Of a DNA stretch of 64,000 nucleotides, positions 1-64,000 are shown one piece after another. Every line of letters begins with the position of its first letter. Position 1 is the stretch's first letter. The notes under the pieces are model-generated. The model saw nothing but the letters and a program-made list of their open reading frames with translations, was not told where the DNA came from and ran no database searches. The position numbers were made by a program, and so were the translations under genes. The stretch is from a virus: positions 1 to 64,000 of IMG/VR virus record IMGVR_UViG_3300012953_000015; one strand, 5' to 3'.

Positions 1-1
1 A

Positions 2-1744
2 CCCCTAACTGGATCGGTTGCTACTCGAGACGGTGTTCAATATGAAATTCGCCAACATGAATACAACTCGGTAAAATTAGATAGAGACTTCATAAATAAG
101 CCAATATTACACCCAAACAACCGCGCTAAAGCTTCTTTATTTGTTGCTAGTACCGAGACGCCCGACTGGAGTCCACTAGCAGGTTTTGTACTTACCGGTT
201 CAAATATGTCAATCGACTTTACGGCAAAATATCAACAAGGAGTCTTATCTGCGGCTGATCATAGGATAGACGAAAATAATTATAAATTTAGAGTTAAACC
301 GACTGATATAAGAGGTTTTTCTAATAGTTATTCCGAAATTGCTAAAGATATTATTCGTGCAATAGACATTGCTTCCATAGAAAATCAAGAACTTGATATA
401 CACGTATATAGAGAATTTGATAGTATCGAATTTCCGATTGTACCATCTGGAGAAATATCAGGTTTAGAACTCCAAACTTTTGATTACAACGTTTCGAGTC
501 AGCTTAAGATTAAAGTAACTAAAAGACTAGACGTAAACGCTACTTCTTTTGACGCTAACTCTGCTTTTAAAGTAAGTGATGGCTTAGTTGTTATAGAACT
601 GTTTGCTAATCCCACTAGTACATCCCCAGCAAAAATTAGCTCTACTAAATATGAGTTTGGTTCTTCTTCTGGATCGCCGACTACGAATTTAATAGCTACT
701 CGAATATATGATGCATTGCAACTAGCAGTTAATAACGGCGATCTAGATATTGTGATAGTTAGCCCTGCATCTAATTCTCATATTGATTATTACTTTTTGT
801 CTCGAGACAACCATAGCACCAATTTAGAAGAAACTCAATTAATTGTAAGTGGCACCGCAGACGAGAATAATTTAGCCACCGCTAGAAATCCTGTACCTTT
901 TGAATTTTCTAATTTTCCAAATCCTGAGAAAAGACAACATATTTTTATTGACTTTAGAGAAGAAAATGATGATTTAGTCTATGTAAAACCTAACCATGAT
1001 GTAGAGATTAGAAGTTTCGGTTTAGGAGACAATGTAGAGCAATTTTCTCCTTTTAGAGATATTTCTTTCCTTTCTGGCTCAGTAACAGGAAGTTTTTCCT
1101 TCATAGATGTTTCTCCTGTTGAATACATTTCTTCTTATAATGGAGAGTTTCCTTTTAAATTAATTAATTTTCAAGCCGAACCAGGTTTTGAATATGACGG
1201 AGCGATCGAAGTTTTTCCTATAAGAGAAGAAATATTAGGAATAACTTCTGATATAAAATTTAAAGGATTTAAAGGTGCGTTGCTAGGTTCTTATGATTTT
1301 AACAAGACTAGAAATCACTCTTCTAACATAAGCTCAAAAATTAATTTTGGAGACAAGAAACAAATACCATTTTATGATGTTAATAATTCTTTAGCTAAAG
1401 AACTAGGGTTTAATGAATCAGGTGCTGAAGATATTGCAGAGTCAGAACTGATTTTTTCTAGAATTGTTTACGGAATCAATAGACCTGGTATTATTTTTAC
1501 TGATAATAGGATGATCGATCCGTTTATAGATACCGAAGAGAGAATTCTGCAATCTTTGCCTCTTTTAGGAAACAATCCAGGCGGAAAAACTGATGATTTA
1601 GTTAACGAAATTTTTAACTTAAATCCGGTAGACGATGAAAATTTAGGTGGAGAGAATTTTAGGAATGAATCTGGTATTACCTACGGAACAAAAGACCACC
1701 CGGGAACTGACTCTATTGTTTTTGGCGGTTTAAAATATGTTTGA
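2..1744 (+). CDS. Putative virion structural (tail/baseplate-region) protein, 5'-truncated by the window edge
   Basis: The frame of ORF 206..1744 stays open back to position 2 (PLTGSVATRDGVQYEIRQHEY...), so the true start lies upstream of the window. It has two 'IA..I..A...A....LDI' modules shared with neighbouring structural proteins and overlaps the next start (ATGTTTGA). Confidence 0.6.
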   Translation, partial: PLTGSVATRDGVQYEIRQHEYNSVKLDRDFINKPILHPNNRAKASLFVASTETPDWSPLAGFVLTGSNMSIDFTAKYQQGVLSAADHRIDENNYKFRVKPTDIRGFSNSYSEIAKDIIRAIDIASIENQELDIHVYREFDSIEFPIVPSGEISGLELQTFDYNVSSQLKIKVTKRLDVNATSFDANSAFKVSDGLVVIELFANPTSTSPAKISSTKYEFGSSSGSPTTNLIATRIYDALQLAVNNGDLDIVIVSPASNSHIDYYFLSRDNHSTNLEETQLIVSGTADENNLATARNPVPFEFSNFPNPEKRQHIFIDFREENDDLVYVKPNHDVEIRSFGLGDNVEQFSPFRDISFLSGSVTGSFSFIDVSPVEYISSYNGEFPFKLINFQAEPGFEYDGAIEVFPIREEILGITSDIKFKGFKGALLGSYDFNKTRNHSSNISSKINFGDKKQIPFYDVNNSLAKELGFNESGAEDIAESELIFSRIVYGINRPGIIFTDNRMIDPFIDTEERILQSLPLLGNNPGGKTDDLVNEIFNLNPVDDENLGGENFRNESGITYGTKDHPGTDSIVFGGLKYV

Positions 1745-4700
1745 TGTTAAAAAAAGAAGAATCATTCCGGATATACTTTCCGAAATAAGAACAAAAGAGG
1801 GTAGGTTAGACTTAAAAAGTGCTGTCATGGCAAACTATCGCTTTGACAATACGAAAAATACTTTGATTATTAATCGTTCGAACCACTCTTCAGGAACTTC
1901 AGATTTATATCTTTTTGATGATCTAAAAAGCAAAAGAAGTTTTTCCTTAGATAACGACAACCCTTTTACCAAGATTGGTAAAGAACAGAACTACTTTCTT
2001 CACCAGCCTGATGGTTTTAATTCTAAACTTTTATCTAGATATACCGGTAAAAGTCTATCTAACAAACACCTAAAAGGTGCTGAAGCAAAGATAGAAATAT
2101 TAAGCGGAACAAGAGCAAGCGGAGGAGGTTTACACAAAGCCTCGGTTGAAATTATTGGTTATAACCAATCTGGAAATGTTACTAAAAAATATTACTTTAT
2201 AGAAAACTCTAGTTTCGAATTTAGTGAGCCTGTTGCTAACATATCGATAAAAAAAGGAAATACTCCTAATTCTATAACGTATCTTTCAGAATCTTTCTCT
2301 CAGCGTTTGGGCTTCACAGTAAGTCTTATGAGTGGAACGCAAGGCTCTAACGATCCTAGATACAAGAACTTTTTTGTTAATCCTAATTCTCAAGTTACAG
2401 TTGCAACTGCTCGAGGTACCGGTTATGTAGGCACACATCATTCAAGCTACTCGGATGGTTATACAGTAGAAGTACCTCATCTCCCTACAGACACCGGTGC
2501 TACCCTACTAACAAGACTCTGTGGTGCTCTTACTGGAACTTGGGGTGGCCATGCATCAAATGTTACAGGATCTTTTTCTGATGCTGGTGGTGAATACTTA
2601 CTAAAGATTAAGCACAAAAAGTCAAGCTTTGAATCTAATAGCCATTCGGAAAAAAATAGGTGGGACACAGCAGTATCATCATACGGTTTAGATAATCTCT
2701 TAGTAAACCTTTCAGGCTCTTTAGCGGAAAGAAAAAGATCTCAAGATTATATTGGAACTACCCTTCAAAAAGATTCGGTAGTTTTAAGCATCTTATCTGC
2801 TTCAAACGTTTTAGATTTAGGTTACACTAGCCCGAGCTTTACAGCAGAATATGCTGGTAATTCTTGGGATTTTTATTTTGGTTATAATGATCATGACTCG
2901 AGTACCGTAGGTCCTATAATTTCTTATAATTCTGGTAGACCTAGGTTTATTCATGTCGCTCCAAACATTTATGGTTCCTTAGGTTCTACAAAATTAGAGA
3001 TGAAAACTACTCATGTTTTAAGTGCTTTTCAAGCTGCGGCAAATGCAGCGTCTAATTGGTCTGACAACTCATCCCAAGTTGTTGGAGCTGACGCTTTAGA
3101 CCTGACCGCGACGATGGCTCCGGGCGGAAAAAGCGTTATTCTCACAAAGAATAAAAAACCTGCAAACACTAAATTAACTATAACTGGTGACTTAAATCAA
3201 AATTGGGAAAACAAGACTTTATTATTGACAGGCTCTAATTTTCAAATAGTTGAATTTAATTTTACTAAATTAACTGGTTCTATTGATTTCTTGGGCAGAG
3301 CTCGCAGAGAAGCTCAATCTTCTCAGGTATTTTCAGTCGGAATTAAAAATGATAATACTGGCGTTTCTTACATTAAAGATCAGTTAATAAAAGCTATCAA
3401 CATTGCTCACCAAACTACTAATTTGAATATAACTGCATCTTCTCACACATCCAACACTCTTAAAATACAACAATTTGACACTGGAGAAAAAGGAAATACT
3501 TTAGTACAAGGATCTGTTTTTGCTAGCCCAATTGTTGCAACGAAATTAAGTAACTTTTTAAGCGGTTCTGGTGATGGAGAACTAATAATATCGGGATCAG
3601 ATATAACTGACGGAAAATTTGTGATTTCTAGTAATCAATCTAAATTTAATTTTGTTGATCAAACGGTTAGAGAAACGGGATTAGCCTTAAGGGAAGGAGA
3701 TTGGATTGGAGATTCATACTTACCAACGGGAGATTCTAGGATTGGAGGAATATCGGTCAGATACGATCTTGGCGAAAACGAGTTATATAATGTTTTTACT
3801 AATTTTTCTAAAGCTGTTAACCTAAACGAATCATCTGGTTATGTAACAGCATCAATGTCGGAATCTCAAGATAATAAGGCTAAAGTAATAGTAAATAGCG
3901 TAGTCTCTCCAGGTCGATCAATTCTAACTTTATCTCAGTCAAATCCGGGAATAGGTTCTAATACTACATTAAAAATGTCGGGATCTGTATTCTTATCCCA
4001 ACTCAGTTTAGACATTGCTATCCCAAATCTTTCTTTTACACAGTTTGAAGGAGGGATTTCCAAGCTTGGGGTAGCAACGTTAGACAACAAAAATTTAAAT
4101 CACATTGACAAAAAAACTTTTATTTTTAGAATAAAAGTTGGAACGACTCAAGGGCTTATTTTTTCTATTGCTAAACAAGATAAACCTAGATACGCTTTGT
4201 TTTCTGGTGCAGGTAGCAATGTAGATCTTATCTTTAGGGCTTACACTAGCGACCCAACTCAATATTGGCAATGTCGGATAAACACACTAGCTGGTGGGGG
4301 CACCATCAGTGAAAATCAGTGGTTAACTGTAGTTATTTCTGTAGATGAGAATACTCCAGGCTCAGGAATAGAAAATAACTACATGGCTATCTTAGATTCT
4401 ACTACAAATGGCCGTCTTCTTAATCAAAAAGGTTTTACACCAGTAAATTCTCCCTTAGGAACAGTTTCAAATTTTTCTGATACTTCTAACTACAGAATGT
4501 TTTTAGGTTTTGGAGATTCAACTTCTGCAGTCCCTTCTGACTTTTTCAATGATTCTCAACCCCAACTTGATCTAAGTGACTTTCATGATGATTTCAAGAT
4601 ATCGGAATTATCGATACTGAATATTTGTTTACCTTTAGAACTAGCAAATAAGTTTGCTGAATCTTACTACACCGGTAGGGCTAAATCGGGTTTTAGAGGT

Positions 4701-7700
4701 AAAATACCAAAAGAAGAATTAGATTTAAGCCAAAGAAAATCTTCTGCAGAAGATTCTATAGAATCAAGACCTTTTGTAGACTCAGATCAAACTTCTCCAG
4801 TTCCGGTAATTAGAGATTTAATTTACCCGAACATGCTTCCAGCTCCTGAAGTCGGTACTTTAAGCATAAAGTTTAACAGAGAGCCAACAGATGGTGAATA
4901 CTTTGTTATTAAGAAACCAGACGATTCTGAATTAGCGATAAAATTCGGCCCTCAAAACGCTTTAGATGTATCTGGAACTACAATCGTTTCTGATATTAAA
5001 GTAGCTCTTACCGGTTCAACTCATCCGGGTGGTATTCTAGTCGCTCCAGCTAACGTTGCAACTGATCACATATATGCTTGGTTTCCGCTCAATGATCAGA
5101 ATATTGTAAATCCTTATCCGGATGCATCTCGGCGGCTTAAAACCTCAAACAATAGAACTGCTGATCCAACTGGTGGAGTTCCTACCTGGGATTCCTCTAA
5201 GAATGACTTGCCTCAATCTCCAGGAGGTGCCTTTAGATCTGAGGTTAGTACTTCACGTTATTGGCTAGCGCATAATACGCACAACGTTAATGATTTTTCA
5301 TTTTTAAACAACCAATCTTTTACAATATCTTTCTGGATTAACATAGGAAATCCGAGAGATGCTAGCGAGCACAACCAACCTTATGGTGCTAACGACTACA
5401 TATACCCTATATACAAAGGAAACATTTCTCAGCTTCAAAATGTGTTTGAAAACACGTTAGTCGATTTTGAATATTTGGTCAGAATCAAGCCTAGGACGGG
5501 AGAAGTACTATTTGCTTTGTATGGAGCCGATTCTCAAGTAATCGTTGGAGGTGGACCAGCTCACACTAGCGGAGTAGTAGTACGTAGTTGGACATCAATT
5601 AATGGCGCTTCTCCTATGCAGGCTGGGTGGAATCATGTTGTAGTTACTTATGATGGCCAAAGCAGAACTTACACAAGAGAAGATAATAGCATAGGAACTC
5701 CTTTTTATGGTTACGCTCCAGACGGAGATCAAAGTAAAAGAATCGGAAAGATTTACATTAATGGCAATCAAGCTTCTAAGCATGAAACTATAACTCTTCG
5801 TCATAACACTAGCCCAAATGGAACACAGAGTTATGATAGCAATACAGATTGGCCAAATGAAGTAACTTTTCTTAATATTTCTGATAAGACAAATCATAAA
5901 CTTGCTATTGGATATGGTCCATCTTTCGCTAACCAAGGTTCTGCTGGAGACGCTAATTTTGGTTTTTATGGATGGCTATCAGATGTTGCGATATGGACCA
6001 AAGCAATTTCCCCAGCGGAAGTATTAACTCTCTATACGAAAGCAAACGCCGGATACAATAACTACTATTTAGGAGACCTATCAACATCCAGCGCTTTTAA
6101 AACTAGTCTTTCCGGAACAATTGATTATTCTGTAGATGAACGAGACAGCCTCCAGGCTTCAATACAATTCGGGGAAAATACAGTTTCTGATATAACGGGA
6201 AAAATGACTGGAGATAACACTCCTATTTTTGCAATTAACTCGCCAGGAACTGTGGTTGGTTCTGGTGGTCTAGCTGAAGGGAGCACGCTTGTACCAGTAA
6301 CTAGTGAGGTTATTCTTTCTGGAAGCGCAATGAGGTATTTTGACTTTACAACTGCTTCTCCGAAAACCGCTTTGTTTTTTGGTAAAACTTCTCATTGGCA
6401 GCCTTTATTGAATCCTGGCTCTGGTTTTGGTGCAGATCAAAACCAAGGTGAAATGACAATTATTGCTTGGGTCAATGTTGGTGAGCCTGATAGTACCACT
6501 AACCCATATCATATAGTTGATTTTTCAAAAGAGATTCAATTTGCTGTACTAGGTAACAATAAACTTTATTTGCAATTAGACATCCTAACCAACGGCGGTG
6601 GCGTTGCAGCTAAAGGATATTTTTGTCATGACATAATCAACGACAATGAGTGGTTACAAGTAGCTATTTCTTTCAAAGAAAATGATTTATATAATGCAGA
6701 TGCCCAAGTTCGATTTCCAAAGTTTTATGTCAATGGTAAAAAGTTACCAACAGTAACCGAATCACCTTCTGGCGCCATCAATGCAAATCAACAGGTTGAA
6801 CACCTTAATAACTTTGATTGTACTATTGGTAATGATATCAATTACGCTAGAAATTTCAAAGGCTCAATTGGTGATGTATATGTATTTAATCGTAGTTTAA
6901 GCCACCAACAAATCATTGATATATTCAACAACGTTAAAGAATCGTTAACAAAGCTTAAAAACGAAGAATTAGTAGAAAATTTTGTTACTTTTATTAATAA
7001 CACTAACCGGTATTCTGATAGTTTATTAATTGCTAGCAAGAATGAAACTGACCCGCATACTGCTGATTTGAAATTAGATATTGCTGGATCATCTAAATCA
7101 GGTTTTTCTTTAAACTCTACCCCGTTATCCGTAGCTAATCCGCTCTATGTTATTCTTTCTGGGAGTGGCCACCTCGAAAGTGTGTATCCAGCCCACCAGG
7201 CAGATCCTACAACACATACAATACAAATCGTATCTTCTTCTTTTAGTGATAAATTTGCTGGTTTTGCTAACGCAGATTTAGATAATTCTCCTCCTAGCAA
7301 AAGAATAATAGTTGGAGCTTTAGGTCAAAACAAAGTTAGCTCTAAGATAGCTTGTAATTTTAATAATCTAAATAATGCATATGAACTAGGAGAAATTACA
7401 AATGATGTAATAACATTGTTCCGGAATGCTAGAAATAATAACCAAGCTGCTGATATATGGGGACCTTTAGAATTACCAGAAAATATTATTGATGATGAAA
7501 TATTTAACAACTTAAACGTAAATGAAATACCTTGGCCCATAGCTGAAGTCAATCCTCCTAGGTATCCGGCAATAAGTTTTGACATCTCCGGAATAACATA
7601 TTCAGCAAGGTTTTTTAAAAGTTTCGAGGAACAACCTAAAAAGAAAAGCGATTCTAACATTTATAACATTTGTATAGATGATGTGACGAATGATGTATCG

Positions 7701-10700
7701 TTAGCGGAATCTTTAAAGAACTCTATTGACAGCTTCATTAGTAAATACCAGCTTGGTTTAAGCACAGAAATATCTGATTCTAAGATTGTTAACATTTCTG
7801 TGACAGATCCAACTATAGATACTTCAAACGTTGATTTTAAAGGATTCACTACAGCTTCTGGCTTAGGCGTGGACAATTTCGTTTTTGTAACTACTAGATT
7901 TAACCCAACGTTGAACCCAACAATCGCAGTAGATAGCGTTAGCGCTATAACTAGCGAAGACAACAATGTTATTAAACCATTTATTGATTCAGCAGATGAT
8001 AATAATCCATTTTTGCAAGAGAGAGGTTCACCTAAGAGGATTAATCAAATAAAGATAGAGATACCAATAAATCCATCTAAATCAACATCACTTGGGTACA
8101 TGACTGGATCTGGCACTTCTAATAATAATCTTGAAGGTTTTAACCATGAGCATTTCAAACCGGTAGGATATTTTAACTTTGGAAATAATACTTGGGAATC
8201 TATAACAACCGGTACTGGTCCAGGCGCCTCAGTGTCAAAAGCTTATCCTTTATCTTATACTTCTAATATCTCGTACACTGCCGGTTCTCCAGATACAGAG
8301 TCGCATTATCCAACTAGAGTTACTGGATCTATTCAGGAGTTTATTAAAGTAATGCCTTTCGCTTTCGGCCCGGGGCAAGGTTTTACTATTCAAAATAGTC
8401 TTTCTTCAGTTTCAGGCTCGACCTTAAGTAACACTTTTGACCACCCTGGTATCGGTGATCTTTATGACATAGAATTTAATGCTTACGCTAGACCTATTTC
8501 GACTTTTGGGTTTCCCTTTGATTCTAAATTTTCTCCAACCGACGATCAAAAAATAAACATGTCTGCATATTTGGAGAATGATTTCGTTTTGACCGGTTTT
8601 GAAATAGTCGTTTCTTCTTCTATAGAAGATAGTGTAACTGATGGTTTAGGTTATGATTTATCGACTGACTTCTTAGTCTCATCCGGATCTTTCGCATTTA
8701 CAACGGGATCATCATATTTGTATGGTTCTAACGTTTACTATAACCCTCGTCCTAAGTTGATCAATGAAGCTTCTGGTATGAGAAAACTAGGGCTTTCTCA
8801 CCCGGTTTATGGATTCGTAAGTGGTTCAAAAACAGATCCTGACGCTGATATGCTTTCTGAAGCTACTGGTAGTATGCTCGGTTTTTCTTTAGGTAGCCCA
8901 GGGTCTGGTAATGTGTCTGTTATAAGAGATGGTTCTAGATTTGATAGGGCCATGCCGTGGTGGAGATGCGATACTTTCTTTCTTATGAGAGAAAAACCAT
9001 TTGTTAATGAAACTATAAGCACGAATATTTTTGTAGATCAGTTAAATATGAAAATAACTGCATCGCATCCAGCTAATTCTTTGATTAACCCATACACTCA
9101 TGCTCATAGAGAAGAACACTGGTCACTTTTTAATAAAGTTCCGGATGAAGAAATTTTTGATTTTTCTAGTAACATTAATATATCGGGAGGAAAAACTCAA
9201 GAGTTAATATCATACTCTCAGGTTTCTTACTACGGTTATGTTACAAAGGAATTCCTTTCTGGCACTACTCATGCTGGTAGTACTTATCCAGCCCAAACTG
9301 AACAGCCTTTTGATTTAGAAAAACCATCAAGTCAATTCGATCAAGTTACTCTTTTTAATTTTGTTGGTTTATCTGCTGATGAGATGGCTGATTCTATAGA
9401 CTACATTACGAGTGGGTATGAACCTATAGATTATCTTGAAGGCAATAACGGCCCATCAGATTCTACTCTTAAAAAAGGCTATAGCATAGATCAACAAAAG
9501 TATGGTTCTTTCTTATACAGAGGTGGATGTCAAAAGAGCACATGGCTTGAATCAGGCTTAGGGCGAGATTTAAACATAATGATCGGGCGTGACTTTGGGA
9601 ATGAGTGGTTATCCAAAGACCAAAACACAGGCCTCGCTACGTCCGGCCGAGCTTCTCACTATAAAGCAATAGATATCAGTAAACTTTCTATTTCTTCCAT
9701 AATTTTTGTTGATACTGATTTGTACTCTACTAACAATAATTTAAGATTATCTAAATCGTTTTTCGCCGGCTATGAGTCAGAATTGGGAAATGAATCTAGA
9801 AGAATAAATAAAAATGGTAGTGCTCAGTTAATCGATGGCGCAACTGATAGAGCTGCTTTAGAAAACAATCAAAAACTCTATTCGGGTATTTTGACTTTAA
9901 GGGCACCGATAAGAGAAACACCGAATTATCAATCAAATTTTAAAGCTAGTTTGCTTCATGCAGATCAATATACGCCTAATTATGCTAGGGATAATTCTTG
10001 GCTTGTCAATATGTCGGGTTCTACCCCAAATTATATATCATTGTCAACTAACACTGGCCACAAATTTGCGAATATCCTTCCAAGCGTTTTGTATGCTAAC
10101 AACAATTCAGTTTTTAACAATGGAGGATATACTGACTCTAACCAAACTTTCTTGAGAAATTTAAAAGTCGGAACTTTTTGGACAGGAGGAAACGATCCAG
10201 ACGGTTTAGGCTCTCCTAGGAGGATAAAGCACGCTTTAGGTGGAGAACTATTTAATGCTAAAGTCTCTTATGTTGATTCTCGCATAAGCCCTGTCAATTC
10301 AGGGATAAATTATTTGACTGGAAACATATATCCGGATGCAAATGCACAAAGAAGCAAAAATCTTCTTAAGAGTCACGTTCATGAGTATAGAAAGAACTAT
10401 GACATAAAATCCAACTATATTCTAAAGAAAAATGATAACCTCATTTTAGGTTTTCAAGTTGGTCTTCCTGGATTTTCAAACTCTCACAATGGTTTAGCAA
10501 ATGTTGGTGGTGGTAATGTACCAAGTTTACTTAGGGGAGGTAGCATCCAGACACAAAGAAATCAAATTCCAACGACGAGAAAAACAAATCGTCCACCAGA
10601 TTTCTTCTACCCGCGGTGTCACCAAGCTCATTTTCACCCGTATGAAAACTCTAAGTTAGTTCTTTACGGTTACTACCTAAAAGATGAAAAACCTTTTGTC

Positions 10701-12572
10701 AAAAAAGGCAGACAAGTTTTAGGAGCTAACATAGTTCATGAATACATTGGAGAAAGATTTATAACGGATAGATTTGACACTGAACTTTCTTCAGAATTAA
10801 CAGGATCGATATTTTCTGAGTTGTATGGTAAAACAGAAGTTGGACCTTTTGTTCCTGATGGAGTATCTTTTACTCCAATTATTTCGGTAACGATGTCTGA
10901 AGCTAGAACGAATGACGTTGGTGGTTCTCCAAAGCGAATGTTTGCTTCAGGTTCCGTTCAAAGGTTCATGAATATCTACAAGGGCGATAAGATAGAAATT
11001 GATAGGATAGAAGGAGAAGAAGAACAAAGCCCGGGCTTCACCAGCTACGATGAAATTTACTACGACTCACTTCCGGTTGATCTGACTTTCTACATCAATG
11101 CGGACATGATCCACATGAGTGGATCCAGGATAGATATCAGTTCTGGGGCTAACTACAATGTAGATTCAAATGTTCCTGATGGCGATATTGATGACACTCC
11201 GGACGATTTTGATCCAGCTAATGTCATTGGTAGAAAATCTAATGAACCTAAAATTCCAGAATATTTTGTTGGAATTGGGGCTTTTAATCCAGAATACGCA
11301 AATATATATTGGGATGGCTCTTCACTCACAGGCTCCATAGTTGACAATTATGTTGGTTTAACTCAACCTAGTTTCGAAAAAGTTTATAGCCAGCGTTTTG
11401 TTAAAAGCTTTTTGTTTCATTCTTCATCTCTTAAGGCTAGCCTCATTCTTCCCGACGGCACATCTCAGTTTGATCCGCAAGACGCCCGACTGATATCGAA
11501 TGATCACACTTTTGGATTAGCTCAGTATCGAAATCAAAAAGGTCTAGATGAGAATGCAAGGTTTGGAATACTCATAAACCCTGACTCACATCAGATGATA
11601 GCCTTCAGCACCACTGCCGGCTCCTACAGTTACCCAGATATGTCAGCAATAGAAACTACAGTACCACAAAGTCCTGGAACTACTGGTGACACCGGCGAAG
11701 CTCAATCTGCCAGTGATGTTGAAATAATTAAGGGCTTTTATTCAGGAGCCTCCGGTTATAAGCAGCTCGGCGTCGCAACCATAGGCGGTGGCCAAATCAT
11801 GGAAATAGATAATGGAGATGGTACTTCAACGCTTAGGTTAAGCAAACACTCACGTTATACACCAACGAGGATGCTAAATGGCGTAGATCAAGTTAATGAT
11901 ACCGAATTAAGAAGAAATGCTGCATTCGTATTTGGGTTTGGAACTAGGTCAGATAGAGGTCACAGATATTTGTATGGAAATGGATTTGTACCTTCTACCA
12001 GCACTGGCGCGCTGGTGACGGGTTACGATGTGAGGGCTTCTACTGATACCAAATATAACAGGACTAAGGATTATCGTTATCACCAGTATGATACTCGGAT
12101 TGTTGTTGATCATCCTGCCGGAGTCAAATACGGAATGATGAATTACGACAAACTCAGGCCATCAGTCAAATTTAGTAGGAATCATTATGGACACTTCAGG
12201 GATTTACTTGAGGGCAGAAAGCTTTCTGCTATTGTGATAAACGAAGTTGAGCAACAAATCGGAAACTATGACAAATCAATGCAGGATCTTTTTGAAGAAA
12301 CTACCGCAGGTTCGCAAATATCTGCAGTTGTAGTTAGATTCGTAGATCGGCTCGGTCGACCCTTAATAGATGGAAACGCTTCTAGGAAGTTCTTAAGATC
12401 GCAAAACCTAGATAAGTTTTCAAGATCAAGCGTTCCATTTTTTGATTTACCGACAAAGCTTGACGGAGTACCTCCAGGAGAATACTCCGGCGGGTACATG
12501 AGAAAAGATCATGAAATGTTTGAAGAAAACGTTGAAATAGATTTAGAAATTCCTGACGATCAATTTTTGTAG
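1737..12572 (+). CDS. Giant virion structural protein (3611 aa) with about three LamG/concanavalin A-like domains; probable baseplate or tail appendage
   Basis: LamG-type signatures: FTISFWIN...GWNHVVVTYDG...IYING...GWLSDVAIWTKAISPAEVLTLY (~5070-6040); MTIIAWVN...EWLQVAISF...FYVNG...FKGSIGDVYVFNRSLSHQQIIDIF (~6330-6930); a weaker copy at ~4110-4670. Ser/Gly/Asn/Thr-rich and located in a structural cluster. Confidence 0.7.
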   Translation: MFDVKKRRIIPDILSEIRTKEGRLDLKSAVMANYRFDNTKNTLIINRSNHSSGTSDLYLFDDLKSKRSFSLDNDNPFTKIGKEQNYFLHQPDGFNSKLLSRYTGKSLSNKHLKGAEAKIEILSGTRASGGGLHKASVEIIGYNQSGNVTKKYYFIENSSFEFSEPVANISIKKGNTPNSITYLSESFSQRLGFTVSLMSGTQGSNDPRYKNFFVNPNSQVTVATARGTGYVGTHHSSYSDGYTVEVPHLPTDTGATLLTRLCGALTGTWGGHASNVTGSFSDAGGEYLLKIKHKKSSFESNSHSEKNRWDTAVSSYGLDNLLVNLSGSLAERKRSQDYIGTTLQKDSVVLSILSASNVLDLGYTSPSFTAEYAGNSWDFYFGYNDHDSSTVGPIISYNSGRPRFIHVAPNIYGSLGSTKLEMKTTHVLSAFQAAANAASNWSDNSSQVVGADALDLTATMAPGGKSVILTKNKKPANTKLTITGDLNQNWENKTLLLTGSNFQIVEFNFTKLTGSIDFLGRARREAQSSQVFSVGIKNDNTGVSYIKDQLIKAINIAHQTTNLNITASSHTSNTLKIQQFDTGEKGNTLVQGSVFASPIVATKLSNFLSGSGDGELIISGSDITDGKFVISSNQSKFNFVDQTVRETGLALREGDWIGDSYLPTGDSRIGGISVRYDLGENELYNVFTNFSKAVNLNESSGYVTASMSESQDNKAKVIVNSVVSPGRSILTLSQSNPGIGSNTTLKMSGSVFLSQLSLDIAIPNLSFTQFEGGISKLGVATLDNKNLNHIDKKTFIFRIKVGTTQGLIFSIAKQDKPRYALFSGAGSNVDLIFRAYTSDPTQYWQCRINTLAGGGTISENQWLTVVISVDENTPGSGIENNYMAILDSTTNGRLLNQKGFTPVNSPLGTVSNFSDTSNYRMFLGFGDSTSAVPSDFFNDSQPQLDLSDFHDDFKISELSILNICLPLELANKFAESYYTGRAKSGFRGKIPKEELDLSQRKSSAEDSIESRPFVDSDQTSPVPVIRDLIYPNMLPAPEVGTLSIKFNREPTDGEYFVIKKPDDSELAIKFGPQNALDVSGTTIVSDIKVALTGSTHPGGILVAPANVATDHIYAWFPLNDQNIVNPYPDASRRLKTSNNRTADPTGGVPTWDSSKNDLPQSPGGAFRSEVSTSRYWLAHNTHNVNDFSFLNNQSFTISFWINIGNPRDASEHNQPYGANDYIYPIYKGNISQLQNVFENTLVDFEYLVRIKPRTGEVLFALYGADSQVIVGGGPAHTSGVVVRSWTSINGASPMQAGWNHVVVTYDGQSRTYTREDNSIGTPFYGYAPDGDQSKRIGKIYINGNQASKHETITLRHNTSPNGTQSYDSNTDWPNEVTFLNISDKTNHKLAIGYGPSFANQGSAGDANFGFYGWLSDVAIWTKAISPAEVLTLYTKANAGYNNYYLGDLSTSSAFKTSLSGTIDYSVDERDSLQASIQFGENTVSDITGKMTGDNTPIFAINSPGTVVGSGGLAEGSTLVPVTSEVILSGSAMRYFDFTTASPKTALFFGKTSHWQPLLNPGSGFGADQNQGEMTIIAWVNVGEPDSTTNPYHIVDFSKEIQFAVLGNNKLYLQLDILTNGGGVAAKGYFCHDIINDNEWLQVAISFKENDLYNADAQVRFPKFYVNGKKLPTVTESPSGAINANQQVEHLNNFDCTIGNDINYARNFKGSIGDVYVFNRSLSHQQIIDIFNNVKESLTKLKNEELVENFVTFINNTNRYSDSLLIASKNETDPHTADLKLDIAGSSKSGFSLNSTPLSVANPLYVILSGSGHLESVYPAHQADPTTHTIQIVSSSFSDKFAGFANADLDNSPPSKRIIVGALGQNKVSSKIACNFNNLNNAYELGEITNDVITLFRNARNNNQAADIWGPLELPENIIDDEIFNNLNVNEIPWPIAEVNPPRYPAISFDISGITYSARFFKSFEEQPKKKSDSNIYNICIDDVTNDVSLAESLKNSIDSFISKYQLGLSTEISDSKIVNISVTDPTIDTSNVDFKGFTTASGLGVDNFVFVTTRFNPTLNPTIAVDSVSAITSEDNNVIKPFIDSADDNNPFLQERGSPKRINQIKIEIPINPSKSTSLGYMTGSGTSNNNLEGFNHEHFKPVGYFNFGNNTWESITTGTGPGASVSKAYPLSYTSNISYTAGSPDTESHYPTRVTGSIQEFIKVMPFAFGPGQGFTIQNSLSSVSGSTLSNTFDHPGIGDLYDIEFNAYARPISTFGFPFDSKFSPTDDQKINMSAYLENDFVLTGFEIVVSSSIEDSVTDGLGYDLSTDFLVSSGSFAFTTGSSYLYGSNVYYNPRPKLINEASGMRKLGLSHPVYGFVSGSKTDPDADMLSEATGSMLGFSLGSPGSGNVSVIRDGSRFDRAMPWWRCDTFFLMREKPFVNETISTNIFVDQLNMKITASHPANSLINPYTHAHREEHWSLFNKVPDEEIFDFSSNINISGGKTQELISYSQVSYYGYVTKEFLSGTTHAGSTYPAQTEQPFDLEKPSSQFDQVTLFNFVGLSADEMADSIDYITSGYEPIDYLEGNNGPSDSTLKKGYSIDQQKYGSFLYRGGCQKSTWLESGLGRDLNIMIGRDFGNEWLSKDQNTGLATSGRASHYKAIDISKLSISSIIFVDTDLYSTNNNLRLSKSFFAGYESELGNESRRINKNGSAQLIDGATDRAALENNQKLYSGILTLRAPIRETPNYQSNFKASLLHADQYTPNYARDNSWLVNMSGSTPNYISLSTNTGHKFANILPSVLYANNNSVFNNGGYTDSNQTFLRNLKVGTFWTGGNDPDGLGSPRRIKHALGGELFNAKVSYVDSRISPVNSGINYLTGNIYPDANAQRSKNLLKSHVHEYRKNYDIKSNYILKKNDNLILGFQVGLPGFSNSHNGLANVGGGNVPSLLRGGSIQTQRNQIPTTRKTNRPPDFFYPRCHQAHFHPYENSKLVLYGYYLKDEKPFVKKGRQVLGANIVHEYIGERFITDRFDTELSSELTGSIFSELYGKTEVGPFVPDGVSFTPIISVTMSEARTNDVGGSPKRMFASGSVQRFMNIYKGDKIEIDRIEGEEEQSPGFTSYDEIYYDSLPVDLTFYINADMIHMSGSRIDISSGANYNVDSNVPDGDIDDTPDDFDPANVIGRKSNEPKIPEYFVGIGAFNPEYANIYWDGSSLTGSIVDNYVGLTQPSFEKVYSQRFVKSFLFHSSSLKASLILPDGTSQFDPQDARLISNDHTFGLAQYRNQKGLDENARFGILINPDSHQMIAFSTTAGSYSYPDMSAIETTVPQSPGTTGDTGEAQSASDVEIIKGFYSGASGYKQLGVATIGGGQIMEIDNGDGTSTLRLSKHSRYTPTRMLNGVDQVNDTELRRNAAFVFGFGTRSDRGHRYLYGNGFVPSTSTGALVTGYDVRASTDTKYNRTKDYRYHQYDTRIVVDHPAGVKYGMMNYDKLRPSVKFSRNHYGHFRDLLEGRKLSAIVINEVEQQIGNYDKSMQDLFEETTAGSQISAVVVRFVDRLGRPLIDGNASRKFLRSQNLDKFSRSSVPFFDLPTKLDGVPPGEYSGGYMRKDHEMFEENVEIDLEIPDDQFL

Positions 12573-12575
12573 TAG

Positions 12576-12589
12576 ATACATAATTATCT
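12576..12589 (+). promoter_or_regulatory. Candidate phage late promoter element ATACATAATTATCT
   Basis: Intergenic, upstream of the 2169-aa gene, with a near-identical copy at 21362-21375. The core ATA(A/T)TTA also occurs at 23891, 46239 and 63521. Confidence 0.45.
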
Positions 12590-12621
12590 CTAGTTCTAGT
12601 TTCAGGAGATTTATTTAATCA

Positions 12622-15600
12622 ATGGCTCAGCAAAATAGAAATACGCTCAGGAAGTTAGATTTTCTTGTTGCTAGAAATAGTAGTGACAACTCTGTTCAAA
12701 AAGTTGTTTCTCCAAAGCATTTTCAAATTGGCCTAGATGATCCAGAGTTTAACAGTTCAACTTTAAAAGTTCACGGTAGGGCTGAAATAAGAACAGGTGC
12801 AACTGTATTACATGGTATTACAGGTTCTATACAGCACCTTCCTGATGGTTCTTCTTATCTTCGTCAAGGTTCAAATATATCGATAGTTTCAGGATCGGAT
12901 GGTTCTATAACAATTGGTGTAGATGGCTTAGATAGCTTAACATCTGGTACAAAAGCAACAGGAACAATCACTGCGATTGAGACATCTAAATCCAACCTAG
13001 ATGGAGATGTTCTTACAATACCAGATAGTCAAAGCAGAACTGTTAATTTTACTTATGAACAGGACGATAGTTCTCCTACAAGAGTCAACGCGACCAGTTA
13101 TAAGATTGCTGCATCTGGAATTAGTAATGTTGATACGCATGCAGCTGCAATCCAAAGTGCTATAGCTTTAGCAAAGGCTAACGGCGATTTAAGCATTACT
13201 TCAACTGTTTCGGGAGCAGTAGTTTCTCTAGTTCAAGATACGCCAGGAACTCCAGGAAATACTACAATTTCCGGAACAGCGGTTTCTCAAAGCGAAGTAA
13301 ATATAAGTCAATTTTCTGGTGGTGCTATTTCCGGTTTAACAAGTAACTCGTTGACTGCTGGTGACGGTTTAGCTTTTAATACAGGGGCCACTTTTAATGG
13401 ATCAGCAGCTGTTACATTAGCCACAGACTTAGCGACAAATTCTGGTTTAGGATTTAGTTCTAATAAACTGACAATTGATATCAATGCTTTGACAGAAGCT
13501 ACTCCAGCAGCCGGAGATTTTTTAATAATAAGAGATGCTAATGATTCTGGCAACTTGAAAAAGATAAATTTTAACACTATAAATTCGAACGCTCAGGCAG
13601 GCGTTACTCTTAATAATGCTTTGACTCCAGGAGATGGTCTATCGTTTGTCTCAGGGCGCGATGGTACTGGTTATAATAATTCAAATGCCGAGCAAATAAA
13701 AATCAATCTAGCAGCTAATTCTGGGCTAGCGATATCAAGCGATAATTTGTCAATAGCTCCTGTAGGGTTAACAAATAAACCATCTCCACATGCGAATGAT
13801 ATTCTAATAATTGCAGATTCTCAATCTAGCAATACTCTTAAAAAAGTTTCTCTTAGCAGTATAAATTCTAGTACTTCTTTAGCTAATTCCTTAGGGCCTG
13901 GTGATGGTTTAGAACTAGCTTCTGGAAATTCTAGTTTTAACAACTCTTCTAATGAGACTATCAAGGTAAAACTAAATGGCAATACTTTAGCGCTAGGATC
14001 ATCCGGGCTCTCTGTTGCTTCAACTCCCGGAAGTTTAACTTCTGGAACAGGAATATCTTCTTTATCGTATAATGGCTCGAGCGGTGTTAGTGTAGCTATT
14101 GACACTAATGTAGTTCCAACTTTCGCGAATGGAGGAACTTTTTCTGGCGGAGTAACATTTTCCGGAAACGTTTATGGTAAGTGGAATAAAATAAACCCTT
14201 CAACAGATTTTTTAGTTGCTGGTACTAATATTTCCTTATCCACAGCAGCTTCAGGGCAAATTACTATAAATTCTAACAATAGCATCGATGTTGGATCTCT
14301 TAGTGGTGCAACTCCTGCTGGAGGAGATTTCTTATTATTAGAACAAGGGGGAACTAATTCTAAAGTTACTGTTGACAGTGTAGTTAATTTAGTTAACAGG
14401 ACTAGCTTGGTAGAGGCCGAAGACGGTATAACAATTACGTTTAATGGATCATCAAACCCGGCAAAAATTAAAGTTAACACCGCCGGTGATACCATCTCTA
14501 ACGGCCCGGGAGGAATACACGTCGCAAAAGTTCCTCAAAGCTTATCAGATGGCCTAGGCATCAAAGATTTCCTTTTTGATGGATCAAATGCGGCTTCTAT
14601 TGTGATAGATAATTCTATAGTAGCTACAGTTTCTGGTTCTATATTTTCAGGAGATGTTGAATTCAATGCAGGTCTTTCTGGATCTTTACAATCTTTGCCT
14701 GATGGAACTCCATATCTTATCGGTGGAACTGGTATACAAGTAACAACTGGTTCTAAAGGGCAAGTTATTATAACCAATTCGGGCGGAGGTAGTTCGTTTA
14801 GAACTGTTGGCATTGACGCTGACGGAAATGGATCAACTGATAACACTTTAGAATCTAGCGAAAACCTAATTTTAAAAGCTGGAACTAACGTAACGCTAGC
14901 AGAATCAGGTGGTGTTGTTACTATAAATTCAGCTGGAGGTGGCACAGTTAGATCTGTCGGGGTCGACACAGATGGCGATGGTTCAACAGATAACAACCTT
15001 GAAGCTGGTGAAGGGTTAGTCTTAAAAGCTGGAACTAACGTAACACTAGCAGAATCAGGTGGTGTTGTTACTATAAATTCAGCTGGAGGAGGTTCTGTTA
15101 GGGCAGTAGGAGTTGATACCGATGGTAATGGTTCAACAGATAATACTTTAGAAACCGGAGAATCTCTTGTTTTGAAAGCCGGTACTAATACATCTTTGGC
15201 AGAATCAGGTGGAGTTGTGACAATAAATTCAACCGGAACTGATACAACATATACCGCCGGCGATGGTTTAGATTTAACGAGCACTACTTTTAGTTTAGAC
15301 TTAAAGTCTTCCGGCGGCTTGGTTATTGATAGCACAGAACTAAAAATTGATAATTCAATTGTTGCAACTTTGACAGGCTCTAATTTCACTGGTAATGTTA
15401 AATTCAATTCAGGTTTATCTGGATCCCTCCAACAGCTAGTTAATGGAACTTCTTATCTCAAAGAAGGATCTAACATATCGATAGTTTCCGGTTCGGATGG
15501 TTCAATAACTATATCTTCTCAAGGCGGAACAATTGGAGACGCAGAAGATGAAGATTATACTGACGGATTATTTACAGATTTCACAACAACGACTCCGGTA

Positions 15601-18600
15601 GGTACACCTATTGATAGGTTCAATGAAATATTAAAACTTTTAGTTCCAGCCCCTGCTCCTGATTTAGATGATATTGATTATAACAATACTTTCGTTTCTA
15701 AAGAACAAGTTGTTCCATCTTCCTTATCTTTTGGCACAAGCAACGATCAAAGCTCTGCAACACCGGCTTACGCGAATGTTGCTGCAACTGCTGGTATAGG
15801 ATCAGCAGTAAATGTAAACGGTGTCTACCAAGTAGCAAATAGTGGAAATAATTTAAGAGCTGCAGTTTTTGATGGTAGCGTAGATATTATAGGAGACTTA
15901 AACGAAGATGTTCCTGCTAACATAACTTCTCCAAGTAGCCAAACGAACTACGTAGCTAACTCGTTTGCTGATGGTAATATTGGAAATTTAGTTTTAGAGT
16001 TAAATGGCGTTGACATATACACGCTTGATTTAACAAACAATTCTATAGGAGCGGGCAACCCGGGTTCCGGAACAGGAAATTATGTTAACTCTTCTGGTGA
16101 TTATGAAGGATCTGGGTTTGTTAATGTTTCAATTGCTAAAGCTGGCACTTTTGATAGTGGCACTACTTTCGATAACTTCAAACATCGCACCGGCCGGTGG
16201 AAGATAGCTTCAACTGGAGCTATTGGACAAAGAAATGGGTGGAATTATGCCAGAGTCAAACATATAAAAGGTGGAGTCACAAAAGTAACAAATTATGTTG
16301 AGTGGGTAAAAGATTCTGATTCTAATGCATTATCTACTTCAGGAAATTCTTTAGGTTTTACAGGTTCCGGGGCTTTACAAATATCTGGGGTTACTTATAA
16401 CACCAGCGGAACTGCACAATATCAAGTCACAGTTTCTAATGCTTATCGATATGTTTATGATACTAGCGATATAACTTTTACAACTTCAGTTTCCGGAGTT
16501 AATTCAGGAGTCAGTTATTCTGTAAGCAACATCACTAAGCCAACAATAGGGGGAGGGGAAAATCATTTAAAGCAAATTTCCGTTAATGAAACAGACAGCA
16601 TTTCAGCTAGCTACATTCTAGGAGGCGGAATAACTACAGGGATAAACGTTTCCCATCCCCTTAAATCAAATTTAGCTAATTCTGGACAATCGACTATAAG
16701 CGGACTACTAATATATAATGTTTCAGAAACTTCTAACGTAACTACAGAGAACTTTCAAAGAGAAGGTTATAGGTTACAAGCAAATAACTACGCTAATCAA
16801 TCAGACATCACTGGAGGAACTCTTAATTGGGATTCTTCTCAAAGTTTAGTCGGAGGATCTAGCACACATAATACAGGGCTTCAAATTTATAGAGAACGTT
16901 TGTATTCTCCTAAAAATACTATCCATTCAGGAGATTTTAGAAATTCTAGTGATGGTGGCTCTTTAACAAATGGACCTTCTGGTAACCCTAATTACTCTGG
17001 CATATCCGGAACAAAGACATTTTATCGGAAGTTTCAAAACACTGGAGCAGCTAAGAGAGATTTTAAGTATGCTATGCAAGGTGACGCATCTCTTGTTGCT
17101 CATGGAGGTACATTAGGATCTAATAAAAATTTCAAGCTTTATTTTAAGATGCCATCAGACGGTTCTGGTAATACTACAGGTTGGCTAGATGCAGCCACTG
17201 CTTTTACTCATGGAAATGTAGCTGACAACGCCGGTGGATCAATTGGGACTGTAGATACTAGCATCCCAATTGCAGCTCCTAATGAAAATAAAGTTTCTTT
17301 CGGCACAGTTGAAATTGGAAATAACGAGTATGTTGTAGCGAGAATAGAAGCTGATGCTGGTTGGACAGGCTACTTAGACAATTTTGTTGTTACTTTTGGA
17401 GCAGTTGGAGCTGTATCAGCTTCGCCGGCTGTTAACGATATTGATTGTAACCAATCGGGCGTTAATGCAAAGTTAAGTTTTGGTGACGACTTAAATAAAT
17501 CAGGTTATACAGACGTTGCTACTGCGGCAGGATTCTCTGCAGTAAATGAAAATGAATTATATTCTAGCTCAGGAGATAGAAAAGCAGTTTTTAATAGGGG
17601 CCAAGTCATTTCAGGAGATATAAATGAAACAACAGCTGCAAGCGGAAACAGCTACCCAGCTAATTCTTTTGGAGGTGGCAATGCCAATAAGGGAACACTT
17701 AAATTAGAGCTAAATGGCGCAGTTATTCATACTACGAACTTGGAGTCTTTTGGTTCTGGAAATGATTTAACCAGTGGTTCAGGTTTTATAAACTTGTCTG
17801 TTGCTACCCCTGGAGAAGACACTAACAACCTTCCAGATTTTACTAAATTCTATAGAACCGGACAATATCAAGTAGCTTCGGGCGCAACACAAAGAAATGG
17901 CTGGAACTACGTAAGAGTTATTCATACGATAGACGGAAGCGATAGCGCTAGTGATTATGTAGAGTGGGTAAATGATGATTCTAATCAAAACATCACATTT
18001 TCTGGCGTAAGCGTTGGTAATTTTGCTTCATCATCCACTTATAAATCATCAGGAATTTCTTACTATATCAACCCAACAGGAAGGTTTGACTACACATCTT
18101 CTAATGTTTATAAATATGTTTACAGTCCAGCAGCCGATGCAATTAGTTACCCTACAACAACTAATTGTACAGTTTCTAGTATCCAAGTTTCAGGAGATGG
18201 AGTGAACAATGGGTCTGTCAGTAGTTCTACTCGTTCTTTGCCTAATTTAGATAATTCAGTTTCTGATTCTTATGATGATGACATTACCGTTCAAGCTACT
18301 TTTAGTTACACCGGTACTTCTATACCGGGAGACTCTGAGCAAACTGTCACTTTAGTTGGAAGAGTGCACCACCCATTAATGTCTCAAGCTGGAAACATAG
18401 ATACGTCTTCAACAACATCCGCTGTTATATTAGCTGCAAACTTTACCGATAACTCGACAGTTTTAATTGAGAGATTTAATGGAGAAAGCAAGAGGCTTAA
18501 AGCTGGTAGCACAAGCTATAATAACCAAGCTAGCGTTTCAGGAGGCAGTAATAATTGGAACAGTGCTACCTCTATGAATGGAGCAGATGCCGCTCACAAC

Positions 18601-19131
18601 ACTGGTTTGATAGTTTATAATGGTAAACTTAAGTCTCCTCAAAAAGTAGGATTATCGGGTGATTTAGGCGACTTTAGAGATCAGTCAGAAGGTGGACAGT
18701 TGGTAGCTCCATCTGGTAATCCAGATTACAGTTCTTTAAGTAATTCTACTAGAGAATATATTAGATGGTTCCAAAATACCACGGGCGGTTCAAAAACTGA
18801 TTTTAATCTTACACTTGAAGGAACAGGTACTATAGTATCTAATGCGACTTCTATAACTAGTTCTGGTAATTTTAGAGTTTTTGCTAAGATACCAAACTCT
18901 AACTCTGATCAAACTACTGGATTTATGGACACCGCACTTCCTTTTGAAACTGGTCAAAATGGAGACAATGCCGGTGCTTTAGTTGGTTCTTTGGATAGTT
19001 CTTTGAACGCTCAAAATCGAGTTACTTTTGGAACAAAGTTTGTGCAGAATAACGAATACATACTAATTAAGATTGTTGCCGATAAAACTTGGACAGGTAA
19101 CGTTTCTAAAATACAGATAAGCTGGATTTGA
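12622..19131 (+). CDS. Long tail-fibre-like or appendage protein (2169 aa) with multiple internal repeats
   Basis: SD CAGGAG upstream. G/S/T/N-rich, with AGDGL-type fibre repeats, three 50-aa DxDGxG repeats and two ~580-aa C-terminal duplicated modules. Confidence 0.7.
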   Translation: MAQQNRNTLRKLDFLVARNSSDNSVQKVVSPKHFQIGLDDPEFNSSTLKVHGRAEIRTGATVLHGITGSIQHLPDGSSYLRQGSNISIVSGSDGSITIGVDGLDSLTSGTKATGTITAIETSKSNLDGDVLTIPDSQSRTVNFTYEQDDSSPTRVNATSYKIAASGISNVDTHAAAIQSAIALAKANGDLSITSTVSGAVVSLVQDTPGTPGNTTISGTAVSQSEVNISQFSGGAISGLTSNSLTAGDGLAFNTGATFNGSAAVTLATDLATNSGLGFSSNKLTIDINALTEATPAAGDFLIIRDANDSGNLKKINFNTINSNAQAGVTLNNALTPGDGLSFVSGRDGTGYNNSNAEQIKINLAANSGLAISSDNLSIAPVGLTNKPSPHANDILIIADSQSSNTLKKVSLSSINSSTSLANSLGPGDGLELASGNSSFNNSSNETIKVKLNGNTLALGSSGLSVASTPGSLTSGTGISSLSYNGSSGVSVAIDTNVVPTFANGGTFSGGVTFSGNVYGKWNKINPSTDFLVAGTNISLSTAASGQITINSNNSIDVGSLSGATPAGGDFLLLEQGGTNSKVTVDSVVNLVNRTSLVEAEDGITITFNGSSNPAKIKVNTAGDTISNGPGGIHVAKVPQSLSDGLGIKDFLFDGSNAASIVIDNSIVATVSGSIFSGDVEFNAGLSGSLQSLPDGTPYLIGGTGIQVTTGSKGQVIITNSGGGSSFRTVGIDADGNGSTDNTLESSENLILKAGTNVTLAESGGVVTINSAGGGTVRSVGVDTDGDGSTDNNLEAGEGLVLKAGTNVTLAESGGVVTINSAGGGSVRAVGVDTDGNGSTDNTLETGESLVLKAGTNTSLAESGGVVTINSTGTDTTYTAGDGLDLTSTTFSLDLKSSGGLVIDSTELKIDNSIVATLTGSNFTGNVKFNSGLSGSLQQLVNGTSYLKEGSNISIVSGSDGSITISSQGGTIGDAEDEDYTDGLFTDFTTTTPVGTPIDRFNEILKLLVPAPAPDLDDIDYNNTFVSKEQVVPSSLSFGTSNDQSSATPAYANVAATAGIGSAVNVNGVYQVANSGNNLRAAVFDGSVDIIGDLNEDVPANITSPSSQTNYVANSFADGNIGNLVLELNGVDIYTLDLTNNSIGAGNPGSGTGNYVNSSGDYEGSGFVNVSIAKAGTFDSGTTFDNFKHRTGRWKIASTGAIGQRNGWNYARVKHIKGGVTKVTNYVEWVKDSDSNALSTSGNSLGFTGSGALQISGVTYNTSGTAQYQVTVSNAYRYVYDTSDITFTTSVSGVNSGVSYSVSNITKPTIGGGENHLKQISVNETDSISASYILGGGITTGINVSHPLKSNLANSGQSTISGLLIYNVSETSNVTTENFQREGYRLQANNYANQSDITGGTLNWDSSQSLVGGSSTHNTGLQIYRERLYSPKNTIHSGDFRNSSDGGSLTNGPSGNPNYSGISGTKTFYRKFQNTGAAKRDFKYAMQGDASLVAHGGTLGSNKNFKLYFKMPSDGSGNTTGWLDAATAFTHGNVADNAGGSIGTVDTSIPIAAPNENKVSFGTVEIGNNEYVVARIEADAGWTGYLDNFVVTFGAVGAVSASPAVNDIDCNQSGVNAKLSFGDDLNKSGYTDVATAAGFSAVNENELYSSSGDRKAVFNRGQVISGDINETTAASGNSYPANSFGGGNANKGTLKLELNGAVIHTTNLESFGSGNDLTSGSGFINLSVATPGEDTNNLPDFTKFYRTGQYQVASGATQRNGWNYVRVIHTIDGSDSASDYVEWVNDDSNQNITFSGVSVGNFASSSTYKSSGISYYINPTGRFDYTSSNVYKYVYSPAADAISYPTTTNCTVSSIQVSGDGVNNGSVSSSTRSLPNLDNSVSDSYDDDITVQATFSYTGTSIPGDSEQTVTLVGRVHHPLMSQAGNIDTSSTTSAVILAANFTDNSTVLIERFNGESKRLKAGSTSYNNQASVSGGSNNWNSATSMNGADAAHNTGLIVYNGKLKSPQKVGLSGDLGDFRDQSEGGQLVAPSGNPDYSSLSNSTREYIRWFQNTTGGSKTDFNLTLEGTGTIVSNATSITSSGNFRVFAKIPNSNSDQTTGFMDTALPFETGQNGDNAGALVGSLDSSLNAQNRVTFGTKFVQNNEYILIKIVADKTWTGNVSKIQISWI
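14800..15240 (+). repeat. Three tandem 150-bp (50-aa) coding repeats
   Basis: Units start at 14800, 14950 and 15100: R[TSA]VG[IV]D[AT]DG[ND]GSTDN[TN]LE..E.L[IV]LKAGTN[VT][TS]LAESGGVVTINS. The DNA is near-identical at ~14874-14939 versus ~15024-15089. Confidence 0.95.
15646..19128 (+). repeat. Tandem duplication of a ~570-585 aa module within the 2169-aa protein
   Basis: Copy 1 (~15646-17400) and copy 2 (~17416-19128) share, in the same order: DID, LSFG, ANSF, LELNG, GSGF.N.S.A, QRNGWNY.RV.H, YVEWV.D, HPL, HNTGL, GDFR, GNP.YS, FQNT, TTG..D.A, DNAG, FGT, NEY, AD..WTG. Confidence 0.9.
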
Positions 19132-19132
19132 T

Positions 19133-21262
19133 ATGGCCTTTAATTCAACTACCGAAAGACTGATATCGTTAAAAAAGCTCTCCGGAAAAGCACATACATC
19201 AAATGATAAAGGCTTGTCTAATGAAGCGTTACCTTCTGGCATTACGATGTCTTCAGCCACGATATTTTCAGAAGCAATTACAGCCTCCCCAACAGCGACT
19301 CCATACTGGAATAATGGTGTTATTGAGTTTCTAAGATTACCGGTAGAGTTCATCACCGGTGCCGATACATCTTCAGGCCGACATGGTTTTAGACTGAAAC
19401 TTCCTAGTGATTATGTTACTAACTCTACTAATCCTGATAAAAACACTGGGGTTTTTGTTAATAATCAAGTTCTTAATGCTTCTAATGGAAAGTTACAATT
19501 AGTTCCTCCCTCTTTTGCTAACGCTTATGAAGCAAAGCCTTATTATGGATCGATAGGTTCCGGAACAAGAATTTACCTTCTAGATGACAGAGATTGGAAT
19601 TTAGACTACTTTAATGGAGTTCTTTTTCAACAAACTCCTCCCGGCACCGGCGATCATGCTCAAAACCCAACATATGTTGAAGCTTTTATTTATATTGGAG
19701 ATTTTCTTGACACTGGAGGCGGTGGCGGAGGATCGGGAGACATAACAGCAGTAGTCGCAGGCAACGGCCTATCCGGAGGTGCTAATTCTGGGTCTGCGAC
19801 TTTATCGATTAATAATAGCATCGTAGCTACTCTTACTGGGTCAAACTTTACCGGAAATGTAGTAGCACAATCAGGGCTCTCTGGTTCCTTACAAAACCTT
19901 GCTGACGGTTCTTCTTACTTAAGGGAAGGATCTAACATATCAATAGTTTCCGGCTCAAATGGTTCAATAACTATATCATCTTCAGCTAGCTCTACTGATA
20001 ACTTATTTAAAACAATAAAAATAGGACCGGTAGGTAAGAAAGTTAGGTTTACCAACAATTTTGGCATGGGAAGCTATGGAACAGTACCAAGCAACATTAT
20101 ATTAAGGTTTAGCGACGGATCTTCTAATCATGACTTTACAGTTGATGATAATAGTGGATCAAGCACATCTTCAGCCAACACAGTTGGTGGAGGATCAGAT
20201 AGGTCTGCTGTTGATGTAGTGAGCGAATTTGTTTCTGAAATTAATGCAGGAAGTTTAAATTTAACCGCAACAGTTTTATCTGGAAACACATCTACAGATG
20301 CATCTTTTACCCTAGTACCAGATGCCGGGTATAGTGTTACTGTAACTGAAGATCCTAATAACGCTAATAGTGGAAATTTTGGAGCTAGTGCTGGTTTTAC
20401 TTTAATTACTTCTATCTCTGGGCAGTCTGACGTAGTTGCTGATTCAACTACAGATGTCTTAACTCTTTCAGGTTCTAACGGGGTAAAGATATTTACTGAT
20501 GCTTCTAAAGATGAAATTAGATTTAATTTAGATTTAATTTCTGGGGATAACGTTTCGATAGTCACCGGATCTAATGGCTCTGTAACAGTTAATGCAGCTT
20601 CAGAATTAAGAAATAAGAACGTTTATTCTTTATCTAACATATCAGCTGGCAATAACGTCGAAGTATCTGCTACTAATTTTCAAACTGTAGAATATAAGCC
20701 GGAATCAGTTGATGTCTTCTTAAATGGCTTAATAATGCATTCAGGATCAGTTTCTCAAGTAAACAATGGAACAGCTGACTACTATGTTTCCGGGCCAAGT
20801 ACTTTAAGATTTGCTTTTGATATTGAAAATCTGGATGTTTTAGATGTGATTCTTAATCCCGGAGGTGGAGTTGCAACTAATGTGACAGTTGAAAATGACA
20901 ACGTTGCTAGAGGAACTCCTATAATAACTTATGAAGCGACTAGCGTTCTTACAAATGAAAGAGTTTTTAGAGTTTCTGATGTTCTAAATTTATCTACAAC
21001 ATCTTCTGGGTTTGTAGACTTAGACATAGACAGGAAAAAAGAAATTTATATAGTTAGTTCAGCAGTATCAAGCGGAGCTTCATTCAATACTAGCGTAGAC
21101 TTTAGCGAGGTAGCATATTCAGAGAAAAGAATAGATGTTTTTATAAACGGTCAAATGTTATTAAGCGGATCAAATAGGGATTATATTATTCAGCCAACGT
21201 CCAATATAGTTTTTAATTTTGATCTGTATCCCGACGATAGCGTCGTAGTTTGTGTTATTTAG
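19133..21262 (+). CDS. Putative tail fibre or appendage protein (709 aa)
   Basis: Contains GGGGGGSGDITAVVAGNGLSGG, a fibre module shared with the upstream gene, and two C-terminal 'DVF[LI]NG...SG...DY...F.F.....D' beta-sandwich-like units. Starts immediately after the upstream stop (TGA-T-ATG). Confidence 0.65.
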   Translation: MAFNSTTERLISLKKLSGKAHTSNDKGLSNEALPSGITMSSATIFSEAITASPTATPYWNNGVIEFLRLPVEFITGADTSSGRHGFRLKLPSDYVTNSTNPDKNTGVFVNNQVLNASNGKLQLVPPSFANAYEAKPYYGSIGSGTRIYLLDDRDWNLDYFNGVLFQQTPPGTGDHAQNPTYVEAFIYIGDFLDTGGGGGGSGDITAVVAGNGLSGGANSGSATLSINNSIVATLTGSNFTGNVVAQSGLSGSLQNLADGSSYLREGSNISIVSGSNGSITISSSASSTDNLFKTIKIGPVGKKVRFTNNFGMGSYGTVPSNIILRFSDGSSNHDFTVDDNSGSSTSSANTVGGGSDRSAVDVVSEFVSEINAGSLNLTATVLSGNTSTDASFTLVPDAGYSVTVTEDPNNANSGNFGASAGFTLITSISGQSDVVADSTTDVLTLSGSNGVKIFTDASKDEIRFNLDLISGDNVSIVTGSNGSVTVNAASELRNKNVYSLSNISAGNNVEVSATNFQTVEYKPESVDVFLNGLIMHSGSVSQVNNGTADYYVSGPSTLRFAFDIENLDVLDVILNPGGGVATNVTVENDNVARGTPIITYEATSVLTNERVFRVSDVLNLSTTSSGFVDLDIDRKKEIYIVSSAVSSGASFNTSVDFSEVAYSEKRIDVFINGQMLLSGSNRDYIIQPTSNIVFNFDLYPDDSVVVCVI

Positions 21263-21342
21263 TAAACATTTAGTAATTTTTTCCATAGCCCACTCATCCT
21301 AAAGTTAATTCACGTTTTTTTTTATTTAATGTGAAAACTCTT

Positions 21343-21375
21343 TTGACATATCGTGATAAACATACATATTTATCT
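21343..21375 (+). promoter_or_regulatory. Candidate promoter: TTGACA plus ATACATATTTATCT element
   Basis: Perfect TTGACA at 21343-21348. The 14-mer at 21362-21375 matches ATACATAATTATCT at 12576-12589 at 13 of 14 positions, and both lie immediately upstream of a gene. Confidence 0.5.
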
Positions 21376-21396
21376 AATGTAAGAGAGAGAGATTTA

Positions 21397-21615
21397 ATGA
21401 AAAAAATGTTTAGAACTTCAGATATCGCCCACGCTGCATATTTAATGTTGAAGGGTTTAAAATTAACTTTAGCTACTCGAGAACCGAGTGGTAAGTTTAA
21501 GTTTGAGTTTGAAGATCCAAATGAGCTAGCGAAATCTTACGTAGTAGAATATATTACTAGTAATTACGCATCGTTTGACACTCACTTGAAGAATCTTAAA
21601 AAGTTATTGTATTAA
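21397..21615 (+). CDS. Small DUF5659-like protein (72 aa), possible nucleic-acid-binding regulator
   Basis: FRTSDIAHAAYLMLKG.KL...F.FEF resembles the DUF5659 pattern (T.Dl..AAyL...G), recalled from memory. ATG 21397, after a purine-rich AGAGAGAGAG tract, is more plausible than the GTG at 21331, which would overlap the promoter-like motif. Confidence 0.55.
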   Translation: MKKMFRTSDIAHAAYLMLKGLKLTLATREPSGKFKFEFEDPNELAKSYVVEYITSNYASFDTHLKNLKKLLY

Positions 21616-21698
21616 TTCGTTTTAGTCCATTTAAATTCCAGTTAAAATTTAGTTGTTTTGTTTTTTTTATAAAAATCAAAAAAGGAAAAATATAAATT

Positions 21699-23264
21699 AT
21701 GGCAAATGTAAATCAAATAAGATTACAACAAATCTCTGGTTCTTTAGCAACCATAGACTCAGGCGTATCGGGTGTTAACTCAGCCGGTGCACTTCCAGCT
21801 GCTTTAGGCGAAAACACTATAGCGGATATGGAAGATATCATGACATACTTTGCACAAGCTATTGCAAATATTCATGGTAAAACAAACTTTGGTACTCAAA
21901 CACCTGGTCTAATTTCATTCGATGCTTCTGGTATCGATATTGTCTTAGACCAAGATCAATCAGGAAGAAAGATTCACCTTGACTCTGAAGGTTCTGTTGA
22001 TATCGATGCTATCACAGGACTTGACATCAACGTTGCAACAGGCGGTTCAGATGCAAGAGACCTTGCTATCTCAAGCACAGGCGGTGGTGATTCTAGCGTC
22101 CTAATCAGTTCTGCTGGTTCAGGCGCAGACGCTCTATCACTTGACGTTTCTGCTGGCTCAATGGTAGTTGCTCCATCTCTTGCAGATGGTCAGACATTGA
22201 AGCTTGGTAAGAACGGTGCTGTTGAAATGGTGTTTACACCTCATGGTACACCTGCTAACGAGAAGGTCTCACTTACAAACACTGCAGGTACAGCTGATGA
22301 TGCTATTAGCCTTGTCGCTACTGCTGGTGGTGTTAAAGTTCAGGCTGGTGATGATTCACTTCACCTTGATGCTGACGGTACCGATGCTGATGCATTGAAT
22401 ATCGATTCAGCTGGTGGTATGGACGTTGACGTTGCTGGCGTTCTTAACATGGCTGCAGGCGATGACTCTGTCATTGCTGTCACGACTGCTGCTAAGGACC
22501 TTGCTCTTACCGTTTCAGGCGGTGGTGCTCAGGTTCTCCAGTTGAACTCAGCAGGTACCGGTACTGATGCAATTGACATCAATGCTTCTGCTGGTGGTAT
22601 TGATATTGATTCAGCAGCTGAACTTAACTTGGCTTCAAGCGCTGCTGCATTCCTATCAGGTTCATCTTTCGTAGGTATTAAATCAACTTCAAGCGCAGAG
22701 ATTCATGCTACTTCAACCTTGACTATGTCTGGTACGAATGGACTAAAGATTCAGTCTTCAGGCGGAAGTATTCAGTTTGAATCGCATGACGCAGACTCTG
22801 CTATGAATGGTGGGTTTATTAGTCTTGCAACTTCGGGTGAATTTGCTGCTTTCGTTGCTAAGGACTTGTTCTCAAGTACTACAACAATTATGGGAGCAAT
22901 CAATGCGTTAGCTCAATCAGGAGAACCAACGAAGGTTGTCTACCGAGTAACTGGTAGCCATGCAGCTACCACAGACTTGTACCTAAACACTGACGGTTCA
23001 TCAATTTCCGCACTCGCTGCAGGGTCTTCCCTAGGCGCTCCGGGAACTGGTATTTCGAAAGTTTCAGGAACATCAACCTCACTAGCAGCCAATAGGGATC
23101 CTCACAAAGTTGAAGTATTCCTTAATGGTATGTTACTAATGTCAGGTTCTAGCGCTGACGTGACGAATAGCCACGCAGATTATAGAATCGCAGCTGCAAA
23201 CCGATTGCAGTTTGGATTTGCTTTAGCAGCCGGTGACGTACTTCAAGTTATGGATCGTTCTTAA
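21699..23264 (+). CDS. Probable abundant virion fibre or decoration protein (521 aa) with beta-repeat shaft
   Basis: SD AAGGA. Four G[TS]..DA[IL].[LI]...AGG repeats and a C-terminal VEVFLNG.LL.SGS...DY...FGF.L..GD unit shared with the 19133 gene. Codon usage is distinct from its neighbours, and a strong terminator follows. Confidence 0.65.
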   Translation: MANVNQIRLQQISGSLATIDSGVSGVNSAGALPAALGENTIADMEDIMTYFAQAIANIHGKTNFGTQTPGLISFDASGIDIVLDQDQSGRKIHLDSEGSVDIDAITGLDINVATGGSDARDLAISSTGGGDSSVLISSAGSGADALSLDVSAGSMVVAPSLADGQTLKLGKNGAVEMVFTPHGTPANEKVSLTNTAGTADDAISLVATAGGVKVQAGDDSLHLDADGTDADALNIDSAGGMDVDVAGVLNMAAGDDSVIAVTTAAKDLALTVSGGGAQVLQLNSAGTGTDAIDINASAGGIDIDSAAELNLASSAAAFLSGSSFVGIKSTSSAEIHATSTLTMSGTNGLKIQSSGGSIQFESHDADSAMNGGFISLATSGEFAAFVAKDLFSSTTTIMGAINALAQSGEPTKVVYRVTGSHAATTDLYLNTDGSSISALAAGSSLGAPGTGISKVSGTSTSLAANRDPHKVEVFLNGMLLMSGSSADVTNSHADYRIAAANRLQFGFALAAGDVLQVMDRS

Positions 23265-23287
23265 TAATTAAGAATGAATAACTTCTT

Positions 23288-23315
23288 AAGGGAGGCTTCG
23301 GCCTCCCTTTTTTTT
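23288..23315 (+). terminator. Rho-independent terminator
   Basis: AAGGGAGGC-TTCG-GCCTCCCTT stem with a C(UUCG)G tetraloop, running into a T8 tract, 23 nt after the stop of 21699..23264. Confidence 0.95.
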
Positions 23316-23376
23316 AACTTTTTTTTAGAAAAATATATTTTATTTCTATGTTAGAATTATTTTAAGGGGTATTAAA

Positions 23377-23874
23377 TTGAAAGATTTTATAGAAGAATTT
23401 TTTAATAAAGAAAACTCAAAATACGAGATGCTCATTAATTTAGATACTTCTGGTGCAAGGCTTATAGATAAAGCAACAAAAGACATTATGAATTCTAAAA
23501 ATGAGTTATCTAAAATAGAAGATCCTAAAGTTTTGTTTGAAAGTATGAAAAATTTTATTGAAAACATCGATAAGAGATTCATAAATATAAACAATCAAAT
23601 TAATTTCTCAAGAAAAATAGCTAAAGCTAGGGTTGAAGCAGTAAGAGATTGTTACTCTTATGTCTTGCAAAGAGAAGAAGAGATAAAGAAAGAAGAAGAG
23701 ATAAAACAAAAAATCTTAGCAGCTGATGAAGATAGAATAGAAGAAATTAAAGAATCAATCCTTCTTGGCGAAGACTTAGAAAAAGAAAAAAGAACAATTG
23801 GAACTCGCCCAGAAAAACTAAGCAACGTTAGAAAAGCAAAATCAGAATTATCTGGATCTAAAAAATCCTCATAG
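23377..23874 (+). CDS. Hypothetical charged, coiled-coil-like protein (165 aa)
   Basis: TTG start with AAGGGG SD; K/E-rich helical composition. Confidence 0.6.
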   Translation: MKDFIEEFFNKENSKYEMLINLDTSGARLIDKATKDIMNSKNELSKIEDPKVLFESMKNFIENIDKRFININNQINFSRKIAKARVEAVRDCYSYVLQREEEIKKEEEIKQKILAADEDRIEEIKESILLGEDLEKEKRTIGTRPEKLSNVRKAKSELSGSKKSS

Positions 23875-23902
23875 ATATTTTCTGCATTGAATAATTAAGA
23901 TT

Positions 23903-26900
23903 ATGGCAGCAATATTAGACCCAAAGACACGTTTTTTTGATACTCTTCTCACGAAAGAGGGAAGAAGGCAACTAGCATCTGGAGAATTAAGGATGCGGTA
24001 TGTCTCTTTTTCGGATAGAGCTACTACATACGATGATAGTGGAGATGGCGTAATCTACAACAAAGACGGTTCAGTCTTTTTTGAAGCAATGTCTAACCCG
24101 CAAGATCAAATAATACATGAAGCTCCTAGCATAGTTAACATGATGTCTATTAGAGATCCTGATTCACAACCTGTCTTCTTAAATGATAATAACGGTAACC
24201 GCATTCAGGCTGCTATGTTTGGGGATGAAGTTATTTCTCCGCCAGATGGAAGGTTTGTTTCTTCTTCTATCACTAGTGGCGTTGACAGAATCAATACAAT
24301 TTTTGATTTAAATAAGAACTTTTATGTAAGTGGAAGCGCTACTCGAGAAATAGAGTATAATTCTAGCTCAACTTTAAGGGGTTGGTGGGTTTTTGAAGAT
24401 ACCATGTCTCAATTAACTACCGCTGGTTTAAGCTTTACTAGCGAAAATATTGTTAGCATTACCACAGAAATTAATGAGGATAATCTTTCGCAAATAGAAG
24501 TAGATGGAAATACATACCTTGCCTTCAATGGAAGTTCTGATTTTAACTACATAAGGTTAAAAGGATTAGGAGTTAACAGAGGCGTTAAAATAGGCGATAG
24601 AATAGACTATGGAAATTTCTCAGGCTATATAATAAACAGAGTCGCTGACCAAAATTCAATAGATTCTTTTAGAATAAAGATTCGTTTAGCAGCTAAGCAA
24701 TTTAATGCTGAAGCCTCTGGACCTAATCAAATTGTCAAAAAAGGAATTGTTGGAACTTTAGGATCTTTTTTGATAACTGACGATAAAGTAAGTGAAAATC
24801 TAAAAAGAAACTCTTCGTTATCAACCAATGCTTCCTACGTAAAATCAGCAACTTCAGGCCCAAAATTTCTGAATGATTCGAGTCCTACGTTTTCAGACGT
24901 TCATCTAACGCATGTTTCTAGGAAAGTTAATAAATCTTATCAAAGCCGGCAAGATAGGGCAATTAGAATATCTCTAGAAGGACAGTTTTATGGAGTAAAC
25001 AACTTTCCTAAGAAAGATAATGTAAGTGGAGAAAAATTCGAAAACTATCCACCTGATTCAGCGAATCGGATAAATCTCGTCACCGGTGGTGCGGGTGGCT
25101 ATGAACCTTTAGGGAACCAATTATCTTTTAGTTTCTATTTAAATAATCCAGCTGACGGAAAAACCGAGACAATAGCATGCATTTATGGTCATAGTACTTA
25201 TGGAACCTATAGCCACGCCCTCCGCAACCTTCTTCGACAACAAAAAGCAAAATTGTATGTGATAAACGACGATTTGTTTCTTCGGATGGTAAACAGCTCA
25301 GGTGTAGGCCACTTTACTATTCAGATACTTAATTCTATTAAGCCAAAAAACTGGCATCGAGTTTCTTTGGCATGGAATAAACACTATATTTCTTTAGTTT
25401 TAGATGGAAATATGAAAACTTCTAAAACTGTTGTCAATCACGAGCGAATCTTAGAGTATGGTGGAGGTGATATTTTCACTGCAAATGAAATGAGGGCTAA
25501 TACTGGATACATATTTGAAGACCCGGTCAGTGGACTCAGAAACGCTCAGCCGACTCATCATTACATTATGCCTAATCAACCAATTGATTTGATATTAGGG
25601 AATGAACCTACCTTCGACCACGTTAATGAGCTGTCTCCGACTCAATTTTCCTTTGTTGACGATACTTATTTAGATGGATATATTCAGAGTTGTGAATATT
25701 ATATTGATGATATAGATAATACAGATTACAGTTTAGGAATTACAACACAAACAAATTCAGATAATGATGTTCCTAACGGGAAAGCTAAAATTGGAAATAT
25801 GAATGTTCCAATTTTTAATAATTCAGTTAACTTTTCTAAGTATTTTGAGTTTAAATACGACTTGAATAAAGCCTACATAGTTAGCAAACTAGAAGATGCC
25901 AATGCCGCGAAAGCAAGAGTAACTTTTGCTCATGCTTACGATCCTAGATACGATAATGTTAACAACCCGCTTTCAATAACTCTAAGAGATTCAGTGGATA
26001 ATACAGTAGTTTTCAAGAGCACAAAAACAACAACTATTCCAAACGCTCGATCTGAAAAGGTAAATAACAATGAATACAAATTCAAGATTCCTGATTACTC
26101 TATTGAAGGAGCTAAAATAAACTTCAGCTCGAAGCAAGTTTTAGCTGAAAATTTTGCAGATGCTGTTAATCGAGCTAATGCTAATCAAAATTTATTCATT
26201 ACAGCAACCCATGAAACCAGCGATATTAATGATTTACCAACAGACAGTACAGTATCTCTAACCCAAGGCAACCAAGGTGCGTCGGGTAACACACTGATAG
26301 AATTTAGTTCCTATAATCCTGATTCTATTTTCAAAAAAGATTTTTCTGGTGGCGAAGTTTCTGGGTATTTAGCGAGAGGTTCTAGTTGGACTAATAGGCA
26401 ACGTCTATCAAACACTGCGGACCATTTTGGTGTAAGGGATGCGTCTCTCGATTCTGTTTATTTAAACTATTACGATATACCAATCGAAGCAGATGTTTCT
26501 AACAGGAGTTGGATTCACTCTCATTTCATTGCTAGTGAAGCTACTCTTTATGTTGCAGCTGTAAGCGGTTCTATTTATCAAAAAGAACATCAAGTTAATA
26601 GGGAAAATATTGTTTTGGATTTTGAAAGTTTAGTAAAATCCGTTTCCTCGATACTTTCGGGTTCTGTTAGTTCTTATAAAGATTTAAAACTTTTATCTCA
26701 CTTAGACTTGGATCTTACCGAAGACAATCAAGGTTTAGAAGTTATACGTTACAAGCAAGAAAGAGAAGGCAATTTCTTAGAATTAGGAGAAAATTTGACT
26801 GAGCATGAGACAAGGTCATTTAAAACTCGCTATGAAAATTTTCAGTTTGTAGAGCATGCTTATGGTCAACATAATGATTATTCTGTGCAGGTTCCTAATA

Positions 26901-27748
26901 TAAATTCTTTAGATCCAGCATCGCCAATATCTGGCTTGTTTTTTCAAAAAGAAGCAACTTTGCTTAACATAGAAGAAGTTATCGATAATGATTTAGATGA
27001 AGACGAAAACACAAGAAGCTCTACTAGGCTTCCTAATTTCTTTATTCTTCCTCCTATTAGGGTGGAAAATTTTGTTTTTTCCGATCCAGATTTTACGATA
27101 GACACCACGAAGGGACGCGCTCGTCCGTGGAGGCAGTTTCTAAATATTATCACCAGAAGTATAAAAGAAGAACACCGCAGCTACGAATCTGCAATTGCCT
27201 TTTATTCACACCAAATATCAAATTTTTACAAGAGTTTAATACCTCGACAAACTTTACAGGCAATCTTTGACAATAGTAACCTAGTAGGTCATAATGCAGA
27301 CTCTAATGAAGACATCGTAAAATATTTAAGCAGAGATGCCAATGCTGGGCCATTAAATAAAATTAATTCTTCTCTTCACGATTTTAACGAAGTTATTGAG
27401 TTTACAAAAACTAGTTTTAATCAAAATACTTTTGTTCAAATGTTTGAATTATCAAAAGATAATGGTAAACCAACTTTTAAAAAATTAGCGATAAGAGATT
27501 TAGGCGTTTTTTATAAGTTCGAATGGTCAACAGCTACAGAAATTCAATTCAATGGAACTCCTAGAAATGATTTAGACCAACGACCTATGGACGATGTAAC
27601 GATATTAGGTCCTTCTCCACTGCAACATCAGAAACTAGTTCATGCTTTTACTTTTGGAAAAATCATAAGAGATAAGCAAGGAAACCAACCAGGAACTGGG
27701 GTATATTATTTGCCTATTTTCTATTTCGAAGCTGAGATTGGAAGTTAA
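23903..27748 (+). CDS. Putative baseplate or tail structural protein (1281 aa) with a LamG-like domain
   Basis: The N-terminus LDPKTRFFDTLLTKEGRRQLA...FSD parallels the 46266 gene. It has LamG-like LSFSFYLN...NWHRVSLAWN...LVLDG...LDGYI (~25120-25710) and the shared 'AVN.A...L.ITA...LTQ...G..GNT...FSGG' module. Confidence 0.6.
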   Translation: MAAILDPKTRFFDTLLTKEGRRQLASGELRMRYVSFSDRATTYDDSGDGVIYNKDGSVFFEAMSNPQDQIIHEAPSIVNMMSIRDPDSQPVFLNDNNGNRIQAAMFGDEVISPPDGRFVSSSITSGVDRINTIFDLNKNFYVSGSATREIEYNSSSTLRGWWVFEDTMSQLTTAGLSFTSENIVSITTEINEDNLSQIEVDGNTYLAFNGSSDFNYIRLKGLGVNRGVKIGDRIDYGNFSGYIINRVADQNSIDSFRIKIRLAAKQFNAEASGPNQIVKKGIVGTLGSFLITDDKVSENLKRNSSLSTNASYVKSATSGPKFLNDSSPTFSDVHLTHVSRKVNKSYQSRQDRAIRISLEGQFYGVNNFPKKDNVSGEKFENYPPDSANRINLVTGGAGGYEPLGNQLSFSFYLNNPADGKTETIACIYGHSTYGTYSHALRNLLRQQKAKLYVINDDLFLRMVNSSGVGHFTIQILNSIKPKNWHRVSLAWNKHYISLVLDGNMKTSKTVVNHERILEYGGGDIFTANEMRANTGYIFEDPVSGLRNAQPTHHYIMPNQPIDLILGNEPTFDHVNELSPTQFSFVDDTYLDGYIQSCEYYIDDIDNTDYSLGITTQTNSDNDVPNGKAKIGNMNVPIFNNSVNFSKYFEFKYDLNKAYIVSKLEDANAAKARVTFAHAYDPRYDNVNNPLSITLRDSVDNTVVFKSTKTTTIPNARSEKVNNNEYKFKIPDYSIEGAKINFSSKQVLAENFADAVNRANANQNLFITATHETSDINDLPTDSTVSLTQGNQGASGNTLIEFSSYNPDSIFKKDFSGGEVSGYLARGSSWTNRQRLSNTADHFGVRDASLDSVYLNYYDIPIEADVSNRSWIHSHFIASEATLYVAAVSGSIYQKEHQVNRENIVLDFESLVKSVSSILSGSVSSYKDLKLLSHLDLDLTEDNQGLEVIRYKQEREGNFLELGENLTEHETRSFKTRYENFQFVEHAYGQHNDYSVQVPNINSLDPASPISGLFFQKEATLLNIEEVIDNDLDEDENTRSSTRLPNFFILPPIRVENFVFSDPDFTIDTTKGRARPWRQFLNIITRSIKEEHRSYESAIAFYSHQISNFYKSLIPRQTLQAIFDNSNLVGHNADSNEDIVKYLSRDANAGPLNKINSSLHDFNEVIEFTKTSFNQNTFVQMFELSKDNGKPTFKKLAIRDLGVFYKFEWSTATEIQFNGTPRNDLDQRPMDDVTILGPSPLQHQKLVHAFTFGKIIRDKQGNQPGTGVYYLPIFYFEAEIGS

Positions 27749-27756
27749 ATATTAAT

Positions 27757-30726
27757 ATGTACGATAATAAAATTTACAATTATAAAGATTATGAAGCTGG
27801 CGCAAGAATAAGAGCGATCAAAGATGGGATGAGAAACTTTTTATATGGTGGCAATAGTAACACTCTCGGAAAACCTGTTCAAACAGACCCAGATTTTTTT
27901 TCTATAGTAGCTTCATTAAAAAGACCAATACAATTAGAGGGAAAAGATAGAAGTATTCAGCTAGCTAAAATAAAATTTAGGTACACTTACACTTACGCGT
28001 GTCTTTTTGATACAATACAAATACTAACAAGAGATCCTTTAGATTCTTCAAAGTACGTTGAAATTTCATCTAAAAACATTGTAGAATCTTTGGGTGTAGA
28101 GGAAAAATCTATTGTAGATTATTTGAAAGGCTTTTTAAAAGGCGTAAATAATTTTTTAACAGTAAAAGAAAGTAAAAGAAACGGTTATCATGTTGATTTT
28201 GAAAACGTTCCTATTAGAACTTTATTAGAATATATAGGAGAATATTCAGCGGTTTTAGCAATGCCGGCTGACTCATCACCAGCTAATCAGCCTATTGCTC
28301 CAATTATGAGTCAATTCCCCCAACTTTGCAGTGCTGGCCGCGGCAGTAGCCGAAAAATATATCTCTATAGTGATGAAGCTTTTGAATCAACATCTCATTG
28401 GAGCCAATTACCTTTAGTTCTAAAAGATGATCTTCGCAAATCTTTAAAAGTATTAAGTTACTTAAAAGAAAATGATCTTGCTGTATATGAAAAATCTTTT
28501 AAAAGTTGCTGTGAAGATTTAATAAGAAAAAATACAGATCCAATGTCAATTTTTAGTAACTTTAATCCTATTTTTAAGAACGAGAGAAATTTAAATGAAG
28601 TTAAATTATCTTTAGAAGAAATTAATTTGATATCCTATTTTATGATGAATGCTGGCTGTGAATATAATCCTGATAAGCTTCATAATAGAGACAACCCAAA
28701 CATTTTTAGGTCTGGTTTAAAGCCAGTTAATGCAGCTCATAACTATAATATTTTTGAAAAGATTATTAGTTTAGAACATTTCTCCTCAGAACATATTAGA
28801 AAAAATTTATTTATAGCTTTTGTTAATAAAGATTCTAAAGGAAGAATTATATCTTCTGCAACCTCTAAACCAATAAGCGTGCACGAAGCTGTGGGTAAAT
28901 CTATTCAAGTAACTCACAGACAAAATAGATTTCCAACGCCTCCTGTGATTCAATTTGATGCTAAAGATCCAGAAAAGATAAATATTTCTTCTATAGATAG
29001 CATCGAATCTGCAGGCGGGACTGCCGCATCACAAGTTTTTTTCTCTATAAGAGCTTATGGGGAAGAATATTCTGCTGAATACGGAGATGAAGAAAAAGCA
29101 GCTCAAAGTTCTAATGCAGTTTACCAATGTAAAGAACTTGGCCGGCCGACAATTGAAAATTCTACTGCTGATGTATATTCAATGCTCAATGAACTTGAGT
29201 TCGACGTTGCTTATCCTTTTACTAAAACGCAAATACAAAGAATCTTTATAAGAAATAATAATACTGGTGAAAATATTACTTTTTCTAAAGTTTTTAGTCA
29301 CGATTCTAGCCTTTATCAAAAAATAATCGGAGAAAAATATTCTAATATTGAAGAAAAACTTCGAGGAATAAATGCAATTGGTTTTTCCATTAATAATAAC
29401 GATTCAGAAGAACATCATCCACAAAATTTAATAAAAATTTATGATATTCCTAGACAGTTAAGAATAAGCAAAGTTACGTTTTTCTCAGGTATCCCTGTTA
29501 GTCTTTCAACTCAAGATAATCAAAATCAACAATTAGCGTATGTTGAAGGTTCTAACACTATTGTTCACAACGATCCAATACCCGGAGAAAAATATACATA
29601 TGTCATTAACTTTGCAGAAAAAGATACAGGGATTATAACTAAAAACGCAAAAATAGAAGTTAAAGTAAAAACTGCCAGAATGTCAAATCTCAATCTAAAC
29701 CTAGTCAGGGGAGTAACTTTATTAGAGAAAGAATCTGAAGAACTTGGTTCATACAACTACTATAAAGTTTCCATAGCTGGTCAAAATTTGAGAGATTACA
29801 GGGCAAATTTCGTAAACAGGACTATAGATAAGATTTTCCCTCCACCCCTAGAGGGTGATGGCGGCGAAGCAAGAGAAACTTTTGCTGATAAAGTTAAAGA
29901 AAAACTTAACGAAGATTTGTCAGTAATTGGAAGTAGTTTTAGGTTAGCGGTTTTAAAGTATAACAAAAATTCCGGAGATTTGATAAATGAAAATATTTTA
30001 GAAAGCCTTTCCGACGATGATCAAAACAGGTACTTTGAAATCAAAATTCCGAGAAATGGTCGACCTATGGTGATAGGTTATAATTTGATTATTGATAATC
30101 CTTTTGAAAATATAAACTTAGATGAAATAGTAGAAGGAGACGACGTAAATAAGACAAAGTTTTTAAGAAAAACTAGCAAGTATTTTAATGATATAACTAT
30201 CAATACCGGCATTTTACCTGGCCCGAACAGAGAAGACAATGACAAAAATGCTAGGTTTAATAATGTGTTTGGTTCTGATTTCGATTTTGCTAATTCAACT
30301 TGCATAGGAGGGGTTTTTGAACATTATGGAAACAACATTCCATCATCGTTTGGATTTTCTGCAGAACTCTCTGCGTCCCCTCTATATAACGGAGAATTTT
30401 CTTTACGATGGCAAGCAGAAAAACCACAAGATTTTTTATCAAATAGTATAGATTTTTTTGTTGTCACTTGCGTCATAATGAAGAACGAAATAGAACATTT
30501 AGAGTTTCCTATTGATGCTCATCCATATATTACTAATGAAAATTTCGAACCGTTTGCATGTAATATAAGGACTAGAAGTTTTGAAGGAATAGCTAGCTAC
30601 GTAAAATTTAGAGTTTATATTGTGAATAATAATTTTAATATTTCTAACATATTCTCAGAATCTCAGACTGTAAATGTATCTTCTAGGTTACATGTCAGGT
30701 CTGATCAAGGAAGGGTGATATTATAA
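27757..30726 (+). CDS. Hypothetical, probably virion-associated protein (989 aa)
   Basis: Long ORF in the structural cluster with beta-rich segments (DPIPGEKYTYVINF; FSLRWQ). TAATG-coupled to the next gene. Confidence 0.55.
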   Translation: MYDNKIYNYKDYEAGARIRAIKDGMRNFLYGGNSNTLGKPVQTDPDFFSIVASLKRPIQLEGKDRSIQLAKIKFRYTYTYACLFDTIQILTRDPLDSSKYVEISSKNIVESLGVEEKSIVDYLKGFLKGVNNFLTVKESKRNGYHVDFENVPIRTLLEYIGEYSAVLAMPADSSPANQPIAPIMSQFPQLCSAGRGSSRKIYLYSDEAFESTSHWSQLPLVLKDDLRKSLKVLSYLKENDLAVYEKSFKSCCEDLIRKNTDPMSIFSNFNPIFKNERNLNEVKLSLEEINLISYFMMNAGCEYNPDKLHNRDNPNIFRSGLKPVNAAHNYNIFEKIISLEHFSSEHIRKNLFIAFVNKDSKGRIISSATSKPISVHEAVGKSIQVTHRQNRFPTPPVIQFDAKDPEKINISSIDSIESAGGTAASQVFFSIRAYGEEYSAEYGDEEKAAQSSNAVYQCKELGRPTIENSTADVYSMLNELEFDVAYPFTKTQIQRIFIRNNNTGENITFSKVFSHDSSLYQKIIGEKYSNIEEKLRGINAIGFSINNNDSEEHHPQNLIKIYDIPRQLRISKVTFFSGIPVSLSTQDNQNQQLAYVEGSNTIVHNDPIPGEKYTYVINFAEKDTGIITKNAKIEVKVKTARMSNLNLNLVRGVTLLEKESEELGSYNYYKVSIAGQNLRDYRANFVNRTIDKIFPPPLEGDGGEARETFADKVKEKLNEDLSVIGSSFRLAVLKYNKNSGDLINENILESLSDDDQNRYFEIKIPRNGRPMVIGYNLIIDNPFENINLDEIVEGDDVNKTKFLRKTSKYFNDITINTGILPGPNREDNDKNARFNNVFGSDFDFANSTCIGGVFEHYGNNIPSSFGFSAELSASPLYNGEFSLRWQAEKPQDFLSNSIDFFVVTCVIMKNEIEHLEFPIDAHPYITNENFEPFACNIRTRSFEGIASYVKFRVYIVNNNFNISNIFSESQTVNVSSRLHVRSDQGRVIL

Positions 30727-33700
30727 TGAGTATTCCAGAAAACTTTTTCTCCTTTCCTAGCCTTGATGAAACTCCGATGAGCAGACGCGCTCAAGATTTA
30801 GCAGTAGATCGAAATTTTGTAAACTCTCCACCAGAAAGATCATTGACCAATGGAGAAAACCTCGTCGGGAATATGCAAACTAGATTTGGGACTTCCTCAG
30901 ACTTCACCGATGTCCGTACACAATCCCCCGCCGCTAGGAACAATACAGAATTAGTCCACTCGAATGGATTAGTAAACCGTCTCATTTCACCTCGTCGTAG
31001 CGCTAAATTTCTTCCAAAACAAGTTGGCCATCTTTTCCCGTTTATTTACAATCTCGATGATCCCGACGCTAGGATAACAACTTCAATACCATTCGGAGAT
31101 TTTTCTTTTTTGCTTACTTTTGAAGAATTTTCAAGAGAAGAAGCTCAAATATTAGCAGATTTTAATTACGTGCCTCTTAATGAGGGTATAGAAGATGTAG
31201 TTGATGATCCTGAATTTTCAAGTATTAGATTTCTAGAATCAGATTCAGCTTTTGAGTGGAAGAAAAATTGCGAAGCTTCTATTTGGAGAAAGTGGGTTTC
31301 TACATGTATCATAATGGAATCTTCTTTACCTGATGAAGATATAAATGGAGGGCCAACCCAAGGCCAACGTATTTTTGAATCATTCCGGATAATTTCAGCA
31401 GCCGAACAGGCACAGAGAAAAGATCTTCAAGATTCAGACATCTACCGGGCTAATTTATTATCTTCGGGTGTTTCTCACGAAGTATTTTCTCAACCTAGTT
31501 CCGAACATACAGGCAAAAGTATGTTTCATGCCCTAAAATCAATGCAAGCCCCGACATCAAAAGAAGAACTTAGCGGGATGCTTTTTTCTCTTTACTCTAA
31601 TTATGTTCCAGCTGAAATGGCTAGAAATGCAATTAAGTTTGTAATAGAAGCTTATTCAAATATATTTTTGGCAGATGAAATTTTTATCAAAAATGCTTCA
31701 GCTCACCCTATCTCTAATGATCCTAAGAAGAGAAAATTGTATGAGCTGGGTGAAGAAAACATTTTTAAATCTTTTCTTACAAAAATTCCAACAGTTCAAG
31801 GTTTAAGAAACTCAGGCCTAACTAACAACGATGATCTTTTAATCGAATCTGATCGCGAAGACCCTAGAAGAGCTAGAGCTATTTTAGAAGAGCTAGTTTT
31901 TAACTGTCCTCAAACAGATCGAACTCCTGCGAGTCTTTCTTATAAGTTACCAATTCAAGGTACTTACATTAAGCCTATCGCTATTCAAAAAGGGTATTCA
32001 GATAATGGGCAGGATCCTTTAACTGAGATCGAATACCATCATCTTGCTAGTATATTCGATCCCGGAAAAGTAACTACTAGGTTGGTAGAACCTACTACAT
32101 CTTCACTTTTTTTGAAAAATAGCTTATTTTTATTTAGGCATATATGGTCTTACATTAAGGATTTCACTTACGAACAAATCACATATCAGCAAGAAAACGT
32201 TCAAAATTCTCTTAATAATGTTGGCTCAATCGTCGCTTTCGGTTTCCTAGAACATAGAAGAGGAGGAGATGGCTTTCCGGAAAGTGATCTAATCCGAGCA
32301 GATATGCAAGGATCTAATTACGCTCGAGCGTTAAAAATAAGAAAGATTCTTTTTAATGCTAGGGCTCAATCGCTTTTCAGAGATGCGCCAATAGTGAATT
32401 CAGCATCAAGCTACAGCTTTGAATCAATGATATCAGAGAACCCATCTGATGCAGATGATATCCAGGATGCTTTTTTGCCTCAGATAAAGGTAACAGTTGG
32501 CGAAAATCCAGAAAACACTCGGAACGTGATATATTGCCCTTATTTAGTAGATGATGTTAAATTCGTTACAAATTCTGGTCAAGAAGTTAGGGTAGTAACA
32601 GCTAGAGATCTTTTAAAAATAAAAAAAAGGATAGGAGATATCTTGCTATCTACATCTCCAGATACAGAAGCAAGAACTCGCAATCAAGAAAATATCGTTA
32701 AAGATGTACATGCATCAGACTCTGCATTTACTATTAGCATTATTGACTCTTTCCTAAGGCGTTTAGTTCCTTTGGAAAGAGATTTTGATCCTAAGGGAGA
32801 ACCCGGTTCTCCTATGCCAATAAGACAAGCTCGAGCTAATCCAACCTACAGCCACGGAAGATTAGCAAAGCTAAATGTTTTATTAACTCCGGAAAATATA
32901 GTTGCTCACATTGGAAAGAGGAAGTTAGGAAAATACCTTTTCGATCTTTCTCTTAATTACGAATATTACACGACAAATCATAACAGGGTCAGTAACTATG
33001 CTCCTACTGCTAATCAAGGATTCGCTGTTAAAGTCTATGATTCATCCTCGCCTGGTGCAGCAACATCAGCAGCCGGCTTAAGGCAGATAATAGAAGAAGA
33101 TTTTCGAGTAGGTCACGGTGATGGAGATCCTGCAATATTTACTTACTTAGAACAGTCAGAAGCTAGGCTACAAGCTAACAATGGTAGGTATAACAGTTCT
33201 GGTTTTAATATGCTAAGTGAAACCGCTGGTTCAATAAACGTAGCAGCCGGAGGTGATATCCCGAAAGAGATGCTGAGTTTGTTAAACTGTAGCGTTCTTC
33301 GCACCCGCTTTCCAGGGGTTTCAAAAGCAAAAATCAAATTTGCAAGAAAGTTTTATATTCTATTATCAACGTTAGGTCAAATAGCTGGTGACTTCGCCAA
33401 CATGGACCGAGATGGAGAAACGAATGTTCGACTTCCTTATTTTATGGCCCAGAAAAGAAAGGTCAAGGCTCAAACTTCTTCAAACAGCGAAGCTTTTGAA
33501 AATGTGAACCAAGTTAACTTTGGTTCTAATGCAGATTTAGCAGATCTTATATTTCACGACTTTATACAAAGATGCAATAAACTCACAGGCATAGACAGAG
33601 TCGCATATTTACAAGTTCTTGGAGACGATGCCCCCGGTATACCTGAATCACTCGCTGCTCTATTTCGACAAAATAGTATCATGTCAGTAGCAGCTCCTCA

Positions 33701-36700
33701 AAATCATGATTGGAAATTCTCTAACTTACCGGTGCAAGAATATCTATTAATAATAGAGTACGTCAGTTCTATTCTTGTTGATGATTATCTAAGATCAATA
33801 ATTCAACAAAGCTTTGTAATAGAACAAGAGATGAGCCAAATTCCACGGAACTTAAACGAAATTGAAAGAGTTTATCGTGATACTCTAGCGCAAGCGATGA
33901 CATATATATTGGACGGGCAGGTAGAATCTTTGGATAATGCCGGCCCAGAGACGCAAGCAAACATTCTCTCAAAGCTTGAAAAGTATTTTTCCAATGTTTC
34001 TGGCGGATCGATAAATTATTTTAATGTAGTAAAAGATTATTTATTTGGTGCTCCTCAAAGTTCATATAGATCTGCGACTGAATCTAATATGGAAGCAACA
34101 GAAACTTTAAATTTGAGGAATTTTAATGGAGATGTTGAAACTCGTTCTTTAGCATCTTCCGTATATGGCATAGGCGCAGGTGGATTGCTATCAGGGACAG
34201 GTTTTGCAGGCGTTTTAATCGATCCCGATAATGCTAGCAGGGTTAATGAAGATGTTCATAGAGAGCTAAAAACTCATATTCTAAAATTGGATAGAGAAAC
34301 TAATATTTTAGTATTATTTTCAGAGTTTATATGCGGTCAACTTTTTTATGGTATAGATCATCCTTTAGGAACTACTGATAATTATGATTTATTTCATTCT
34401 TTTTCAGATTATGAGCCTAATTCACTAGGCATTTTAAATATGCTCTTTAATCCCACCAACGATGATCTAGCCGACGAATACGAAAATCCCGCCATGGACC
34501 GCAGCGATACTGGGGAATTTGTTTCATCTTTTCTCGAGAACCCTTCTCACCTGCCGCATAAGCATCTTACTGAAGTCATATTGGAATACATAGAAATATG
34601 TGATAGCATCATAGAAACTCTTCCTAGGGTTAATTTTGAGTTAAAAAATACAATCAATGATTATCATCTAGGCCAGCATGATGACAGAGACGTTAGATAT
34701 GCCACTGGCAACGGAGAGTACGGAATTGATTCTGCTGGAGCGAATTACACAAATGAATTTGGCCCAAATCAAAATGATCTTGATCTTGCCATCCACGCCG
34801 AGCAAAATGCCCTACTCACCAACCCGACTCAATTCGGTGCCCTTTCGACTATTGATCAGGGCAGCGCTTTTTTTGATGCAGGAAACAATCAAGAAAGATT
34901 AGAAGAACATGCTAACGCTTTCAACAATTATCTTCAAAGGGCTAATGACTATTTTAGAGCAGCTTCAAAGGTCCTGTCAGTGCAACCAACTTTTAGGTTA
35001 TCTATAGTCAGAAACCGTGCCGTCGGCCATGACGATTCATTTTCTAAAATCAACGCTTTAGGGTTTTTACCTCATATATCTATCCAAACTGAGTATACCC
35101 AGCAATTAGCAAGAGAGATTTGTGAAAAATTTCAGACTGCAAATTCAGATTATTCAGCGGCTTCTGACGCGTCTAGAGATGTTCATCAACGCCCCTTCAT
35201 TATCGGTAATTCTTTTTATGATCGAATCGGCTTAGAGCCGGCTTTTGACGATCATATTAGTCCAAGCCCAAATAACGACTCAAGAAATTCGGCTGCAGGA
35301 AGTTTACACCATTTATCAATACCCCATGGTATATCTCTCGATGAATTCGTAAAAACGATGTATCATGATATGGAAAATGTTTTAAGAGAAGCTGGAAATA
35401 ATGCAAGAGCAGACCGGCTTAACAATAATGTCTTTCCTGCGTTCGATGGCCGGAGGATAACAAATATAATCCCTTTTTATAAGAATAGAGTATCTACTTA
35501 TAAGCAGGCAGGCATCGCAGCTGAAGCAGAGTACGATGAAGTAAGTACTTTTTATGGTTATCCTGTAAACGCTTTTAAAAAGAGAGATCGACAACAAGTA
35601 GAACTGGGCAACGGTCTAAGGGAGTCAACCAGTGGCCATGGCCATGCTTCTAAATCGACCTTGGTAACTAATGATGTTCAAGGTCTCGAATCAGCCAGAC
35701 TTCGTATACAAGAAAGAGACTATGACGAAGGAAATTTAAATCATGATAAGAGATTTTATGATATTGATCGAATAACAAGGAGATTAATCAACCCCAACCC
35801 ACGGCGCCGGGATTTTGAGCCGACTGCAATAAATCAAGATTTTGCAGATTTTATTGCTCGTGAAATTTATCTAAACGATATAGCAGTAATACCTCCGAGT
35901 TGGTATGCAGAACTTCATAAAAAGTTTCCCCCTATTCAAGAAATGGAACTAAAAAAAGATTTGTTTCTTTCGATAGGAGGAGACGGGACGGCAAATATCA
36001 ACCCGCAACTCGCCGTTCCTAATGAAGGCGAAATTTTAAACTCTTTAGGGCTTAGTAAAGACATAAAAGGGATAGTAACTCAAGGCACTGAAGATACCGG
36101 TTTAAGTACATCTTCTACGTATATAGAGGTTAAATACAGGGTTAGAAAAATAAAATATAAGTTTCATCGTGCTCATGGGGCGGCTCCTTTCTTTAATACT
36201 GATAAAATTGGACAAAGCACTCACTTTGTTACATTCAACCCTGAGCCCAATCGAGTTAGAGCATCTACTATAGGTTTTATGCCAGATCGTTTCGGCCCGC
36301 AAGTTGGCCCAACTAGCCCTGTCAATGGTGCATATCAACTAGTGGAAGAAGAAGGGTCAACTACACTTCAACACTATGTATCCAGCAGATCAAAAAGAGC
36401 TTACTGGATGCCCTTATATGAAAAAATGGGCAAGAACTTTGCCGGTGAAGGACTAACCCAACCGAACCCTCCTTACGTCGGTTTTTCTAAATTACGAGAT
36501 TTAAAAATTAATTCTATTCAAGTTTCAAACTTGAAAGTAAGATCTAAAAATTTCGCTTATCAAATGTCTAAGATGTCAAATCTTTTCCAATATATGGAGA
36601 AGTATCAACCTACTTCGACTAACCAGCACTCAGTTGGGATGAAAGCTTTTGATAACATGTTTTATGATGCGCTTACTGGCGGAGGAAGGTTCCATTCCAC

Positions 36701-39700
36701 CCTTACTAATGTTTTGACTGATGCCGGTGCCCAGCGTACTACGCATTGGCAGAGTGAGTTTAACGAAACAACCGAAGGCAATAGCAACTTAGAGCTAGTT
36801 TTTCCTCATTGGAGTAGAGACGGTTTTGAAGCAATCAGGAATCCAAATAACATATTTGAAAGAATTTCTCTTTTAAGTAAGCCCGTGACCGAAAAACAAG
36901 TAGATCATCTTGAAATCCCAAACCATCGGGAGCATGCTTACGGAGGTCGAGCTACAGGGTTTATTAGAAGCATTCTAGCGCAATCTCCTGCTACTTTATT
37001 AGAATACTTAAGAACTCCTTACAATGGCAGCAAAAAGTTTTTGACTCACCCAGGTAGTGACTACAGCGAAAATGTTTTATATGATGCGTTTGGCCAAAAA
37101 AACGTTTACACGGAGGGCCGACGTAACTACTGGGCTGATCTAGATTCTCCAGTTTATGGTTATTTTAATGCAAATCAGTCTAGGCGTTTTAACAGTAAAA
37201 CTACCATGGTCTATCAGCCTATCAGATCACCCATGTTTGATCAGCTTGAAAAGGACTCGGCCGGTCGCAATCAGGTTTCCAATACTCGAAAGCGATATAC
37301 CCAGAATCAAAATGCAACTGGCACCGACCTTCCAAGGATCGCGGGAGATACCTCTCAACCTTCTGAGAAAAATTCAAGCGTAATATGGCTAAGGCACGAT
37401 CCTACTAAATTTGAAATATTTTATGCTAAAGCTAAAGCTTTGTGGCTTCAAAATAAACCCGGAATAGGCAATGACTATAAGCCAAACTCTGATTGGGCAG
37501 ATTTCGATCATTCTTTTTCCGACAACATGATGGAAATCCCGGTATTAGATGAAGTTTTCGTTAGGATCAACTCAATGGCTCCTCCAGAGCATGGCAAAAC
37601 AGGACGATTGCGAGTTGGTTATGATACTACAGATACGGAAGCTAAAGGAAATTGGGACAGAGGATATCGTTTTTATGATTATTATCTCGGTCAATCATCT
37701 TTTGACTTATTTCAGAATGGTTTTGCTTATGCCGCGCCATATAAATTAAAAGCTCCACATGCGTTTGCCCCGGATAGTAATGTTAGAGATCACTTATATC
37801 ACAGGAATCAAAAGCTAGGTTCGCTCAATTCACATTCACCAGAAGGAGATGCTTTTTTCCCCGCTCCTGTTAGGTTCGGAGGAAACAACACTTGGTGCGT
37901 TCATTTTCCGGATGACGGCGCTAGAAGCGTATACGGAGCACATTCGAAGCAAAGGTACTCTGAGTATTTCTCTCAACCGTTTCACTCTAGCTCGCCTAGA
38001 ACTGTTGCTGGGCATCAGCTAAATCTCAGACAAAACTTTATGTATGCTACTAACGGCGGAACTATCAAGTATCGGATTGGCGATAATGGCCAAGATACAA
38101 CAGAAATGTTAGATGTCAACTCTAACTCTGTTCATTTATCCCACGTAGGAAATAAAGTTAGGCCAATACTCGAAAGGGTGAACTACGTTGAAGCTCTTAA
38201 TCCAGTTAATGATTTTTATTCAGATTTTGATTCTGACGTAACTTTTGGAACACAAACAAATCTTTTTAGACATTCAGTTTTTCAATGGGATCAAAATAGC
38301 GGTGGTAAATACCACTTCAGGCCTGGGAGTAATTTGAATAAAAGGGTAGAAGACCACAGAATATTCCAGCATGTTCCATATAAAGATGTTAGAGTCACAG
38401 CAAGGGACGATGATAAAATTACACGTAGGTTTTTTGACTATTCTCCAATGAGGCAATTAGATTTGCAGCATGGTGATCCAACTGTAGTTTACGATCCTGT
38501 ATGGTATTACCCGGGTGATTTGTGGCACACTTCTTATTTCACATCGAAGCCCTTACCACGCGGTAAAATGTTGTTTAATGAAGATCGCTTTGTTCATTCT
38601 CCTTCTTATGCTTTTGCTAATAAATACGAATTTCTTGATTTTCTAGACTATGATAAAAATGCAAGAGTAAAAACTCCTGGTTTTGCAAAAAATTCAGTCT
38701 TTAGCTCTAATCCATTCGATTTTGGAAGAACGACCCATTTGTACTCAGCCGGGTTACAGACCAACAGTGTTGCTGAGCATAACCACGGGCAAGGTTTTAC
38801 CCAAGATACAGTTCCATTCAGTTACTACTCTTTAAATGCCGACGGCATGAATTCTGGTACGTTAATGGCAAACTTTTCAATGATAAGGCAATTAACTAAT
38901 AAATTTGAAACATTGATGGCAGCCGACTCTGTCAATCACGGCGAAACATTTGATCAAGCATTCGGTGCTGATCTTCCTAGAGAACTCCAATCACGTGCAA
39001 GAGCTCTATCGGGATACGAAGCAGATTTCATAATGCAGAAGCAAGATTACGGTAATCCTTCCCTAGATCCTAGGCAAGACCTCACAAACTACTGGAAAGA
39101 ATCTACAGACAAGCAGCTCTATAAATCAGAAGATCCTGAAGGAGTAAAATATAACGTTATGCAAAGGGCTTACTACATATCTAGTCAATTGCCGCTGACT
39201 CATGCTCGTTCTATTTTTATGACTTCTAACGACTCCGTCTCGGAAGAGAATCCATACGGTGAAGATGATGTAGACGTAGACTTTTTTAAATATCTTCCTC
39301 ATCATGCTGGATATACTACTCCACAAGAAAATGAAGCGCAAATAGCGTCCTTTCAAGAATCTAATAACGGTACATATTATGGTTACGAACCCATATCATA
39401 CTCTCCGTTTTCTTTAAAGGATTCTACTTGGGATTCTACTCAATCTGCTTCACCAGAATTTGCTCTTTTTAATAGATCTGAAAGCTTTGAAGAATTAATA
39501 GACTTTGGAAATGAAGGGACTAGTATAAATTTTCCCGAAACACAGTCGATCGACGGTTTACCATTCGACTACAATTTCTTGACAGATCGTGATGATCGTA
39601 TCTTTCAAGTAGTGAGATATCATAGAACAGAGAGAATTTACTTAGTATATCAAGGTGATCAAAGGGACCGGTTGTTTACTCATTGGACTAAATCCGAAGT

Positions 39701-42700
39701 TCCAGATACTTTTGATAAATTATCTCCTTTAGAAATTTCTACATTAAGGCCTTTAAGTGAACTGAAAGAGTACACTATTGATGTAAACTTAAAATTAAAT
39801 GCAGAGGCGTATTATGCTCTTCGGGAGGAGAATTATGGCGGTTCTAACCCAAACGATGACAGATTCATAAGCGCTGATAATTCGCACTTTGTGGCCGGAA
39901 AGCCACAAGACCATCACTCCGTTACTCGTACTTCTGATTATACAGGCACGGGTAATGCAAAGCATCTAACATTAAACCATGCTTTAGATAGAAACTTTAT
40001 TAGTAAAAGAACTCGTAATTCTAATTCTAAGTTTGGTTTTAATGATGTAATTTACAATAATTCAATACGCGACGGCGGTCATATTGCTATGTATAAAGGA
40101 TCTACTGACCAAACTGTATTGGATTCGGGAAATATCCGCCCAACCACCGTCTTAGGCAATCCTTGGAGAGAATCTGAGAGGGATATATCTAAGTGCTTTG
40201 ACGATGTTTTGTCACGCGAAAGTGGATCTGATGATGAAAACATAATTGAGGGAACAACTTTCAAAGTACCTCTCTTTTTTGAAGCTCCTATAGGAAAATA
40301 CTTAACAGAAATTTTCAAAAGAGAACCAGAACAAATACAAGAGAGTGATACAAGTCTCTATAGCAATTACCCGGAAAAGCCTTATCCATTTCACCCTTCT
40401 TCTGATAATTCCGGTATGTCACAGCCGGCAATCGGCCGAGATAATTTAACACACGTTAATTTTTCTTCTGATATCGATGCAAGAGTAAAAGCCGAAAAAT
40501 ATTATAAAGCTCTAGAAAATACTCATTATTGGTTACACGAAGCCCACACTGAAAATGCTAGAGTAAGAAGGAATCTTCCGCTCTTAGGACAAGTTAGATT
40601 TCACGAACATGAAGTTATGGGAATGTCTTACGCAAAATTTCATAGAGATATGGCAGAGAGAGTAAGAAATCATAACATCGTTAATGCAAGAAATGCAAGA
40701 GTTACTTTGACTGAAATGAAAACTAGGATCAATAGCTATCAGCACTATGCTCGGTACGTTGTCGCTCAAGATGGCATTCACGAAGGAGCTTTATATTTTC
40801 AACCTAGGTTTGCAAGAAACCCTAGAGATGCTAATATTAATAGCAATTCACCCCATTCTACAGATTTTCTCTTTTACCAAGACGCAAATAACGCATCAAT
40901 AGATTCGGCTGATACTTCTTCCGGTGGTCACCGCACCGATCGTATAAGCTCTATGCATTGGGTCGGTGGAGAATGGAGAACAGATTGGCAGAAGAAAGAA
41001 GCCACCTTTCTTTTTGAAGATCGTCACTCTCCCTACACCAACGATGGATATGACATACCATTAGCATCTTATCAAATAAATTATTCGCGAATGATAGCTA
41101 AAGGATGGGAAAGTTCTACTCCAGGCGATGTATTAAATTGGACTCAAGATTTCGGCGGCGGAGTAATATCATATGCCGGTGACAATTCAGTGACGCACCG
41201 TTTTCATGGTGTAACTCAAGCCCAAGTTAATTCTCCGAACACTAGAGCTCAAGCAAAAACTAGCTTTTATCCTTATAATATTCCTAGACATGCAGTAGGT
41301 CCATATTCTAAAAAATTTAAAGTTCCTAGTGGAAACGCTACTCCGGAACTCGGTGCTGATCAATTAGATCCCCGTGCACATGGGTATTTTAGACCAGCTA
41401 TTATTAAAGACAACGAAAACACTCTCGTAGCTCGGTACAACTACCTTATTGGTGGTCATTACCCTCACTTAGAAGAGCCTTTATATCCTCTTTTTGGATC
41501 ACAAGGAGACCCTTTATATACGGAAGAGTTTGCATATCATTCCTCCCAAGCCGCAATAGCCGGCAACCACGCGCAGCAATATGGGCAAGCATACTCATTT
41601 GACAAAATTCAAAGAGTTGTTGATGCTGGATCTGCTCGAACAGTACCCGGCCTTTCTGGAAGAGACTATAATGATGAGAGAACTGAGAGGATGATACTGA
41701 CTAGAACACCAATTATTAATTCTTGGTATGAAGAGTTTCCAGTGGTAGATATGACTTGTGCAATTAAAACTAAGACCATAACGAGGTTTCCAAACGTTTA
41801 CTACGATTTAGATTACACTGAAATAGCTAACAATTCCTCGGGTCTTCGCGGCGTCAATTATCTCGAAGAATCTTATCTTGAACCTAAGACAATCAGAAGT
41901 CAAGTTATTAAAGCTACTACTTCTCTTGAAAACAAATATGTAAAGATTTTGCTTTCTTATAAAAAATATATGCAAAAATTTCAAGCTTCTGAATACTATA
42001 TGTCAAAAGTTTATCAAAAAACTTTAAACAAAATACTTGAGCTTCATTCACTAACAGCGGAAAATTTTGAACTGCTTCCAGAACACCTAAAGGAATATGC
42101 TATTAGTCTTCCATTTTTCGTAAATAATGGATTTACTAAAATAACACCGCACGTGTTAAGTAATTTAGCAGCGCTTCATAATGTTGTTACTAATAATCTT
42201 GAATTAGAGCATAGTCATATAAAAATCAAAAAAACTAGTTTCTTTAAAAACGAAGGCGGTACACCAGGTTTAGCTCTCCCAATACCTGGACAAATGTCAA
42301 TTTTACCTAACGTTGATCATCCAAAATACTATAGTGCTGGTAATGAAAATTCTAATTATCATAGCCTTTATTCTTTTCTAGATCTTGAAAAACAGCTCTA
42401 TTCAGCCGGCTTTCTTAAGCCGAACTCTAGGGTTTGCTTTGTTGGCGTAAAATCGGGAGAATTATCTAGGATATTCGATGCAGCAAAGTTGTCTGGAGAT
42501 GGTGATAACCCCACAGAAACGACAGGACTGACTAATTACAGCAACCAACCTTTTGTTTCTGTTGAATTAGAAATGATTGATCCTTTTAGACCATGGTTTG
42601 TTTTTAAGAAAATTAAAAAATTTATTCCTCTAGCTTATGTTACTCAAATAAAAACTGGAGAGTTAAGCAATTCTTTAGAAAACAATCCTGAGACAATTCG

Positions 42701-43997
42701 AAATATGCTGAAAGCTATTAAATTAACAAATTTCCCAGACAGGACTAACAACAACGAAGAAGAATTTGATTTTGGTTTCATGATGCGCGATGGTGGTAGT
42801 TTAAATTTTTCTGATGCTTCTTTAATGAACCCATCTGACCCGGATGGAAATCCAGCTGGTAGAATTAATCATATGGATGCTCAGACTTTTCTTGATGATT
42901 TGTCTTTACTTGGTTTAGAGTCTAATGATTTATCCGGTGGCTTACTAGTGAATGTTTTCACAAAAATGTACGCGCGTCAAGTTCTAGGTCTTGAATTCAA
43001 TCACACGATGGTACCAAAAATAGATATAAGACAATTTCTACCTCCGCAAGATGATCCAAAAAATGTAAGTGATCCAACGCTAGGAGAGAAAAATTATAGT
43101 CAAAATATTAAATACAACACCGAGTACATTCTCCGATGCTTAAGCCCCGTGCCCGGAGGTTCGGACGGTAGAGCAGCTGATCGTCGCGTTAGAAGAAAAT
43201 TCCTAAAGTACTTTTTTGATAGACATGAATTAGAAGGAGTTACAACATCCGATGGATATCCTCACTATACTGAGTTTGATCCTCAAACGTCTAGATATGA
43301 AGTTTTAGAAACTGATGATGGACAATTTAGCATTTTTAATAATGATTTGACCAATCTTACTTTAGAAGAATTAAGACTTTTCAACAGTGTTTACTCTAAT
43401 ATGATGAGTGAAAATAATGACTTTTTAAATCAAACGTACTCGACGTCTACTGCAATTGATGATGTTAAAAAAGCACATTTTGGAAATTATTTGAGAATTC
43501 GGTCAAGAGGGATTTTTGATTCAAGAAAAATACTCAGACCTTTTAGTTTTAAAGAACCAATAAATTCAGTCTCTTTGAGAGCAGCAGAAATACTTTCTAA
43601 CTTAAATCAAACTTATAGTAGTCCTACTGACTATTTAGAAGAATATAGCCATGGCTTTAAGTTTGATTTTATTTTTGGCATTAGTTATCGATTAGAAGAT
43701 TTTGAAATTGTCTCTGTTAGAAGTAAGCTAGACGGTATGGATTTCCAATCTTATTCCCCAGATGACCGGAGAATACAAAATCTAATAGAAGATGCAGCAC
43801 AAGCGGGTGGTATAAAACAACTAAATAACGACGAAAGGATGCTCGTCTCAACTCTAGTTCCATATTTAATTGTTGAAGAACCTGAGCCTCCCGTGGTTCA
43901 GGGAGACAGAGTAAAACTGAAACCTAGCCCAAATATGGTTAACCCTCTTACCATGCGAGTGAGAATTGTGAAGACCACCACTGGCGATATAGGATAG
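30726..43997 (+). CDS. Giant hypothetical protein (4423 aa), probably virion-associated
   Basis: Uninterrupted 13.3-kb ORF, TAATG-coupled to the upstream gene. I recognised no catalytic motif or tandem repeat. Confidence 0.6.
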   Translation: MSIPENFFSFPSLDETPMSRRAQDLAVDRNFVNSPPERSLTNGENLVGNMQTRFGTSSDFTDVRTQSPAARNNTELVHSNGLVNRLISPRRSAKFLPKQVGHLFPFIYNLDDPDARITTSIPFGDFSFLLTFEEFSREEAQILADFNYVPLNEGIEDVVDDPEFSSIRFLESDSAFEWKKNCEASIWRKWVSTCIIMESSLPDEDINGGPTQGQRIFESFRIISAAEQAQRKDLQDSDIYRANLLSSGVSHEVFSQPSSEHTGKSMFHALKSMQAPTSKEELSGMLFSLYSNYVPAEMARNAIKFVIEAYSNIFLADEIFIKNASAHPISNDPKKRKLYELGEENIFKSFLTKIPTVQGLRNSGLTNNDDLLIESDREDPRRARAILEELVFNCPQTDRTPASLSYKLPIQGTYIKPIAIQKGYSDNGQDPLTEIEYHHLASIFDPGKVTTRLVEPTTSSLFLKNSLFLFRHIWSYIKDFTYEQITYQQENVQNSLNNVGSIVAFGFLEHRRGGDGFPESDLIRADMQGSNYARALKIRKILFNARAQSLFRDAPIVNSASSYSFESMISENPSDADDIQDAFLPQIKVTVGENPENTRNVIYCPYLVDDVKFVTNSGQEVRVVTARDLLKIKKRIGDILLSTSPDTEARTRNQENIVKDVHASDSAFTISIIDSFLRRLVPLERDFDPKGEPGSPMPIRQARANPTYSHGRLAKLNVLLTPENIVAHIGKRKLGKYLFDLSLNYEYYTTNHNRVSNYAPTANQGFAVKVYDSSSPGAATSAAGLRQIIEEDFRVGHGDGDPAIFTYLEQSEARLQANNGRYNSSGFNMLSETAGSINVAAGGDIPKEMLSLLNCSVLRTRFPGVSKAKIKFARKFYILLSTLGQIAGDFANMDRDGETNVRLPYFMAQKRKVKAQTSSNSEAFENVNQVNFGSNADLADLIFHDFIQRCNKLTGIDRVAYLQVLGDDAPGIPESLAALFRQNSIMSVAAPQNHDWKFSNLPVQEYLLIIEYVSSILVDDYLRSIIQQSFVIEQEMSQIPRNLNEIERVYRDTLAQAMTYILDGQVESLDNAGPETQANILSKLEKYFSNVSGGSINYFNVVKDYLFGAPQSSYRSATESNMEATETLNLRNFNGDVETRSLASSVYGIGAGGLLSGTGFAGVLIDPDNASRVNEDVHRELKTHILKLDRETNILVLFSEFICGQLFYGIDHPLGTTDNYDLFHSFSDYEPNSLGILNMLFNPTNDDLADEYENPAMDRSDTGEFVSSFLENPSHLPHKHLTEVILEYIEICDSIIETLPRVNFELKNTINDYHLGQHDDRDVRYATGNGEYGIDSAGANYTNEFGPNQNDLDLAIHAEQNALLTNPTQFGALSTIDQGSAFFDAGNNQERLEEHANAFNNYLQRANDYFRAASKVLSVQPTFRLSIVRNRAVGHDDSFSKINALGFLPHISIQTEYTQQLAREICEKFQTANSDYSAASDASRDVHQRPFIIGNSFYDRIGLEPAFDDHISPSPNNDSRNSAAGSLHHLSIPHGISLDEFVKTMYHDMENVLREAGNNARADRLNNNVFPAFDGRRITNIIPFYKNRVSTYKQAGIAAEAEYDEVSTFYGYPVNAFKKRDRQQVELGNGLRESTSGHGHASKSTLVTNDVQGLESARLRIQERDYDEGNLNHDKRFYDIDRITRRLINPNPRRRDFEPTAINQDFADFIAREIYLNDIAVIPPSWYAELHKKFPPIQEMELKKDLFLSIGGDGTANINPQLAVPNEGEILNSLGLSKDIKGIVTQGTEDTGLSTSSTYIEVKYRVRKIKYKFHRAHGAAPFFNTDKIGQSTHFVTFNPEPNRVRASTIGFMPDRFGPQVGPTSPVNGAYQLVEEEGSTTLQHYVSSRSKRAYWMPLYEKMGKNFAGEGLTQPNPPYVGFSKLRDLKINSIQVSNLKVRSKNFAYQMSKMSNLFQYMEKYQPTSTNQHSVGMKAFDNMFYDALTGGGRFHSTLTNVLTDAGAQRTTHWQSEFNETTEGNSNLELVFPHWSRDGFEAIRNPNNIFERISLLSKPVTEKQVDHLEIPNHREHAYGGRATGFIRSILAQSPATLLEYLRTPYNGSKKFLTHPGSDYSENVLYDAFGQKNVYTEGRRNYWADLDSPVYGYFNANQSRRFNSKTTMVYQPIRSPMFDQLEKDSAGRNQVSNTRKRYTQNQNATGTDLPRIAGDTSQPSEKNSSVIWLRHDPTKFEIFYAKAKALWLQNKPGIGNDYKPNSDWADFDHSFSDNMMEIPVLDEVFVRINSMAPPEHGKTGRLRVGYDTTDTEAKGNWDRGYRFYDYYLGQSSFDLFQNGFAYAAPYKLKAPHAFAPDSNVRDHLYHRNQKLGSLNSHSPEGDAFFPAPVRFGGNNTWCVHFPDDGARSVYGAHSKQRYSEYFSQPFHSSSPRTVAGHQLNLRQNFMYATNGGTIKYRIGDNGQDTTEMLDVNSNSVHLSHVGNKVRPILERVNYVEALNPVNDFYSDFDSDVTFGTQTNLFRHSVFQWDQNSGGKYHFRPGSNLNKRVEDHRIFQHVPYKDVRVTARDDDKITRRFFDYSPMRQLDLQHGDPTVVYDPVWYYPGDLWHTSYFTSKPLPRGKMLFNEDRFVHSPSYAFANKYEFLDFLDYDKNARVKTPGFAKNSVFSSNPFDFGRTTHLYSAGLQTNSVAEHNHGQGFTQDTVPFSYYSLNADGMNSGTLMANFSMIRQLTNKFETLMAADSVNHGETFDQAFGADLPRELQSRARALSGYEADFIMQKQDYGNPSLDPRQDLTNYWKESTDKQLYKSEDPEGVKYNVMQRAYYISSQLPLTHARSIFMTSNDSVSEENPYGEDDVDVDFFKYLPHHAGYTTPQENEAQIASFQESNNGTYYGYEPISYSPFSLKDSTWDSTQSASPEFALFNRSESFEELIDFGNEGTSINFPETQSIDGLPFDYNFLTDRDDRIFQVVRYHRTERIYLVYQGDQRDRLFTHWTKSEVPDTFDKLSPLEISTLRPLSELKEYTIDVNLKLNAEAYYALREENYGGSNPNDDRFISADNSHFVAGKPQDHHSVTRTSDYTGTGNAKHLTLNHALDRNFISKRTRNSNSKFGFNDVIYNNSIRDGGHIAMYKGSTDQTVLDSGNIRPTTVLGNPWRESERDISKCFDDVLSRESGSDDENIIEGTTFKVPLFFEAPIGKYLTEIFKREPEQIQESDTSLYSNYPEKPYPFHPSSDNSGMSQPAIGRDNLTHVNFSSDIDARVKAEKYYKALENTHYWLHEAHTENARVRRNLPLLGQVRFHEHEVMGMSYAKFHRDMAERVRNHNIVNARNARVTLTEMKTRINSYQHYARYVVAQDGIHEGALYFQPRFARNPRDANINSNSPHSTDFLFYQDANNASIDSADTSSGGHRTDRISSMHWVGGEWRTDWQKKEATFLFEDRHSPYTNDGYDIPLASYQINYSRMIAKGWESSTPGDVLNWTQDFGGGVISYAGDNSVTHRFHGVTQAQVNSPNTRAQAKTSFYPYNIPRHAVGPYSKKFKVPSGNATPELGADQLDPRAHGYFRPAIIKDNENTLVARYNYLIGGHYPHLEEPLYPLFGSQGDPLYTEEFAYHSSQAAIAGNHAQQYGQAYSFDKIQRVVDAGSARTVPGLSGRDYNDERTERMILTRTPIINSWYEEFPVVDMTCAIKTKTITRFPNVYYDLDYTEIANNSSGLRGVNYLEESYLEPKTIRSQVIKATTSLENKYVKILLSYKKYMQKFQASEYYMSKVYQKTLNKILELHSLTAENFELLPEHLKEYAISLPFFVNNGFTKITPHVLSNLAALHNVVTNNLELEHSHIKIKKTSFFKNEGGTPGLALPIPGQMSILPNVDHPKYYSAGNENSNYHSLYSFLDLEKQLYSAGFLKPNSRVCFVGVKSGELSRIFDAAKLSGDGDNPTETTGLTNYSNQPFVSVELEMIDPFRPWFVFKKIKKFIPLAYVTQIKTGELSNSLENNPETIRNMLKAIKLTNFPDRTNNNEEEFDFGFMMRDGGSLNFSDASLMNPSDPDGNPAGRINHMDAQTFLDDLSLLGLESNDLSGGLLVNVFTKMYARQVLGLEFNHTMVPKIDIRQFLPPQDDPKNVSDPTLGEKNYSQNIKYNTEYILRCLSPVPGGSDGRAADRRVRRKFLKYFFDRHELEGVTTSDGYPHYTEFDPQTSRYEVLETDDGQFSIFNNDLTNLTLEELRLFNSVYSNMMSENNDFLNQTYSTSTAIDDVKKAHFGNYLRIRSRGIFDSRKILRPFSFKEPINSVSLRAAEILSNLNQTYSSPTDYLEEYSHGFKFDFIFGISYRLEDFEIVSVRSKLDGMDFQSYSPDDRRIQNLIEDAAQAGGIKQLNNDERMLVSTLVPYLIVEEPEPPVVQGDRVKLKPSPNMVNPLTMRVRIVKTTTGDIG

Positions 43998-44011
43998 AGA
44001 GAACGATTTCA

Positions 44012-46213
44012 ATGGATGAAAATCAAAGAGAGATTATCAAAAGAAGAACTAATGATGGGAAAAGTTCTGCTCCTTCTCGAGGGGTAGTAGTTCTTAATGT
44101 TTCTCCTCCTAAGTTTAATACTTTTAAAAAAAATCCTTCCGATGAAGCTACGATCAATAATTTGACTTATAACAACATATACGTTTACAATTTTTACACT
44201 ATGAACGAAAGAAATAAATACAGTTATAAGAATAGCGAATTTGATTTTACTGAAGTAAGAGGAATAGACGGTAAAAAAGTACAAAAGAATGATAATAATA
44301 CTTTGAGAAAAGTTTCCGGTTTTATACCATCTTTCATAAGGCTTTCTTGGGACAATTCTCATTCTTGGTCGCCAGCTAGCGTTGCTAGCCATCACCAAAT
44401 TGAACAATTTAAAAAACTAGTAGGGATTAAAAATTACCCAACACATGATTCAGATATAAATGAATTTAATAGGTTCCCTATAAGAGGACCTCAACCTGAA
44501 AGAGGGGGAGTTACTTTCGAGACTCACCAGCGTGACTATGTAGCGGTTACTAATGAGTATCTAGACATGTTCTCTGATTTGACTATACTCGCTCCACCGG
44601 CTACTAACCCTTGGTTCGCAGAAGAAATTGATGCGTTTCAGTCTATTTCTAGGTTAACGTTTCTGCAAAATGAAGTTATAGGCGGGGGCAACGACCCATA
44701 TAAAAACTTTTTGAATGTCTACGGGCAAAGCGGGCAGCAATTTCTTGACCCTCATCAAAGACTTATCCCTCAAACGCAAATTTCAGAATCAATACCAACA
44801 GTACAAGATTCTGCCATGCTAGAAGATTTACAATATCCTTTCGAGAATCGTACTCCAGATATTACATTAATATTAAATTCAGAAGCCGCTGCAGAAATCT
44901 CTAGGTCATCTTTAAAAAGCTGTGGGAATATTCTTTCTACGCAATCACAGATTAGAAATCTTAGACATTTAATAGAGCATAATGTTAATCAAATAGAGAA
45001 TCAAGCAGGGTATCAGACGCCTCTTGATAAGATTTTAAGCGAATCTACGTATTATAGCGAAACTATATTAGAGCCAAGTGCTCCGAAATATATTTCTGAT
45101 TTTAGAATTGTAGGTTTCGTGATCGAAAAGAGAGAAAAATCTAAATCTCCTTCCGGCGAATTAGGAGCTCCAAATTTAAAAATTAAAGAAAAGTATCCTT
45201 TAATATTTGTTCCTTGTTCTAGAAATCCGGATGAATCTGATCCTTTTATGCCTAATACTTACTTAGACACAGCTTTGAATTACGGTTCTGTGTATTCTTA
45301 TAACATTAGAAGCGTTTTTACCTTTAGTCTAAAGGTTCAATCTGGAAACGAAACAAGGGTAAGACATTATTTAGTTAACTCTGGTTATTCTAGAACTATA
45401 GAAATAGATTGCCTAGAGACAACTCCTCCTCCACCACCTAGAGATTTTGATATATTTTTTGATTACACTCTCAAGAATCAAAGATCTCCAGGCAAGCCTA
45501 GATTAACTTGGTCATTTCCTGTAAACCCGCAGAGGGATACCGCAGGCTTTGCAATTTTTCGTAGAGGAAATATTTATGAACCTTTTAATTTAATAAAAAT
45601 TATAGATTTTAATTTCTCTAACCCTAGTAGAAGAGGAAACGATTATAAGTTTGAAATAAGAGGTTCCGACAAAAATAGCATAATTAAATTCTGTGGTCAA
45701 AATGATACCTTTACTGACTTTGTAGATGAAGGTTTTAAGAACAACCAAAATTACATGTATACTATATGTTCTATAGATGCCCATGGGCAAATATCTAATT
45801 ACGGAACTCAAATTTTGGTAAATTACGATTATAAAAGCGATACCCTTAAAAAAGAGCAAGTTTCTCCTCCTGGATCACCTTTGATTTTTCCTAATTGGTT
45901 TTTAAAAACTAAAGCTTTTCCTGACGTAGCGAGGATCAGTAATTACAGGAGAGCTAATTTAAAGTTTAGGCCAGATTATAAAGAGATTAAAGTCGGGCCT
46001 AATAATGTAAACCAAAAAATTGTAAATGGAATTGACCCCGATGATGGCGGTCATGCGGATAACGCGTATTATCTGCAAATAATAAACCCGGATAGATCTA
46101 ATGATATAGTACTAAAATATCAAATAAACGACATCTTAGAAAAAATGATATCATCTGAAGAATTACAGGAAGTAGCTGATCACCTTGGGGTTTCGTTAGA
46201 AGATTTAGGATAA
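44012..46213 (+). CDS. Virion structural protein with fibronectin type III-like domains (733 aa)
   Basis: PPPPPRDF...RLTWSFP...GFAIFRR...FVD...NYMYTICSIDAHGQIS is an FN3-like pattern, preceded by a YLDTALNYGSVYSYNIRSV unit. Confidence 0.6.
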   Translation: MDENQREIIKRRTNDGKSSAPSRGVVVLNVSPPKFNTFKKNPSDEATINNLTYNNIYVYNFYTMNERNKYSYKNSEFDFTEVRGIDGKKVQKNDNNTLRKVSGFIPSFIRLSWDNSHSWSPASVASHHQIEQFKKLVGIKNYPTHDSDINEFNRFPIRGPQPERGGVTFETHQRDYVAVTNEYLDMFSDLTILAPPATNPWFAEEIDAFQSISRLTFLQNEVIGGGNDPYKNFLNVYGQSGQQFLDPHQRLIPQTQISESIPTVQDSAMLEDLQYPFENRTPDITLILNSEAAAEISRSSLKSCGNILSTQSQIRNLRHLIEHNVNQIENQAGYQTPLDKILSESTYYSETILEPSAPKYISDFRIVGFVIEKREKSKSPSGELGAPNLKIKEKYPLIFVPCSRNPDESDPFMPNTYLDTALNYGSVYSYNIRSVFTFSLKVQSGNETRVRHYLVNSGYSRTIEIDCLETTPPPPPRDFDIFFDYTLKNQRSPGKPRLTWSFPVNPQRDTAGFAIFRRGNIYEPFNLIKIIDFNFSNPSRRGNDYKFEIRGSDKNSIIKFCGQNDTFTDFVDEGFKNNQNYMYTICSIDAHGQISNYGTQILVNYDYKSDTLKKEQVSPPGSPLIFPNWFLKTKAFPDVARISNYRRANLKFRPDYKEIKVGPNNVNQKIVNGIDPDDGGHADNAYYLQIINPDRSNDIVLKYQINDILEKMISSEELQEVADHLGVSLEDLG

Positions 46214-46265
46214 ATTTTACCGTTTTTTACCGTGGTATATAATTAGAAGTAGTTTTGGAGTAGTT

Positions 46266-46982
46266 ATGGGATTTCTCGATCATAGTACAAATAATATTAT
46301 AGTAGATGCTGTTTTAACAGATTTAGGAAGAAAAAGGTTATCGCAAAATAACGGATCTTTTTCTATTGTCAAATTTGCTTTAGGGGATGATGAAGTTGAT
46401 TATGGGCTTATACAAAAGTTTGGTTTAACGATAGGCAGAGAAAAGATTGAAAAAAATACGCCTATTTTTGAAGCCCAAACTAGTTCTTCCCTTGCTTTAA
46501 AGCACAAACTGCTAAGTTTGTCAAGTCAAGTTCAATCAACTTTACCTATTTTATCCCGCGGAGCATCCGGGCCTGTTTTAATTGCAAATAATAGTAATGG
46601 AGAATTGATAACAGTCGCTCAGACTCCAGGAGGAACAAATTCTTTTATAAGTCCAGAACTTCAAGAAACGGTAGTTATGGTAAGGGCTAGTACTAGGTTT
46701 GTAGAATTATTAAACTCTAACAATAACGTGCTAAACCCTGTTTATGCAACTGAAAGAGATAAAATGGGAATCTATAGGATACCTACTTCTTCAACCGCTT
46801 CGGGACGGTCAGTTACTTTTAAAATTAAACCTAAGGTGTCTTTAAATAATAATACTACTATCTACACTAATTTCGGAGATTCTGAAGGAACAATACACAC
46901 AAATATTACAGTTACAGGTCTTTTGTCTGGTTTTCAATTAAATGTTCCCGTTCAAATGCAAAAGCCAAGACCTGCTAACTGA
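46266..46982 (+). CDS. Putative baseplate or tail-associated structural protein (238 aa)
   Basis: SD GGAG. The N-terminus VDAVLTDLGRKRLSQ...IVKFALGDDEVDY resembles the LT..G...LA...A.GD start of DUF3751/P2 gpH-type baseplate-attachment domains. Confidence 0.6.
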   Translation: MGFLDHSTNNIIVDAVLTDLGRKRLSQNNGSFSIVKFALGDDEVDYGLIQKFGLTIGREKIEKNTPIFEAQTSSSLALKHKLLSLSSQVQSTLPILSRGASGPVLIANNSNGELITVAQTPGGTNSFISPELQETVVMVRASTRFVELLNSNNNVLNPVYATERDKMGIYRIPTSSTASGRSVTFKIKPKVSLNNNTTIYTNFGDSEGTIHTNITVTGLLSGFQLNVPVQMQKPRPAN

Positions 46983-47005
46983 TATTTTAATAAGGAGAAT
47001 TAGCG

Positions 47006-48307
47006 TTGGCTGTTTTTAAATCTTTAATCGGAAACGATATTACACAAACAAGATCAATTTTAAACCAACTAGTTGACATCGTTAGAGAAGACATATCTGG
47101 TTCAAATTCCCGTAAGAGTTATGAAGTTTTCGTCACTTCTTCTGTCGGGCCAGGAGTAACTTCTTCTCTATACCAAACAGTTTTTGATCAAGATTTTAGT
47201 TTGCAAACTGCTAACAGCTTGTTTGATATGACTTTTGGTTTAAGACCAAGTTTGAATTTTTTAACTGATGGTACAGTAGATCCAAAAGTTTTTCTTGGCG
47301 GAGCTGGTATACAAAAAAGAAGGTATAAACCAGAATCCCTCATGCTAAGGGAAAAGCAAGACATATACAGACAGTTTGCTGCAACCCTACTAGGATCTGG
47401 AGAATCAGAATTCGTTGCGCCTTTCGAATCAACTCAAGATGCAAGTAAGATTGATTACGCAGTTTTTATTTCTTTTCACAGACTCTTCGTTAGAGACGGT
47501 ATAAAGAGAGAAACTTTTGCCATGAGGCTAAAACATAGGCTAGGTACTTCTAAAGTAGGAACAAGCTTTCAAGATAATTTGTTTCAAATACAGGGTACTG
47601 AAGAGAGAATATACACTGATTTTGGTTCTACAAATTTCCAGCCTGTAAATGCTGCTGGTAATGTAGGCAATATAGTTAATGCTAATAACACGACTGAAAC
47701 TGTTGGCTTGATTTTTTATGATCATGGTACGGTTGTTTTAAACGCAGCAAAAGTTTTTAATACTACTGATGTTGGTCATGGAATGATATCTGCAATGTCA
47801 AATACTACTAGCCAAGCATCAACAGCTAATAGCGTATACGGAACTACTGGCGTTATTCCGGCTGGCAAGAAACTATTTGGCCCAGAATCAGAATCAGGGG
47901 GTCAACTGGTATTTTCTGAATCTCCTTCAGATGATACTGGAGGTAGGCTATTTCCGTATTTCTTTACTAGCGCTTCTATTGACGATATCTGTGGCCACAT
48001 TGCTTCTACTAGATTTGGAAATGATTCAGGAACAGCAATAACATTTCAGAATAAGACTGAGATAAATTCTCAACTATATTTTATCAGGGCCATGCCAGAC
48101 GAGTTTAATTATTCAACCAACCCATCTTATACTAACGCTAGCGGAAATATTCAAGTTATAAAAGACGATTCTCGCCCGTTTTCTTTTATAACTACTGTAG
48201 GGCTTTATGGAAATTCTGATGAACTACTAGCAGTTGCTAAAACGTCTAGACCTATTGAAAAAAATGATGAAAAAGATCTTACAATTAGGGTTAGGCTAGA
48301 CTTTTAA
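47006..48307 (+). CDS. Putative baseplate wedge-like structural protein (433 aa)
   Basis: TTG start with AAGGAG SD. The C-terminus EFNYSTNPSY...ITTVGLY...ELLAVAKTSRPIEK...IRVRLDF is paralogous to the C-terminus of the next gene. Confidence 0.6.
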   Translation: MAVFKSLIGNDITQTRSILNQLVDIVREDISGSNSRKSYEVFVTSSVGPGVTSSLYQTVFDQDFSLQTANSLFDMTFGLRPSLNFLTDGTVDPKVFLGGAGIQKRRYKPESLMLREKQDIYRQFAATLLGSGESEFVAPFESTQDASKIDYAVFISFHRLFVRDGIKRETFAMRLKHRLGTSKVGTSFQDNLFQIQGTEERIYTDFGSTNFQPVNAAGNVGNIVNANNTTETVGLIFYDHGTVVLNAAKVFNTTDVGHGMISAMSNTTSQASTANSVYGTTGVIPAGKKLFGPESESGGQLVFSESPSDDTGGRLFPYFFTSASIDDICGHIASTRFGNDSGTAITFQNKTEINSQLYFIRAMPDEFNYSTNPSYTNASGNIQVIKDDSRPFSFITTVGLYGNSDELLAVAKTSRPIEKNDEKDLTIRVRLDF

Positions 48308-48321
48308 ATAGGGGAATTTAA

Positions 48322-50886
48322 ATGGCACTTATTCCTTTATTTCCAAGCGATTTTTTCTTTAAATCTATAAAAGTCCACCCAACTCAGCAATTTGTTTCTT
48401 CTTCTGCTGGCGTGACTGGTGATGTTTATCTTTTTGCCGAAAGAAGTAAAGCGATTAGAGATATCTCTAATGATCTTAAAGAATATCATTTTGATTGCTT
48501 ATCTGCTATTGAGTATGATTTCTCTACTGGTTTTAGAGGCTTAGCAGACGAAATAGCAGACACTAGAAGAAATAATATAAGCGATATAGTTTCTAACTAC
48601 ATAAGTAAAGTAAGCGAATTATCCGAGAGTCTAGATTTAAGTAAAAAGTTGATAACTTATCGATTCGATATACCACATAGGTTTAATGATAACTCAATCA
48701 GAAAATCTGTTTTTATTAAAAATTTATTGCCTTATTACCAAAATCATTACGATTATCCTTTAAATTTTGGTTTTACAAATTATCATACTTTAAATTTTTT
48801 CACATCATCAGCTCGTTATCCCTCTAACGTTCCTTCAAATTCTGCTTTAGTTTATCCAACTTCTGTAACTGTAGACTCTAAACCAGCGCGATACTATCCA
48901 TCTGGATCTTTTACTTTTGAGTTTTTTATAAATCCTAGATATACTACTGATACTTCTTCTGATGAATATACACCTGGAACTATTATGCACATGCCGAACT
49001 CATATTGCATATCATTACTTTCGGGTTCAGGAAAAGATGAATTTAATCGACCAAACACTTTTAGGCTAGCTCTTCAACTAAAAGACGCGGCTCAGAAAAA
49101 ACCTAGCCAATTAGTAAACCCTCCTAATGCATTGGCTTCTGGGAGCTTAAGCGATAGAATTTATATATCTGAAGATAATCACCTTACTTTAAACAATTGG
49201 AGTCACTGTGCTATTAGGTGGGGAGGTGAGTCGTTTAATAATTCTACTGGAAGTTTTTTCATAAATGGCAATAATGCTGGAGATATTGTAATTAGCGATT
49301 TAAACGCTTTGCATGCAAACTTTTCAAATTTAAATGATATTCCTGGTGGTTTAGTTGTTGGTAATTGGTATGAATCTTCTAACAGTACTTATAATCATAC
49401 AGGCGGTAGCTTAAGCTCAGCCGGTAGAGCGCAAAGAATTAATTTCATGTTTGATAAGTCCGCTAGCGAAAAATATGGTACTGAATCAATACTTAGCGGA
49501 AGTTCTGATGATACTGTTGAACATAATTTCTCTTTTCCTCTAAACGCGGAACTACAAGAATTGAAGATTTTTTCTAGATGCTTGAATAATTTTGAACTAA
49601 ATTCTTCTAGAAATAATGGATATTACAATTTTGACGATGATAGTTTTCTTTTTTATGTTCCTCCTTATTTTGTTCCATCAAGTTCTAACAGGAACATGTT
49701 AAAGACCGTTACACAAACTATAATATCTAGTAGCCACACCCCTTTTAATACTGATCTTTCTTTCGGGCAAGGAGCTAGATCAATAAACTTAGAAAATTTT
49801 GTTTTAAATTTAGTAAATGGAAGTCAACCAAGGTGTTTCAATTTAGAAGAATCTGTTTCTCCTGCCGGTGGCGATCCAGAAGACTTTGATGCGACTGATT
49901 TTGACTTCATGCCGGCAACTGATGCAATTTACCGCTTGCCTCAAAACAGGAAAAGAAATTTAACTATCCTCCCAAGTGATTTGGGTACTTTAAACCCAAG
50001 TTTTTCTTTTTTAGATAATCAAGTTAGGGAAATTACTTCTGGAAGTTCCGACGCTTTTTTCACCAATGATGCAGGTTTTAAGTTTGATGGTAATGTTAAT
50101 CTTCTGAATATGGTTTCTATAGACGAGACTCACGAAGAATTATCTTTTCTGGAAGATGAAGATAGAAACCCTGATAATATTGCTAATGCTTTATTACCCG
50201 ATCCGGATGTTGCTGTCTTTTTTACCAGCGAAGTTGACGAAAATGGGATGAATATTCCAACTGGAATAACGCGAAACTATAGTGATGTTTATGGAGACCA
50301 ATCTAATCGTATAGATTTAACGATATTGCACAGAACAAAAGATACTAATTCTAATGAAATTACTTTTTTTGATATATCTAACATGTTTTATGGTGATCTT
50401 ATAAAACCATCTTCTTTTAAAATACACGATCCAGAAGTCAGTGGATCTGCTGGAAAAATCAAACTAACATTCAAAGATAATGGTAATGGAAGTCTTTATC
50501 GCTGTGATTCAACAGGCAGTCACCCAACATGGTCTAGCGTAGGTAAAATACTTTACGAAGAGGGCTTAGTATCTATTTTAGATCCAACTATTCCTCCCTA
50601 TGGCAAAAAGTCATTTGATGTAAGCTTTTCAGGGGATAGAAACATTCACATTCTAGAAATGAGAGTACCTATATCTGCAGAAGAAGCTTTAAGCTCTTCT
50701 AATCCAACTTTTTCTAGATTGAAACCAACAGATTTGCCAAGTGATGAAGGCCTTTCATGCAATATGATTACTAACATGAATATTCACGATGAAAATTTAA
50801 ATGTTATTGGTAAAATTAATTTGTCTAGACCGATCGTAAGAAAAGAAAACGATAAGTACGTATTTAAGTTTAAGATTGATTATTAA
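48322..50886 (+). CDS. Putative baseplate structural protein with a LamG-like domain (854 aa), paralogue of 47006
   Basis: SFTFEFFINP...NWSHCAIRW...FFING...ELQELKIFSRCL is LamG-like. The C-terminus SSNPTF...ITNMNIHDENLNVIGKINLSRPIVRK...FKFKIDY matches that of 47006. Confidence 0.6.
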   Translation: MALIPLFPSDFFFKSIKVHPTQQFVSSSAGVTGDVYLFAERSKAIRDISNDLKEYHFDCLSAIEYDFSTGFRGLADEIADTRRNNISDIVSNYISKVSELSESLDLSKKLITYRFDIPHRFNDNSIRKSVFIKNLLPYYQNHYDYPLNFGFTNYHTLNFFTSSARYPSNVPSNSALVYPTSVTVDSKPARYYPSGSFTFEFFINPRYTTDTSSDEYTPGTIMHMPNSYCISLLSGSGKDEFNRPNTFRLALQLKDAAQKKPSQLVNPPNALASGSLSDRIYISEDNHLTLNNWSHCAIRWGGESFNNSTGSFFINGNNAGDIVISDLNALHANFSNLNDIPGGLVVGNWYESSNSTYNHTGGSLSSAGRAQRINFMFDKSASEKYGTESILSGSSDDTVEHNFSFPLNAELQELKIFSRCLNNFELNSSRNNGYYNFDDDSFLFYVPPYFVPSSSNRNMLKTVTQTIISSSHTPFNTDLSFGQGARSINLENFVLNLVNGSQPRCFNLEESVSPAGGDPEDFDATDFDFMPATDAIYRLPQNRKRNLTILPSDLGTLNPSFSFLDNQVREITSGSSDAFFTNDAGFKFDGNVNLLNMVSIDETHEELSFLEDEDRNPDNIANALLPDPDVAVFFTSEVDENGMNIPTGITRNYSDVYGDQSNRIDLTILHRTKDTNSNEITFFDISNMFYGDLIKPSSFKIHDPEVSGSAGKIKLTFKDNGNGSLYRCDSTGSHPTWSSVGKILYEEGLVSILDPTIPPYGKKSFDVSFSGDRNIHILEMRVPISAEEALSSSNPTFSRLKPTDLPSDEGLSCNMITNMNIHDENLNVIGKINLSRPIVRKENDKYVFKFKIDY

Positions 50887-50901
50887 TTTATATAATTCAT
50901 C

Positions 50902-51429
50902 ATGAAGTTAGGATTAGATATATCTACATCAACGGTAGGTTTTTGTGTTTTACGCGGTGATGACATTGAAGACATCGGGGCTATTGAACTTTCAAAATTA
51001 AAATCTATTTTTGAAAAAGCTCAAGAGTTTAGAAAAAGAATCAAAGAAATAAAAAAAACGCATAAGATAAAAGGTATCTTTATAGAAGAAAATCTACAAG
51101 CTTTTCGCCCGGGCCTTTCAAGCGCAAAAACTATAGTTACTTTGGCAAGGTTTAATGGGATGTGCTCTCTAATAGTCTCAGACATTTTTGAAATGGATCC
51201 TGTCTTTGTAAATGTTAATTCGGCTAGAAAACTAGTTGGCTTCAAAAAACAAAAAAATGGAAAAAATACTAAGGACCAAGTTTTTGATTTTGTTAAAAAT
51301 ATAGAGAAAAATGTATATTGGCCAACTAAGGTAATGACAAGAGGCCCTAGAAAAGGTACTGAAGTTTTTGAGAATTTTTGTTATGATATGGCAGATGCTT
51401 ATGTTATTGTAAAAAGCCAAGCCATGTAG
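50902..51429 (+). CDS. ruvC: RuvC-like Holliday junction resolvase
   Basis: N-terminal LGLDISTSTVG (catalytic D), IFIEE (E) and C-terminal DMADA (D..D) fit the RNase H-fold RuvC pattern; 175 aa. Confidence 0.85.
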   Translation: MKLGLDISTSTVGFCVLRGDDIEDIGAIELSKLKSIFEKAQEFRKRIKEIKKTHKIKGIFIEENLQAFRPGLSSAKTIVTLARFNGMCSLIVSDIFEMDPVFVNVNSARKLVGFKKQKNGKNTKDQVFDFVKNIEKNVYWPTKVMTRGPRKGTEVFENFCYDMADAYVIVKSQAM

Positions 51430-51436
51430 GTAAAAA

Positions 51437-52402
51437 TTGTCGATCGCAGAAAAAACTAATTTTTTGAAGCGTTGTTTTAAGGTTGCTAATTTAACTTCGG
51501 ATAAGATAAACGCTGAAGTTCAATGTCCCAATAAATCTTGTAAAACACACGGAACAGGAAAACTTAAATTAATAATAAAGCTAGATACTCAACAATATAA
51601 TTGCTGGGTGTGTGGTACCTCCGGGGTTGGAGTCGCAAAACTAGTTAAAAAGTATTCTTCTTTTTATTATCAAGAATGTCAAAGGTTATTCAAAAGTAAG
51701 GAAAAACTAGACAATATTCAAATAGAAGATAAAACTGAAGAAATATCTTTACCGGATAATTTTATATTACTTGCAGAATCCATGAAATCTTACGATCCAG
51801 ATATTAAAGCTGCTATATCTTATGCAAAAAAAAGAGGCTTAGATGAAAAAAAAATTTGGTACTTTAAGATAGGCGCAACGACTTCTGGAAGATTAAAAAA
51901 AAGAATTATCCTACCCTCTTTTGATGCTGAAGGAAATCTGAATTATTACGTTGCTCGTTCTATCTTTGATAATAAGTTCAAGTATATAAACGCTAAAGTT
52001 CCTAAGAAAAATGTTATTTTTAATGAAATCAATATCGATTGGAAAAAAGAATTAACTTTAGTAGAAGGACCTTTTGATCTAATTAAATCTAACGATAATT
52101 CAACGTGCTTATTAGGTTGTTCTTTAAAAGAAGATCAAGATTTATTTAAGAAGATAGTAAAAAACAACACAGACGTTTGCTTAGCTTTAGATCCTGATGT
52201 AATAGATAAATCTTATAAAATAGCTGATCTTCTTCTTTCTTACGGGATAAACGTTCGTATACTAGATTGCAGTGGTTACGAAGACGTCGGCGAAATGGAA
52301 GATGATATATTTAAAAAAAGGTTAGCAAGCGCGAGAAATTTTGCTAGGGATGATCGGCTTTTAAATTTAATATCATCGATAAAGTCGGGGTCGATGATTT
52401 GA
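51437..52402 (+). CDS. dnaG: DNA primase (Zn-binding domain plus TOPRIM; DnaG/T4 gp61-like)
   Basis: CPNKSC...YNCWVC zinc-binding domain, RIILPSFD...YYVAR...KYIN, TOPRIM LVEGPFD and LALDPD, and DVGE. Confidence 0.85.
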   Translation: MSIAEKTNFLKRCFKVANLTSDKINAEVQCPNKSCKTHGTGKLKLIIKLDTQQYNCWVCGTSGVGVAKLVKKYSSFYYQECQRLFKSKEKLDNIQIEDKTEEISLPDNFILLAESMKSYDPDIKAAISYAKKRGLDEKKIWYFKIGATTSGRLKKRIILPSFDAEGNLNYYVARSIFDNKFKYINAKVPKKNVIFNEINIDWKKELTLVEGPFDLIKSNDNSTCLLGCSLKEDQDLFKKIVKNNTDVCLALDPDVIDKSYKIADLLLSYGINVRILDCSGYEDVGEMEDDIFKKRLASARNFARDDRLLNLISSIKSGSMI

Positions 52403-52411
52403 GGTTAACAT

Positions 52412-55400
52412 ATGGGATTTAGGTGCGCTCATTTTGCTGATATTCACTTTAGAGGATTGACGAGGCATGAAGAGTATAAAGAAGTTTTTTCTAGAATATT
52501 TTTAGAATTAAAAGAAAAGAATTTAGACGCCATTTATATTGGTGGAGACATAGTTCACTCAAAGACACAGGGCATATCCCCAGAGTTGATTGACGTTTTA
52601 GTTTGGTGGTTCAAAGGACTCGCCGAGATAGCTCCACTACACGTCATTCTAGGCAACCACGATGGTTTGATTTTGAACAAAGATCGGCAGGACGCTATAA
52701 CGCCTATAATAGAAGCTATTAATAGCGATAGAATATTTCTCTACAAAGACTCTGGTACCTACGATTTAGAAGATCACGGGATAAGTTGGTGTGTATTTTC
52801 ATGCTTTGATGAAAGTCGTTGGGAGTCAGTTAAACCTAATCCTAAAAATATCAACATAGCTCTTTTTCATGGACCGGTCCAAGGTTCGAAAGTTGATAGT
52901 GACTGGGAAATAGACGAAAACGAACAAATAAACGTAAATTATTTTAAAGATTTTGACTTTGCTTTCTTAGGAGACATTCATAGATCACAATTTTTAGATA
53001 AAGAAAAAAGAATTGCTTATTGTGGTTCTACTATACAGCAAAATTACGGGGAAGATTTAGAAAAAGGTTACATGGTATGGGATATAGAGAGTAAAGATAT
53101 TTTTTCTACCGAATTTATATCAGTGCATAATAAAAAGTCCTTTTATACAATATCCTGGGAAGATAACATCCAAAAGACTTTAGAAAAAGTAGAAATTACC
53201 ATGACCGGAGGTAGGTTTAGGGTAAGATCAAATAAATCAATCCCACAGGCTGAAATTAAGCAGCTTTTTAATGAATTGAGAGAAGTATATAAAGCAACAG
53301 AAATTGTTTTCAAGTGGGACATTGAAGAAAAAAATGATGAAAAAATACAAATAGGAAATACCTCCATAGAAGAAGGAGATCTTTCTAATTCTAATACTCA
53401 CATTAAGCTTATGAATGAGTATACTAAAACTTTTGTTCTCAATGATGATGAAAGAAACATATTAGAAGACATAACAAAAAAGATTTCTTCTGAAGCTGTT
53501 AAAAATGTAAGCAAAAAGAACGTAAAATGGTCAATTAAAAAACTTAAGTTTAACAATACTTTTGGCTATGGAAGCAACAACGTGATTGATTTTGATAAGC
53601 TGAATGGAATCACAGGCATTTTTGGTAAGAATAGGACAGGAAAATCTTCTATACCGGGAACTATAATGTATGGTTTATATAATACAACAGACAGGGGTTC
53701 TATCAAAAATTTGCATATTATAAATTCTAGGAAAGGTTTTTGTAATGTTGAAATTGATATGAATATCAATGGTAAACCATACCGAGTAGAAAGGCAATCA
53801 GTAAAACACACTACTAAATCTGGAATTACTAATGCTTCTACTAGTTTAAATTTATGGAAACTTGATGTCCTAGGGCAAACAGTAGAAGATTTAAGCGGAG
53901 AACAAAGAAGAGAGACAGAGAAAGATCTTAAAAACTTAGTAGGAAATCCGGATGATTTTTTGTTGACATCTTTAGCTAGTCAAGGAGGAATGAACAATTT
54001 TATTCGCAATGGAGCAACAGTTAGAAAAGCTATTTTAACAAAGTTTCTAGACTTAGGTGTTTTTGATAAAATGTTGAATGTTGCAAAATCAGAGTTTTCA
54101 GAATTAAGGGGTTTAATGAAAAGCGCTCCAGACAGAGATTGGTCGACCTTGATAAGAACTCGCAGGATAGAACTTGAATCTCTTACTGAAGAAAGAAAAG
54201 AAGTTGAACAGCAGACTCAAATCATAAGAGATGAAATCCATGGAACTAGCTTATTATTAGCTACTCATGAAAATTCTGAATCTTTTACTGAAGAAGAGAT
54301 AAATTATCAACAAGAAAAAATTGAATCGCTTAAGTTTAAAAATGTAAAATGTAAAGAAGAAATAAAAAAGCACCTAAGTGAAGTTTCTGATATAGAATCT
54401 AAGCTTGCCAAGATATCACATATAAAGTCTCAATTTCCAATACAAGAACTAAAAGAAAAGCTAAATCAACAAAGAGAAATAGAAAATAGCTTACAATCTA
54501 TAGAGCACGATTTAGATAAAGAAAAGACTTTACTCAAAAATCAAAAAAAGTGTGCTAGCACTTTAGAAGTAGTTCCTTGCGGAGATTTATACCCTAAATG
54601 CAAGTTTATAAAAGATAGTCATTTAGCAAAAAACAAAATTCCAGAACAAAAGAATAAAGTTGATGAGATAAAACAAAATTTTAATGTAATTAAGAAAAAT
54701 CTTAAAAGTATCTTGAATGAATCTTTGGAAGATAAAATTAGCAAGTATGAAGAATTTCTTAAAAAAGAGTCAGAATACAAATTAGAAAAAAGCAGAATAA
54801 TAGTTCAGTTAAGAGAATTTGAGACTCAAGACACAAAAATAGCTAATAGTGTATCTGAAGAGTTGAAGAAATTATCAAAAATGAAATTAAATGCGTCTCA
54901 AACTACTGAATCGATTGAAGTAGCTAGGTTGAGAAAACATTTGAAAAACATTCAAGATAAAGCTAGGTTTTTAGATGCAGAAAAACTCAGTGCTAGCGAA
55001 AAGATTGGCTTACTCCAGCAACAACTAACTGATTTTGAAGTGGAAAAAGTAAAATATTCAGAGTTGAAAAAGAAATGGAATGCTTATAACGCTTTCTTAC
55101 AAGCTGTTGATAAAAAAGGTATTCCTTTAAAAATAATGAGCATTAAATTACCTCAGATTAACAAAGAGATTGAAAAGATACTTCACGGAGTTGTAGAATT
55201 TACCGTCGAAATTCAAGCAGAATCAAGCTCAAATTCTCTAGATGTTTTTATAAATTATGGAGACTCTAAGAGGATAATAGAATGCGCATCTGGTATGGAG
55301 AAAATGCTAGCTTCTTTAGCTATTAGGGTAGCGTTAATAAATGTTTCTAATCTTCCAAAATCTGATATGATTATAATAGATGAAGGCTTTGGAACTCTAG

Positions 55401-55561
55401 ACGCAGCTAATGTAGAAGCTTGCAATCGGCTTTTAGTTTCGTTAAAGAGGTGGTTCAGACACATATTTATAATATCCCATATCGATGCTGTCAAAGATAC
55501 AGTAGACAATGTTTTAGACATTAGAAAGAAAGGAAAAAATTCTTTAATTGTTTATGAGTGA
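52412..55561 (+). CDS. sbcCD: Fused SbcD/Mre11 nuclease and SbcC/Rad50 ATPase (gp47-gp46-like recombination exonuclease)
   Basis: N-terminal phosphoesterase motifs ADIH, GGDIVH, GNHD, FHG and LGDIH. These are followed by Walker A GKNRTGKSS, Q-loop ASQG, a coiled coil with PCGDLYPKC at its centre, signature ASGME, Walker B/D-loop IIDEGFGTLD and H-loop IISH. Confidence 0.92.
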   Translation: MGFRCAHFADIHFRGLTRHEEYKEVFSRIFLELKEKNLDAIYIGGDIVHSKTQGISPELIDVLVWWFKGLAEIAPLHVILGNHDGLILNKDRQDAITPIIEAINSDRIFLYKDSGTYDLEDHGISWCVFSCFDESRWESVKPNPKNINIALFHGPVQGSKVDSDWEIDENEQINVNYFKDFDFAFLGDIHRSQFLDKEKRIAYCGSTIQQNYGEDLEKGYMVWDIESKDIFSTEFISVHNKKSFYTISWEDNIQKTLEKVEITMTGGRFRVRSNKSIPQAEIKQLFNELREVYKATEIVFKWDIEEKNDEKIQIGNTSIEEGDLSNSNTHIKLMNEYTKTFVLNDDERNILEDITKKISSEAVKNVSKKNVKWSIKKLKFNNTFGYGSNNVIDFDKLNGITGIFGKNRTGKSSIPGTIMYGLYNTTDRGSIKNLHIINSRKGFCNVEIDMNINGKPYRVERQSVKHTTKSGITNASTSLNLWKLDVLGQTVEDLSGEQRRETEKDLKNLVGNPDDFLLTSLASQGGMNNFIRNGATVRKAILTKFLDLGVFDKMLNVAKSEFSELRGLMKSAPDRDWSTLIRTRRIELESLTEERKEVEQQTQIIRDEIHGTSLLLATHENSESFTEEEINYQQEKIESLKFKNVKCKEEIKKHLSEVSDIESKLAKISHIKSQFPIQELKEKLNQQREIENSLQSIEHDLDKEKTLLKNQKKCASTLEVVPCGDLYPKCKFIKDSHLAKNKIPEQKNKVDEIKQNFNVIKKNLKSILNESLEDKISKYEEFLKKESEYKLEKSRIIVQLREFETQDTKIANSVSEELKKLSKMKLNASQTTESIEVARLRKHLKNIQDKARFLDAEKLSASEKIGLLQQQLTDFEVEKVKYSELKKKWNAYNAFLQAVDKKGIPLKIMSIKLPQINKEIEKILHGVVEFTVEIQAESSSNSLDVFINYGDSKRIIECASGMEKMLASLAIRVALINVSNLPKSDMIIIDEGFGTLDAANVEACNRLLVSLKRWFRHIFIISHIDAVKDTVDNVLDIRKKGKNSLIVYE

Positions 55562-55835
55562 ATTTATTGATATTTATATAAACGAGAGAAAAAAATCGAC
55601 TCCTCATGCATGTAATATATGTGGTGGAATCTTACAATCTCTAGAAGATACAATTTCTGCTCATACCCATGGGGGTTGCGTAGATTGCTATGTTAGTTTT
55701 TTAGAACCGGGTATTGGATTAAATGGCAAAGATTGGAAGCCAACAAAGAAAGAAATAAAAACCTGGTTAGAAAAGAAAGAATTATATTTTAAGCCAAGAT
55801 ATCGCTTTTTAGGAGGGAAAAATGTTGAAAGATGA
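55548..55835 (+). CDS. Small zinc-finger-like protein
   Basis: CNIC...CVDC pair of CxxC motifs. It overlaps both neighbours, and the start may be 55554. Confidence 0.6.
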   Translation: MFMSEFIDIYINERKKSTPHACNICGGILQSLEDTISAHTHGGCVDCYVSFLEPGIGLNGKDWKPTKKEIKTWLEKKELYFKPRYRFLGGKNVER

Positions 55836-56190
55836 AGATATTAGAGCGCTAGGTCAAATTTTTAACCACACTTTTGGTTATTCAAGCGATTCTATCAAAG
55901 TAACTTCCAGTTTGCATGGAGATTCTTTAATTTTAAAATACGTGACAGTTTTGCAATTTGGAAGTGAGTCCTCAATGCAAGAGCAAATGCCAAGTCACGA
56001 AAAGGAAGCTAATAAAATTATAGATGATGCTTTAGCTAAGATGAAGAAAGAGTTTAAGGAAATGACAGAAAGGTCAATTTCTGTAAAAGAAGAAGATAGA
56101 GACACTAGTGTAGAACTCATAAGCACTTCTCCTTATGCTCCTAGAAAATTAGCTTATTTTAGAATGAATGCTCACTTCAAGGTAAGTTAA
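55822..56190 (+). CDS. Hypothetical protein upstream of terminase (122 aa)
   Basis: SD AGGAGG; TAATG-coupled to the terminase. Confidence 0.65.
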   Translation: MLKDEDIRALGQIFNHTFGYSSDSIKVTSSLHGDSLILKYVTVLQFGSESSMQEQMPSHEKEANKIIDDALAKMKKEFKEMTERSISVKEEDRDTSVELISTSPYAPRKLAYFRMNAHFKVS

Positions 56191-57794
56191 TGCCACCGTC
56201 AACCAAACAAAGGCAGGTTAAAGAAATTATCAAGTGCGGGAAAGATCCCGTACATTTCTTTAATAAATACTGTAAAATTCAGCATGCAACTCGAGGAACT
56301 TTATCTTTTAAAACTTATCCTTTTCAAGATGATTGCGTTAAAGAGTTTGTCGATCACAGGTTCAATGTTATCGTAAAAAGCCGTCAACTTGGTTTATCTA
56401 CGTTGGTTGCAGCTTATGCAGTTTGGTTGGCTATTTTCTACAAAGATAAAAATATTTTAGTAATTGCTACAAAACTTGCAGTTGCTCAAAACTTTATTAG
56501 AAAAGTAAAATTTGCGATAAGATCACTCCCGCCATGGCTATTGATGCCAGAGATAATTTCTAACAATAAACAATCTTTAGAATTTTCCAATGGGTCTATC
56601 ATAAAAGCTGTACCAACTTCGGAAGATGCAGGTCGTTCAGAAGCACTTTCTCTATTGATAGTAGACGAGGCAGCTTTCGTTAGAAACTTTGATGATCTAT
56701 GGATGGGTTTATATCCAACTCTATCAACTGGTGGTCGTGCAATAGTCCTTTCAACCCCGAATGGGGTTGGTGGTCAGTATTATGATATATACACTCAGGC
56801 AGAAAATGGCGATAATGACTTTAATGCAATAAAGCTGCCCTGGGATGTCCACCCTGAACGCGATGAAGATTGGTTTGATAAAGAAACCAAAAATATGACA
56901 AAGAGACAAATAGCTCAAGAGCTGTTATGTGACTTTCAAGCCTCAGGCGAAACTTTTCTAACTCAAAGAGAATTAGAAAAATTAATGATGTCTATAAGAA
57001 ACCCGATTGAACGATGGGGTCCGGGAAACAATGTTTGGGTTTGGAAGTATTCACAACCTGAAAATCGTTACGTTATAAGTGCGGATGTATCTAGGGGAGA
57101 TAGTAGCGATTTTTCTACTTTCCATGTTATCGATACTAACGAATCTGAAGTAGTTTGCGAATTTAGAGGAAAAGTGCCTCCAGATCAATTCGCTATTGTT
57201 TTAATGGAGGCTTCTAAGAGATATAACAAAGCAGTTATATGCCCAGAAAGTAATACTTACGGTTACGCTGTTTTAATGAAATTAAAAGAGCTTAAGTGCC
57301 AAGAAATATACTTTGAGAAAGAAAAAGATAGGATTTCTGCTTTGTATGGAGATGGTTCTATAGGCAAAGCTGGGTTTTCAACTCAAGGCCCTTCTAGATC
57401 TAAAATATTGACTAAATTGGAAGAAGTTGTAAGGAACGGCCAAATTAATGTGTATTCTTCAAGATTATACGAAGAGATGAAAACTTTTGTTTGGAAAGGT
57501 TCAAAGCCTCAAGCGATGAGAGGAAAACATGATGATTTAGTAATGTCTTTAGCTATAGGCCTTTGGTTATATGACACCTCTAATTTTCATTCAAAATCTT
57601 CTTCTGACTTAAACAAAGCGATGCTAGCTGGTTTTGGAACTAGCTCTAATTCATTCCAAGGATCAGTAGGTTCTTCTTTTGGGGCGGCTGAATATTTGAA
57701 AAGCGTAATAGATTCTAATAGGATTATTCCTTATGACGCTGTAGCTAACCATTTTTCTGGAAGTATTGATCCAGAATTTAAGTGGTTAATTTGA
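56190..57794 (+). CDS. terL: Terminase large subunit (T4 gp17-like)
   Basis: YPFQ adenine-binding motif, Walker A KSRQLGLST, Walker B LLIVDEAAF, coupling motif LSTPNG, and nuclease motifs SADVSRG and HDDLVMSLAI. Confidence 0.96.
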   Translation: MPPSTKQRQVKEIIKCGKDPVHFFNKYCKIQHATRGTLSFKTYPFQDDCVKEFVDHRFNVIVKSRQLGLSTLVAAYAVWLAIFYKDKNILVIATKLAVAQNFIRKVKFAIRSLPPWLLMPEIISNNKQSLEFSNGSIIKAVPTSEDAGRSEALSLLIVDEAAFVRNFDDLWMGLYPTLSTGGRAIVLSTPNGVGGQYYDIYTQAENGDNDFNAIKLPWDVHPERDEDWFDKETKNMTKRQIAQELLCDFQASGETFLTQRELEKLMMSIRNPIERWGPGNNVWVWKYSQPENRYVISADVSRGDSSDFSTFHVIDTNESEVVCEFRGKVPPDQFAIVLMEASKRYNKAVICPESNTYGYAVLMKLKELKCQEIYFEKEKDRISALYGDGSIGKAGFSTQGPSRSKILTKLEEVVRNGQINVYSSRLYEEMKTFVWKGSKPQAMRGKHDDLVMSLAIGLWLYDTSNFHSKSSSDLNKAMLAGFGTSSNSFQGSVGSSFGAAEYLKSVIDSNRIIPYDAVANHFSGSIDPEFKWLI

Positions 57795-57839
57795 TTTTAA
57801 TATATAATATAATGCGATATTATATTTCGAGTAGGTAAA

Positions 57840-59810
57840 ATGGCAGATAAAGATAAAAATTTATTCAAAAGGTTAACTAGACTTTTTCGTACAGGTCCAG
57901 TTGTTAAGAGGAAAGTTACTAACGACCGCGGAGTACACAAAAAATCTACAGCTGCTGAGCTTTTTAAAACAGCCCACAGCGATATCTATAATTCTACTTT
58001 AAGTGCTTATGGTGCTTTTGATAGAATGGCCAGGTATAGTGACTTTAGTGAAATGGAAGCGACACCAGAATTAGCTTCGGCTTTAGATATATACTCAGAA
58101 GAAACAGTTTCTCCCGATGAACATGGGAGAGTTCTTCATATATATTCAGATGATCAGCAAAAACAAGAGCTTCTTAATAATTTATTTCATGATGTTTTAA
58201 ATGTAGAATTTAACCTTGTTATGTGGGTAAGAAATCTAGTGAAATACGGAGATTTTTTCCTTTTTAATGATATTCATCCTGATTACGGCATTATTAATGC
58301 TTATCCAATTCCAATTACTGAAATTGAGAGAGAAGAAGGATTTGATCCTGACAATCCATCAGCTATAAGGTTTAGGTGGATTACAAAAGGCAATACTATT
58401 CTAGAGAATTGGCAAATATCTCATTTTAGACTACTAGGAAATGATGCTTTCTTACCATACGGTACTTCTGTTCTAGAATCTGCTCGTCGCATTTGGCGTC
58501 AACTAATCTTAATTGAAGATGCAATGCTAGTCTACAGGATTATTCGCGCACCCGAGAGACGAGTTTTCTACATTGACGTTGGTAATGTACCTCCCGAAGA
58601 TGTCTCAAATTACGTAGAGCAAGCTAAGTCTGCTTTAAAGAAAAGCATTGTCACTAGCGAAAAAACAGGTCGCCAAGATCTAAGGTATAATCCGATGGCC
58701 GTTGATGAAGATTATTACATCCCCGTCCGTGGAGGCGATAGCGGAACTAGGATAGATACTCTTGCTGGTGGAACTAACGCAACAGCTATAGAAGACGTTG
58801 AATATATTCAAAAGAAACTCTTCGCTGCTTTGAAGATTCCTAAAGCTTATTTGGGATATGATGAAGATATCGGTTCAAAAGCAACTTTAGCGCAAGAAGA
58901 TATTAGATTCAGTAGAACTATCCAAAGAATTCAGAAAACCGTAATATCTGAACTTAACAAATTAGCCATGATTCATTTGTATTCGCATGGGTATGATGTA
59001 GAAGATTTAGTAGATTTTGATCTTAGATTATCTAACCCATCATCTGTAGCCCAATTACAAAAACTAGAATTAATCAGCACTAGGTTTGATATTGCTGGTA
59101 AAGTTCCCGAAGGTATGCTGGACAAAACTTGGGTTAGAAAGAATGTTCTAGGGTTAACAGACTCTGATATTGAAGGAGTTCTAGAAGGGCTCAAGAAAGA
59201 TAAAGAAGATGATGCTGAGTTAGAGGCTGCCGGTGCAGAAGGCGGCGCCGGCGGTGATGATGATGCTGGAGGCGGAGACGACGAAGGCGGAGGCGGTTTA
59301 TTTGATGCTGATAATATAGAGAGTTCTCCTCTAATGGTTGATACTCCAATCGCCGCAGTTTCAGCATTTTCAGAATCTGATGAATCTGACACAGACGAAT
59401 CTGATTTATCTGAAGATGAAGATCTGATATTGTCTTTAGATGATGAAGATGCTCCAATAAAAGCACAGTCAAAAATGAAAAGCATTTGGGGTCAAGAGAT
59501 AAAATCACCGAAAAGTAAGAAAACTGCTGCTTCATCCGATATGCCTAACTTTGGAAATATGGTGATGAATAAGCGTAGCCAAGATTCTATGAGAAAACCC
59601 TACGGATCTCAAAAAATGAATTCTTTTGAAGCATTCGAAAAAGCAATAGATAAAAAAATCGATGCTTATGAAAATAAACCTGCTATGACTGGTGATATTT
59701 TAAACATTTTAAGAAATATCGATAATTCTAGATTACTTAATAATAAAAAGTCTATTTTGAGCGAGTTAAGAGACTCAAGTGAGCCGAACAAAGAAGACGG
59801 CTCGAGTTAA
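57840..59810 (+). CDS. gp20: Portal protein (T4 gp20-like) with a long acidic C-terminal extension
   Basis: LIEDAMLVYRIIRAPERRVFYIDVGNVP, EDYYIPVRGGDSGTRIDTLAGG and IEDVEYIQKKLFAALKIP are gp20-family hallmarks; directly after terL. Confidence 0.95.
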   Translation: MADKDKNLFKRLTRLFRTGPVVKRKVTNDRGVHKKSTAAELFKTAHSDIYNSTLSAYGAFDRMARYSDFSEMEATPELASALDIYSEETVSPDEHGRVLHIYSDDQQKQELLNNLFHDVLNVEFNLVMWVRNLVKYGDFFLFNDIHPDYGIINAYPIPITEIEREEGFDPDNPSAIRFRWITKGNTILENWQISHFRLLGNDAFLPYGTSVLESARRIWRQLILIEDAMLVYRIIRAPERRVFYIDVGNVPPEDVSNYVEQAKSALKKSIVTSEKTGRQDLRYNPMAVDEDYYIPVRGGDSGTRIDTLAGGTNATAIEDVEYIQKKLFAALKIPKAYLGYDEDIGSKATLAQEDIRFSRTIQRIQKTVISELNKLAMIHLYSHGYDVEDLVDFDLRLSNPSSVAQLQKLELISTRFDIAGKVPEGMLDKTWVRKNVLGLTDSDIEGVLEGLKKDKEDDAELEAAGAEGGAGGDDDAGGGDDEGGGGLFDADNIESSPLMVDTPIAAVSAFSESDESDTDESDLSEDEDLILSLDDEDAPIKAQSKMKSIWGQEIKSPKSKKTAASSDMPNFGNMVMNKRSQDSMRKPYGSQKMNSFEAFEKAIDKKIDAYENKPAMTGDILNILRNIDNSRLLNNKKSILSELRDSSEPNKEDGSS

Positions 59811-59829
59811 ATTTGACGAAGGAAGATAA

Positions 59830-60663
59830 ATGAATAAAAGCCATAATAAGAAGAGAAACGTTGGAATAATCTTTGAGCAATTAGTGAGATATGCTAGTAA
59901 AGCAATAGTTGAAAATAACGAAGATGTTGCAAATAAAGTTCTTAAGATTACAAATAAGTTTTTTAGAGAAGGAACCGAATTATATAAAGAGTATAGACTT
60001 TTTAATGCTCTTTACAATACAACACTTCCTTCAGAAAGCTTAGCAACTAGAATAATTTCTGAAGCTAAAAACGCTGCTAGAAATTTTGATCAAAAAAAGT
60101 TGTACAAAGAAAAATCTTCTTTGATTCACGAAATAAATTACTCTTTTGACGATCCGAGTTTTTACAACCAAAGAGTTACTAGCTACAAATCACTAGCAAC
60201 AATTCAGAGGTTATTAAATAGTTGGAGATCAGATGGCATAGATGTAGACAGTCAAGCTATTTATGAATCTAAACTTCACAATTGGTTAATGTCTGAAAAG
60301 AAAACTGTTAATTTGCAAGAGATGAAAACGCAAGACGTTGATAATCTTGCCGTTGGTATTATGACAAGAAAATTCAATGAATATTTTGGAGATAACCTTT
60401 TACCAGAGCAATCTACTTTATTGAAAGAATATATTTTCTCTATAGGTAAAGAAGAAAAGATAACTGAAATTTTTGCAAAAAGAAAAGAAACTTGCCTCGA
60501 TGAACTATCGAATTATAATGTTTCTTGTGAAAGTGGCATAGTCAAAGAAAAGATTGCTTTAGTAGAAGAAAAAATTAGAGATTTACCAACCTCTGACATA
60601 AACGATGATGTTGTTTCTAGATATTTAACTTTAATGAAACTAAGCAATGAGCTAAGGAGTTAA
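59830..60663 (+). CDS. Hypothetical head-module protein between portal and protease (277 aa)
   Basis: Starts SHNKKRNVGIIFEQLVR; helical composition; position in the head assembly operon. Confidence 0.6.
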   Translation: MNKSHNKKRNVGIIFEQLVRYASKAIVENNEDVANKVLKITNKFFREGTELYKEYRLFNALYNTTLPSESLATRIISEAKNAARNFDQKKLYKEKSSLIHEINYSFDDPSFYNQRVTSYKSLATIQRLLNSWRSDGIDVDSQAIYESKLHNWLMSEKKTVNLQEMKTQDVDNLAVGIMTRKFNEYFGDNLLPEQSTLLKEYIFSIGKEEKITEIFAKRKETCLDELSNYNVSCESGIVKEKIALVEEKIRDLPTSDINDDVVSRYLTLMKLSNELRS

Positions 60664-60664
60664 T

Positions 60665-61273
60665 ATGAGCAGGAAACTATTAACAAACTGGTCACAGTTT
60701 GAATATTCAAAGGAAATGGTAAATGAGTCTCGCCTAGAGAATGATGGTAAGGTGTTATTAAAGGGAATACTTCAAAAAGCAGGTACTTTGAACCAGAATG
60801 GGAGAATCTACCCTAAACCTATATTAGACAGAGAGGTTAGAAATTACCAAAAGTTTATTCAAGAAAACAGAGCTTTAGGAGAATGCGACCATCCGGATAG
60901 TTCTGTCGTTGAACTTAAGAACGCTTCTCATATTATTAGAGAAGCTCATATGGAGGGTGATGTCTGTTACGGAACGGTTGAACTGTTAGATACTCCAGCG
61001 GGTAAAATACTGCAAAGTCTAGTAGAATCAGGCGTAACGTTAGGTATTTCTAGTCGTGGAGTAGGATCAACAAAGAAAAAAGGAGAGCATCAAATTGTTC
61101 AAGATGATTTCCAATTGATATGTTGGGATTTTGTCTCTGAACCTTCTACACCAGGAGCTTTTATGATGAATGAAGGAAAAGATATACAAGAATCAGAAAT
61201 TAATTCATTCTTTAACAAATCTGATCGTATTGATAGAGTTTTTAACGATATCTTGTCCTGGGAGGAAGAATAA
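60665..61273 (+). CDS. gp21: Prohead core protein protease (T4 gp21-like)
   Basis: NQNGRIYP, ALGECDHP (His), NASH, LLDTPAGKI, GISSRGVGS (Ser) and WDFVSEPSTPGA (Asp); SD AGGAG. Confidence 0.93.
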   Translation: MSRKLLTNWSQFEYSKEMVNESRLENDGKVLLKGILQKAGTLNQNGRIYPKPILDREVRNYQKFIQENRALGECDHPDSSVVELKNASHIIREAHMEGDVCYGTVELLDTPAGKILQSLVESGVTLGISSRGVGSTKKKGEHQIVQDDFQLICWDFVSEPSTPGAFMMNEGKDIQESEINSFFNKSDRIDRVFNDILSWEEE

Positions 61274-61710
61274 TGCCATTAGATAACCCAAGGTCCGGCG
61301 GCCCAAATCACGTCGCAGAATATCAACTTAGTAGTATTCCTTATGCATTAAATGGTGCTGTTAGTGCAATTGATAACGGTACAACTCTGACGGTAGCTAA
61401 CGATGCCGAGCAGAATCAAACAATTTATGTTGTAGAATTTCCAAGAGTTACTAGATGGATATATATCAGGGCAGCAGGCGCTGCAAAAATTTATTTTTCT
61501 TCTAAGACTGCAGCTAATAAAACTCGTGGACTTTCTTTAGCAGCAAACGAAACCACACCACGGCTTGAGATGAGAGTAAAAAAACTCTACATTCACAACG
61601 ATGATAATGCGGTTGTCCTTAATATCGTGGCTGGTTTAACGACGGTTGACGCTATTGAGTTTGAGGGTCACGTTGAACATTTTATCGATAATAATAATAA
61701 GGTTGGATAA
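61273..61710 (+). CDS. Hypothetical beta-rich protein, possible capsid decoration (145 aa)
   Basis: TAATG-coupled to the protease, SD GGAGG; alternating hydrophobic strands (YVVEFPRVTRWIYIR). Confidence 0.55.
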   Translation: MPLDNPRSGGPNHVAEYQLSSIPYALNGAVSAIDNGTTLTVANDAEQNQTIYVVEFPRVTRWIYIRAAGAAKIYFSSKTAANKTRGLSLAANETTPRLEMRVKKLYIHNDDNAVVLNIVAGLTTVDAIEFEGHVEHFIDNNNKVG

Positions 61711-61715
61711 CGCCA

Positions 61716-62117
61716 ATGGCTAAAGTGAGTAGAGCAGTTTTGAAGAATCTAGTTAAAGAGTGTCTTGTTGAGATTCTTAGTGAAGGACTAGTCGGGGCTA
61801 GTGAACAGATTCAAGAATCAAAAAGAGTGGCTGCTAAAAAGAAGCCACCGCAAAGAAAAAGAAAGACAGTCAAGAAAGATATTATCCCTGAAACTGTTAG
61901 GGGAGTCACCGATGATCCTTTAATGCAGAGCATTTTTGCTGACACTGCAAGAACAACTTTGCAAGAACAAACCCAAGCTGATCGAAGAAAAGCTCCAATG
62001 GATGCTCAAGCTCGAATGGCAGATGCCGCTGATCCTAACGATGTCTTTAGTGAAGCGGCTCAGAATTGGGAAGCTTTAGCATTTTCTGAAAAGAAACTGC
62101 CCGGGCAGCATAAATAA
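61716..62117 (+). CDS. Small hypothetical head-associated protein (133 aa)
   Basis: N-terminal amphipathic helix LKNLVKECLVEILSE; located in the head operon. Confidence 0.6.
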   Translation: MAKVSRAVLKNLVKECLVEILSEGLVGASEQIQESKRVAAKKKPPQRKRKTVKKDIIPETVRGVTDDPLMQSIFADTARTTLQEQTQADRRKAPMDAQARMADAADPNDVFSEAAQNWEALAFSEKKLPGQHK

Positions 62118-62146
62118 TAATATAAGCTATTTTATGGAGTCACGTC

Positions 62147-62422
62147 ATGAGAAAGTCACGTAAATCAATTAAGTTAACACCAGGAATTATCCGAAAGATT
62201 ATTGCTGAAGAAAAAGCAAAACTTGAAGAAACCTTAGAGCAAGGAAAAGAAGATTCAGAAAAAGTTGATGCTGAAGAGGTAGAAGCAGGTGAATATGCTG
62301 GTTCTTTAGAGAAAGATTTAGATCACCTAAAAGCCTTGAAAATATCTGAAGCTAAGATGATGAAAACTCTTCTAAAAATTCGTGGTAAGAAAAAGAACTT
62401 AATTAAGAAACTTTCAAAGTAA
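62147..62422 (+). CDS. Small hypothetical head-associated protein (91 aa)
   Basis: SD GGAG; IIRKIIAEEKAKLEE motif; acidic centre with basic ends. Confidence 0.6.
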   Translation: MRKSRKSIKLTPGIIRKIIAEEKAKLEETLEQGKEDSEKVDAEEVEAGEYAGSLEKDLDHLKALKISEAKMMKTLLKIRGKKKNLIKKLSK

Positions 62423-62441
62423 TATATTAAGGAGCAATTAA

Positions 62442-62915
62442 ATGCCTACACATAAACAGGGCGTAGTCCAAACTCGCGGAGAGCCAAGCGCTCGTTCTCT
62501 TGGAAAAAGAGACGATACAACTTTAAGGGAAGCTTTTTCCGGAAACCCTTTACTTGAACTTACTGATGACAGCGTCAGAGCTCATTTTGAAGAGCTTTGC
62601 TTGAATGGTTCAGTAAACGATGCTGGTCATACATTTGGTACTTTCAATAGAGATTATCCGGATGCACCTGATTTAAACGAAGTTGAGACCGGTGCTGCAG
62701 GTTTGCCGGCTAGTCCGTATGTACCTAACCCAGTATCTCCGGGAGAAGGTTCGGTCGATCCAAGTGACTTAGGAAATCCACCTGATAACTTCGGTAAGAC
62801 TCCTTCATCAACTCCATTTGTAGGGGTTGGAGCATTGGAGAATCCAAAAGCTAACTCTGAGAGGCAAGCACGCCATACCTTAGGTGATTATAAACTCGGC
62901 CAATCTAATAGTTGA
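62442..62915 (+). CDS. Pro/Gly-rich hypothetical protein (157 aa)
   Basis: SD AAGGAG; contains GLPASPYVPNPVSPGEGS. Confidence 0.6.
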   Translation: MPTHKQGVVQTRGEPSARSLGKRDDTTLREAFSGNPLLELTDDSVRAHFEELCLNGSVNDAGHTFGTFNRDYPDAPDLNEVETGAAGLPASPYVPNPVSPGEGSVDPSDLGNPPDNFGKTPSSTPFVGVGALENPKANSERQARHTLGDYKLGQSNS

Positions 62916-62921
62916 ACATAA

Positions 62922-63470
62922 ATGACCGGTCCAGTATCAATACGTAACCAGCCTCCGGGCGCAGTTCCAAATTCTAGAGCTGGACTTGGTTATGGTCAAC
63001 TTGAACCTAGACATCATCTTTCTCGTCAAAGTCAAGGATCTTATCCATACGATGATGATGACGAGCACGATGATGTTGATATATCGGATATAGATATAGA
63101 AACTCAAAAAAAATTAAGAAAAGTTATAAATGGATATCTTGCTAACGATTTTCTTGATGTCAAAGGCACCGATCCGTTTTATTATGCAGCTGGAAACACT
63201 AAGCTTGGAGAAGCAGTTGGTTCTTCTATTAGTCCTATGCCAGGGATGTACAAGAAAAGAATTCAAGTTGGTGGAGGAGCAAATGCTCCAAAAGCAATTA
63301 CACCTGGCAGTTTACAGCAGACAGGCAGTACGATAGGATATAGCCATCCGCATAAAGATATCAATCAAGATATAAATGTGTTACAGCTAGATTCAGAAAA
63401 TGAACTAGATGAGCTCCCAATTATGAGGGTGCGGATGTTGATAAGAAAGATTTTAGAAAAAGAAAGTTAA
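62922..63470 (+). CDS. Hypothetical, largely low-structure protein (182 aa)
   Basis: Closely follows the upstream gene; ends in VRMLIRKILEKES. Confidence 0.6.
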   Translation: MTGPVSIRNQPPGAVPNSRAGLGYGQLEPRHHLSRQSQGSYPYDDDDEHDDVDISDIDIETQKKLRKVINGYLANDFLDVKGTDPFYYAAGNTKLGEAVGSSISPMPGMYKKRIQVGGGANAPKAITPGSLQQTGSTIGYSHPHKDINQDINVLQLDSENELDELPIMRVRMLIRKILEKES

Positions 63471-63553
63471 TTTTTTTAAATAAAATAATTGAGAAATGGT
63501 AAGTTTTGTTTTTTTAGATGATATTTACCATTTAGTAGAACATAGGCGGTATT

Positions 63554-64000
63554 ATGTCAAATAATTTATATGCAGAAGCTATTGCCGAAGCTAAACAGCT
63601 AAGAGAGATGGCAGAGCAAAATGCAAAAAACAAAATAATAGAGGCAGTTACCCCAAGAATTAAGGCTCTTATAGAGGCTCAAATCATGGGCGAACAAGAT
63701 GAACCTTCGGATGATGACGTTACAGGCGTTGACATTGCGATGATGTCTGATGATACAGAAGCAGAAGAAGATTCTCTTGAGTTGCCTACTGATGAACTTA
63801 TACAACCTGATGAACTCGAAAGCGAGACGGAATCTGAAAATACGTCCGTGGTAGTTAATGCATCAGGCGATGTTAATATATCCGTTGCTGAAGGTCGTGG
63901 TGTAAATCACGGATTGAGCAAAAATACTCGTTCAACCACGCTGTCTGGCAAAGTAAATCTTACAGAAAATATAAATTCGGTAAGACGTCGGGCGAAAAGG
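63554..64000 (+). CDS. Probable prohead scaffolding/core protein, 3'-truncated and missing from the ORF track
   Basis: ATG at 63554, after AGGCGG, opens MSNNLYAEAIAEAKQLREMAEQNAKNKIIEAVTPRIKALIEAQIMGEQDEPSDDD... with no stop before the window end. A helical start, very acidic linker and position downstream of the protease fit a scaffold. Confidence 0.65.
   Translation, partial: MSNNLYAEAIAEAKQLREMAEQNAKNKIIEAVTPRIKALIEAQIMGEQDEPSDDDVTGVDIAMMSDDTEAEEDSLELPTDELIQPDELESETESENTSVVVNASGDVNISVAEGRGVNHGLSKNTRSTTLSGKVNLTENINSVRRRAKR

What the first reader, a model, noticed from the sequence alone, without database searches (positions are those of the whole stretch)
2..50886. A hydrophobic-[S/T]-G-S motif marks a subset of structural proteins: candidate virion modification sequon
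Seen, with approximate hand counts of [S/T]GS: ~5 in the first ORF, ~22 in the 3611-aa protein, ~10 in the 2169-aa, ~9 in the 709-aa, 4 in the 521-aa, 3 in the 1281-aa and ~8 in the 854-aa protein. The motif is mostly preceded by L/V/I/M (LSGS, VTGS, LTGS, MSGS), with variants SGT, TAS and SSS. In contrast I find ~1 in the 4423-aa protein and none in the 989-aa, 733-aa or SbcCD proteins. The motif occurs in unrelated folds (LamG loops, fibre shafts, beta-sandwich ends), so it is not simply a domain repeat. Inference: it may be a recognition sequon for a post-translational modification, such as Ser/Thr glycosylation of surface-exposed virion proteins. That would be a virion-wide decoration system and would also label which proteins face outward.
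Basis: partly seen in the sequence, partly recalled or inferred. Interest (0 to 1): 0.8.

Follow-up and report, generated by a model that had tools for sequence, protein, structure and literature searches.

The report
Ser/Thr-Gly-Ser tag on phage tail proteins
The tail fibre, baseplate and sheath proteins of this uncultured marine T4-like phage and its whole clade carry the short motif hydrophobic-Ser/Thr-Gly-Ser about ten times more often than chance; it sits at chain turns and may be where phage-made sugars attach, but no chemistry shows this yet.

Summary
[LVIM]-[ST]-G-S is the most enriched tetrapeptide class in eight tail proteins: 49 sites against about 5-6.5 expected, even after 10-residue local shuffles. 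Codon choice is varied, so the signal is at the protein level. Recognisable repeat modules explain only 13 of 48 sites.

The motif is sharply specific: hydrophobic, then T/S, then G (less often S or A), then S. Asp and Asn are not enriched. It is absent from T4 and from a T4-like cyanophage. It is present across a large marine clade: 120 sheath homologs (3.2 against 0.23), 77 distant fibre homologs (236 against 34), and the cultured Flavobacterium phage immuto and Microcystis phage Mel-JY01.

In a confident sheath model, three of six sites are helix N-caps with a capping box.

This contig's own sugar island is a strain-specific insertion. However, in four related contigs, two of them near-complete genomes, motif-rich fibre proteins run directly into a same-strand operon of several glycosyltransferases with no exporter.

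Verdict: a real, conserved turn motif. I put the sugar-attachment tag reading at about 0.4 and a purely structural reading at about 0.4. Other agents in this scan have noted the same motif on about 48 other genomes.

The parts
2..1744 (+). 5'-truncated tail protein (580 aa in the window). It has 4 h[ST]GS sites, whose first bases are at 5, 191, 1070 and 1082.
   Evidence: 4 sites against 0.13 expected.
1737..12572 (+). 3611-aa giant tail protein with a LamG domain (residues 1570-1726); the main carrier. Its 18 h[ST]GS sites start at 2562, 2709, 3225, 3270, 3558, 3588, 3975, 5007, 6315, 7155, 8100, 8319, 8409, 8817, 10011, 10797, 11115 and 11325.
   Evidence: 18 against 1.3 expected. 15 of 21 sites are kept as motif in the 55%-identical ortholog L002. 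The full-length ortholog P0002 has 16 against 1.24.
12622..19131 (+). 2169-aa fibre protein with three copies of a roughly 60-aa shaft module (12787-12921, 14599-14787, 15340-15525). Each module carries 2-3 motif sites at spacings of 15 and 23 residues.
   Evidence: The module is 60% identical over 115 aa to the 2356-aa protein that sits beside the transferase operon in G007.
19133..21262 (+). 709-aa fibre protein with one shaft module (19802-19990) and two 'VF[LI]NG..[LM].SGS..DY' domains (20711-20788, 21134-21208). 6 h[ST]GS sites.
   Evidence: 6 against 0.5 expected. The 709-aa ortholog in L005 has 6 against 0.49.
21699..23264 (+). 521-aa fibre-like protein with 4 sites, including a 'VFLNG..LMSGS' domain at 23112-23189.
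   Evidence: 4 against 0.4 expected.
23903..27748 (+). 1281-aa tail or baseplate protein with 3 sites. Two are conserved in 31%-identical orthologs, which carry 5-6 sites of their own at other positions.
   Evidence: G001 5 against 0.21, G004 6 against 0.21.
47006..48307 (+). 433-aa clade-core tail protein. It has one site (first base 47093), and each ortholog examined also has exactly one.
48322..50886 (+). 854-aa LamG-like protein with 8 [ST]GS sites, of which 3 follow a hydrophobic residue.
   Evidence: orthologs have 2-3 sites against 0.2-0.4 expected.
27757..46213 (+). Motif-free contrast set: the 989-aa, 4423-aa and 733-aa proteins. They have 0 h[ST]GS sites here and 0 in all orthologs.

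Best explanation
Hydrophobic-[S/T]-[G, less often S or A]-S is a short, structurally defined chain-turn element. A buried hydrophobic residue ends one element, the Gly makes the kink, and the final Ser caps the next element. The tail-exterior proteins of this phage clade (fibres, spikes, outer baseplate, sheath middle domain) have accumulated and conserved it well beyond structural need. The most likely reason is that it is the acceptor tag read by soluble, phage-encoded glycosyltransferases in the infected cell's cytoplasm. On this reading the position-2 Ser/Thr is the probable acceptor, and the small residue and the Ser that follow are recognition elements. SHOWN: the enrichment; its action at the protein level; the specificity profile; conservation and turnover of sites; the secondary-structure context in the sheath; restriction to one set of protein families across the clade; and the position of transferase operons next to motif-rich genes in relatives. 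INFERRED: that any sugar is attached, which residue carries it, and which enzyme does it. This contig, estimated 52% complete, does not contain the conserved large transferase seen in relatives. It has only its own, different GT2 pair inside a strain-specific sugar island.
For: Specificity measured in 77 independent distant homologs (104,181 residues): position 1 V 7.7x, M 8.4x, I 6.9x, L 5.9x, F 5.8x; position 2 T 8.3x, S 5.9x, with D 0.9 and N 1.4; position 3 G 6.9x, S 3.1x, A 2.7x; position 4 S 6.9x, T 1.9x, with D 0.7 and N 1.0. Ordinary turns and helix N-caps accept D/N about as well as S/T (established knowledge of capping statistics), so hydroxyl-only usage points to recognition. The bias is lineage-specific: T4 baseplate and fibre proteins have 1 site against 2.0 expected and cyanophage Sf-FS3 has 15 against 13.6. 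By contrast this genome has 55 against 10.3, G006 88 against 17.3, G007 61 against 17.4, immuto 51 against 10.1 and Mel-JY01 36 against 11.0. The same protein families are carriers or non-carriers in every genome examined. Density is maintained through turnover: L003 keeps 3 of 11 aligned window sites yet has 8 against 0.7 expected, and the 1281-aa family gains 3-4 sites at new columns. Genomic context: in G006, G007, G009 and G010, motif-rich large proteins are followed on the same strand by a conserved 631-649-aa GT2 (54% identity between G006 and G007) and then further transferases. The G007 operon holds GT2, GT2, GT11, GT6, GT4, HtrL_YibB, an NTP-transferase-HAD fusion and an epimerase, with no exporter. 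G007's 2356-aa carrier shares this window's fibre module. Immuto and Mel-JY01 share a GT2 pair. The two motif-poor phages with complete records show no GT2 hit (for Sf-FS3; for T4 this is from general knowledge and was not tested here).
Against: No chemistry exists. In the only confident model, three of six sheath sites are plain helix N-caps with S-x-x-D capping boxes. All six lie in conserved gp18-like middle or core domains, and none in the variable outer insertion. The four sheath columns are nearly invariant (T100/S20, G120, S109), as structural residues would be. D/E is enriched at S+3 (24% against 10.8%, p=0.005), which is a structural signature. The capsid has no sites, unlike the known mycobacteriophage case. 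The large GT is not found in the held parts of G000-G005. This contig's own GT2 genes are not orthologous to those of relatives and lie in an insertion that is absent from G001. Similarity between the GTs of the G006/G007 type and the immuto/Mel-JY01 type is weak (E 1e-4 to 1e-6). In immuto and Mel-JY01 the GT pair is not adjacent to the carrier genes. All genomes with both traits belong to one clade, so the co-occurrence may reflect a single ancestral event. Variable sugar islands also often lie near fibre genes for unrelated reasons.
Confidence: 0.42

Rival explanations
1. The motif is purely structural. It is a lineage-typical kink or cap: a buried hydrophobic residue, a hydroxyl residue, a left-handed Gly, then Ser as the N-cap. 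It serves as the corner of short beta repeats in trimeric fibre shafts and as a helix N-cap in the sheath. Purifying selection keeps it, and deep duplication of small fibre units may have spread it. The preference for S/T-Gly over N/D-Gly could reflect selection against deamidation-prone Asn-Gly and Asp-Gly in long-lived extracellular particles. Nothing is attached.
For: Sheath model (pLDDT 78-95 at the sites): LTGS843, ITGS865 and ITGS877 each directly precede a helix, and two of them are followed by S-x-x-D. The family consensus keeps S-G-A-D and S-A-x-E. D/E is enriched at S+3 only. Gly is invariant in 120 of 120 sequences at the best column. 15 of 21 sites are kept at 55% identity, with Ser at the sites 0.86-0.90 conserved against 0.52 background. 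T4 gp5C has 13 h-x-G-[N/D/S/T] corners at a strict 8-residue period in a solved triple beta-helix, which is the same architecture. Tandem forms such as h-SGS-h-SGS-h, and preferred spacings of 4, 6, 15-16 and 23 residues, occur in fibre modules. N-G is mildly depleted here (0.84) while S-G is at 1.67, against 1.09 and 1.05 in T4. No transferase is conserved in the clade core within the held 143 kb.
Against: D and N are not enriched at position 2 or position 4 across 232 independent sites. A cap or turn would accept them, and deamidation avoidance explains only position 2. The motif is absent from T4 and cyanophage fibres, which are built on the same physical principles, and from other beta-rich proteins of the same virion. 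Most sites are isolated: 189 of 221 neighbouring pairs are more than 30 residues apart, and their flanks are unrelated. New sites arise at rates far above chance in fast-evolving orthologs. This reading leaves the position of transferase operons beside carrier genes unexplained.
Confidence: 0.38
2. The motif is read by something other than a glycosyltransferase, for example a fibre or tail assembly chaperone, a decoration protein, or a kinase or other hydroxyl-modifying enzyme.
For: The same specificity, restriction and turnover arguments apply as for the sequon reading. Ser at a helix N-terminus is a classical phospho-acceptor position (general knowledge).
Against: No candidate reader is conserved across G000, immuto and Mel-JY01 in the clade-core gene list. 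No precedent for such a tag is known to me.
Confidence: 0.08
3. The signal is an artefact of composition, low-complexity Ser/Gly/Thr patches, or one repeated domain.
For: The carriers are rich in S, G and T. 13 of 48 sites lie in four recognisable repeat-module clusters. For plain [ST]GS in the 2169-aa protein the excess is not significant (10 against 8.5).
Against: Block shuffles down to 10 residues give 6.5 +/- 2.5 against 49 observed. About 39 independent sites remain after collapsing the modules, and the flanks of the singleton sites score like random windows. The order of residues matters: h-S-G-S 10.8x against h-G-G-S and h-S-G-G at about 1-2x.
Confidence: 0.01

Closest known systems
Mycobacteriophage virion O-glycosylation by phage-encoded glycosyltransferases (Freeman et al. 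2023, Cell Host Microbe, PMC10527164; known to me through its summary in PMC12619734)
   Same: Phage-encoded, exporter-less glycosyltransferases acting in the cytoplasm on the phage's own structural proteins. This is the only established precedent for glycosylated tailed-phage virions.
   Different: In that system the glycans sit on C-terminal stretches of the capsid and tail-tube subunits. Here the candidate tag is an internal four-residue motif at chain turns, the capsid and tube have none, the carriers are fibres, spikes, outer baseplate and sheath, and nothing has been shown chemically.
Bacterial autotransporter heptosyltransferases (TibC/TibA, Aah/AIDA-I), which recognise a short strand-loop-strand structural motif (recalled from the literature, not read here)
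   Same: A cytoplasmic transferase modifies Ser residues at turns between beta strands of a repetitive beta-solenoid substrate. Recognition depends on local structure as well as sequence.
   Different: Those enzymes belong to the GT9 family. No PF01075 match exists in this contig, and the transferases beside the carrier genes in relatives are GT2, GT11, GT6 and GT4.
T4 gp5 C-terminal triple beta-helix corner, V-x-G-[N/D] octapeptide repeat
   Same: A hydrophobic residue, a polar residue, a kink Gly, then a small polar residue. I verified 13 such corners in the T4 gp5 sequence.
   Different: T4 accepts any polar residue at position 2 and prefers N/D at position 4, with a strict 8-residue period. 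Here positions 2 and 4 are hydroxyl-only and most sites are isolated.
Helix N-cap with capping box (S/T/D at the N-cap, D/E at N3; established protein-structure knowledge)
   Same: Three sheath sites place the final Ser immediately before a helix, and in two of them D follows three residues later. D/E at S+3 is enriched overall.
   Different: Classical N-caps use D and N about as often as S and T, but here D is at 0.7x and N at 1.0x. Capping also does not require the preceding h-[ST]-G.

Membership tests
Phage virion glycosylation system (mycobacteriophage type) | Phage-encoded soluble glycosyltransferases without flippase, polymerase or exporter | tested here: met
   This contig: GT2 at genome 114339-115184 (1.4e-10) and a weak GT2 at 120839-121747, together with sugar-nucleotide enzymes and a sulfotransferase. 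Relatives: multi-transferase operons. Immuto and Mel-JY01: a shared GT2 pair.
Phage virion glycosylation system (mycobacteriophage type) | Glycan demonstrated on virion proteins by mass spectrometry or glycostain | not testable with these tools
   This needs purified virions. Cultured candidates are immuto (MW353176) and Mel-JY01 (PP395634).
Phage virion glycosylation system (mycobacteriophage type) | Acceptors on C-terminal tails of the capsid and tail-tube subunits | tested here: not met
   The capsid protein (gp23-like, 657 aa) has 0 sites here and 0 in all but one ortholog (the G005 ortholog has a single site). The tube ORF does not appear among the carriers in the genome-wide scan. Sites in the carrier proteins are internal.
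BAHT-type protein heptosylation (TibC/Aah) | GT9-family heptosyltransferase (PF01075) | tested here: not met
   No PF01075 match in the 143-kb contig at E<=0.1. Caveat: the contig is estimated to be 52% complete.
BAHT-type protein heptosylation (TibC/Aah) | Acceptor Ser in a strand-loop-strand motif of a repetitive beta structure | tested here: inconclusive
   Fibre modules show h-x-h-[ST]GS-h-x-h patterns, but the fibre-region fold failed (pLDDT 45).
Helix N-cap / capping box | Cap residue immediately before the first helical residue, with D/E at N3 | tested here: met
   Sheath sites 843, 865 and 877 each directly precede a helix, and 843 and 877 have D at N3. D/E at S+3 is 24% against 10.8% background. 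This holds for only a subset of sites.
Helix N-cap / capping box | S, T, D and N interchangeable at the cap position | tested here: not met
   Position 4: S 6.9x, T 1.9x, D 0.7x, N 1.0x over 77 proteins.
gp5-type triple beta-helix corner | h-x-G-polar recurring at a fixed 8-residue period | tested here: not met
   The residue pattern matches, but spacings are irregular. Preferred spacings are 4, 6, 9, 15-16 and 23 residues, and most sites are more than 30 residues apart. T4 gp5C shows the strict period.
Flagellin-type O-GlcNAc transferase (GmaR) | Significant sequence similarity of the candidate initiating transferase | tested here: inconclusive
   GmaR is the best PDB sequence hit of the 631-aa GT2 of G007, but only at E=0.14 over 85 residues.

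The most novel reading that the evidence does not exclude
Hydrophobic-[S/T]-[G/A/S]-S is the sequon of a widespread, phage-encoded cytoplasmic O-glycosylation system that coats the fibres, spikes, outer baseplate and sheath of a large clade of aquatic T4-related phages with strain-variable glycans. The variable sugar islands, including this contig's sulfotransferase-bearing one, would set the glycan type. The motif would then predict the glycosylated surface from sequence alone.
Probability: 0.4. Interest if true: 0.85.

Novelty: new variant of a known kind. Interest (0 to 1): 0.62.

Why it matters
If the motif is a sugar-attachment tag, glycosylated virions would be a common feature of abundant ocean and freshwater phages and not only a mycobacteriophage curiosity. 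The modified surface could then be read directly from sequence. The hypervariable sugar islands beside fibre genes would acquire a function: strain-specific coats that could affect adsorption, particle stability, grazing or recognition. If the motif is purely structural, it is still a sharply defined, lineage-specific building block of fibre and sheath architecture, seen in over a hundred sheath homologs and dozens of fibre homologs examined here (the sheath family has more than 2,600 members). It would be useful for annotating orphan giant tail proteins and for modelling fibre folds that have no solved template. The question can be settled by a simple mass-spectrometry experiment on a cultured phage.

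Tried and rejected
**DNA-level motif.** Rejected: codons at the sites are heterogeneous and follow background usage.

**Composition, local low complexity, or one hidden repeat domain.** Rejected.

**Generic beta-turn bias.** Rejected: N-G and D-G variants are not enriched.

**Generic property of myovirus fibres.** Rejected: T4 and cyanophage Sf-FS3 show no excess, and the same scan recovered T4's His-x-His motif.

**Prohead-protease cleavage site.** Considered and dropped. The protease is of the T4 gp21 type, and the carriers are tail proteins.

**This contig's sugar island as the motif's partner.** Rejected. The island is an insertion between genes that are adjacent in G001, and none of its transferase genes has a homolog in the eight other genomes compared; only weak DegT-, sulfotransferase- and SDR-like matches occur.

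**My own interim conclusion that relatives lack glycosyltransferases.** Withdrawn. Those contigs are 31-69% complete, and the two near-complete genomes do carry them.

**Searches that returned nothing useful:**
- PHROGs on six carrier proteins
- PDB sequence searches with the 709-aa, 3611-aa and 2169-aa proteins and the immuto spike
- viral-contig search with the 854-aa protein
- full-length and fragment searches for the 3611-aa protein in the large protein database
- fibre module against cultured phages
- literature search for the repeat

**Second structure prediction.** The model of 3611-aa residues 2100-3299, from 27 sequences, had mean pLDDT 45 and was not used.

**Model coordinates.** They are not exposed, so solvent exposure of the sites could not be computed.

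Full report
**What the window is.** The window is the first 64 kb of a single 143-kb contig, estimated 52% complete. It comes from an uncultured marine myovirus distantly related to T4. The evidence is a gp20-type portal, an S77 prohead protease and a T4-type large terminase, a gp23-type capsid, two tail sheath paralogs and a gp19 tube further along. The first 51 kb encode giant tail proteins. Their only Pfam hits are LamG, and they have no PHROG or PDB relatives.

- Every hand count of [ST]GS is exact.
- With the preceding L/V/I/M the excess is 8- to 14-fold. An unbiased scan puts LSGS, LTGS, VSGS and MSGS at ranks 1-4 of all tetrapeptides in the carrier proteins.
- Codons are varied, so selection acts on the protein.
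- Shuffling within 10-residue blocks still gives only 6.5 +/- 2.5 against 49 observed.
- Thirteen of 48 sites belong to four recognisable repeat modules. The other 35 have flanks no more alike than random windows, leaving about 39 independent sites against about 4.8 expected.
- A ninth carrier lies outside the window: the 1302-aa tail sheath, with 6 sites against 0.34.

**How specific is the motif?** I measured this on 77 distant homologs that share only C-terminal domains with the 3611-aa protein. They hold 236 sites against 34.2 expected. The profile is:
- Position 1: V, M, I, L or F at about 6-8x.
- Position 2: T 8.3x and S 5.9x, with D 0.9 and N 1.4.
- Position 3: G 6.9x, S 3.1x, A 2.7x.
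- Position 4: S 6.9x and T 1.9x, with D 0.7 and N 1.0.

This is not a generic turn preference.

**How widely is it distributed?**
- It is absent from T4 gp5-12, wac and gp34-37 (1 against 2.0). The same scan found T4's known His-x-His motif, so the method works.
- It is absent from the T4-like cyanophage Sf-FS3 (15 against 13.6).
- It is present in all relatives found through the portal and fibre proteins.
- It is present in 120 sheath homologs (mean 3.16 against 0.23).
- It is present in two cultured phages: Flavobacterium phage vB_FspM_immuto (51 against 10.1) and Microcystis phage Mel-JY01 (36 against 11.0). There the carriers are again tail fibre and spike proteins.
- The split into carrier and non-carrier families is the same in every genome. 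Carriers are sheath-1, the fibre-module family, and the 1281-, 854-, 433- and 3611-aa families. The 989-, 4423- and 733-aa proteins, capsid, portal, SbcCD and the 1514-, 1098- and 1023-aa proteins have none, apart from two isolated single sites in orthologs.

**How do the sites evolve?** At 55% identity, 15 of 21 sites in the 3611-aa protein remain motif, with in-class substitutions such as VTGS to LSGS. Ser at the sites is 0.86-0.90 conserved against 0.52 background. At 29-42% identity, sites are lost and new ones appear elsewhere while density stays high: L003 has 8 against 0.7, of which 3 are shared. The 1281-aa family has two shared sites plus 3-4 lineage-specific ones. In the sheath the excess comes from four nearly invariant columns. 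The best is T100/S20, G120, S109.

**What is the structural context?** The sheath model of residues 103-1302, built from 120 sequences, is confident (mean pLDDT 80, and 78-95 at the sites). Its best structural match is T4 gp18. Three of the six sites (843, 865, 877) end directly at the start of a helix; 843 and 877 have D three residues after the Ser, a capping box. Two sites are in coil, and one is in the first turn of a short helix. Five sites lie in the part that aligns with gp18 domains I-III and one lies in the universal sheath core. None is in the variable, low-confidence insertion. D/E is enriched at S+3 overall and at no other nearby offset. In fibre modules the motif occurs in tandem (h-SGS-h-SGS-h), with preferred spacings of 4, 6, 15-16 and 23 residues. 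T4 gp5C uses an analogous V-x-G-[N/D] corner at a strict 8-residue period. The second fold, covering 3611-aa residues 2100-3299, failed with pLDDT 45.

**Are there candidate enzymes?** This contig has a sugar island at 109-122 kb. It holds NUDIX, an adenylating-enzyme-like protein, a PRTase, a DegT aminotransferase, HAD, a UDP-glucose/GDP-mannose dehydrogenase, GT2, a sulfotransferase, a cupin, a GMD-like SDR, a PfkB kinase and a weak second GT2. A separate cluster holds an AGT-like protein, a thymidylate-synthase-like protein and a methylase-like protein. The island is an insertion between genes that are adjacent in G001, and its transferases have no homologs in any relative. The motif therefore does not depend on it.

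I first concluded that relatives lack transferases. That was wrong, because those contigs are 31-69% complete. A lead from earlier notes of this scan prompted a retest. The two near-complete relatives, G006 (92%) and G007 (100%), both carry GT2 clusters, as do G009 and G010. In all four, motif-rich large proteins are followed on the same strand by a conserved 631-649-aa GT2 and further transferases. The G007 operon reads GT2 (with an unassigned 330-aa N-terminal domain), GT2, GT11, GT6, GT4, HtrL_YibB, an NTP-transferase-HAD fusion and an epimerase, without any exporter. G007's 2356-aa carrier shares this window's fibre module at 60% identity over 115 aa. Immuto and Mel-JY01 share a GT2 pair inside sugar clusters, but not next to the carrier genes. 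The two pairs are only weakly alike. The large GT is not in the held parts of G000-G005. By synteny with G006 it could lie just upstream of window position 1; this is an inference. Its best PDB hit, the flagellin O-GlcNAc transferase GmaR, is not significant (E=0.14). No transferase is in the clade-core gene set within the 143 kb.

**How I weigh the two readings.** Four things favour an enzyme-read tag: the hydroxyl-only specificity, the restriction to one lineage and one set of proteins, the maintenance of density through site turnover, and the transferase operons beside carrier genes. Four things favour a purely structural element: the N-cap geometry, the invariant Gly, the near-invariant sheath columns in conserved domains, and the absence of the motif from the capsid. 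All the co-occurrence evidence comes from one clade, so it amounts to few independent events. I put the sequon reading at about 0.42, structure-only at about 0.38, another kind of reader at about 0.08, and artefact at about 0.01. The two leading readings can both be true, because a structurally defined turn may be exactly what a transferase recognises.

**Relation to known work and to this scan.** The nearest established precedent is mycobacteriophage virion glycosylation (Freeman et al. 2023, cited through PMC12619734). It differs in both acceptor location and targets. The held literature has no description of this motif or of the shaft repeat. Other agents of this scan have reported the same [S/T]-G-S excess on about 48 other genomes, mostly reading it as a glycosylation tag, with one dissent. 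I treated these as leads. I confirmed the transferase adjacency for this clade only, and I could not test their claims about unrelated lineages.

Noticed in passing
genome 74847-78755 and 78781-83247 (L011:10847-14755 and 14781-19247): Two tandem tail-sheath paralogs (1302 and 1488 aa, both with a Phage_sheath_1C domain) are conserved as a pair across the clade. Only the first is motif-rich (6 sites against 1).
   Followed up: partly
genome 108305-119094 (L013:4305-15094): The nucleotide-sugar island, which includes a Sulfotransfer_2 enzyme, a UDP-Glc/GDP-Man dehydrogenase and a GT2, is an insertion. Its flanking genes (orthologs of 107968 and 119155) are directly adjacent in relative G001 (113603 and 113995).
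   Followed up: yes
L194:522-10016 (G007 140522-150016, minus strand): A complete relative carries GT11 (fucosyltransferase family) and GT6 (the family of A/B blood-group transferases) side by side with GT2, GT4 and HtrL_YibB genes, directly after its fibre genes. This enzyme set could build a histo-blood-group-like oligosaccharide.
   Followed up: partly
L001 / G004 (contig of 90,910 bases): Its portal is 79% identical to the window's, but the orthologous giant tail protein (5220 aa) is only about 26% identical and shows no motif excess (4 against 2.0). This points to strong mosaicism of the fibre region within otherwise close relatives.
   Followed up: partly
window 30726-43997: A 4423-aa orphan protein has no Pfam hit and no motif sites. 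Its orthologs are much shorter (2737-2752 aa) and only 21-22% identical.
   Followed up: no
window 52412-55561: A single 1049-aa protein combines an SbcD-type Metallophos nuclease domain (residues 4-191) with an SbcC/Rad50 Walker B region (954-1009). It is a fused SbcCD, conserved at 41-71% identity in relatives.
   Followed up: no
genome 65195-67168 (L011:1195-3168): The gp23-type major capsid protein is 657 aa. The best Pfam Gp23 stretch covers only residues 354-648 (two stretches matched in all), which may mean a large N-terminal extension or insertion.
   Followed up: no
protein P0090 (sheath homolog): A 65%-identical sheath homolog is deposited under a 'Euryarchaeota archaeon' metagenome-assembled genome. 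This is probably a binning artefact, but it is the only host-related label seen for the clade besides Flavobacterium and Microcystis.
   Followed up: no
immuto 97614-100775 (L170:12615-15776) and Mel-JY01 3065-4591: The cultured relatives' fibre proteins contain dense shaft repeats of the form h-[ST]GS-h-x-G-D-G-S-x-L-[ST]-G and (S/T)-A-S-Y runs. Neither has a solved structural template.
   Followed up: partly
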